The translations under genes were made by a program, and so were the position numbers. The notes under the pieces are model-generated. The model saw only the letters and a list, made by a program, of their open reading frames with translations, was not told where the DNA came from and did no database searches. From positions 1 to 49,887 of the forward strand of contig NKIB01013925.1 of assembly GCA_002256025.1 (NCBI GenBank): DNA of 49,887 nucleotides. Reading direction: 5' to 3'. Numbering within the stretch: position 1 is the stretch's first letter; each line of letters begins with the position of its first letter. Source of the stretch: Asterionella formosa (lineage: Eukaryota). This document shows, piece by piece, positions 1-49,887 of the stretch.

Positions 1-414
1 CATCACCTCTGCAGTTCGAATTTGCCTTGAACCCCCTAATAGTCGCTTTGTGACGCTATTATTAAGAAAAGAAGCGACATTACTGTTCTTCGGAAACAAA
101 GGAGCAGGAGAACCATGGTCAGAAAAGAAGAATAGGTTGTAGCGGACGCTCTTGACTTGACAGTTGGCTCTATAGAAGTCCACCACTGTGCCACTTGGAA
201 TGGTGATTCTATTGGGATCATAGGACATTGAAGGGTAGCACTTGTTCATGTATGTCATCAATGTTCGCGTAGTCAATAGCATGTCGCTTCCAATGTTGAA
301 TTTTTGGTTCATGTAGTGAATGAGGAGGTCGGCCGGAATCCAGCGCCCACGTAGTGATGACTCCGCCATCACCAAAGAAAAATATCGTCCAAACAACTGA
401 AAGTTTGATGTCAT
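1..414 (-). CDS. Hypothetical protein, partial (runs off the left edge)
   Basis: Manual translation gives an ATG at 414 and 138 stop-free codons to position 1 (MTSNFQLFGRYFSLVMAESSLRGRWIPADLLIHYMNQ...). It is absent from the ORF track because it has no stop in the window. No family recognised. Confidence 0.45.
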   Translation of the reverse strand, partial: MTSNFQLFGRYFSLVMAESSLRGRWIPADLLIHYMNQKFNIGSDMLLTTRTLMTYMNKCYPSMSYDPNRITIPSGTVVDFYRANCQVKSVRYNLFFFSDHGSPAPLFPKNSNVASFLNNSVTKRLLGGSRQIRTAEVM

Positions 415-884
415 CTGTTTTGCGGTTTGGTTTCCGATCAGCGCTATGATCACGGTTCTAATACTATATCGCAAAACACAAGGCACTGAAGGGAAGCAAA
501 GGGAACCAACCGAGCGCAATCAACATGGTGATGGTTGTAACAACAAGAGATTCATCGCACAAAATATTTAGCTATATTTTTAGAAATAATGGTTTGTACC
601 AGGCCTACTAGAGCTACTATATGTTCTTCGATCATGCACCCAGCCATAAACGGAAATAGACAGGATTTATATAGCAGAAGAATCTGCAAACGAGCGGGGT
701 GAGAAAGATCTTGACCGGTCATTCCAGGGCAGTACTGGAGCGCGCTAGAGTAGCGCCATATATTTCAACAGAGTGAAACATGCATCGCCTCCTCATGCTC
801 TCCATTCCGACAACGAATCTTCAGTTGGCTGTTACGCTTGTTTGTCAAAACGAACAAGTGCCTCATACCTTTCTCTGATAAATC

Positions 885-2063
885 ATGTTTGCCGTCCATC
901 GTCAATTGCTGGTGAGAGGAGCAGCGAATAATCTCTCCAAAGCCTGTCGGCAGAATACAAGAACGTTCCGCTGGTCAGAGCGGAGCGGCTCGGCCCAACG
1001 ATGGTCTTCCTCAGTGACAACCATGCCTGCTACAACGACAATGACTATTCCTACGTCCAAGGCCATCACTTCGACGATAAACTTCGCGGCCAAGACTTGG
1101 AAGTATTTCAAAATGGTAGCATTGGTGGCCGGTGTCTATTCCTTGGGATTTCAGCAAGGCACTATTGAATATTCTCGCGATCCCAAAAAGCGACAACAAG
1201 TCTTGCTGGACACCATTTTGGCGCAGCATAAATGCACCTCAAGAGAGATGCTTCAAACCTTTGAGAGTGATAAAGGCGATCGCAAAGCAAGAATTCAGTT
1301 CATGAAAGGCCACCCTCAACTCAAAACGGTGGTGGCGGTTGGGGAGAAAGTGATAAGCGCTGCCAAATCTCACATTCACAGCAACATTAAAGCAATTGCA
1401 GACAAGCCTGGTATGCTAGAAGCCAATATGAATTCCTGGAATAATGCTTTTGTTGAACTGGACGATTTGAGACGATGGGCTAGAGCGGATCGCACAATGA
1501 GTGTTGGACCCTGGACGTACATGATCCTCCCATCTGATGCACCCAAGGTCTCCATTTCAGAAATATTGCCTCGGCATGTCTTTGTTACAACGGCACTCTT
1601 GGATCAAATTGAGAATGATGAAGAATTGGCCTTTCTATTGGGAATTGAAATGTCTCGTCTCTTATTGGGGCACAACACGATTCAAAATCTCATCGAAACA
1701 GGGTTGCGTACCGTCCAAGTTTTATGTTTAAGCATTGATCCGACAGAAGGTGTTCTCAGCTTTGCCATCGTCGCCGCTTTGGAGTGGCTGCGAGAGTTTA
1801 CGATGAAGTCTGGTGTCAGTAGCTGGCAGCAAGGTGAGGCAGATGCGTTGGGAATGAAGTTGGCGGCCATGGCGTGTTTCGATGTGACTCTAGCTTTGAA
1901 AGTGGTCACAAAATTTCCAGAGGAAAAGCCAACGTTGCGAGTCGGGACGATCAGTGGGACCGATGATCGATATACGACACTAGAGAAATTGGCCGAGACT
2001 GAAGTGCTTCTTAATCACGATCGTTGCTTCAAGGTACGAAAGCGATTTTTGGGAATATTTTGA
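885..2063 (+). CDS. Peptidase M48 (OMA1-like) family protein, probably mitochondrial and catalytically inactive
   Basis: Arg-rich N-terminal presequence, a hydrophobic segment, and M48-type blocks 'VFVTTALL..IENDEELAFLLG.E', 'EADALGMKLAAMACFD'. The HExxH position reads IEMSR. Confidence 0.75.
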   Translation: MFAVHRQLLVRGAANNLSKACRQNTRTFRWSERSGSAQRWSSSVTTMPATTTMTIPTSKAITSTINFAAKTWKYFKMVALVAGVYSLGFQQGTIEYSRDPKKRQQVLLDTILAQHKCTSREMLQTFESDKGDRKARIQFMKGHPQLKTVVAVGEKVISAAKSHIHSNIKAIADKPGMLEANMNSWNNAFVELDDLRRWARADRTMSVGPWTYMILPSDAPKVSISEILPRHVFVTTALLDQIENDEELAFLLGIEMSRLLLGHNTIQNLIETGLRTVQVLCLSIDPTEGVLSFAIVAALEWLREFTMKSGVSSWQQGEADALGMKLAAMACFDVTLALKVVTKFPEEKPTLRVGTISGTDDRYTTLEKLAETEVLLNHDRCFKVRKRFLGIF

Positions 2064-3014
2064 GCTTGTTATCACTGCGTTATTTTCGAAGGAGGAAAGC
2101 TTCGTCATGGAAGCTAGCGACTGCAGAAAAAACAGGAAACAGTTGCACATAGATATGTGCTGATCTTGATCTGACGACGAAATCGAATGCTTACACAAGG
2201 AGGATGCTAGGATAATTTGTCCTTTGCCTGTTGATGGCCTAATCGGCGTAGCGCCCGAGCAAAGACACCAATACGTAACACAAAGGCATTCACTATGTTT
2301 CCCTACTTGCTAAACCGCGGTGCAGTATTAAACACACATTTTCGAGATTAATCATACCACAAAAGAGTCTCTATCATGGGTGCAAATCGAGTGAGCACAA
2401 CAAGCCAGCTTGGGACAACGATATCACAAATCAGGATATATATATAGTCCATAGCTCTCTCTCTAGTTAGTTAGTTAACTGGTAGATTTGCCTGACTACA
2501 TACTGTTACTATAGCAATCGCATTCATGAGTTAAGTATCATGGTTGTGCGCGTTGAAGATACTTTCTAACATGATCATCAAGTCATGAGGTATAGGCAGA
2601 AATGTGACAATCATTTGAAAAATAAAAATTCCCATTCCCATTCCCAAATGCGTGAAGCGGTACTCTTACTATGAACCATCAGTAATATCGGGAGATGCCT
2701 GTGATAAAACAGTTAGCTCACGTACAAAAACGGAGCGAACACAGGTGGCGGTATATCTATGACGAGGAATGTTAGACAATAGAGTGACAACCACCGGTAT
2801 TAGTTTAGACATGGTGGACTGAGATAGCGAGCAACCAAAATGTCACATGTTATCTCCCTACTTCGAGCGACAAAATCGGCTTGATATATAAGACTGACTG
2901 AAAGGAAATACCGTCACTACACGTTGCTCCGGAACACTTTGCTGACGCCATTACACGATCCTTTCGTCACTACATAGATCTCAACGGTTTCTTTTGAAAT
3001 ACTGTGATAGTTAG

Positions 3015-3037
3015 TACCAGGTACCTGGTACCAGGTA
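3015..3037. repeat. TACC(A/T)GGTA chain (example of a window-wide intergenic motif)
   Basis: TACCAGGTACCTGGTACCAGGTA. Similar chains at about 10155-10182, 10492-10565, 15845-15870, 17565-17600, 18406-18432, 22006-22033, 29105-29120, 29236-29250, 29351-29365, 36709-36725, 38236-38250, 45815-45860 and 48248-48525. Confidence 0.9.
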
Positions 3038-3445
3038 ATCTGAAAATGATCACAACCATAGCCGTAGCCTACTGGTAGACAACTACCACGTACCAGCGGT
3101 TACCAGGTACGCAGTAACCACGTACCGGTAACTCATGCGCTATTTCGGCGGTATAGCTATTGTGAGTCGTGTATGAGATTGGCAGGTGCTACATACGCAC
3201 GTGGACACTGATATACAAATGCATATAAGGTATTGCCCAGCAATTATTGCTCAATGCATGTGCCACCGAAGTCGAACAAATTGATGGTCCAGTACATGCA
3301 ATACTCCGAGTTACACACAAAGATAACTATCAAGTGAGAATTAGTAAAAGCCGTGCATGCAGTGATCAACCATTGCTTGCCTGAAGAATCACAACAAAAC
3401 TTTCAAACGTGTCCATTGCACTACTTTCAAATCATATTGCTGGAC

Positions 3446-4958
3446 ATGATTCGCGACAATAACCAAGAACCATTGCCCCCTGCTGAAAATGTGTCTACCC
3501 AGGAGGACGAGGAATCTGATGATGACGATGAAGAACCTCTCACCAGTCGACAGAAGTTCCGGAAACGAGCCTGGGCATTCTATAATCAAAATGAGTTTCT
3601 CATCCTAGTCGTCATTGCTATCTGTTTGGCTAGAGCTTACCCTCCGTTGGGGGCTGTGTATCTTGAACCGAAAATCACGGCTGGATGGCTTGCTGTCATC
3701 ATTATATTTTGTAAGTTTTGCTTGGCCCGCATGTTCACATCGATTTCCATCAATGAAAGACTCACACACAACTGTTGTCCAACCATAGTGATGGCGGGGT
3801 TAGCTCTAAGAACAGAAGAATTTGTCAAGGCCTTTCAACAAATCTATTTCAACGCTTTCGTTCAGCTTTTCAACTTTGGTTTTATTTCCGTGTGTGTATT
3901 TGGATTCTCGCGCCTAATGGTTACGCTTGGAGCTATTTCCCAGGAATTAGGAAACGGAATGGCTATTTGTGGTTGTCTCCCGATCACCGTGAACATGTGC
4001 GTTGTGCTGACAAAGGCTGCTGGTGGAGGTAAGGTTCGAAAGTCCTGCTTGCCTGCTTCTTTACGTTTTCAAGTGGGTTGGAGGTTTCTCACGCGAATTC
4101 TTCGATTCCTCCATATTAGACGAAGCTGCTGCAATCTTCAACACAGCCTTTGCAAACATGATTGGAATTTTCATCAGTCCGCTCTTAATTGTTTTGTATA
4201 TTGGCGTTGAAGGAGGCATCGATACTAAGAAGACTTTCTTAGAACTTTCCCTCAAAGTCCTCCTTCCTCTTTTTGTAGGTCAGGTGTTGCAAAAGACTTC
4301 CAAACTTGTTGTCCGGTTTGTCAAGAAGTTCAAGAAATATTTCCTGAGGGGGCAGGAGTACTGCCTCGTTTTCATTCTTTATACCACGTTTTGCAAAACC
4401 TTTGCTGGGAACAAGCGCACAAAGATTACGCAAATCCTCTGGATGATTTTGTTTCAATTCATCCTACTCATGTTCTTTACTACTTTGGCATGGTATTCAT
4501 TGAAGTTCTTGTTTCCCGACAAGCCAAAACTCCGAGTCATGGGCCTTTTTGGATGTACACACAAGACGATTGCTGTAGGTGTGCCTCTCATTACATCAAT
4601 CTATGCAACCAGTCCCAATCTTGGAGTTTACACTCTGCCCCTGTTGATTTGGTATCCAATGCAGCTGATTATTGGAACATGTCTACTTTCCAAGCTCAAG
4701 CTCTTTTTGGAGTCGGAGCGAAAACGACTCGAAGGTGAAGAAGAGACCAAGTCAGATGATATAGAATCAGCATCTGATGGAGAACATGCCATTATTGACG
4801 ATGGGCTTGTCGACAAGGATAACAAGCATAACAAGCTTCAAGAGCCATCATTCACGGTAGCAGGCGATGCAGATGACAATGATAAGGAGGGTGTTGATAG
4901 CATTGAAGCAGGAGCAAAAACAGTTTTGGCAGATGTAGAGACAGGTGCGAAAGACTAG
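3446..4958 (+). CDS. SLC10A7/RCH1-like sodium/bile-acid symporter family transporter, copy 1 (exons 3446-3710, 3789-4028, 4120-4958)
   Basis: GT-AG introns at 3711-3788 and 4029-4119 restore one frame. Motifs 'LRTEEF', 'LTKAAGGDEAAAIFN', 'IL/IYTTFC', 'GCTHKT', 'LPLLIWYPMQL' match SLC10A7. Confidence 0.9.
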
Positions 4959-5399
4959 AGTACTTGCATAAACTGTGAATGATCAAGAGTGGATTTCAGA
5001 AGTTCGAATTTCTTCAGGGACTGAACATGATGTGCAACAATTAAATAGATTGATTACCTTTGCAATTAGTATAGTTTCGAGCAGGTTTCCAACCCTTTGA
5101 ATCCGCTAACAGTAATCCAATTCCTGTTGCTTTTGGTTCTGATTGACTAAAATTTTGAAAGTAACAAGAGTTTTTTTATGTGTGAGTTATATTCCCTTTT
5201 TGCTCGTCTTCAAACTTCAAAACATATGGAGAGTCATGTTGAGAAATTGTGTTATATATTTGATTGCAGACTATTGTCTGAACCATGTATGTAACTTCAT
5301 TTTTAGGTTCCTTAAGAGATATACTAAAACTAGCAATCTGGCCATTGTACTTTTATATTTAATTGTTATGCATGATATCTTACATTCATATTTTCCTAC

Positions 5400-6310
5400 C
5401 AAATGGGCAGTTCAAGATATATTGTGCATTGATATTATCAGTAGAATATGTGTATGGAGAGGATACTTTTCACACATTTGTTGGCAGCAAATAAGCAACT
5501 TTTTTCCAATGGAATCCTGTCATTAGTGGTAAGCCAATAATTGGTCCTGATCCTGGACCAAATATTTTTGATATCATTCAAATGGATGATTATGCTCATA
5601 ATTAAATTTTTCCGTTCACCACCATTATGTATGGATTTCCAAGCTGTTCTGGCAACCAACATGTAGGCAGTGCAGGAGAATGGTTGCTTACCGAAGAGTT
5701 GGTATTGATGTGGCTGAGGCCGGTCAAGAAGTCACCTTCTGGAAAAACTGCGTGCAATGCATTGAACACAGCGTAAATCCTGAAATTCAAATGTCGCCAC
5801 TTGCATGCAAAAATATGGCGTACAGAGCGTCATTAAGGATCATCAATACTGCAGAAACAAACATGAAAGTTGAAATTGTTCGTATTATGATATCAGGCAG
5901 GATCCACTTATAGGCATACCACACACCAATGATACCAGAACAAAAAGAGGCATGTGAGGGCCCACGGAATCTAGGGGCGCTACTAGCACCGGAGGGAAAG
6001 AATAACCAGAAGGAATTTAAAAAAAATTGATAAACACGGGGAAAACAATGACAGGAAAATGAAATTGCCAAGGCCTTACAATTGCAATTGAGCATGTGGA
6101 AATTCAGAACGGAGGCAGTGACAGGGAAACCATTTCAATTCCCGATTGCTCCAAATTTGCGATACATTGAATCGAAGTGAGTGACATCTGTGTGGCAATT
6201 TGTAGATCACATCTAGGGCACAGTGCTGCACATCGAGAACACATGGGAATTATTATTCCATAACGAGAAGGAGATCAATGTTTTATGGATATCTTTCAAT
6301 TTCCGCAATA
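5400..6310 (+). mobile_element. Degenerate non-LTR retrotransposon (LINE) fragment, region C-terminal to RT
   Basis: Broken frames give 'AYRRVGIDVAEAG', 'GPRNLG', 'YIESK*VTSVWQFV...ENTW...DQCFMDIF', resembling algal LINE ORF2 thumb and downstream blocks. Many stops and frameshifts; boundaries approximate. Confidence 0.45.
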
Positions 6311-6721
6311 TATTGTTTCACAATTAATTTTAAAGTTTATTACTACACACTAGAAATTTCACTGGTGCCTTTGAAGACCCAGATGACAATTCATGCCATT
6401 TTCTTCCAAACTTGAGGCCGTCGCCCATGACCGTGTTCCCAGATAGTAGGAGCTAGTAGGCAAAGCCGAGATCCATTGCGCAGACCATCCTGTTGGGTCT
6501 GAAGCCACGCATTATATGCTATGTCAACTGTTTCCACCCTCAACCTCGTTTGTTGTAATGTAGTATGTCGCTTAGTTCGCACTTCCACTGGCAGCAAAAA
6601 TAGATCTTTGTCTGTTTCTTCAATTTCTTGTGTATCAGTGGCATATCTTCACCTAATCTGTGTATCCACTGATTCTGTCAATTTAAGAAGTTGTTCCTCC
6701 CCTGTCTTCCCATATACTAAA

Positions 6722-7033
6722 CCTAATGCCAGCAATAGATACCAATTTGGAAACCCGGTAAGTAATAAAAATATAATCGATACCAATTTGGATCTAAATC
6801 GGTAGCAACGTTTCCAACCATATCCCTAATAGCTACCAATAATAGGACCCAATTGGAAACCAAATCGAAAGGGAAAAAATTGCTACCAATTTGGATCCCA
6901 ATTGGTAGCACTGATAATAATAGATACCAATTTAGAAACTCGATTGGTAGTTTAAAAAATTGACACCAATTTGGATCCAAATTGGTAGCAACGTTTCCAA
7001 CCCTAACCCTAATACCAACAATAGATACCAATG
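6722..7033. repeat. Array of palindromic TACCAATTTGGATCCAAATTGGTA-like motifs with a (CCCTAA)2 tract
   Basis: Variants at about 6740, 6781, 6849, 6881, 6925 and 6965; CCCTAACCCTAA at 7001-7012; the block begins and ends with CCTAAT-CCA-CAATAGATACCAAT. A perfect 24-bp copy lies at 7842-7865. Confidence 0.85.
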
Positions 7034-8517
7034 CTACTCGCTCTGGTTGAAAAGAATTGCGTCGAATCGCCGGCACCACTGGTGTCTTTACTGTTTGCAT
7101 ATGAAGGATTACGTAGCTAATATACCATCTTTCTACGTGAGGATCGGCTTACTCGAAAAAATGCGTTCTTTATTAGTTACATAGACGTGAAAATACCCAC
7201 TGTTTCTGTAATTAAATTAATGGCATTTAAATAAAATATTCGAACCCAACTTAAGATACTTATATTAATTACGTATATGTGCATATCGCCAAATGCCATT
7301 TTATCTTGGTTGGCCACTCAAATATTTGCGGGAAACTAAATGGAACAAGCCACTATCATCATTATATCATGAATAGAATAACTGTCATTTCGTATGTTTT
7401 CTACAGTTGTTGCACTTACATTGACCACACCGCTGGATATTTAATGGTGATTTCCTGAAAACGAACATATCTTCGTTTTCTGCCTTCCCACCATTGCAAC
7501 TTTTGGGGTTGCGCATTCCATAATTGAACTCAAATTCTTGCCGTTGCTCTACTGTTATAACCTACCTCATAAGTATGTTGAGAATAGATGGTTCGAAGAA
7601 AAATGGGTCCTCATGCACTGCATTTTGCTCGAGATAGCCATAAGTGAAAATCGAAAAAGCCCAAAAACCTTTTTTTGATACGTAGTTGCCAATTTTAAAT
7701 TTACTAGATATCTATTATAAATGGATCTGTAGCTTATGCGATTGCGCACATTAGGGCAATTGAGCCGGAGAAAATCGTAGGAATCAAAATTGCGCCGGAG
7801 AAATATTAACATTCGCCACAATTGTTTTCAACCAGAAGGAGTACCAATTTGGATCCAAATTGGTATTTCTGTTAAGCTAAATAACTATCTATATTCAGAT
7901 TAACCATTTCTCAAGAATTTTTTGCCAAATTGACATCAAAAATACCGATTTGGCAAAAAATCCAATTTGGATTTCGGACATTTCGAAAAAGAAAAAACGT
8001 CAAACACTCGAAATCCCAATTCGTAGTTCAAAATCGGTACTAAATTCCTCCAAATTTTTTCTTTTCTGCAGCCATGGCAACATGTGCGCGCGTGCATAAG
8101 AGCATCGCCACCACATTGACCAAATACCAAGCCAATTGAAGTTGCGGGTCATTACACCACGTCATGATGTGTTGTGTTGGTCGAAAAAGCAAAATTATTT
8201 TAGCCACCGCATCGACCAAGACCAAATATGCTTTGGTCTTGGTCGAGGATGACCCCTTATCGACCAAATATCAAGAATTTGGTCTATTAGACTCCGACTG
8301 TAGCCAAATAAAAGGATCACCTCTATTGGTTTAGATTGTGCTGGCTCGCGCCAGCAACCTAACGTTTATAGTTTAATGAGCAGTGCAAACATAATTAAAG
8401 TACATTTCACTATAGCCACTATAGCCTCTTCATGTATAACTCTATAGGCCAATGTGATCTTGTTGTGTATACATCATATAGAGTCAACATCATAAAACAA
8501 CAATCATCATTGTCAGG

Positions 8518-9195
8518 ATGGGTTTCAGTGTCACGTGGGAAAAGGAAGAGGACGTAGCACTCTCTCAGGCCTGGGTAGCTGCAAGTGAAGACTCAATCAC
8601 TGGGACTGGTCAGAAAGCAAAAAAATTTTGGAGCTGGGTATTTGAGATTTATGTTGAGCTTATCCCAGATGGGAAGGATCGCACCTCAACGGCGTGCACT
8701 GCTCGATGCATGGGGAACAATCAATCAAGATGTGACAAAGTTTTGCGGCCTCTATTCACAGGTTACGTCCATTGCTAAGTCAGGATGGACAGACGACAAC
8801 TACCTTTAGGAAGCAGGGAGCTATTTAAATAAGAGGGAAAAGGAAGGAAAATGGGTAGAGAATTCGTGTTCGAAGGGTGTTGGCGAATTTTGAAGGACGC
8901 TCCAAGGGGAAGGGTGGGTGTGGATATGTCCGAGATCAGCAGCAAATCACAAAGAAGGGTCCTGAGTTACTAGATGTGCGTCCCATGGGGACGAAAGCAG
9001 CAAATGATAGTAAGCTGCTCGCAAATTCTCAGCTTGTCATTGAGCAAAAACACGTGCAGATGTTGGAGAGAAAGGTGAAGACGCAACGTAATGAATTTTT
9101 GTTCAAGATTTTCTCTCTTATTATTTATTCTGAGGAAGCTAAAAGGTGGTTTGCTATGAAGGCTCAAGAAGCTATGGAGGAGATGGAGGAACTCA
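8518..9195 (+). pseudogene. Harbinger accessory Myb/SANT-like (NAM-associated) protein, disrupted
   Basis: 'WEKEEDVALSQAWVAASEDSITGTGQKAKKFW', 'WGTINQDVTKFCG', 'FVFEGCWRILKDAP', 'RPMGTKAA'. Interrupted by a 4-nt frameshift near 8707, a TAG at 8807-8809 and further shifts. Confidence 0.85.
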
Positions 9196-9490
9196 GTTTT
9201 GGACCTTGTGGCTCTGAAATTGTTTTGACAAATGTATGCCAATTTGAGCAGATTCCGTCAACCAAATAATACCTCAGATTGTGTTTTTGGTTGTTGATGG
9301 CAAATTGTACTTTTGGAATCTTTCCAGTTGACAAATCATGCAAAAACGGTGAACGATCCAAAATATTAAGATCATTGTTTGTTGCCCCAGGCATTCCAAA
9401 CCATGCATGCCAGAACCAAAGTCTGCAATCAACCACAGCTTCCAAAGCAATTGTTGCCACTCCTTTGTTGAGTGTTGTTGACTATGACAT
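9195..9490 (-). pseudogene. Plant_tran (PF04827)-type Harbinger DDE transposase fragment
   Basis: 'TIALEAVVDCRLWFWHAWFGMPGATNNDLNILDRSP...YYLVDGI..W.TFVKTI..P' is the family core. The C-terminus is missing, and a possible ATG at 9490 is joined almost directly to the core. Confidence 0.9.
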
Positions 9491-10986
9491 CCTTGTTAAA
9501 TTGAAAATTTCGATTATTGATAAAAAATTTCTCGACCAAGTTACGTGTATTGAGATTTTCAATTGCAATTTGCTTTGGTATTTGGTCGATGTGGTGGCAA
9601 TGCTCTAAAAGGAGCTAACGCTAGTCTAGCAGGAATTTTCCCAAAACAGGATGAAACAGGAAAAACTATTCGTAAATTCAACTGCCCATTGGCATTTGCA
9701 CCACAATTGCACCACTATTACTTAGAGAAGCCAAAATTGCACCATCAGACTACCTTTATGTAAAATCCGTGCTACTGCCTGCACTACCGTAGTGATATTT
9801 GCTCATATGATCGATATTTGCTGCTTATGATCACGGTCAGATTCATATAAGATCTGTATTTTGTAGTAGCATACCACGTACATACATATAATGATCCATT
9901 CATCGAATACTTACTACCGGTAAACTAGTAATAAAATACTGCAAGTATTCTTTATCATACAGATTACTACCAGGAGCCGGTAATGAATTTTTAACTAAAT
10001 AAGGCCGTGTCCTAATATTACGGTGCCCGAAAGAATACCAAGATTGCTTGCCTCAAGCAAACGGAGGATAGGAGCGAACCACAGCAATAATATAATTTCA
10101 AAATGACTCCTTGCTGACGTCATATTGTCGCTGCACCACATTGCACCACAATGATACCTGGTACCGTTACTGGTACCAGGTACATATGTTGGCTCAAAGT
10201 TTAGTATCTGGCACTGGAGTACAGGATCATATGCAATTAGCGCTCTAACGCATTCTTTCGATGAATTTTGTGTCTTGTCCGGGTTCTGTCACCTCTCAGT
10301 TCGCACGGGGGTGTATATCGGACCGGTAGCTGCTATGCCTTTCCTGTATGTCCGTACTGGCACCTTCTGTTGTGTACTGTTTTGAAACTCTTATGCATAC
10401 CTAATGAAACTATTTTTATTCCCAACGGACAGAACGGAAGCATCGCCGGCGAACACAATGTGCATTCCACGGCTTGGCTGTGCGTTCTTAATACCGGTAC
10501 CTGGTACAGACGATGATGATTACCAGTACGGTACCGGGTACTCGAGTACCTGGTACCAGTACCAGGGCCGGGAATTACATAAAGATGTACAGTGCCGGTA
10601 CATGATTTGTTGACCAGTGCATGCATAACATACGAAGCTGCTGGCTGCTGACGCCGATGCATTTACAAAATTTGGCAAGGAACAAAGACAGGATTAATTA
10701 TAGTAAACTAACAGATACCTGGTACTCTACGAGCGTACTGGTACCAGTGCTATGTATACCATAACAGGCAGTCGTAAATGTAAAACAGGAGGAGGTCATG
10801 ACTAATAATACGCACATGCATGATTAGCGAAGGGCGGAACCATCATATTGACACATAATTAGATTTAAAAGCATCTGGTGTTCCTCGTTGTCCATTTTCC
10901 TCCTTGTTTCATTAACAAAAACGCAATATCAAACCTAAATCAGAAATTTGAATATAATTGTCCACCCAGGAAGCGGATCTGGTAGC

Positions 10987-12476
10987 ATGAGTGAAAACTT
11001 CGAAAAGAGCGACGAAACGATTCAGGAAGAGAAAGAAGAGGATCGAGGAACTGGCGAAGAAGTTCAAATTCCCTCTTCGGGACGCTTGAGTAACGTAAAC
11101 TACGATTCTGATGACGACGATGATGAAGAAGAGCTAACCAGTCGACAAAAATTCCGGAAACGATTTTGGGATTTCTATGAAACTAACGAATTCCTCATTT
11201 TAGTAGTCATTGCTATCTGTTTGGCCCGAGCCTACCCTCCGTTGGGAGCTGAGTACCTTAAACCGAAAATCACGGCTGGATGGATTGCTGTCATCTTAAT
11301 TTTTTGTAAGTTTCGCTTGAAGCGCTTGTTCACATTGCTCAATTTATGCGAATGGCTCACTTAAACTGTTGTCCATAAATAGTGATGGCGGGGTTAGCTC
11401 TAAGGACAGAAGAATTTGTCAAGGCCTTTCAACAAATCTATTTCAACGCATTTGTTCAGCTTTATAACTTCGGTTTTATTTCCGCATGCGTGTTTGGCTT
11501 CTCTCGCCTAATAATTACACTTGGCGCGATTTCTAAGGAACTAGGAGACGGGTTGGCTATTTGTGGTTGTCTCCCGATCACCGTGAACATGTGCGTTGTG
11601 CTGACAAAGGCTTCTGGTGGAGGTAAGGTTCAAATGTTTGTGTAGCTACTTTAAGTTTGCAGGTGAATGGTATGCTGCTTACGCGTTTGCATATATTTCT
11701 CCATATTAGACGAAGCTGCTGCAATCTTCAACACAGCCTTTGCAAACATGATTGGAATTTTCATCAGTCCTCTCTTAATTGTCCTGTATATTGGAGTTCA
11801 AGGAGGTGTCGATACGGCGAAAACTTTTCAAGATCTTTCTATTAAAGTCCTTCTTCCTCTTTTCGTCGGTCAGGTGTTGCAAAAGACTTCAAAGCTTGTT
11901 ATCCGGTTTGTTAAGAAGTTCAAGAAATATTTCCTCAGGGGGCAGGAGTATTGTCTCGTTTTCATTCTTTATACCACATTTTGCAAGACATTTGCTGGGA
12001 ACAAGCGTACCAAATTTACAGAGATCCTCTGGATGATTTTGTTTGTATTTATTCTCCTTATGTTCTTCACTATTTTGGCATGGAATATATTGAAGATTAT
12101 GATACCTGACAAGCCGAAACTCCGAGTCATGGGCCTTTTTGGATGTACACACAAGACAATTGCGGTTGGTGTGCCTCTTATCACATCGATCTATTCTAAC
12201 AGTCCCAATCTTGGAATTTACACTTTGCCATTGTTGATTTGGTATCCCATGCAGCTGATTATTGGAACGTTCCTCGTTCCTAAGTTTAGGATCTTTTTGA
12301 AAAACGAGGCGGAGCGGCTAGGCACCAAGGATGACATTGATGATGCCTCACCTTCAGATCAACAGTTTACAGCAGGTCGTGAAGTTTCTGATGAAGAGGC
12401 AGCTGTTGATATTCCTGAAGTGTCAGACGATCATAGTGCTGCTGCTGAAGGACAAGATGAGGGTGCCACAAAATGA
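10987..12476 (+). CDS. SLC10A7/RCH1-like transporter, copy 2 (exons 10987-11305, 11383-11622, 11710-12476)
   Basis: Same intron positions as copy 1 and the same 240-nt exon 2; core protein nearly identical to copy 1. Confidence 0.9.
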
Positions 12477-13369
12477 ATTTAGAATCATGCTTATAGTCTT
12501 CTCACAAATTAGGCCACGGCATTTAGAGCTCTACAGCTCCAAAATTAATGTTCATGACTAGTGCAATACATAAGTTTTATTTTTTAAAAGGAGTGATGAA
12601 ATGGAAGTATCATAATATTTACAGCCATCTGAAGGAAATACTACAACCTTTCCAGTGAACCCAGCATCGTTTTTCAGGCATAGATTTTTATTGCCAGCAA
12701 CATCACAAATCCTCTCTCTTCCTCCTTGAATCGCTGATAGACGGCTACGTTTGAGATGCCATGGGGAGAGCATTGTTGTCATCGGTGTGGTAGCCATTCA
12801 GTGTATCTGGAAATACTCAGAAAGGTGGCCAGCAAGAAGGAAAACATTGGGCCTCACCCTTTTCATTGTAGAAGTGCAATCGAATGAAAGTTGTGGTGGA
12901 ATCGTCACTCAGATGATCATATGGGGCAACAGATGGCATTCAACTTAACAATCGGCCAATCTAAAAACAATTAGCCTCACAAACTCACTGGAATGAGAGC
13001 AATGTAAATCTACTAGAAGCAAACATTCTATTACATCATAGCACATCTGCAACGATTTGAATAGCAGTTGAATTTATTAAACCTATTTCCATTTTATCTC
13101 TAATAGTCCCTCATTCGGCGCAACCAGCATGGTGGAGGTGATGGATTGGTTGCCATTAGTACTACTAGTACATAAACAATGATGCTGTTGGTCGAACTAT
13201 GCAAGCAGGAAGAGTCTTGACATCTCTACTACTAGTAATATCAAATAATATTTTACTATAGAAAAAGATGGGTAAGCTAAATTAATTTGCATCCTTTAAG
13301 TAAAAGGCTTCTACTACATGTTCCAAGTAAGTATATATCAGACCAAAAGCTCCTATATTCTGGTCCTTA

Positions 13370-15060
13370 AGCCGAGTGAAGCATCACTCAATAGGCACGT
13401 GTGTACTAGCATCTATGGACAGGCCAAGAAAACCTGCTTGGGTCATGTCAAATTATTGATGATTTGCCATCTGTGGGTTTGTAGGAGACTTGACATAATT
13501 AGAGTAAAGAATGGTGGTACTGTCAAATTTAATAAATGCATGCAAGAACTGCATGTGGGCGTTGGGACTAATTCCAGTGCTTTCTTCAATGTTGTCAAAA
13601 GTCCATCCTCTCCCAAGGTAGTACCTAAATTTCCCTAAAATCATTATTTCAAGGGGGGGATGAAATCTATTTCTGTTGCATCTGACTGATTTCAGCAAGG
13701 AAACCAATTAGCTTCTCTGGCCTCCTCAAAAAAAAAGGAATTGGGTGTGGAAGTCGAAATTTGCCGAGAACTTTTGGAAAAATACCTGATTCATCAGCTG
13801 GTCTTGAAATGTATAATAGATACCACTTTGACACTCAGTGGATTTATTAATTGAACACGCCCCTCAACATCGATATTTTGGCAGATCCTGTTTTTTCCTA
13901 GACCATGTAACAACCTTGACAGTCACTGATTTCTTTAGGCAGCTCAACGTAGAGTTCTTTGGTAATGTTGGTCTGACAAATTGCATTCGAAACATCAATT
14001 TGTTGTGTCTCAAGGCCCAGAAACTCAGACATGACCAAAAGCGCACGGACAGTAGACCACTGGACCACAGGGGCATAGGTTTCAAAAAAGTCAATACCTT
14101 CCTGCTGTAGATCCCCGCGTACACAAAACTGTGCTTTGCATTTGTGAACACAACCATCTGGAAGAAGCAAGGAGCTTGCGCTTGAAGGCCCATGTGCCTG
14201 GTAGGACTCAGGGGCACAAGCGTCTAAGTCGTCTTTTGGGGTAACGCAGGGATTTCAATGACCATAGCTTCGCAAGACAATTCGGAATCAGGCTCAGATA
14301 TACCCTTCTTGTGAAAGCAAGGATTATCAGGGTCCATTTTACTTGCCATGATTGGGAGGCAGGTTCATACGGGGAAAGTTCTTAGATTCCTTTTGTAGGA
14401 GTCGGCAACGAGAAATGTCATCTGGTTCTAGCCACTCATCAGCAGGTGTTAAGTTTGTGTGTTTGTCAAATTCGGTCTCAAACCGGGACTCGTAAAAGAT
14501 AGTATCCCAATTTTCCGGAGCGTCATTGGATATATTAAGCGAGGAAACGGTCGAGACAAGATAATCAAAGACAACGTGAAATTGCGGAGAGTTATGTCCT
14601 GTAGACAGATTAAGTACCAAGGGTTGTGTTGAGTTCATGAATCATCATGAGAACGAGCGTTTTGATCATCAATGCGACAAGGAAAAGAATGCAAAGAGGT
14701 TGTTGTGCTTGCCCTGCACAACCTATCCTTCGTAGCTGGGACTGGTGGGTCGCCTGCTCCTGTATCTCCAAAGAGCATTAATGTCTTTTATTTACTGGAC
14801 AACAATGTGACAAAGAAATTTTAGGGAATGCAAGGAGGCACTGACATGGAGCAGGCAATAATGTGAGTGATGTATGAAGTGTCCTCACTACGCATTGATT
14901 CTATTTGTTCAGGAGGAAAACTTTGATTCAAGTTGGACATGAAAACAGTGTCTAGAATCTTGGTATCTTTGAAGCATCCTCCAAATTGATGACCCTTGAA
15001 GGGTCCAGATGCTGAAGTCGTTAAAAGTTGTGAACGGATAATACTAATTGTTGGACTCAA
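13370..15060 (-). mobile_element. Degenerate Ty1/copia (CoDi-like) retrotransposon pol remnants
   Basis: RT block 'PDG...K.KAQFCVRGDLQQEGIDFFETYAPVVQWSTVRALL...QIDVSNA' (13898-14170) and post-integrase block 'PLVLNLSTGHNSPQFHVVFD' (14339-14638). Frameshifted and deleted; no LTRs recognised. Confidence 0.85.
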
Positions 15061-15070
15061 GTCAAGCGTC

Positions 15071-15383
15071 TGTGAATGAAAAAACTGATAGGCCTAACAT
15101 TTTTGCTATTATCGACTACCCCAAAATTATCGCAGAATGACCTATTTTGTTTATTGATCATCCATAAAAAGTGATTGATCAATAACAGCTTGCGTGTTTG
15201 ATCATAAACATATAGATGCATGATTATATATGTGAATGAAAAATTGTAAGCCCTAGCATTTTTGCTCTATTATCGACTGCCCCAGAATTATCGCAGTATG
15301 ACGTATTTTGTTACTTGATCATCCATAAAACTTATTGATCAATAAAAATTTTGCGTGTTCGATCATAAACATAGAGATGCATG
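15071..15383. repeat. Two-copy tandem direct repeat, ~160-bp period
   Basis: TGTGAATGAAAAA...GATCATAAACATA.AGATGCATG at 15071-15222 and 15231-15383. Confidence 0.9.
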
Positions 15384-16017
15384 GCCGGTTTGGAGGTAAA
15401 AAATCTACATGTATAGATTAAAAAATATGCACTGAGAGACAACGTTATTATGAGTCTAAATGGGTAAAACTAAATGGCTTAGATCTCCATAACTGCATTA
15501 TGTTCTACTTTAGAACTGATTAAATGATAGCTATCCCCGTTCTATCGACTACGATAAAGTTCGTACTTTGTTCGAATTTTATAATTTAAGAAACTTCGAT
15601 AGTTTTAGTCGAAAGAAGGAGCACTGAAACATTGACTCTCAGTTTTTAGGTTGTACACAGAATCCTGGCACCAGGTACCTGGTACTTTGTCCGGTTATTC
15701 TCCATGCGATGGGTCAGAGCAGTCGTACAAAAAATTCTCGATGGGTCATGGCAGTTTTTTAACTGGTCCCAGGTACGGTATACCTGTAAGTAAAGTCACT
15801 TTTATAGGATCAGACGTGATGCGATTTCGACAAACGAGAACGTATTACCAGGTTACCAGGTTACCAGGTTGAACTACCATACCATGATGATCGACTGTGT
15901 TCCCACCACCAACTTAAATGAGGTGCGTCAATATCATAAGCAAGAATTCATCACAAATACAATCATTCTCTCAAAATTGCCGCCATCGCTACAGTCGGCA
16001 CAGGAAAAGCTAACAGG

Positions 16018-17457
16018 ATGGAAGTAAGAGACACGTTGAATGAAGAGGGAAAAGAAATGCAAGTGAATGACCCAATTCCTTCCGAGGAGCTCACGCAAGC
16101 AGTGCCACTGTCCCACCAGGGGAAGCTTTGTAAACGAGCGACTGCATTCTATTTTGCAAATGAGTTTATCGTTTTAGTCATCATCTCGATTATTCTCGCC
16201 AAAGCCTACCCTCCTTTGGGTGCTGATTATCTTAAACCTCAAATCACTGCATCTTGGATTGCTGTTATCCTCATCTTTTGTAAGTTTTGTCGAGGGAAAT
16301 GTACACGATGATACAAATCTTCGATTCATAGTCGAATGCAATTTCTAGATCGCTTTAATTAGCATATCTTGTCGTGAAGTAAGGTCATTAACAACTCACA
16401 TACAAGTACTCCTTCCACTACAGTTTTGGCTGGGTTAGCTCTCAGGACCGAAGAATTTGTCCATGCCTTTAAAGAAATGTATTTCAATACATTTGTTCAG
16501 ATTTTCAACTTTGGCGTTGTTTCCTCAATTGTTTTCGGGTTTTCTCGTTTAATGATTCAGATTGGAGCTATTTCCCAGGTTCTGGGGGATGGAATGGCAA
16601 TTTGTGGTAGTCTTTCAATCACAGTGAACATGTGTGTGGTGATGACCGTGTCAGCTGGTGGAGGTAAGGATTCAATGAAAATAATTTTTCGGTTTATACA
16701 TTTCATTACTTTGTTCTCACTTTATTTATTGTATTTACCCACAGACGAAGCTGCTGCTATCTTCAACACCGCCTTTGGCAATATGATTGGAATTTTTCTA
16801 AGCCCGTTCTTAATCCTTGGCTACATTGGGGTTTCCGGAAATGTTCCTATCGGCACAACGTTTTACAAACTTGCGGTTCGAGTGATACTTCCTCTTTTCA
16901 TCGGTCAGGTTGTAAGAAAGACTTCAAAAGGTCTTGTTGCCTTTGTCAAAACGCATAAGCCATATTTTGCTAAGGCACAGGAGTACGCCCTTGTCTTCAT
17001 AATTTACACCATTTTCTGTCAGACCTTTTCCAAAGATCACAACTCAAATATTGGCGATATCTTTTTGCTTATTTTGTTCCAATTCATTCTCCTTTGTACT
17101 GTCATGGCCTTGGCTTGGCACCTTCTAAAGGTACTTTTCCCCAATCAACCTAAGCTTCGTGTCATGGGACTCTTCGGATGTACACAGAAAACGGTTGCAG
17201 TGGGTATCCCTCTCATCAGTGCAATTTACCAAGGTAATCCGAACTCTGGACTCTACACTTTACCCCTCTTGATTTGGCATCCCATGCAAATTATTCTTGG
17301 GTCGGCGCTAACTCCCAGGCTCAAGGCCTTTGTGGAGGCCGAGAATGAGCGGTTAGGCATTGTTGACAAAAATCCAGAGACTTCTGAACCGACTGGCTCG
17401 GAAAGTGATGTTGCAGATGCGGAAGCACAAGTAGTTCATACCACACAGAAACCTTAG
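16018..17457 (+). CDS. SLC10A7/RCH1-like transporter, copy 3 (exons 16018-16279, 16424-16663, 16745-17457)
   Basis: GT-AG introns at 16280-16423 and 16664-16744 in homologous positions; family motifs intact. Confidence 0.9.
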
Positions 17458-18626
17458 ATTTATGTTGTTAATACTACGTCTTTCGTTAGAATACGTATAC
17501 AATAAATGATTTTTCACGACAGACCCCCGTATTCCGTATGTAAGAACATGTATCGAAAGAACACTACCAGGTACCTGGTTACCAGGTACCGGTACTGGTA
17601 TGTGCAGAGTGGATAGACTACGCACAGGGAGCAAAACCGCTACCTATTACAGGTATGTAAGAAGAATGTCTAGCGGTGTACCAGTGCGTACCGTGAACCT
17701 AATTACAATCCGTGTCAGGCTACATCTTGTAATTTAATATACCGGTAGTCATCTTCCTCATGGTCGGCCTTCGATTCAACAAGAACAGGATGATTGTTCC
17801 ATTCAACAACAACAAACAACAGGATGAGGAGAAATGCCTCTGCTTTGGGTCTGTGACCTGTGTGCTGAATACATGTTACTATCATTTCTTTCCAAGTCCA
17901 CTACTGTACACATCTATTTATTCAGTATTACCGTTTGTTATCAACTATTCTTATCAAAAATAGTAAATGACTGTAATTTTTAGTAGACTATGTACCAGTG
18001 TCAATGTTGCTGATTCACTTCTCCAAGCCCATGAGAATGTATCCATGGACCTACAAATGTCCAACGAGTCACCACTAAATAATAATGAGCATGCTGTCAG
18101 AGTGGTCACCAAATAATCCAACTCAACAAAGATTACCACCGCCACAGGTAATACCCGGTAGATTTCCACACAATCTTTAACTCTGCCTTATTGAATGGTT
18201 GTGTTTATCATATACTGGTAAAAAAAATTTATCATATTTCCTCCGAGTATCGTGATATTGATATTTTGATGTCAAGCCATTCGTACCCTCTATGTATAGA
18301 CTGGCTTACACCTCCATGTAATACCGTAAGGAATACCTGATGTGGCCTAACATGTGCACATGACACACATGCACCGTATATAATTTTTAGAGAACGTCAT
18401 GAAGGTACCAGTACTGGTACCAGGTACCGGTATATCAACCACATCATGTATAACAACGCACAGGGTAACGATACATTGTTACATGCCGGTATAAATATGT
18501 ATATAGCCGTGATGCTTCTTATGCTTCGGCCTTAAACGTTGAGAGCTGCAAACCGCTGCAAACCCATTAACTGTGTAGTACCATGGTGGCGGCTGGTACT
18601 TGCATTCCTTCAATAAATCCTCCACC

Positions 18627-19997
18627 ATGCCGCAATTCAGTGAGCTCCGAGTTTCCTTGTTCAGGCGACGAAAGCCGAGGAATTTGAATGAACGACGAGG
18701 GACACTGCATCGCTTCTCGCTGTTGGCGTCAGACATTGACTTGGTGGCAAGTGCCGTTTTGGATGAATGCTTTGTCGATCACCACATTGTTCGCAGGCAT
18801 TCGATGGCAAGTTTGAGGGACGCGGATGTGAAAACAAAGCGACTAATGCGGCGAGGAGAATCGGCAGCTGCTCTAATGTTTGGAACCACACACGACGAGA
18901 AGGACTTTGTCGAAATAGAAATCATTGACCAGCAAACTGGTCTAAACATTGATCAGCACGAATTAGACAAGGATAAGATATCCTTGGCACGTGAGCAGCA
19001 AAGAAATGTCACGCTGGAATCCGCGACAAGTGATATCAGCCAATCCTCGTCGACTGATGATGACAGGCCAGAAACGTGGTTGAATGCTCATCTTTCTCTG
19101 GTATTTGCTGGAGTACTCTTTGGATCAGTTGCCGCAAACGCTGCCTTTGAAAGGCTCAATACCATCGATCCAGGATGCGGCTCGGTCATCGCACTCATGC
19201 AGTATGTTGCTGCTGCATCGGAGAGACTCCCGAGTGCCTCAGTCTACATTAAGCGACCGATGATTCCGATGCGCTTTCATGCGACCTTTTGTATTCTACA
19301 GTTCCTGGCAATGTGGCTTGGAAACGCATGCTTGGCATTTGACCTTCCATTTGCTCAGTTTTTGGTCATCAAGAACTCAAATCTTGTGTTTAGCATGGCA
19401 CTTGGATTCATTGCGCTTCATCAACGATACACTCTGAAGCAAGTCATGTCCGTATTGCTTTTGTCAGCAGGTATCATCTTGACTGTCCTTTCCGATAAGA
19501 ATCCATCGTCTGATGATGGCACCAGCCAGCAGAATTTTGTCGGCGTTGCACTTTGTTTGGCGGCGACTCTTTGCAACGTCGTTCTTGGTTTCACGCAAGA
19601 ATATGCATTCCGAACGTACAAAGACAATGACGGGTCGTCGGTAGCAGCCGAAGTCATGTTCTATACCCATATTCTTGGCCTTCCTTTTTTCCTTTCATCT
19701 GGCGCAAATGCTCATTTTGCTGTACTGGCTGCCAATTGGCAGTCATCAATACCGCTAGTCATCGTCAACGTTGGTGCCATGGTTTTGTGTAAGTTTTGCA
19801 TTTTTTCTCTTGTGGACCTAGCAGGGTCTCTGACGACAACAATGACAGTAACAGTCGCCAGGTTTCTCGGGGTTGTGGTTTCAGTTTGCTTTTTGTCGAC
19901 GCGGGCATTACCAGGAAAGTTGTTCTGGTTGGGAAGTTCAGCTGTAGTTGTTGGATCAACGTCGTATTTGCTGGGGAATATCTGTTCAGAAAAATGA
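18627..19997 (+). CDS. UAA-family nucleotide-sugar transporter (SLC35B4/YEA4-like UDP-GlcNAc/UDP-xylose transporter)
   Basis: ~10 hydrophobic helices; 'NAAFE...DPGCGSVI..MQY', 'QRYTLKQV', 'QEYAF', 'EVMFYTHILGLP', 'SLTTTMTVTVARF'. First ATG at 18627. Confidence 0.8.
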   Translation: MPQFSELRVSLFRRRKPRNLNERRGTLHRFSLLASDIDLVASAVLDECFVDHHIVRRHSMASLRDADVKTKRLMRRGESAAALMFGTTHDEKDFVEIEIIDQQTGLNIDQHELDKDKISLAREQQRNVTLESATSDISQSSSTDDDRPETWLNAHLSLVFAGVLFGSVAANAAFERLNTIDPGCGSVIALMQYVAAASERLPSASVYIKRPMIPMRFHATFCILQFLAMWLGNACLAFDLPFAQFLVIKNSNLVFSMALGFIALHQRYTLKQVMSVLLLSAGIILTVLSDKNPSSDDGTSQQNFVGVALCLAATLCNVVLGFTQEYAFRTYKDNDGSSVAAEVMFYTHILGLPFFLSSGANAHFAVLAANWQSSIPLVIVNVGAMVLCKFCIFSLVDLAGSLTTTMTVTVARFLGVVVSVCFLSTRALPGKLFWLGSSAVVVGSTSYLLGNICSEK

Positions 19998-20131
19998 ACC
20001 GACCCAAACCTGTGGAAGCCATATCCGATCATGCTAATTTTGGCCATTTGAGACCGATCGAGCTGAAGAAGAATACTTTACTAGCTATAGTGATATAAAC
20101 AAAGCCTATGTTTCCCAGCTATGGGACCTTC

Positions 20132-21727
20132 CTACAACAATTCATTGGGATCGGAGCTTGTCATCAGGCGGAATAACGATTGGGATATCTTCAATTGCTG
20201 GGACTTTCCACCAAGACAATCAGCTATTGCGGCCTCTTTTTGAGCCTCCGATGCTTCTTGGTTTTGGTAGTCGTTCCATAACGATAAGGCCGTCGGGTAG
20301 ACTGATACTGCGTTCCGGACTCGTTGCAAACTTAAGAGGGGAACTTGAAGTAGCATGCGTTCCCATGTATCTTTCGCACGTTCGAGGGGAGCTGCATTGA
20401 ACGGGACGTCGGATTTGATCTTTTTAATGCACTCTAATTCTGTCACTTGGTTCCTGTACGGCGCTTCTGAAATGGATCGAATCATTTTTTGCAAGAAATC
20501 AGTCAGTTGATCATTGTTAGAGAGGGGAATGACATCTACGCTGAACTGAATGCTGCACCACATAATGGCGTCTTCGAGCTCAAAGTCACGAGGAGGAGGC
20601 TTTGGCATTTGAGCACGAACATGCGCATTGCTTTGCCATAGCTTATTCACCACCTCCTTCACGCACGGAAGAAGCAGAGCGATTTTAGGTCGAACTGTGT
20701 TCGGTTGTTTCCAAGTATTTTTCCATGACTGTTGCAGGGCATTGAGATACTCCTCAAGCTTGGGGTAATCATCCGCATCGTCTTGCTTATCCAAAAGGGC
20801 AAGAAATTTTTTTGGGTCTGCAAAGACAACAACCAGGTGATGCAAGAATTGAAATCCATTTTTTTCTCGGCTTATCAGAGCATCCACTGCCGCTACTGCA
20901 CCACCCTCGACTGAGTCCCTTCTGATAAATACCAGCGCCCCAGGATCAAGTCCAGAATATCCCGAAACATTGTATCCATAATCATTTTTCAGTTGCTCAA
21001 AGCAGGCGGACAAAGTCTCGAGCAAACTCGGTTCCACAATCACGGCAATCTCTTCCTTGGCGAACTTTCCAGCTCGTTGCTTGGCCATGTCCTTATTAAA
21101 GGCCTTCACATGCCTTTCTTGTTCTTTTGCGCGCAATTTTTGAGCCTTGCTTCGCTCCCTTTCTTCTAAACTTGCTTTCTTCCTGCGAGTCTTTTCTTGT
21201 TCCAGCTCCTCACGTCTTCGCTTACTTCTATCATCTTTTGTCAGTGGCTTTCGCAGTGCTGAAATGAACAGCGCATCATCGTCGGACGACGACGACTCAT
21301 CATGGTCGACTGGTAGGGGCTTCCGAGCAAGCATTTGTGCCACATGGCGCTGTCTGCCTGTATTTTCGAGGTCGTCGTCCTCTGACGAGTCGTCGGAATC
21401 AGGTTGTCGTGGTGGTGCCCGACGCTTTTTGGATGTGACGCTGTCATCAGAATCCATCGACTTTTGTTGGTTTGATACTCCAGGAGAATTCTTCAGAAGC
21501 GAAGAGCGGCTATTGAGTAGCGATCCATTCACGAAGCTGATATCATCGTCACTACCGTCGATCAGCGGAGAGGAGTATTTCAATTCAACCTGAGTGTCAG
21601 TAGGACCGTCCTGACATTCGTCATCCGAACCCAAGCACACGAGCAACTCCGGATCGTCGTGTTTTATCCTTAGACGAGGAGAGCTACCCTCTTCCTCGCT
21701 GCTGGAACACAAATCAACAGTTTCCAT
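20132..21727 (-). CDS. EME1: Crossover junction endonuclease regulatory subunit EME1/Mms4-like
   Basis: Acidic disordered N-terminus, K/E/R coiled coil, ERCC4-like domain ('SISEAPY'), and C-terminal HhH region 'TWERMLLQVP...YPTALSLW..Y...ISQSLFRLMTSSDP'. Confidence 0.75.
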   Translation of the reverse strand: METVDLCSSSEEEGSSPRLRIKHDDPELLVCLGSDDECQDGPTDTQVELKYSSPLIDGSDDDISFVNGSLLNSRSSLLKNSPGVSNQQKSMDSDDSVTSKKRRAPPRQPDSDDSSEDDDLENTGRQRHVAQMLARKPLPVDHDESSSSDDDALFISALRKPLTKDDRSKRRREELEQEKTRRKKASLEERERSKAQKLRAKEQERHVKAFNKDMAKQRAGKFAKEEIAVIVEPSLLETLSACFEQLKNDYGYNVSGYSGLDPGALVFIRRDSVEGGAVAAVDALISREKNGFQFLHHLVVVFADPKKFLALLDKQDDADDYPKLEEYLNALQQSWKNTWKQPNTVRPKIALLLPCVKEVVNKLWQSNAHVRAQMPKPPPRDFELEDAIMWCSIQFSVDVIPLSNNDQLTDFLQKMIRSISEAPYRNQVTELECIKKIKSDVPFNAAPLERAKDTWERMLLQVPLLSLQRVRNAVSVYPTALSLWNDYQNQEASEAQKEAAIADCLGGKSQQLKISQSLFRLMTSSDPNELL

Positions 21728-22089
21728 GGTCGTAGTAAAGTACTGCCCGAGACTTGAGACTGACACAGGTTTTGAAAATGTCCAAATAAATACCGGTTAA
21801 CATAAAGCTAATAATACCGGTATAATGATTCAATTGGTTGCCTCAAACATGACTGATTCGACCCGAAGTATTGATGTGACGCACATCGTCCAGCCTTCCA
21901 CCCCCCTGTGGGCACTCAGCCAACATCACTCGTCCACGCCAGCAGTTGCTATTGCGTTTGTCTTTCTCGTTCGCGCGTTGGCTCCTTTCCTTCCTATGGA
22001 CCATGTACCAGGTACCCGGTACCTGGTACTGTATAAGTATTCTCGGTACAATTTCTCCTTGCAACGACACACCATACTACATACCGGTA

Positions 22090-22131
<42 letters not shown>
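22090..22131. repeat. (CAT)14 microsatellite in the divergent EME1/ABC-F promoter
   Basis: 14 perfect CAT units. Confidence 0.97.
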
Positions 22132-22247
22132 TCAGTTTTTCCTCCTCTGACGATGTTCGTTGGCTCCAGCCAGTTGACTTGTCACTTTTGCGCGTTCGAC
22201 CATTGGAATCCAATCAAACGAACAATCAACAGCACAGCGCTAGCATC

Positions 22248-24697
22248 ATGAAATTCCCATCGGCTTGTCTCCTGCTAGGCATCATGGCCGCAAAGGCCTT
22301 TGTGCCGATGAAAGCAGGGAATAGATTCGCCAGCCTGTTGAAAATGTCCGAAGACCGAGGATCGATTACTCGTGGAGATACTCGAGGCGCTGCGCTCTTG
22401 GTCGAGGATGTTTCTGTCTCCAGAGGAGATACACAGATTCTCACGAAGGTTCAATGGCGCGTCGAACCGACTGCAAAGTGGGCGCTCGTAGGAGCAAACG
22501 GAGCTGGGTGAGTTACAGAACACTGGCAAAGTCAGACCAGAACAATTTTAATTCATCGATTCTGTGTTTCTCGTTTCCTTCAATTTTGAGTTCGTGCTAC
22601 TCATTTAAAACCATTCTCTCTCAATCGAAACACTGTCTTGTCTGCTCTCGTCCTAACCAATCTGAACCAACGCCCACTCTATTTCAGAAAGTCAACTCTT
22701 CTCAAAACATTAATGGGAGAACTATTTGCGGATGATGGTAAAATTATGGTTGGGACAACCCAGCAGGTGGGATATCTTCAACAGACTGCCGTGAGTGGCT
22801 CTGACCGCACCATCTTTGAAGAAGCAGCATCTGCCATGACTGCCATTGCTAATGCTCAGGCTGCCTTAGAGAAGGCAACCATTTTGGTGGGCGAGGACCC
22901 ATCTGAAGAACATTTGAATCAATTGACCGAAGCCACGGAAGCATTTGAAGCTGCTGGAGGGTACACACAAGAACAAGAAGTCGGAACTGTGCTTAAGGGT
23001 TTGGGCTTTAAGGATATTCACAGAAAGTGTTCTGAACTCAGCGGTGGTTGGCAGATGCGAGTCTCTTTGGCACGCCTTTTGTTGAGCAAGCCATCCCTTT
23101 TGTTGCTTGATGAACCCTCCAATCATTTAGATGTTAATGCACGACAATGGCTCGGAAACTACCTCAAGAACTACGATGACGGAGCCATGATTCTGGTGAC
23201 TCATGACGTTGACCTTTTGAATTCCGTCTCGCACATTGCCGAAGTCCAAGCGGGAACACTAATGACATACAAGTCCTGCACATACGAGCAATTTTTAAAT
23301 GAAAAGGAGTTTCGTGCCATGGCGGCCCAGAATGAATATCTGCGAAACAAAGAAAAGGCAGACAAGCTGCAGGCATTTGTTGATCGATTCGGAGCTAGTG
23401 CAACCAAGGCGGCGTCGGCGCAGTCTAGAGTCAAAGCATTAGAGAAAATGAAAGCAGAAGGTCTATTGGATGCTCCACCAGAGGCTGTTATGCAAAAGCG
23501 TTTCAAGCCGACGCTGAGACTGCCCCCTCCTCCTCGGTCAATCGGAGAAGTCTTAATGGCCCTGGAAGGAGCAAAAGTTGGCCACGGAGAGAAGACCTTG
23601 GTGTCCAATGTTAATCTTGAGGTGAAACGAGGAATGAAGTTACTCCTGAGAGGCCCAAACGGAGTCGGCAAGTCAACCATTTTGCACTCACTTCGAGGAA
23701 CCCTTCCATTGCAGGCTGGGGAGCGAAATACTAACGAACAACTCCGGCTCGGCGTCTTTACTCAGGATCTCGCTCAGGAATTGGATGCGAATTCTCGAGC
23801 AGTCGACCTTGTGACCGCATACGCGAGGCAAGATGATATCAATATTTCCGATCAGGATGCTCGCAGCGTCATGGGAATGTTGGGCTTGACAGGAAACAAG
23901 AGCATTCGAGAGATTAAGAATTTAAGTGGAGGTGAAAAAGCACGTGTGGCATTGGCCATGTTCGCGATGAAGGCAAGCAATGTGATTCTTTTGGACGAAC
24001 GTAAGTTATTCATTACATGCACTCTGCCTCACTCATGATAAAAAAACTCACACGTTTGTCATGGTACGGAACAGCTTCGAATCACCTAGATGTGGAGTGG
24101 TAAGTCCTCGGATTTGTGGTTCATTTTCCGTTAATCATCTGAATCCTGAAACCTAACGCAAGCTTTGGGTTTTTTGACAGTATTGAAGCTCTTGGTGAAT
24201 CCCTTAGTAGCTGGGGTAAGGAGGATGGAGCAATTGTAGTCATTTCCCACGATCAAGAATTTTGCAAAATGATCCCATTCACTCACGTGGGAACAGTTGA
24301 TGGGGGCAAGCTTGTTTTGGAAGAGCGCGAAACGCGACCGTCGGACTGGGAGCTCTTTGATGGCATCGCTGACACTATTGGAGCAACTCCTAGTCCAAAT
24401 GGTGAAAGCACCGGAGCGAGGAATGATGTCACAAAGGCAACAGTACCAAAGAAAGAACTTGACCCCAAGATGCGAAAACAAGCATACAATGCGCCAAAGC
24501 GAATCGAAAAGATTGAGCAACTGATCAAGCAGGCAGAAAAGAATATTGAAGATTTCGACAGTGAAATGATTTCAATTGGAAGTGATGTCGTGAAATTAGC
24601 TGAGTTTTCAAAGAAGAAGATTGTAGCGGAACAGAAGGTGGCGGAGCTGATGAAGGAATGGGAGGAACTGGAAGAGCTCCTTGCTGTGGTCGCATAG
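22248..24697 (+). CDS. ABC-F family ATPase, probably plastid-targeted (exons 22248-22507, 22688-24000, 24075-24099, 24181-24697)
   Basis: Two ABC cassettes (GANGAGKST / LSGGWQMR / LLLDEPSNHLD and GPNGVGKST / LSGGEKAR / LLDEPSNHLD), no membrane domain, C-terminal coiled coil. Signal peptide followed by 'AKAFVP' resembles the ASAFAP motif. Confidence 0.92.
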
Positions 24698-25901
24698 AGA
24701 ATGTTTTATTTAGTATTTAGCCTGATAGTTTTACATGCCAGGCCTATGCCCAAGTTAGCATTGATCATTGTGCTTGTGCTGGCAATATTTTGGAGGAACC
24801 TTATTTTAGTCATACACAGGTGTCAAAACAGAAAAAATGACTTGTTTGTTCGTTGGGTTAGACCGGAAACAATTCAAATTCTGGTTCGTCCTCCTTCCAA
24901 ATTAATTTATGGTCACGATGAGGAATATTGCAGAGTACATGTGGTATCTCGCATAATAAGATCCCGCAGTAGGTCATATCACAAATCACACCATGTATAC
25001 GACTCAAGTCTAGCTATTTTAGAATAGTGAGCGATAGTCTACCATGTTACGTAGCTTTGACCGAACCCTCGTCGGCTCCTGTCCTCACAGTACTGGTAGC
25101 TTGGAAATTAGACTAGCGGCAATGACTTGAGCAAATGATAGCTCCTATATCAATCATAGGTATAGATGTACGGCTTGTATTGCTATTTCTACATCCAAGC
25201 TGCGAGCGAACATCCCTTGATTCTTCTCATTATGCATACTATTGCCGATAATATCCACTTTCTACTGATACCAATGGAATACTGTAAATAACTACCGGTA
25301 TAAATATTTTTTTAAAGTTGATGGAGTGATTAGCTGACGTTGCCTGTCATTTCAATTGAAGTACAGGTACCAGGTACCCATTGACCCTGTTACCCTCGTG
25401 GATTCCCAGGTTAGTTGCACCAATAGAGTAATAGTTATTCTTTTGTCATTGCAAGTCATAAATTTGAAGCAAAGCGAGTATAAATTGGGCCGGGATCCAA
25501 ATCACGTTCTTTTGGTGTTCTTTCTTCGTATATATGTGTACGTCTACTTATATTTCCATAAATTATGATACAATAAAAACTACAGGTATATTTGAATTGA
25601 GAAGAGTCATATATCATGTGTGTGTGTTCAATTTCAAAACTCCTTACCTATGTGTACTGTACAGTGCGTGACTGGGTGCAATCTCTAGTCCCACATGCTT
25701 GTGAATGTGTGTTCGCCTGTTCGCTTTTTCTTCTTTATGCAATGAAAATGTCAAGTAGACTGTGTACCTGGTAAATACAAAACCTAAATCGTGGAAACAT
25801 GTTCCGTACATTCATCATCTACCTACTTCTCATCGCTTAGTACATTGTATTACTTTCGAGCATTTCCATCGTTGCCGTTGATAAAAAGTCTACTCTTTGA
25901 C

Positions 25902-27101
25902 ATGCATGTTGTATTGATTGGAGGCGGGCATGCACATTGCCAAGTGGTTAAGGCCCTGAACAAACAAAATCGCCCATCGGACGTCGAGGTGACTTTGATC
26001 GACTGTCAGCACACTGCTAGCTACTCCGGAATGGTCCCTGGCTGTGTGGCCAATCTTTACAAGCAAGAAGAAACCCAGATACAGTTGGTTCCTCTTTGTG
26101 AATGGGCCACTGTTACGTTTATCCATGATGAAGTAGTAGACATTGACCTCGAAACAAAGCAAATCATTCTCAAGAGCAGAGCAGAGCCTGTTTCGTTTGA
26201 CGTTCTCAGTATGGATATTGGAAGCACTTCAAGAGGTATGAATGAAATCCTAGGAGTGGCAGAGTTCAGCATACCCACTCGACCAATTTCTTCGTTGGTC
26301 ACAAGAATTGAAAACGCGGAAAAGATATTGATAAGCAAACAGCCATCAGATGTGCAGATTATCGTCGTTGGTGCCGGTGCTGCAGGTATTGAGCTCGCAC
26401 TTTGCCTACGGGCAAGATGGGTGCCTCTAGTTGTATCTGGGCAGTTACGCTCGCTGGCAGTGATGATCCTAGACGCTGGTGAGGAATTGCTACCTAATGA
26501 AAGCCCCGGATTTCGGACGGCGCTTGGCAGAAATTTAAACAAGCGCGGAATTGTTGTCAAGCATGAATGCACAGTTCAAGAAATCGAACCAGGAAAGGTG
26601 ATACTCGATGTTGGGAGGGAATTGCCATTCACCCACTGCATTTGGTCTGCTGGTGCTTCATCACATACACTTGTTTCATCAACACTCAAGGCCCGAGGAC
26701 TCGATGTGACGGATCGAGGATGGATCAAGGTCAATCAACAACTGCAAAGCACTTCACACCCGTTTCTTTTTGCAGCCGGTGATTGTGCTGAAATGGAAGG
26801 CCATCCTGTTCCCAAAGCTGGAGTATATGCTGTAAGGGCAGGACCGGTCTTGGTGGAGAATATAATCAGATTTTGTGTGCATCGTCCATTGACTTGTTAT
26901 GGACCGCAGAAGGACTTTCTTAAGTTGGTATCGTGCGGAGATGGGACTGCTGTTGGTATTAAGTTTGGCATTCTCTTTCAAGGTGCGTGGGTGTTGAAGC
27001 TCAAGGATAAAATTGATCAAAAGTTTATGAATCGATTCAGACCTGAAAAGCTTCCGAAGTCTACAGTTTCAAGATGTGAATCAACTTTTACTTCAAATTG
27101 A
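25902..27101 (+). CDS. FAD-dependent pyridine nucleotide-disulfide oxidoreductase of the type found N-terminal to SelD
   Basis: 'VVLIGGGHAH', 'YSGMVPG', 'FDVLSMDIGS', 'VVGAGAAGIEL', 'FAAGDCA', 'PKAGVYAVRAGP', 'LKDKIDQKFM'. The 3' end could be extended by an unseen intron. Confidence 0.85.
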   Translation: MHVVLIGGGHAHCQVVKALNKQNRPSDVEVTLIDCQHTASYSGMVPGCVANLYKQEETQIQLVPLCEWATVTFIHDEVVDIDLETKQIILKSRAEPVSFDVLSMDIGSTSRGMNEILGVAEFSIPTRPISSLVTRIENAEKILISKQPSDVQIIVVGAGAAGIELALCLRARWVPLVVSGQLRSLAVMILDAGEELLPNESPGFRTALGRNLNKRGIVVKHECTVQEIEPGKVILDVGRELPFTHCIWSAGASSHTLVSSTLKARGLDVTDRGWIKVNQQLQSTSHPFLFAAGDCAEMEGHPVPKAGVYAVRAGPVLVENIIRFCVHRPLTCYGPQKDFLKLVSCGDGTAVGIKFGILFQGAWVLKLKDKIDQKFMNRFRPEKLPKSTVSRCESTFTSN

Positions 27102-27354
27102 ATTGTGGCGGTCTACGATAGATATGTATGTTTTGGAAACGATTCGGCTAACACCGAATAAATAGTTTCTTGGGGGATCTGAAGAAATAGCTACTATTGA
27201 ATATATTTCCTGGACCACGGTACGACTAGTGCACGCTTCCGCAAGGAAATGCTCTGAACATGTGCTGCAATAATTCATCCTAATACTTTAGAAATATACC
27301 AGATTAGCGGCGATATTGTGTGAATACCACTTATATAGAGAGAGAGCCTTAACA

Positions 27355-28790
27355 CTAGACAATATTTGCTTCAGTGTTTCGAACACCAGGTCCAGAAACT
27401 GGTGTCGATATTCGGGTATCCACATCCAAACGAGTCGAGTCAGGTGCAGCTTTCTTCGTCTTCTTTTTGGCCTTTATGCTACCCATGCCAGCGCCTTCAT
27501 CTCGCAAGAGGTCGGCCACTTCGTCGTCCAAAACTCTGACGATGTATGCGAACTCCGGTCTTTTGGAAATATCTGAAGACCAGCATGTCTTCATCAAATG
27601 TGACCAAGTACGAGGCCATGATTTGTCAGGTTTGGGGCGGTAACCCTCTCGAATGACACGATCTGCATGCATCTTCGTGCTGTAACCCAGATATGGTGTA
27701 GTCAATGCACACATTTGCCAAAACAATATTCCAAAACTGTAGGCGTCGACTTTGAGATTATATGGTTCACACAGGGCAACTTCTGGTGCCATGTACCGCA
27801 ACGAACCAGTGTTTCCAGTTAAATAGTAAAGTCCATTATCTACCTTGTCCTCTGGATCAATTCGTTTCGCCAACCCAAAGTCAAAGAGTTTGACTTCACC
27901 AGAATTATCGAATCCGACATTGTCAGGTTTCTACAAGACGGGAAATTGCATACATGTTAAAGTCATTAATCCTTCACAAGATCACACACTTCTCCTGAAT
28001 TAAAATCAAAGCAACCAATAGACTCACCAAATCTCTGTAACAAATGTCTTGAGCATGCAAGTATTCAATGGCTTTGGCTATATCTCTTGCCACCATCAAT
28101 CGTTCCATCCAAAGCCTATGCAAAATGTGTTTCTTGGCACAGCAGTATCCGCAAGGGCCCATCCAGACCCCCATATTTTGGTGCACTTCAGTCCTCCAAA
28201 AGTTCATTTTTCGTTCAAGGGTAATGACCAATCGATCCAACAAGACAAAGTATTTTGATTCATATGGATCACTGTTGGCCGTTGCGCGCATGGTAATAAT
28301 GTTTGGATGCGCCAAGTGACTCAAAAACTCCGCTTCAATGGCCAGATCTACAACTCCTTTGGTATGTTCTTCGTCTGGAAGGTCTGTTCGCAGCGTTTTG
28401 ACAACGAATCGATTGTTGGGAGATTGGCCGCGACATTTGAGGGTAAAATCTTTGCGTAGTTTTGTTTCCTCGTCGGATGTATCATAAACATCATCTAGCT
28501 TGATCCCGTTAATTTCTGAGACGACACTAAACCCTCCTTTGCCAATCACTCGTCCAATTTGGAGTTCTGTTTCATTATTAAAACATGAGGCAAAAGAAAT
28601 GGTGAGACGACAATCATGATCCATGACGAGGCAAATGATGATATTCGACCGTTGGAGCTTGCTGACGTCAAATACATGGTAAATCCTCGTGTCTAAATAT
28701 ATATATATAGAAATTTCACAGGAAAAACTTACCGGAATATGCAAACTTCGGCAATTCGTCTCTAGCGACAGCAACTCCAAAAGTTGTCAT
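27355..28790 (-). CDS. Ser/Thr (TKL-like) protein kinase (exons 28790-28733, 28566-28028, 27930-27355)
   Basis: GKGGF loop, VVK lysine, YRDL|KPDN across an intron, DFG, 'GSLRYMAPEV', 'DAYSFG'. The splice sites restore the frame. Confidence 0.9.
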
Positions 28791-28993
28791 GTTTTCCACT
28801 AAACTGTTTGCTGTGTCTTGTTGCTTGTCGACTGCTGTTTGGGGCGATTGTAGTTTCGCTTTTCGAAGCATAAACAAACAATGACAGGAGAGAGAGGCAC
28901 AGCAAGGAAGAATGCTGCTTCAATTTCCCATGCAGTTCTTGCCATGTCTATTGTGTCTGGCCGTCGTAGCGATCGTGCGGTAGACTATCCGCA

Positions 28994-29081
28994 CCTGCAA
29001 GTTGCGGTCATTTACCGGCAATATAGGATAAAAAGAGCTAAAGTTTTAGTTTCAGCACAATCATTAACGCACCTTGCCTGG
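28994..29081. mobile_element. ~95-bp MITE copy A
   Basis: CCTGCAAGTTGCGGTCATTT...GATAAAAAGAGCTAAAG.TTTAGTTTCAGCACAAT...CTTGCCTGG followed by TA. Confidence 0.75.
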
Positions 29082-29250
29082 TACCAATGGTACTGGTAGA
29101 ACATACCTGGTACCAGGTAGTCTACTTTTTCACTGGTATATTGCTTCACCATCACATTTTCATTTTCATAGAGGCATTTTCTAGTTGTTCTTGTTGCACT
29201 ACCAGTACCGTACGGTACATTGATTGATCGAAACCACCAGGTACCTGGTA

Positions 29251-29350
29251 CCAGCAAGTTGTGGTATGTAATTGTCCTGAAGCTAAATAGTTAGTTATCT
29301 TTATCCCATATAAAATTGTTTATTCAAGCAAATTGATCACAAATTGCAAG
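29251..29350. mobile_element. ~95-bp MITE copy B (degenerate, opposite orientation to A)
   Basis: TA-CCAGCAAGTTGTGGT...ATTGCAAG-TA, embedded within a TACCTGGTA array. Confidence 0.7.
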
Positions 29351-29514
29351 TACCTGGTACCAGGTCCCACCCTTATTTAACAGCAATTACTGAAAATGAT
29401 CATGACTAGTAACTAGTATGCCTCATCCTCTCCTCCGAGTGTGCCATACCTGATCCCGTGGTTCCTGAAATATCCAACTCTCATAAAAGCACACACACAC
29501 AGACACACAGTACC

Positions 29515-31365
29515 ATGCTTCGACGTTTCGGGCAACATGTCACTGCCACCACGTCCCGCTACTTAACCACTCTTGTTGTGGTCCGTCCCACAGTAGCGCG
29601 CTACAACCATCCCCACCCCTCTGCTACTATAACATCATTATACGACTGCCGTTGCTTCTCCACACAACGGGTCACTGACGACTTGGTCGTTGCTATCCTG
29701 GGTCCCCCCAACGCCGGGAAATCTACATTATTCAATCGCCTCATGTGCAAATCCGCCAATCGGGCCTATCGACTTTCCTCCGACAAGAAGCGCCGTGCTC
29801 GACGAGGCCGACTGGGCATTAACATTGCCAACAGCAAGCCCCATGCGGTAGGGGGTGCTATTGTCAGTGCTACGCCAGGGACCACCAGAGATCGAAGGGA
29901 ATGCATCGGGAGGATTGGTGGGACTGTGTTTAAAATGGTAGACACTGCTGGCGTGGACGGAGAGCGCATTATTTTGAGCTCGAATCCGACCAGAAATCCG
30001 CTGGAAAAGGACATGATGCAGCAGACACTTTTAGCGGCGAGAGGTGCTGATTTGATACTCTTGATGTTCGACGCGAAAGTTGGCATTACTTCGGATTTGC
30101 TGGAAACGACGAGGTGGCTGCGCAAGATAAGTGGAGACGGTAAGAAGAGAGTGATGCCGCGGGAAATTGTGATATTGGCCAACAAATTAGAGGGAGATCA
30201 TTGGAATTACTTTGGATCAATGGTGATGGATCATCTCGATGATGTTTCTCGGGTTGGTTTTGGAGAAGCAATTCCAATCTCCGCAGCACATGGCGAAGGC
30301 TTATCTGAGCTTGCTACCATCATTGAAAGTTTAACACTCAAGAAACGAGCCGCCCTCGGATTACCAAAAATGAACGGTTTGGAAAATGACGACCGACTCG
30401 CTAATGATGCAGATAAGCCCCTGCAACTTGCCATTTTGGGTCGGCAAAATGTGGGAAAATCAACTCTGGTCAACGCGCTATTGAAACGCGAGCGAGTCAT
30501 TTGTGGACCGACCCCTGGACTGACAAGAGACGCTATTGCAATAGAATGGACTTGGAACAAACGACCCGTACAACTTGTCGACACAGCGGGCATCCGTCGG
30601 TTTGTAAAGCGAGATCACTCGGATTCGATTGAAGATTTAGCGGTTTTGGATGCCATGAGGGCGATGAAGGTCGCCGACGTGGCAGTACTCGTATTGGATG
30701 CCGAGGCTAGGGTTTTGCAGCGACAGGAACTGGCTATCGCCGATGCTGTAGTAAAGGAAGGGCGAGCGCTTGTGGTAGTAGCCAACAAAATGGATTTGCT
30801 GCTCGAAGCCGATTATACTGCCAAGGACTATGCAGACGCAGTTAGATTACAAATTGAAACTCGGATGCCAATGTTGCGTCAAACACCTGTAATTGCAATG
30901 AGTTCACTGACGGGGCAATATGTTGACTCACTAATGCCTATAGTGTTTAATGCGCGGGATCGATGGGCTCGAACCCTCTCCACGGGCCTATTGAATCGTT
31001 GGCTCCAGGAAGTTATTCTGGGGCAGCCGCCTCCACTGACCGCAGGTCGACCTACCAAAATCAAGTACATAATGCAGACCAAAGGACGACCACCGACGTT
31101 CCTTTTGTTTTGCAATGTAGATCAACTTCCGGTTTCCTACATCCGTTTCTTGATGAGAAACTTTCAAGATACGTTTGAATACTTTGGTATGGAAGTCCGA
31201 ATGGCAGTTAAAATGAGTTCAGTGAATCCCTTTGCCCACAAGGCGAAAAAACGAAATGGTTTTGGAATTGGAGGTCGGGATGCGAGAAAGAAACGTGACG
31301 TACATTTACTCAGAACAACAGGAACGACAAAGGTCAGGAGGCGCCGGCGTCGTCAAATATCTTAG
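29515..31365 (+). CDS. der: Ribosome biogenesis GTPase Der (EngA), probably mitochondrial
   Basis: Two GTPase domains (GPPNAGKSTLFN / PGTTRD / DTAG / NKLE and GRQNVGKSTLVN / PGLTRD / DTAG / NKMD), a KH-like C-terminus 'PPTFLLF', and an MLRRF... presequence. Confidence 0.93.
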   Translation: MLRRFGQHVTATTSRYLTTLVVVRPTVARYNHPHPSATITSLYDCRCFSTQRVTDDLVVAILGPPNAGKSTLFNRLMCKSANRAYRLSSDKKRRARRGRLGINIANSKPHAVGGAIVSATPGTTRDRRECIGRIGGTVFKMVDTAGVDGERIILSSNPTRNPLEKDMMQQTLLAARGADLILLMFDAKVGITSDLLETTRWLRKISGDGKKRVMPREIVILANKLEGDHWNYFGSMVMDHLDDVSRVGFGEAIPISAAHGEGLSELATIIESLTLKKRAALGLPKMNGLENDDRLANDADKPLQLAILGRQNVGKSTLVNALLKRERVICGPTPGLTRDAIAIEWTWNKRPVQLVDTAGIRRFVKRDHSDSIEDLAVLDAMRAMKVADVAVLVLDAEARVLQRQELAIADAVVKEGRALVVVANKMDLLLEADYTAKDYADAVRLQIETRMPMLRQTPVIAMSSLTGQYVDSLMPIVFNARDRWARTLSTGLLNRWLQEVILGQPPPLTAGRPTKIKYIMQTKGRPPTFLLFCNVDQLPVSYIRFLMRNFQDTFEYFGMEVRMAVKMSSVNPFAHKAKKRNGFGIGGRDARKKRDVHLLRTTGTTKVRRRRRRQIS

Positions 31366-31828
31366 CAAGAAAGATACGACAGGAGTGAGAACTTTTTTGA
31401 CCATATTGCTATAGGTTTAAGTCATTGAAATAACTGGATAACTTTCCAGATTTACATCGATGATAGCCGTAGAATGTATGCTTTCGATGTCTAATGCTTT
31501 TTTTTGGTTTTTCCTCATTGTCGTCAATATGGTAATTGACGCCGAATTCTACAGCACCCTCCTCCTATTTCATTATTTTGATAAGCAAAAAAGACTAGCA
31601 GCTGATTTATCGTAAGAATTGCCCATGTTTATTGGTTATTAACCTGATCGGATACTCTTACATTAATTTAAAAAGCCTAACTGCATCTGTCACTTACTCC
31701 ACGAAGGTGCCGAAACACATTTTGTCGATATTTTCCATCTTATGAATTTGGAAAGCATAATATTTACCTTTCCCGAACGAACGAGGACAAAAAGCTTATT
31801 TATATTCCATCACTGAAAAACAAGAAAA

Positions 31829-32797
31829 TTACAACACTTCACATCGAGGATAGTACCGATAACATACCGAGTCAGCTGTAGTTTGTAGAATTTGGGTAAC
31901 AACATTTGCAGGGCTCCTATTCTTATCCATTTGTAATTTGATCATTTTGGGTTCAACGAATCCCACATCTGACACGGGCAATACTTGTAGAACATCTGGT
32001 ACTTCAGTCGGTATATTTGAATAATTGTCATCATCCTGCTTGATGGAAATTAGTTCGACCCACATTGTCAAGGTTGTTGCAAATGCCTCATGGTCCATAT
32101 TCCACATCATAACTCCCGTGCCTTCTTCCGTCATGGCAACGATTGCATTGGGCTGCATCAAGGTCCGAATATCAACATCTATATTGGTTATTATCGCATC
32201 CGGTGGTAGTATCAGAATATAGGAATATACCGTACGAGATGCATCGGAGTGATTTGGTTCCAGTGCTTCCCGTTGTTGTTTTTCATGAATGGCTTGTATG
32301 ACGTGGGCTGCTTTGGGGTAATGTCGGCGTCCAATAATTTGCAAAAAGTCAGCATCCCATTGTTTGGCATAGGCTTGGTTGGGTCGACATGTTTGCTGGA
32401 TCCATGGTTTATTGTATTTGGTGGCTAATTGCACCACAAGGAGCGTGTTTTGTTGGCTTGCATCTTTCTTGCCTGTAACTTTAGGAGAGTAATGGTATAG
32501 ATCCCAGTTCCAAGTCTCCTGCCTTGTTCCTGACGATGCAATAACCAATTTGCCATCAAGTTGCAACAACGAGCACATGAATAGAACTGCAGCAATCACT
32601 GCAGCAAAACGCATGGCCCATTTCCCCGAAAGCAATGTCGTGACACCCTGCACAAGGACGGCTAGTGTCGTGTACCACAGTGGCAGTTGGTCGCAGCTAA
32701 CACCATGGCTGCGTTGATGAAAGGTGGAATAGTCCATTCTTGTCATTTCAAGTTCCAGTGGACTTTGATCCGTCCAAGGACGACGCCGTATTGACAT
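31829..32797 (-). CDS. Type II membrane protein, distant GT34/galactosyltransferase-like
   Basis: N-terminal TM helix; 'RPNQAYAKQWDADF', 'YSYILILPPDAIITNID', 'GTGVMMWN' echo the GT34-like layout. The family call is inference. Confidence 0.5.
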   Translation of the reverse strand: MSIRRRPWTDQSPLELEMTRMDYSTFHQRSHGVSCDQLPLWYTTLAVLVQGVTTLLSGKWAMRFAAVIAAVLFMCSLLQLDGKLVIASSGTRQETWNWDLYHYSPKVTGKKDASQQNTLLVVQLATKYNKPWIQQTCRPNQAYAKQWDADFLQIIGRRHYPKAAHVIQAIHEKQQREALEPNHSDASRTVYSYILILPPDAIITNIDVDIRTLMQPNAIVAMTEEGTGVMMWNMDHEAFATTLTMWVELISIKQDDDNYSNIPTEVPDVLQVLPVSDVGFVEPKMIKLQMDKNRSPANVVTQILQTTADSVCYRYYPRCEVL

Positions 32798-33016
32798 TTG
32801 ATACAGGCGGGTGTGTGGTATTCAGAAATGGCGTTTGGCAATTGAAATTAGATCTTGCTTGTCGTATGCTGGTGAACATTGATATTCGATTGCTCATTTG
32901 CGTTATTTCGAGGTTGATTTCAAATGCTCTAGCCTATCATTCCTTTGCTTCGTTCGTTGTTCGTCTCGGCTTGTGTGTATTCATCGCATCCGCATCATCA
33001 AATGTAGTATCACGTA

Positions 33017-33112
33017 CCTGCAAGTTACGGTCATTTGGCTTAAATAAATAGTTTAATAAAGGATGAAGATAGCTAAACGTTTTTAGTTTCAGCACAATTA
33101 CCTCAACTTGCT
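33017..33112. mobile_element. ~95-bp MITE copy C
   Basis: TA-CCTGCAAGTTACGGTCATTTGGCTTAAA...TTTAGTTTCAGCACAATTACCTCAACTTGCT. Confidence 0.8.
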
Positions 33113-33286
33113 ACTATATAGCACTCCGTACCATGCATGATGTTACCGCGCATCGAAACGTGTTATAAAGTCTGTTCAATGTGAAAACAAAAGTTGCTGC
33201 TGGAGAAAGTCATGACATCCCCTCTCTCCAAGCAATGATGCCAATCCCTTGCCTTAATTCCTGTACTCGTCCTTGATGACAACATC

Positions 33287-34387
33287 ATGGGTGCCATATT
33301 CTGGCTCCAGTTGACTGGCATTATATCACCATTGGTATTCTTGCAGCGCACTGATGGGCTATCTTCGTTCCGTTGGAATCCATCATTGAAATGCTGCACC
33401 CGAAGTGTTCGTCAGAGTCCATTGATGATGTCGTCCACCCCTATGGATGAATGTAGCACATTACAGAAGCAAGAACAAAAGCTACTTCAGCGAGGCTGTG
33501 TAGAAGCTGCCCTGATGGCACACTTGGAGTCTCCCATTCTGGTGCAGGAGGACACATCGCATGCCGAGACGTTGCGTCAACAAGGAGTGGTCCGGATCGA
33601 CCAAGTCATACCTGACCATGTAGCCGATACTATGCACGCCTACGTATATGATCTACTTTCTAGGTCACAAGAGGCGATTAGTAGGGGCCATCTATTTGAC
33701 CCCACAGATCGATTTGCCCCCGTGTTGCTTCATTCGCAGCGATGTGACTTGAAGCTTCCATTGGGACCACCGCAAGTACAGTCGGCGTTAACTGAACTTC
33801 TCCTGCACTCTCCAGTTAGACAGACATTAGAGACGCTCGTAGGAACCAATGCCATCTTGTATGAACTCAGCTGCTTGATTTCAGATCCTGGTTCTCAGCG
33901 ACAAAATGTACATCCCGATCATCCATGTCTTTCGTTTGACAACAGCAATAGCCCCCAGGTTGTAACCTGCTTTGTTGCTCTTCAAGATATTGATATGACC
34001 ATGGGACCAACAATATGGCTTCCAAGGACACACCATCCCTCAGTTCATGAACGGTTCCAATCCTTACGTGTGGAGTGTTTGTTGGACTCACCAGAGTCAC
34101 CCAAGGATCGATTGTTGCGGACCACACCATCTGTGGTGGGAGTCATGCCGAAGGGTTCCTGTGTCATGTTTGATTCAAGAATTCTTCATTGTGGGAGTGC
34201 CAATGTAAGTAACAAAAGTCGAGCACTCATGTATGTGTCGTTCAAGAATGCACAAGTTGGATATCCAGGGAATATAGGAAGTATTGGGTATGGATTGAAA
34301 GAAGCTGAAATACCATTAAATGAATTATGTGATGAAATTCTAAATGGATCGAGTCAACGATTGAGCAAACTATCGATGGATCCGTGA
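33287..34387 (+). CDS. PhyH-family Fe(II)/2-oxoglutarate dioxygenase with N-terminal targeting peptide
   Basis: 'SCLISDPGSQRQNVHPD' (HxD), 'FVALQDI..MGPT', 'FDSRILHCGSAN..SR'; hydrophobic N-terminus. Confidence 0.85.
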   Translation: MGAIFWLQLTGIISPLVFLQRTDGLSSFRWNPSLKCCTRSVRQSPLMMSSTPMDECSTLQKQEQKLLQRGCVEAALMAHLESPILVQEDTSHAETLRQQGVVRIDQVIPDHVADTMHAYVYDLLSRSQEAISRGHLFDPTDRFAPVLLHSQRCDLKLPLGPPQVQSALTELLLHSPVRQTLETLVGTNAILYELSCLISDPGSQRQNVHPDHPCLSFDNSNSPQVVTCFVALQDIDMTMGPTIWLPRTHHPSVHERFQSLRVECLLDSPESPKDRLLRTTPSVVGVMPKGSCVMFDSRILHCGSANVSNKSRALMYVSFKNAQVGYPGNIGSIGYGLKEAEIPLNELCDEILNGSSQRLSKLSMDP

Positions 34388-34420
34388 AAGTAAATGCTCC
34401 CCATAAAATAAATACAAACA

Positions 34421-35182
34421 CTAAATTGCTCCCTCATCATTTGCTTTTTCTCCTTGTCGATAACAAAATCGGTGAAATCTCCACATAATGTAAGAGTGTA
34501 ATGTCGTTTGGGTCGACCGATACGCCAATCCTCGTAGTGCCGAAATAGGAGGTCGTCCGGCCAATGTAGGCCTGTAATCATTTGTAATTTCAGTTTCAAT
34601 TCTACTACCGGTAGTTGAGTTTGAGCTTGTCACTAGCGTGAAACGTAAGCTACCACTGAAAGTGTCACTATTCGGCGCTTTCCTAGCCAAACATCCACCA
34701 ACAATTGGGATGCTAATGGAGGCCTTCCGGGACGATCGCATACCACCATGTTCGGCATCTCGCCACTTTACATGTAGTGACGAACTTGTAGGCTGACCAA
34801 AGGATAAAATATTCTTTCCAAACATTCGGTCTTTTACATGAAAACCACGTTTGTTCCTTCCATACGAGAAACATTCTGCTTGCAAGATCCCAAGGGTGAC
34901 ACTGCCTTGACATAACCACAACGGATAACAGGAGAAAACATCTTTGGGATGCTTTGCCAAGGGGGATTCAAACAGATTGGAGGGAACATCAGAAGTCTCG
35001 AACGACGTTGCAATACCGGTCGCTCTATCTAGGAATGCTGCACTTTTGAAATGAGAGCCATCCGTCACATGGAATATCATCATCACAACGAAAGATACAA
35101 TCCAGCACACTAATGATGCGCTTGCTTTTCGGCGCCTCCACACTTCACGAGATGGAAGGATTCGTGCATCATTGTGACCCAT
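34421..35182 (-). CDS. Hypothetical membrane-anchored protein
   Basis: 253-aa ORF from an ATG with one N-terminal TM helix, convergent with the PhyH gene; no family recognised. Confidence 0.65.
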   Translation of the reverse strand: MGHNDARILPSREVWRRRKASASLVCWIVSFVVMMIFHVTDGSHFKSAAFLDRATGIATSFETSDVPSNLFESPLAKHPKDVFSCYPLWLCQGSVTLGILQAECFSYGRNKRGFHVKDRMFGKNILSFGQPTSSSLHVKWRDAEHGGMRSSRKASISIPIVGGCLARKAPNSDTFSGSLRFTLVTSSNSTTGSRIETEITNDYRPTLAGRPPISALRGLAYRSTQTTLHSYIMWRFHRFCYRQGEKANDEGAI

Positions 35183-36477
35183 GTTAGTTCAGCGCTTAAT
35201 AATTAGTGGCTTGTGCTTGCTTCTCGCAATTTTCTCAATGGAAATGTAACATGGAGTGACTTTAAAAAGGCACAAAAGTGGAGTAGCTATCACGTGTTAA
35301 ATGTCTTACACAAGTAGCAGTACGCGTTCGTACACGGTGTGTGCTTTAGTCTTCTTTGTAGAGAAGTCACAAGTAGAAAGGAACGTTATGTTTCCTTATT
35401 TTATTGTGATTATTAAACTTGAAAACGATTTATAATTGATTCAACTCCACTTTTTTCAGATCAGTTAGATCTTGGATCTTTTGTCCAAACTTTCATTAAG
35501 ATAAGCAAGTAATGATAATGATCTGTTCTTGCTCATTCAATCATTCTTTTACTTCATAACATATATAGAATCTTGTTTTACTTACATAGTTGGCAACTCC
35601 AGCAAGGGCAAGGATGAGCCTGCGAATAGTTTATTACATAGAACATTCACCTTTCCAAATATTCCATCCCAGCATCTTATTAATTGTATGCTCATCTTCG
35701 TTAGCATTAGTTCAAATAATTCTTCACCAGAAATAGTTTATATTAATAATGTTGAAAATGTGCCCAAATCATCCTAGATTTTGTCAATCACGCACTGCCA
35801 GCCATGATGGGCTTTTCTCAATATATATATACTAACAATAGTTAAACAATACATATGATCTCATAGACATGATTGCTTTAAGTTATTTTTGTTTGGTAAT
35901 GTCATGACACTTGAATGATGATGGATGCTGGGCTTCTTTCTATTCTTGTGCCCACTCCAGAAAAATTCCTTCTCTGCTCTAGTAGCAACCAGCCTGATCA
36001 AGTGCTGTTCTGACAATGGCTCCGGACGAGGATCAACAATCAAAAAACCAGTCCAAACGCCCTTCAGAAAAATGAAGAACTGTGGTGCATATTTACCTTT
36101 TGGTATAACACCACAATTCTGCTGGATGGATTTGTTCCCATCATCTGTGGAGTTTGTATACTGCACAGGTAACCTTGCATCACCTTTTCTTCGAGCTCCC
36201 CAGGTACTGTAGTGTCCACTGTTTCCATCCAGTTTAGCAGATATGAAAAGCACACGATACTTTCTTAAACATATGTACTGGTACAACGCACCTGCCGGCG
36301 ATAATTAATTATAATGATTCAGACGCACACGTCGACATTTTAAATTGTCCTTCTGCACGTTGCAGCAAAAGATAATATATACCGGTAAACACCTGCTCGT
36401 TTGGCAGGACGATTTATGTTGATTTCAAATACGGATACTAGGTACTCCTAATAAGTAACAGGTAACAGGTCGGAATA

Positions 36478-36571
36478 CCTGCAAGTTGCGGTAATTGTGC
36501 TGAAACTAAAAGTTTAGCTATCTTTATCCTTAATTAAATTGTCTTTTAAGCCAAATGACCGTAACTTGGTG
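36478..36571. mobile_element. ~95-bp MITE copy D
   Basis: TA-CCTGCAAGTTGCGGTAATTGTGCTGAAACTAAA...CCAAATGACCGTAACTTG; in tandem with copy E. Confidence 0.85.
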
Positions 36572-36574
36572 ATA

Positions 36575-36670
36575 CCTGCAAGTTGCGGTAATTTTGCTGA
36601 AACTAAAGATTTAGCTATCTTTATCCGAGATAGAAATGTTAGTTTAAGCAAAATGACCGCAACTTGCTGG
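36575..36670. mobile_element. 96-bp MITE copy E (best preserved)
   Basis: 32-bp TIRs with 3 mismatches (CCTGCAAGTTGCGGTAATTTTGCTGAAACTAA / CCAGCAAGTTGCGGTCATTTTGCTTAAACTAA) and TA on both flanks. Confidence 0.9.
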
Positions 36671-37450
36671 TACCATGGGTTCCTGGTACAGTACCATGAT
36701 TTACCAGCTACCTGGTACCAGGTACCGCAGACCACACGGCAGAAGATATGATTGGAGCAACAACTTCGCCCAGTACCTGGTACAACCTACAGGTACCTTG
36801 GACGAACACAATAGAACATGGATTCACCCTATATGTAGTGTAAGCAAGAGCACTATAGAACATGGATAGAAACTGTTGGGCTTCAACAACAAACACTGGC
36901 GTTCCACGTCAGTATTTTCAACGTGAACCTTGCTTCTTACAAACGAATGTCAGTAAAAGTGAATAGAACAAACAAGGCATCTCACCGGTTTATTCAACTT
37001 GAACGTTGGGTCGTACATCCAAAATATCAATATAAATGAGTGCTTGTTCAAGAATGCTGTCCGGGTTCGGATGTAGACTACCTCATTCCCATTTCCTCCG
37101 ATGAATGTACAATATGCTAAAAGTTGGCAGGTATTTTGTTCGTTTAAGTGTCAGCAAGAAGGGAAGGGGCAACTTATTCACATTTGAAGCATTCGTCTGC
37201 ACTTCATGACGTCTCAACATTTCAAGCCTTCTTGCCCAAACTAGAACAGTACGGTGCGTAGCCCCACTGGATTAGGCTGTCTAGCTAGCTAGTGGGTCTT
37301 TCCTGTTGCTTTTGCCGATTCTCAACTGCTGGTCAACTGCACTACTCAATTCTTGCAATAGTCGTGAAAATATACTATATAGTCGCAATTGAGCTACTTT
37401 ATTGGCAGCTGCTGATGTATTACCATCGAAACCATTACATGAAAATGTAA

Positions 37451-38014
37451 CTAGCAATGTGGTAGAGCTGAGCTCGAACGCCTTCCCACGTTTCTCGACG
37501 CTGATTCAGACTGCAAAAAGCTTATATGTCCTGGTATGCCTGGAACTTCTTGCCTTTCAGGTTGATTTTCTTTCCTCTTCTTGCAGCACGATTCACTGTT
37601 GTCGCATACTGCTGCGACATGGGTGTCACGCTTCTTCCCGGTCAATCTAGATTCGTCACTTCCATCGTGGTCGACCACTTGTTGGAGTATGGAATACCTC
37701 ACGGGATCCAGTTTTCCGCAGAATGCACCTGTATGAAGAGACTTGAATAGCTTTTCAACAGAATTTACCGCGAAAATGGGCTCTTTCTTTACATCACAAA
37801 TGTTTCTGAAGTCGCTGTATCTTCTAGTTGCAGTAACAATCGTTCTGCTGTCATTCCATGTGGCATTGGATGTGAATGGATGTGAAGCAGCTGAGTTCCG
37901 TCGCATCACCTTGTTGTTGATCGCAGTACACTTCCCGTCGTCATCCCAGGTGGCATTCGAAGTGCTTGGTTGTCTAGCAGAGTTTCGTCGCAACATGATC
38001 TTGTTTTTATCCAT
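37451..38014 (-). CDS. Hypothetical protein with an internal duplicated 'RRNSA...TSNATW.D' motif
   Basis: 187-aa ORF from an ATG; two in-frame copies of a ~25-aa unit. Confidence 0.45.
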   Translation of the reverse strand: MDKNKIMLRRNSARQPSTSNATWDDDGKCTAINNKVMRRNSAASHPFTSNATWNDSRTIVTATRRYSDFRNICDVKKEPIFAVNSVEKLFKSLHTGAFCGKLDPVRYSILQQVVDHDGSDESRLTGKKRDTHVAAVCDNSESCCKKRKENQPERQEVPGIPGHISFLQSESASRNVGRRSSSALPHC

Positions 38015-39506
38015 TTGGTGTTTACAATGAAAGGAGGTTCGTTGGTTGAAATTCTTGAGTTATGATGCAGTGAGATAAAATTGAAATTATGTTGTGTTCC
38101 TGCGGTTTCTATGTAGCAAAATATTTGTTTTGGGTTTACAGTATTAAAAGGTACACAGATCGGGTTCACAGGACAAACTCCGAAAGGCGACGTTTTGTAG
38201 TATACTTGCTGCGACTGTTCACATGCCAACGTCAACCTGGTACCAGGTATGGAGTAAAAGTACAAGGATATTCCCTCTCTATGACGAGACAATGTGTACA
38301 ATCCAGTTATATTTTACATGTAGCGGGATAGCTGCAAACATTCAAACTGTCTTCGATGTCGTTGTACATAGCGACAAGTCCTGCTTGAAGTACATGAAGC
38401 AGAACCAATTTTAATCGAAGTTCAAGATTGATCAGCCGGTCGTTCTTTTGTGTTCCCATTCAATTGTCTTAAAGCTACGTTTTCAGGTACCAGGTGGAGT
38501 ACCAGTTAAAAATGGCTTTGAGCCACTTAGGGTAAGACAAAAGCGCAAATGTAAATCGCTAAACGGAGCTTTCACCAATACACACCCATTCCATATGCTT
38601 AAATACAGTCATTTATCAAAGTAGGGGTATAGGTCAACACTATATATCGTCAGGATATAGGATCTGGCGAGAAACTGCAGAAAGGAACTTCGGTTTTTAA
38701 ACTATGCTGAAAATAGTGGATTTTACCGGGCCAACTCGTCCTTCAGTTTCTCGCCGAAAGTTGAGAGTAAACTAAAATAGTTTCGACATCTTCCATAATT
38801 ATTTTAGAAACCCACATAATTTTTGGGGCCAACTGACAATATTTTCTGGCGACACAAAGAATTTTTTCAGTAATAATCTCTATAATACACTACTTTTCTC
38901 GACAATTCGCAACATTTCCGTTCATAAATATTCTTCACTCTGACTACCATTAATTCTGTTAGTTTGCTCCCTTTGTATCTTTACTTTGATCACATTAATA
39001 CCTCAAGGATAAACAAATATATATCTTAGTCAAACAAATAATTATGTGTAACCAATCAACGTTTCAATTTAATTCTACAATCGCAAATCAATCAAATTAA
39101 TCGCTTTGCTATATAGTTTATATTGATTCTTTCTATAGAACGCGATTCTCAAACCAATACGACAAGCAATGGATGTTCATTCTTGCAGCTGGATGCCTAG
39201 AAATAGGTGAGAAAACTTGAGCAAGAGTTTTCTTGGAGAAGGTACAACATTTCAAGATGCAACAAACTCCCCTACATCAATTTTGTAGTGAGTTTCATGT
39301 AAGCACTAAATGTCATGTTCCATAGTTCTATGGAATCTTGATAAGGTCATTTGACAGTTTACTATAGACATACTTTCAGCCATTCAACAATAGACTGCTT
39401 GCTCTTTACGCGAATAAAAACTTTGCATTGTGGAAATGATCACAAACCCCTGACTAACAGTTTATACATTTTCGGACACTTTTATGAAAAAGTTGTATTC
39501 TTTCAT

Positions 39507-41058
39507 TTCGGTGCTTGTGGACTGATCATCATTGATGTAGCAACAAAGATTCCAAACAATCTTTCTTAGCCAATTTAAGACCGATTTCTCTCTAGAATAG
39601 TATTAGGTGTACACAAGATCCATGCTGTCAGGTCGAATGTTGATATTCTAAGAACAAACATACATTAATCAAATTGGTCATCATGATGTGTAAACTTTCG
39701 GTGCTTGTGGAGGACTGATCATCACCAGTGCTATAGCAACAAGAATTCCAAACCATTTTTCTCCAGCAATTTAAGGGCCGATTTCTATCCTGCCTAGTAG
39801 TATTGGATTTCCAGGAGATCGATCCCGCCATGGTGAATGTCGATATTCTCAGAACAAACATATAATGATCAAAGGAGGCATCAAAATGGTGTGTAAAACT
39901 TTCGGTGCTTGTGGACTGATCATCAGCCAGCAGGGCTATAGCAACACAAATTCCAGTCCATCTTTCTTCACCAATTAAGGCTAATTTATATCAATCATAG
40001 TATTCGATGTACAAGACGTCAATGCCGTCATAATTAATGTGGATTTACTAAGAACGAACATATATTGATCAAATTGGTCATCAGGACGTGTAAAATTTGC
40101 TTCAATAATTGCAGTGGACTGCTGCATGACCAGTGCTGTGGCAACGGAAATTCCAAACAATCTTGCTCCACCATTTTAAGGCTGCTTTCTATCTAGCATA
40201 GTATTCGATGTACACGAGATCAATGCCGTCATGGCGAATGTCAATATTCTCAGAATGAACATATATTGATCAAATTGGTCATCAGGATTGTGTGTAAATT
40301 TTCGGTGCTTGCTGTGGACTGAACAGCAGTGCTGTGGTAACAAAAATGCCAAGCCATATTTCTCCACCAATTTAAGACCGATTTCTACTCAGCATAGTAT
40401 TCGATGTACACGAGATCAGTGCCTCTATTTCGAATATCTATATTCTCAGAACGAACATAAATTGATCAAATTGGTCATCAGAATGGTGTGTAACTTTTCG
40501 ATGCTTGCTGTGGACTGCTGCATGACCAGTATTCCAAACCATCTTTCTCCACCAATTTAAGGCTGATTTCTATCCAGCAAAGTATGCGATGTCCACGAGA
40601 TCAATTTCGTCATGGCCAATGTCGATTATCTCAGAAAGAGTATATATTGATCAATGGAGGAGGGATGAAAATGTGTAAAAGTTTTGGAGCTTGTGGACTG
40701 ATCATCAGTGCTGTGTTAACAAAAATTCCAAACCACCTTTCTCCACCAATTTAAGGCCAATTCATATCCAGCATAGTATTCGATGTACACGAGATAAATG
40801 CCATCATGGCGAAAGTTGATATTCTGAGAACGAACAAAAAAGGAGGCTGAGGATGTGTAATTTTTGTAAATTTTCGGTGATGGTGGACTGATCATCAGTG
40901 CTGTAGAAAAAAAATTCCAAATCATCTTTCTCCACCAATTTAAGGCCGACTTCTATCCAGAATAGTATTCGATGTACACAAGAAAAATGCCGTCAAGTTG
41001 AATGTAGATATACTCATAACGAACATTTATTGATCAAAGGAGGCATCAGGATGTGTAG
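39507..41058. repeat. Tandem satellite/minisatellite, 8 diverged units of ~186-204 bp
   Basis: Units start at about 39507, 39697, 39901, 40101, 40301, 40497, 40683 and 40872. Shared blocks: TTCGGTGCTTGTGGACTGATCATC, ATTCCAAACCATCTTTCTCCACCAATTTAAGG, CATAGTATTCGATGTACACGAGATC, TTGATCAAATTGGTCATCAGGATGTGTAAA. Confidence 0.95.
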
Positions 41059-41386
41059 ATGGCGATTGTGGCACTTCCAATTTTGATTTACTACCATAGG
41101 ATGTGCTAGTATGCCGTGATGATAGTTAGTACATCAGCAGGGGTGCACCAAAACTCAAAGCTATTATTTTCTACCTAATTGCATCCATCTACTAAACTGC
41201 TAAGAATTTTATTGGTCAAATCAGACATCAGCAAATATTTTTGGAGTGAATTGACTGGTGGTGTGCAGAAAAAGTGCTTAATATTGTGAAAAATATGAGT
41301 TATGGAGTGGTTGAATTCAATGAAGTTGATAATCCTCATCTCTTTGGCCCTTGCCTCAACGAAGAATTTGTTATACTCACAATGGT

Positions 41387-41781
41387 GACATGCAATGAAT
41401 GTTAAAATATGCAACAGTTTTTTCTTAATGAATTTATGAATTAAATTGTTTTCACCTACTCATCCAATGCTTTTTTTCTATATTGTTCTTGCTAAAGTTA
41501 TCGCTTCAGAATATTGCTAGCTGCTCCAAACCGGAGAAGCAAGGCCATTGCGGCACATCTCAATTTCGACTCACTACGGCGACATGCAAGGGTAAAATAT
41601 GCAACAGCTGTTTCTAAAGGATTTTACAAATTCAATCTTTGATAGCTGCTCATCCTTTGCTTCTTTTTATATATTGTACTTGCTAGAGCTATCGCTGTAG
41701 ACTATTTGTAGCTGCTCCAAAGAGGAGAAGGGGGCCATTGTGGCACATCTCAATTTCGACTCACTACGGCGACATGCAATG
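41387..41781. repeat. Second tandem repeat, 2 units of ~190-195 bp
   Basis: GACATGCAA...TAAAATATGCAACAG...GCTGCTCCAAA...GGCACATCTCAATTTCGACTCACTACGGC occurs twice; a partial related motif lies near 41065. Confidence 0.9.
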
Positions 41782-42231
41782 CTCAACGATGCTCAACGAG
41801 GACCAACAGTGCTTTACTTCTAATCTGGCAGCCTATTGTAATCTCTACAATCAACAATGACTAAACAATGTGTCTACAACAGTAACTACTACTACATGTG
41901 CTGAATTCTATTGTGTGAATCTTCCTCTTGCATGTGTCGTTATTTGCCAGTTGCAATCAAAGAAATATGTCGGACGAGCAGAAAAAATAATAAGTGAATC
42001 GGAATTGGCGACTCTTTCGTTCATTATATGGTGAAGGCAGCATAATTTTTCAACGGAGCAGCATAATTTCGCTTTTATACTGTTGCGATGGCTATGTGGT
42101 CAACATATATTGTTATGAACAAACATAATTATTGGTGTGATCACATAATCATTTGATATTTCAAAAAAGTAGCATAAATACGCCACTTTAGACATAAATT
42201 CGAAAAAGTGCCATAAACGGCATCTTAGATT

Positions 42232-43177
42232 TATGTATTGGTCATACATATTTTCACCATACTGTGCCTGTTCACTATTGAAAGACTTTGCTTACCTGGG
42301 TCATGTTGCAATATTTCTCTGCTACTCCCCTTCTTCATTCAAGCTGTTAATCACTGTATGGTGCTGGTTGCCACAATATTTTCCAGGTTTGCTGTGGAAT
42401 CAATCTGAAATTTGAACAATTATAGAGAAGTATCTCATCAATTCATTTGCCTGATTTCTGTGATGCAATAATCTCCCCTTTCTGCTATTCTGATGCCATT
42501 GGACATATCTCCCCTATCTGCGGTGTTCCAGTGACAAGTGGCTGGTGAAAAAAAGAAAGATTAAGGCGAAGGATGAGTTGCTTAGTGCTGCCCCTTGTTA
42601 GACTCTTATGGGTGTAATGAGTGCCCCTTTTTATCCTCATGTGGGCGTCTAGAGACTGTCCTTTTATACTTGGTACAGAGTAGTGTTTGTGTGTAAGGGG
42701 TCCACAGTCAGTCGGAACCTCTGTTCGGAAAGCTGTGGGGAGTTCGGGAGAGAGATACAACATCAAATGTGGAGACACACACAAACTAGCTACTGAGGCA
42801 CACCGCTTCAACATGGTGACTTTTTGTTTGCAAAAGCAGCTGCTTGGACCAGATGAAATCTGTGTCAAAGTACAATGGTTCCAAGGAGGATAGGGAGCGG
42901 AAAGGTCTAATAAACTAGTAAAGGAAAGTGGAAACACAATATATACAGCTGCAGCGCAAATCACGATGAATCCATTCAGCACCGGACAATGTTAATTCTA
43001 CTAATGTGTGCTATATAATAATACCAGCCAGGTAGCTGTTGGCTGCCATGTATAAATCCATGGGTTGTTCAACATACATACCGGTATGTATTGGTCATAC
43101 ATATTTTCACCATACTGTGCCTGTTCACTATTGAATGACTTTGCTTACCTGAGGCATATCGTAATATTTGTCTGCTA
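42232..43177. repeat. ~92-bp direct repeats (about 42232-42323 and 43085-43177) bracketing ~760 bp
   Basis: TATGTATTGGTCATACATATTTTCACCATACTGTGCCTGTTCACTATTGAA.GACTTTGCTTACCTG... is present twice, identical over the first ~50 bp. Confidence 0.9.
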
Positions 43178-43896
43178 TATATATACCACCAGTGAAAACC
43201 CTTAAGCTACTGGTATGACGACTTTTGAACTGAAAGCGACCGCCTAACGGAGTAAATGCACGGTTTGAACTTATTTTGCAAGATAAGGTTCATTATTGTC
43301 ACGAAGGAGTTGTTCAGATTTATATATCGAGTAAATACGTACGTATTGTTGCATTATGTAGCTTGTTAAATACTTTATTACGACCAAATGTTGCTGTAGA
43401 CGCGAAATTGCGAAAGATGGCTGAATATTTTCATGTTTCCTCTATCTTAGTATTGCGCTGGCATGGCCTTTTCTATACGTGGTGTACCAGGTTCCGGTAT
43501 TCTATTATACTCGAGTACTTTGCAGATAGAATTTGAGATTTGGTACGTATGACAGCAATTTTTCTTGTCAGACGTGTACTAAATGTACAATCGGCGGAGC
43601 TTCATTTCAAAAATGGCACTCAATTCCGACCATCACCTTCGTAGTATCAAAGAGGTTTTGAGGACACATTATTACAATTATATTTGGCTGATCGCGGTTT
43701 GCATTTTCAACCTTGTTGTTAGGAGCACGAATTGCGTTTTTACATCAAACAATTCGAATGACGATTACAATTGCATACTTGTCAGGTCTTCAATACTACT
43801 AACGAGAGTGGACCGAAGGAACGCGATATCTACGTTGTAAGCGGCAATAAAGGAAAGGACACAAAAATAAGTCAACGGAACGAAGAAATTCATGAA

Positions 43897-45302
43897 ATGC
43901 CCCTTCCTTCTGATGAAATGTCCCTTCCTTCTGAAGTTCCAACCGCCGACGGCCCACCACAGCCCTGCAGGTCAAAGCTCCGTAAACGAGCGGTTGCATT
44001 CTATTTTACAAATGAGTTCATCATCTTGGCAATAGTGGCAATTCTTCTCGCCAAAGCTTACCCTCCCTTGGGTGCTGAGTACCTTCAGCCCCAAATTACA
44101 GCTTCATGGATTGCTGTAATCTTTCTCTTTTGTAAGTTTTGGTTGCGTCGAATGCATACTTCCCTTCATGACCTATTGCCTTTTTGGGAAAACTCTACCA
44201 TTGGGATATTTTCTCGAGATTTATTGCATCGACAGCTCACATGCAAGTCCTCATTTCCGCAGTTTTGGCAGGGTTGGCTCTCAGGACCGAAGAGTTTGCC
44301 CATGCCTTTACACAATTGTATTTCAATGCTTTTGTACAAATCTTTTCTTTCGGCGTCGTTTCTTCGATTGTTTTTGGGTTTTCTCGTTTAATGATTAAGA
44401 TTGGAGCGATTTCGAAGATTCTAGGTGATGGAATGGCAGTTTGTGGTAGCCTTTCAATCACAGTGAATATGTGCGTGGTGATGACTGTGGCAGCTGGTGG
44501 AGGTAAGTCTTCAATTCATTATTTCTGTGCTCTCGTTCCTCCTGAATAGTGGAAAGTATGGTCTCTCATTTAGTATGCCCCAATAGATGAAGCTACTGCT
44601 ATCTTCAACGCAGCCTTTGGCAACATGATTGGGATTTTCATAAGTCCGCTTTTAATTCTTGGCTACATTGGTGTTTCCGGAGATGTCCCAATCGGTACTA
44701 CATTTTACAAACTTGGCGTTCGAGTTCTCCTTCCTCTTTTCATTGGTCAGGTAGTGAGAAAGACTTCAGACGATCTTGTAGCCTTCGTTAAAAAGTATAA
44801 GCGATACTTTGCCAAGGCTCAGGAGTACACCCTCATTTTCATCATTTACACCGTTTTTTGTGAGACCTTTTCCAAAGAGCGGGACTCCAACATTGGTGAT
44901 ATCTTTCTGCTAATATTGTTTCAATTCATTCTCCTTTCTGCTGTCATGGCATTGGCTTGGATACTAATGAAGTTTCTGTTTCCTACCAAACCTGAGCTCC
45001 GTGTCATGGGACTATTTGGGTGTTCACAGAAAACACTTGCAGTGGGTCTCCCACTTATCAGTGCAATCTATGAAGGAAATCCAAATGCTGGACTGTACAC
45101 TTTGCCCCTCTTGATTTGGCATCCCATGCAAATTATTCTGGGATCGGCACTTACTCCCAGGCTCAAGGCCTTTGTAGAGGCTGAGAATGAACGGTTAAGG
45201 TTAGTCAACAATGTTCCAGATATTCCCCCAGAACAAGAAGGTTCTACTATAGGAGTTGTGGATGAGGAAGTGCAAGAAGGTGATGCCACCAATAAAGAAT
45301 AG
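43897..45302 (+). CDS. SLC10A7/RCH1-like transporter, copy 4 (exons 43897-44131, 44263-44502, 44587-45302; start codon uncertain)
   Basis: Homologous GT-AG introns at 44132-44262 and 44503-44586; closest to copy 3. Confidence 0.88.
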
Positions 45303-46146
45303 TTCTCTGGCAGAGAAGATCATGTAAATGCAGTACACAAGGTTGCTTCATTGACTGCCCTGGTAATTGTAGAATCTATGTACTGTTGAAAAGGTTGGTA
45401 CTCTGTCCCACGGACTGGGTCTCTCTTCATGTAGGCTCTTATGTGCTTGTAGTACTACCTAGTACCACTTCCTTTCTCTCTCTTCTCTGCTTCTAGCCTT
45501 CCTGCTAGCCTGTCAATTAACACACTGTTTCCTCAATTGATAATCTAAAATTAAAATTAAATTATAAGCTAAACTAAATATTTCCTTTCCATGCATCTTT
45601 GCTTCCAACAAAGTTGTTCTAAGACTCTCTTCGAATTTCCACTTAACATTTCCATAGAAATTTTCATTCTTTGATCTTGGTAGATAGCTTGACATGGCAA
45701 TGCAATATTTGACTCATTGAATATCAATCGAGTCCACAATCCTTGTGACTCGGGCTAATATTTTTGACCATGTACTGGTATGTATTATTCTTACATACAC
45801 TTTTGAATACTCGGTACCTGGTAGTCTACCTGGTACCTGGTACCAGGGGTGGTACCTGGTTCCACTACCTGATGCTGACATGCCGGTATATAAATTAACG
45901 TATGATAAACATGATAACAAATCAATTCCACACATGCCTATATTACGTATAAGCCATCCGGAAGGAAAAAAGAAATTAACGACCCAGTTTTCATATCTCA
46001 AATCGAGTACCCCGGGTATGTCTGTCTTCTACCTTTTGCCTTTCAAAATGTTGATCATTTATATAAACGCAGGATCTGACAACAACTGAAAGCCAAGTAT
46101 GCTCTTAGTTAGTTCCTTCACACAATTGCATGTTACGTTACTAATT

Positions 46147-47148
46147 ATGATATCGACACACATCACTCGTCGAGCCTCCACCCTTTCGAGAATCTCAAGC
46201 ACGTCCTCGACGAGACTGCTCTCGTCGTCTTCAGTATCAGACCTGCACGTCGTGAATGATATGCTATACCGAATAAGACAGGTCAATTACATGCCAGAAG
46301 ATATCCGATCTAGTCTTGTAACCTTCCACGTCGATGGAGTTGAACTTGGCAAGGTCAGACCTAGCATGGTGGAGAAACTGGTGGGAACCAAGTCCAATGT
46401 GTTTGTGCTGCAAGGTGATCATTTGACATTGGCCTCTGGCGCAGGATCTACTTGCGAATCTCGGACACAAGCGGTTCAATCTGCTATGCAAGAACTTAGA
46501 GACCAAGGGCTAATCGTAGGATGGCGTGATGAATTATACCCCATGTGTCACAGCTTTTATGAACCTCCCATATTTCTCATGGAACGAGCCGCTGTTCCAT
46601 TTCTTGGTGGACTTGAGTATGGGGTTCATTTGAATGGCCTAGTAGGTGACGAAAGTAGTGATACAGTTCGCATGTGGATCGCAAGACGAGCAAAAACCAA
46701 GCCCACGTACGGAGGGATGCTGGATCACATGGTTGCAGGAGGTCAGCCAGCTGGCATGAGTCTCATGGAAAATATAATCAAAGAATGTTTAGAAGAAGCA
46801 GGAGTTCCAGAAGAGGTCACGAGATCTCGAGTAAAGGCTGTTGGGGCAATAAGTTATGAAACCTATGAGCCCAAAAAGGACGTTATTGGTCGAGCTGTCC
46901 TCTTTTGTTACGATCTTTGGTTGCCCAGCGACTTTCAACCTACTGTGGTTGACGGCGAAGTGGAGGATTTCGTCCTCTGGACCTTGGACCAAGTAAAGGG
47001 ATCTATGGCAGTCGACTTCCACGATCCCATCAAACCAAACTGCTATCCAGTCATTATTGACTTCTTGCTTCGTGAAGGTCATATATCACCAGATACACCG
47101 GGCTATCTGGACGTTCTGCGGGAGCTGCGAACGGGAGAATGTCGTTAA
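46147..47148 (+). CDS. Nudix hydrolase (NUDX20/YJR142W-like) with organellar presequence
   Basis: 'GWRDELY', 'ERAA..FLG...YGVHLNG', 'MWIARRA..K.TY.GMLD.MVAGG', Nudix box 'KECLEEAG', 'DGEVEDF', 'KPNC'. Ser/Thr/Arg-rich N-terminus. Confidence 0.9.
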   Translation: MISTHITRRASTLSRISSTSSTRLLSSSSVSDLHVVNDMLYRIRQVNYMPEDIRSSLVTFHVDGVELGKVRPSMVEKLVGTKSNVFVLQGDHLTLASGAGSTCESRTQAVQSAMQELRDQGLIVGWRDELYPMCHSFYEPPIFLMERAAVPFLGGLEYGVHLNGLVGDESSDTVRMWIARRAKTKPTYGGMLDHMVAGGQPAGMSLMENIIKECLEEAGVPEEVTRSRVKAVGAISYETYEPKKDVIGRAVLFCYDLWLPSDFQPTVVDGEVEDFVLWTLDQVKGSMAVDFHDPIKPNCYPVIIDFLLREGHISPDTPGYLDVLRELRTGECR

Positions 47149-47317
47149 CTTGCCACTTGCAGATTTCTCGTATGTATGCATCACTCAGATCTTGGTAAAT
47201 TTGCAGGCAACTAACTACCGGTATCACCTTTAAATACTGATTTGATTGAATACTTTAATAACTACGCACGGAGAATCCGAAAATCCGATCTTCTTAGATG
47301 TCACGATTTCATTAACT

Positions 47318-48061
47318 TTACTCCGCCTTCTCGTCCTCTTCAACTGGTTCACCTGCTTCGGCAGACTGGTCCGAAGTCCAGAGAGTGAGATTGTCTCGAA
47401 GGAGCTGCATAATCAAGGTGGAGTCCTTGTAGGATTCCTCGTTCAAAGTGTCAAGCTCAGCAATGGCATCGTCGAAAGCCTGCTTGGCAATGTTGCACGC
47501 TCGGTCCGGAGAATTGAGAATCTCGTAGTAAAAGACGGAAAAGTTCAGAGCAAGACCAAGTCGGATAGGGTGGGTCGGTGGGAGGTCACTGGAGGCAATA
47601 CCAGAAGCAGCTTGGTAAGCATCAAGGGCAGAGCTGGCAGAGGCCTTGCGGGCGTCACCATTCTGAAACTCGGAAAGGTAGCGGTGGTAGTCCCCCTTCA
47701 TCTTGTAGTAGAAAACCTTAGCCTCCTCGGAAGTTGAGTTAGCGATGAGAGACTCTTCAATGATGGAAAGAATATCGTTGCAGATATCGACGAGTTCAGA
47801 CTCGATCTTCATCTTGTAGTCCTTGATGATGGGAAGCTTGTCAGGCTCTCCCTTCTGCTCGATGGAAGTAACCACGCGCCAAGAAGCACGACGGGCTCCA
47901 ATGACGTTCTTGTAGGCAACGGAGAGAAGGTTTCGCTCTTCCACGGTCAGTTCCTGGGGCTGCTTGGCAACCTCCTTCATGTCGTTAACCATCTCGTCGA
48001 AGCGTTCCGCTTGCTCGGCGAGCTTGGCCTTGTACACAAGAGAATCGCGATCAGTGGTCAT
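47318..48061 (-). CDS. 14-3-3 protein
   Basis: Canonical signatures '[20 protein letters not shown]', 'KMKGDYHRY', '[19 protein letters not shown]', '[20 protein letters not shown]'; intronless. Confidence 0.99.
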
Positions 48062-48525
48062 GTTGGATGATGGACAGAGAGGGGAGGTATTGTAAGGAGG
48101 TAATCAAGCGAACTAGAGATGCAACTCAGCGAGGTGTGCACTTATTTGTAAGTAGTTTCCTGGTCCAGGCACTACGAGTAGTTACGCCGAGTACTAGGTA
48201 CCGGTAGTCTAGCAGGTTCCGTGTTGCTTCCACGCTTCTACTGTAATACCTGGTACTGAATCCCGTACTAGGTGCACACTATGGTACCAGGTGTGGTACC
48301 AGGTACGTGAATTCCTGTTGTACAGGTCGTTGTAAAATCAAATTTTGATGTCGAGCAGGTTCAGCCAAGAAACAAGAATGCTTGCGGTGCCGTATGTATG
48401 GTGTGTTGCTGCGTTTGATCTGCCTTGTACCTGGTACCGGTATGTGTTCCCACACGACGAAACTGCAGCACCATGCAACGTGACCCCCAGATAAAATACT
48501 GGTACCAGTAGTATACCGGTAGGTA

Positions 48526-48622
48526 CCTGCAAGTTGCGGTCATTTTGCTGGAACTAACATTTCAATCTGGGATAAAGAAAGCTAAATCTTTGGTTTCAGC
48601 AAAATTACCGCAACTTGCTAGG
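48526..48622. mobile_element. ~95-bp MITE copy F
   Basis: TA-CCTGCAAGTTGCGGTCATTTTGCTGGAACTAA...TTTCAGCAAAATTACCGCAACTTGCT. Confidence 0.88.
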
Positions 48623-48659
48623 ATAGAGAAAATCACTGTACCAGTACCGGTACCTGAGA

Positions 48660-48757
48660 CCGGCAAGTTGCGGTCATTTTGCTCTTAAACAAACAATTTA
48701 ATATAGGATAAAGATAGCAAAATCTGTAGCTTCCACACAATTACCGAAAGGTGCAGG
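48660..48757. mobile_element. ~95-bp MITE copy G
   Basis: CCGGCAAGTTGCGGTCATTTTGCT...GATAAAGATAGC...ACAATTACCG...TGCAGG-TA. Confidence 0.8.
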
Positions 48758-49887
48758 TACAGGAATTCTACTCTACAACTACCGGTACATACCCCCGGAA
48801 CAAGGCCCGGTAGTGCACTTTTATGCGCACTTTTTCAGTTTCGACTAACGACTCCCAATGATTCATCCCATGCCACAGGAAGGAATACGCTGGCTTTCCA
48901 ATCCAAACTCTCTTCAATAACTTTCTATGCCATTAAATTATCATTCATTCAATCCAAGTTGTGTTCTGATCATCAAAATTGTGTTCACCTACTTCTACTG
49001 GTAATAGTATTCAGGAACTGGAAGACGGTTTGGTTATAGAGTTCACAAATCGCTCGGCACCTTCTAGTTGTAGTCAGCAATTTCTAATCATGGTTTGCAA
49101 CTTCTATTCATATGTAGTCACCAACTGGATCATTACTTGTAAACAAAAGAGTCTCATTGTTCAGAAATAGCAATGGACTAAGAATATTTGACCTACAGAT
49201 TATATTGTAGCATGTTGCAGACCGTGAAAGTGTTAAATCTTGTCATAACTTCGTCACTTTGAATTCTGCATCGCTCATCTAAAGCAATGTGCCTTCAGCG
49301 ACTCTTTTAAAATTTTCGTTGTCATTTTTAGTGATAGTACCACAATGATTCTTCTACAATTGTATTGGTTGTATCATGTATAAAATATTTACCAAATAGC
49401 AATAGCATCGTTTTTGTTTTCCATAAAGATATTTATTATTTTCGTTATGGTCAAGATGAAGACGGCATGAGCATTCAGGATTCTATAGTCGCTCACAACT
49501 ACTACATAGTGCTCCCTCTGTTCCAGTATAGTTGCAAACAAACTTTAGGTCAGTGCCTCACAGCCAGCATGATGAAGCGCAACCTCCAATAATTATCCGG
49601 CTGACAGCCCTTCCTTTTTAAAAATTATTCCGAATCGAATGGCTTATATAATATATGTTCTAAGTAGTCTAAAATTAGGTGAATCTGACCTCGTTTTTTC
49701 GCGCGTTTTTTGTAGAATCGCGCCCCATTTAGAACTATGTAGCCATAGTATTTTGTGATATGTATGATATTTGCAAATACAAATATGCCGGTACCTGGTA
49801 CGCTGTTTCATCAGGCATGATAATGAATGTGACTATGTATATAGATATAACTTAACATATGCTCATAGCAGTATTAGCATGCCCCCC

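Follow-up and report, generated by a model that had tools for sequence, protein, structure and literature searches.

The excision footprints closest to those considered here are those of Passer, of 0-4 bp (PMC9976928), and of Tc1/mariner elements, of 2-4 bp (PMC7913693), as far as the available parts of these papers go. In Triticeae, according to the accessible text of PMC1925063, Stowaway elements have repeatedly inserted at and been lost from one TA within one intron. Another piece of background comes from Phytophthora infestans, where the promoter motifs M93 (TACATGTA) and M94 (TACCGGTA) have been read as candidate factor-binding sites; TACCGGTA is over-represented in promoters, the portion of the paper at hand reports no functional test of it, and the string "transpos" is absent from the main text (PMC3597505).

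The window, by which we mean the whole stretch of 49,887 nucleotides from the diatom Asterionella formosa that was analysed, contains short words bounded by TA, TACCGGTA among them, and some of these units are chained through shared TA dinucleotides. We found no description of such chains in diatoms in the literature, most subscription journals lying outside the coverage. Comparing the sequences, we think that the units were probably left behind by the excision of TA-duplicating pogo-type DNA transposons, and not of the 88-bp MITE that lies among them, with a probability of roughly 0.7.

Units in the window and in the genome

A sequence-only reading of the window had claimed dozens of units, often chained and clustered upstream of genes, and no chains in coding exons. 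Counting the words at 3015-49800 gives 69 units (TACCAGGTA 13, TACCTGGTA 19, TACCGGTA 18, TACTGGTA 13 and TACCAGTA 6), far above the 0.06-0.54 per word expected from a first-order Markov background modelled on the window's intergenic DNA (maximum 2 in 50 runs) and the 0.5-2.2 per word expected from a third-order one. TACCWGGTA occurs 26,886 times genome-wide against 902 for its reversed control, and TACCGGTA 28,528 times against 1,718, in all about 55,000 units in a genome of 68 Mb. Chaining is real, but "often" was too strong, as it involves a minority of 28 of the 69 units (41 singles, 9 pairs, 2 triples and 1 quadruple). With 17 gene spans drawn by hand, 68 of the 69 units fall outside genes; the lone exception is a single TACCGGTA in an ORF without Pfam match, and the coding spans hold no chain, just as had been claimed. 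The upstream clustering is likewise borne out, 56 of the 69 units lying no more than 1 kb upstream of a predicted start, a density of 4.5 per kb. The remaining intergenic DNA has 12 units (0.78 per kb), which makes the upstream zone 5.8-fold denser; the non-upstream intergenic DNA of the window is mostly young repeat, and the lower count there therefore has partly other reasons. The features are as follows, with the strand given for the one feature that has it.

3015..3130: 6 units, among them a CCWGG chain of three, upstream of the first of the SBF-like transporter genes (word count; gene family match)
9915..10743: 11 units upstream of the second SBF-like gene (word count)
17565..18432: 10 units upstream of a UAA transporter gene, including the only quadruple chain (18406-18432)
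21815..22089: divergent intergenic region with 4 units
25091..25773: 4 units upstream of a Pyr_redox_2 gene
28998..29076: MITE copy A, internal deletion, flanks CTG / CCT
29091..29359: 6 units around MITE copy B, divergent intergenic region
29255..29346: MITE copy B, flanks CAG / CAA
33021..33110: MITE copy C, flanks CTG / CTA
34606..34613: single TACCGGTA in the ORF that lacks a Pfam match; a gain of 6 bp would leave the frame intact
36482..36568: MITE copy D, flanks CTG / GTG, in tandem with E
36579..36666: MITE copy E, ends CAAG..CTTG, perfect CTG / CTG duplication within TAC-CTG-GTA
43079..43086: TACCGGTA, a plain TA in the paralogous copy L144; direction of change not polarised
43186..43481, + strand: degenerate end piece of the CCA-ended pogo-type family, at about 75% identity, with a TA just before it (43184-43185)
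45773..45842: 4 units upstream of a NUDIX/DUF4743 gene
48199..49003: 11 units that surround MITE copies F and G, upstream of a 14-3-3 gene
48530..48617: MITE copy F, flanks CTG / CTA
48664..48753: MITE copy G, decayed at one end, flanks CGG / CAG

The 88-bp MITE and its target

The MITE, of which the window holds seven copies (A-G), had been taken for a TA-duplicating Tc1/mariner element bounded as TA-CCWG..CWGG-TA, whose fused ends would make TACCWGGTA. The consensus flanks do read TAC-CWG..CWG-GTA, and the check on the association between motif and MITE turned out positive, with a unit density about ten times higher beside the copies (12.6 per kb within 50 bp against 1.3 per kb at 300-1500 bp). 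An inverted repeat reaching the TA demands, however, that the middle bases of the two flanking triplets are complementary, which they are in 3 of 69 copies, and in 59 they are identical (A/A in 29 and T/T in 30, in one element orientation). TA stands on both sides in 18 of the 69 copies, which does not agree with the target duplication of a Stowaway-like MITE, while the terminal C/G pair is kept in 66, and there are copies flanked by GAG/GAG (L051) and CGG/CGG (L006). A search of the assembly with the Tc1/mariner DDE_3 profile gave no match, the candidates being pogo-type, and we regard the MITE as an extremely improbable source of the motif.

The flanks are direct repeats, with the full triplet identical in 33 of the 69 copies and the same middle base in 12 of 13 longer relatives. 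The structure is thus CWG-[CAAG..CTTG]-CWG and the motif is the target of the MITE, which adjoins chains because it inserts into them. Judged from these flanks, the 88-bp MITE lands in the middle of the motif and did not produce it. By the same comparison its target duplication is CWG; a 1-bp duplication of W with GCAAG ends is formally possible, but L051 favours 3 bp. Duplication of CWG is also known from Harbinger3_DR of zebrafish. An element that duplicates CWG within TAC-CWG-GTA mimics a TA element with CC ends, and this easy misreading is here corrected.

The MITE ends begin with CAAG in 66 of 69 copies and lack a GGG start, or the A/G of PIF/Harbinger. No coding partner, with DDE and Myb/SANT ORFs and MITE-type ends, was found at the 38 DDE_Tnp_4 places looked at, of 150 listed. 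A high-copy Harbinger family was rejected as partner, having GGGTCG ends and TNA flanks, and the coding DNA or transposase fragments beside MITE-type ends in L191, L201 and L206 are nested or fused other elements. The MITE has non-coding relatives of 0.4-1.4 kb with ends CAAG..CTTG, and the interiors of L202 and L205 hold, by eye, no recognisable transposase ORF. The scars predicted for the MITE itself are rare between TAC and GTA (CAGAG 0, CACAG 1, CAGCAG 3), and among words in that position only TACCAGGGTA, with 57 counts, is common. Empty MITE sites were sought with weak or artefactual matches only, the best being L052/L239 at 70% identity; an allelic contig was also sought for window positions 17400-29600, with MITE matches only, and contigs of four public runs over 24700-39300, where repeat copies dominate, showed neither an empty MITE site nor a unit gain that could be interpreted. 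Twelve stretches chosen as probable allelic pairs were of little further help: one pair is identical, and another is unrelated outside the MITE.

Pogo-type families and the gain of units

P1 and P2 are young families with CCG..CGG ends and TA duplications, and P1 carries the marks of the pogo superfamily, i.e. TA duplication, short inverted repeats and a DDE_1 transposase with DD35D. A family with CCA..TGG ends, the CCA family, gives 265 end matches against 0 in the control, and 60 of 66 of its ends adjoin a TA; a paralogue that lacks one of the insertions has one TA at the empty site, and the TA duplication and terminal inverted repeats agree with the pogo superfamily. About 130 copies are extant. 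The ORFs seen are all broken, and had no match in Pfam, PDB or pairwise BLAST; ESM Atlas finds the ORF DDE_1-like (0.95, 27 of 30 matches to DDE_1 clusters), and its spacing, judged by eye, is D-37-D.

In their flanks, the CCA family prefers GG|TA and P1 and P2 have no bias, as far as the sampled ends tell: GG stands outside TA at 41 of 66 CCA-family ends against 1 of 27 P1/P2 ends. The sequence-only reading had proposed that footprints supply new preferred TA targets, and such a feedback fits a family preferring TA already flanked by GG or CC. Among unit ends the GG context is found in 62% for CCWGG, in 72% for CCATGG and in 14% for CCGG, the figure for all TA being 8%, and for CCWGG it is partly circular because the chains themselves create it. 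None of the 11 new CCGG units lies at GG|TA, against 5 of the 6 new CCWGG/CCATGG units (hand-picked).

The class spectra come from the window and from repeat-centred loci. Paralogues differ by 31 non-tandem 6-bp indels, 18 of them duplicating TA and 11 consisting of CCGG, but because the loci were chosen around repeats, neither these indels nor the counts of unit context are a random sample. Non-tandem gains with a second TA at a former plain TA comprise 11 CCGG, 2 CCWGG, 1 CCATGG, 1 CCCGG, 1 CCA and 1 CCG; for several CCGG gains there is 1 filled copy against 6, 14 or 15 empty ones, and one unit was gained in the MITE's own interior. Direct support for gains of the CCWGG class is thin, with 2 non-tandem events in the strict set and about 5 in the relaxed set. 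Another 7 non-tandem gains turn TA into TA-GC-TA, and no element found has a matching end. Among the paralogous loci compared there is no site occupied in one copy and scarred in another with homology on both sides. At one hot-spot L178 is occupied, L168 and L177 carry CCTGG, L191 CGG and five copies are empty, with homology lost downstream and the far end of the L178 insertion absent from the next 3.3 kb.

The near-identical pairs L163/L175 and L080/L031, one unit apart in uniform runs, are consistent with slippage. Gains by slippage only had been named as a refutation of the footprint proposal, and some chain growth does look like slippage, but non-tandem singleton gains are seen as well. 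What stands of that proposal is the gain of units at plain TA, with a spectrum that matches the ends of TA-duplicating elements, and what falls is the MITE as their source.

Origin of the units and comparison with known systems

We hypothesize that the pogo-type transposase cuts three bases inside each element end, which would leave overhangs. Those of CCG/CGG would pair at two positions and so leave TA-CCGG-TA at ordinary TAs, in most cases as single units, and those of CCA/TGG would join across one mismatched base to TA-CC(A/T)GG-TA, or as blunt ends to TA-CCATGG-TA; TACTGGTA and TACCAGTA are perhaps CpG-decayed TACCGGTA or the result of uneven joins. Each CCA-family scar would set GG or CC beside TA, the context that this family prefers, and scars would therefore accumulate as chains of mixed orientation, with slippage presumably contributing part of the units. 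The separate CAAG..CTTG family inserts at the central CWG of GTAC-CWG-GTAC and duplicates it. The upstream bias is probably a matter of open chromatin and tolerance rather than of function. It counts against a scar origin that the 55,000 units or so stand against some 130 extant CCA-family copies, and that a 5-base scar, on the presumed cut position, would exceed the footprints of Passer and Tc1/mariner.

Another reading is a repair process or template switch, independent of transposons, that inserts CC..GG palindromes at TA, after which 7-bp slippage builds the chains. It would account for the pairs one whole unit apart and for the TA-GC-TA gains, and unit numbers greatly exceed extant elements; but the inserted letters are constant across flanks, where a templated process would vary, of 89 pairs of adjacent units 50 have unlike orientations, and every scar class fits the ends and target context of a resident family, so that we find it unlikely. 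Somewhat less plausible still is that the words are host promoter elements, candidate factor-binding sites kept by selection, and that they serve the CCA family and the MITE simply as targets. The density upstream of starts agrees with this, as does the enrichment of TACCGGTA in Phytophthora promoters, as given in the available text of PMC3597505, but new units have arisen within transposons and within the MITE, each in one copy where many others are empty, and selection does not make a fixed insertion of 6-7 bp with a duplicated TA. A single family could also have yielded all classes, for instance the CCA family, with cuts at either two or three bases and with P1 and P2 as bystanders, and a two-base cut on any CC-ended element might give CCGG; CCGG units and new CCGG gains are however without the GG context typical of CCA-family sites, and this is very improbable.

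If the units are pogo-type scars, two of the non-coding words that are most over-represented in this genome form a fossil record in which about 55,000 transpositions can be counted, with each scar class traceable to its family through ends and target context. There would be a concrete path from cut-and-paste repair to a promoter-enriched pseudo-microsatellite, one transposon family would be using another's scar as target, and searches for motifs in the promoters of diatoms and oomycetes may mistake scars for factor-binding sites. A wider, speculative picture, which we think doubtful as a whole, is a three-tier ecology where the scar of the pogo-type family is its own target and chains grow autocatalytically, the unclassified CAAG-ended family has specialised on the scar centre as a safe landing site, and scars in their tens of thousands act as promoter sequence; TACCGGTA and TACATGTA in Phytophthora may then share this origin, as a stramenopile-wide trait.

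Compared with the pogo and Tc1/mariner footprints of Passer, ZB and Sleeping Beauty, as far as the accessible accounts go, the units are alike in that the TA duplication is kept together with a few end bases, and in the pogo-type DD35D transposase, here in P1; they differ in that 4-5 bases from both ends dominate, in some 55,000 scars deduced from sequence comparison. The Triticeae Stowaway case (PMC1925063, available part) shares short end-fragment footprints and the insertion of an element next to an older footprint at one and the same TA, but concerns one intron, whereas the pattern here is genome-wide with a measurable preference for scar-flanked TA. The MITE shares CWG target duplication with the NuwaI group of the PHIS (PIF/Harbinger-related) superfamily, whose ends usually start with GGG and which, in the available text of PMC4482050, was met with in animals only, while the MITE starts with CAAG. 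The MITEs of pineapple also prefer a simple repeat target and form adjacent clusters (PMC8449440, in the portion at hand), but they are Mutator-derived and their target is (TA)n, and here it is a palindrome that itself probably is a transposon scar. M94 of Phytophthora is the very same word, TACCGGTA, enriched in the promoters of another stramenopile, and in the accessible part of that work M93 and M94 both have the form TA-xx-yy-TA.

The palindromic units and their setting

The window is one complete contig of 49,887 bases from a eukaryotic assembly of 68.4 Mb in 15,436 contigs, and its genes are compact with short introns. This gene structure is compatible with an alga, as are the freshwater or algal sources of public sequencing runs that contain the genome. 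Among the genes are those for four SBF-like transporters, an ABC protein, an EngA-type GTPase and a 14-3-3 protein; the four SBF-like paralogues have a common intron layout and three of them lie in tandem.

Features of the window
3447-4958, 10988-12476, 16018-17457 and 43894-45302: the four SBF-like paralogues, resembling bile acid:sodium symporters
6739-7031 and 7842-7865: 24-bp TA-bounded palindrome starting TACCAATT, present several times
8100-9605: PIF/Harbinger element with an internal deletion, bounded by a TAA duplication and inverted repeats of ~37 bp and retaining a Plant_tran fragment
13864-14641, minus strand: decayed copia-type retroelement, recognised by eye from fragments resembling reverse transcriptase
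34421-35188, minus strand: ORF of 255 aa that lacks a Pfam match and holds the sole genic unit
39496-41085: about eight units of ~195 bp in tandem, with 60-85% similarity to one another
43186-43481: decayed end of the CCA family

The copies of the 24-bp palindrome are split by an element of ~810 bp with CTC-type ends (~7036-7845), and the PIF/Harbinger element belongs to a family other than the resident MITE. A young, high-copy Harbinger family with TNA flanks has near-identical copies that break many contigs (loci L101-L130, e.g. L115:610-1910).

The five TA-bounded words occur 69 times in the window, where first-order models would give about one or two in total, and 28 of these units are chained through a shared TA. 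The 1-kb stretches upstream of predicted starts contain 56 of the 69 units, a density of 4.5 per kb; the remaining intergenic DNA has 0.78 per kb. All except one unit fall outside the gene spans (68/69; spans drawn by hand). The sequence-only reading had described the words as abundant, clustered upstream of genes and not seen as chains in coding exons, and these observations are confirmed. The words are also enriched genome-wide, with 26,886 occurrences of TACCWGGTA (control 902), 28,528 of TACCGGTA (control 1,718) and 5,576 CCWGG dimers (control 2). Another abundant class in the window and fetched loci, TACCAGGGTA/TACCCTGGTA, has 57 copies compared with a median of at most 2 per class, and often adjoins CCA-family ends.

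The resident MITE and its target

The units had been interpreted as excision footprints of the resident MITE, taken to be a TA-CCWG..CWGG-TA element. Genome-wide there are 1,355 first-look candidates and 190 copies with an exact match to a search pattern made of inner bases only, which leaves the flanks unbiased; 70 of the 190 places were fetched, which gave 69 distinct copies once duplicates had been merged and one copy at the edge of a contig set aside. With these in one orientation, position 3 of the supposed inverted repeat has the same base on both sides in 59 (A/A 29, T/T 30), complementary bases in 3 and otherwise different bases in 7, and TA is present on both sides in 18. The element had thus been misread. 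The terminal C..G pair is kept in 66 copies, and a scan of boundaries and lengths gave 33 perfect 3-bp duplications outside CAAG..CTTG, compared with 18 for TA; a 1-bp duplication outside GCAAG..CTTGC, which amounts to the same thing when the target is CWG, scores 59. When the element and one triplet are removed from the 69 copies, a palindromic target GTAC-CWG-GTAC is reconstituted, which is exactly TACCWGGTA in 15. From the flanking triplets and this palindrome, it follows that the MITE inserts into the centre of the motif. Longer non-coding relatives, up to 1.4 kb, have the ends in common and follow the same-base rule in 12 of 13 cases; a coding partner of the MITE was sought and none was found among the loci fetched.

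Two extra bases recur at one MITE junction (CWG-WG or CW-CWG; L043, L064, L066, L069, L058, L075, L095), perhaps from integration repair or abortive excision. The flank of MITE copy G (window 48680-48830) resembles locus L262, which suggests a further small repeat.

Gains at TA and candidate source families

Paralogous or allelic loci were compared in 2,149 alignments, which yielded 352 distinct indels of 3-16 bp. Non-tandem indels of 6 bp number 31; TA is duplicated in 18 of them, and 11 turn TA into TA-CCGG-TA. Polarity is clearest where a single filled copy stands against 6, 14 or 15 empty copies, the other cases being one copy against one or two. The interior of the MITE itself holds one of these gains. 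Rarer gains were CCAGG and CCAG (two each) and CCATGG, CCCGG, CCA and CCG (one each). Relaxed criteria returned 26 rows, among which five distinct CCWGG events that are not tandem were picked by hand; three more CCAGG gains are tandem and compatible with slippage. The proposal that units are insertions at TA is therefore upheld by TA-duplicating gains between paralogues, but not with the MITE as their source. Insertion does not account for every unit: the one at 43208 lies in a decayed element end and was apparently produced there by substitutions. Seven non-tandem gains of the form TA to TA-GC-TA were seen at several loci (e.g. L195/L193, L142/L166), and none of the element ends identified explains them.

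A DDE_3 profile search of the assembly gave no match, and one with DDE_1 hit 93 places; 30 of these were fetched.

Families with TA duplications among the fetched loci
P1: 2.46 kb, ends CCGTAA, DD35D, nine copies 99.4-100% identical
P2: ends CCGTAT
Minor family: CAG-ended

The CCA family (ends CCAC..GTGG) was added by searching de novo for inverted repeats with TA on either side; it has 265 end matches, with none in the control. Its copies are 0.2-3.7 kb, and the long ones carry broken ORFs that are DDE_1-like by ESM Atlas only. TA is found at 60 of 66 CCA-family ends, with GG just outside it at 41 of the 66 compared with 1 of 27 for P1 and P2 (Fisher p ~1e-7). For the distinct units in the window and fetched loci, GG adjoins the TA on its outer side at 566 of 914 CCWGG ends, 13 of 18 CCATGG ends and 108 of 772 CCGG ends, the baseline for all TAs being 8%; in the window alone the figures are 33/64 for CCWGG and 6/36 for CCGG. 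New gains at GG|TA, hand-picked and indicative only, are 0/11 for CCGG and 5/6 for CCWGG/CCATGG. Judged by sequence, the putative scar classes agree with the ends and target contexts of the resident families. Of 89 pairs of neighbouring CCWGG units, 39 have both members in one orientation, a near-independence unlike the uniform runs that slippage alone would give.

Our proposal is modelled on general Tc1/mariner chemistry and supposes that three terminal bases are left on each donor end. We infer the cutting and joining steps that would connect the observed TA duplications, element ends, target bias and gains at TA. On that supposition, CCG and CGG ends would anneal over CG to give CCGG. CCA and TGG ends would overlap only at one mismatched A and yield CC(A/T)GG, with its orientation left to chance, while blunt joining would give CCATGG; 457 CCWGG and 9 CCATGG units were seen in the window and fetched loci. 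Each scar would put GG or CC beside a TA, and because of this the CCA family could return to it and the chains grow, after which the MITE family would use the central CWG. The earlier idea that a footprint becomes a new target is thus supported by the GG preference of the CCA family, but the resident MITE is not the scar maker, and the footprint interpretation as a whole is partly supported.

Among the loci compared, we saw no site with an element in one copy and a scar in another where both flanks were homologous. The nearest case is one TA in the long CAAG-ended repeat: five copies are empty there, L191 carries CGG, L178 has a CCA-type end, and L168 and L177, which are close relatives of L178, have CCTGG; homology ends at that TA. 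Scars exceed the extant CCA copies several hundredfold, and the footprint lengths given in two publications (PMC9976928, PMC7913693) are shorter than the 5-base scars here.

Comparison with known systems

NuwaI has the CWG duplication in common with the MITE but differs in ends and host range (PMC4482050). Excision footprints and re-insertion beside a footprint are already known (PMC1925063); within a limited coverage of the literature, neither scar chains on this scale nor an element that takes another's scar as its target came up. The present analysis adds the flank test of the MITE, the assignment of scar classes to different families according to target context, and a parallel in Phytophthora, where TACCGGTA is listed as an enriched promoter word (PMC3597505). 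That enrichment would support a regulatory role or, alternatively, a common origin as scars.
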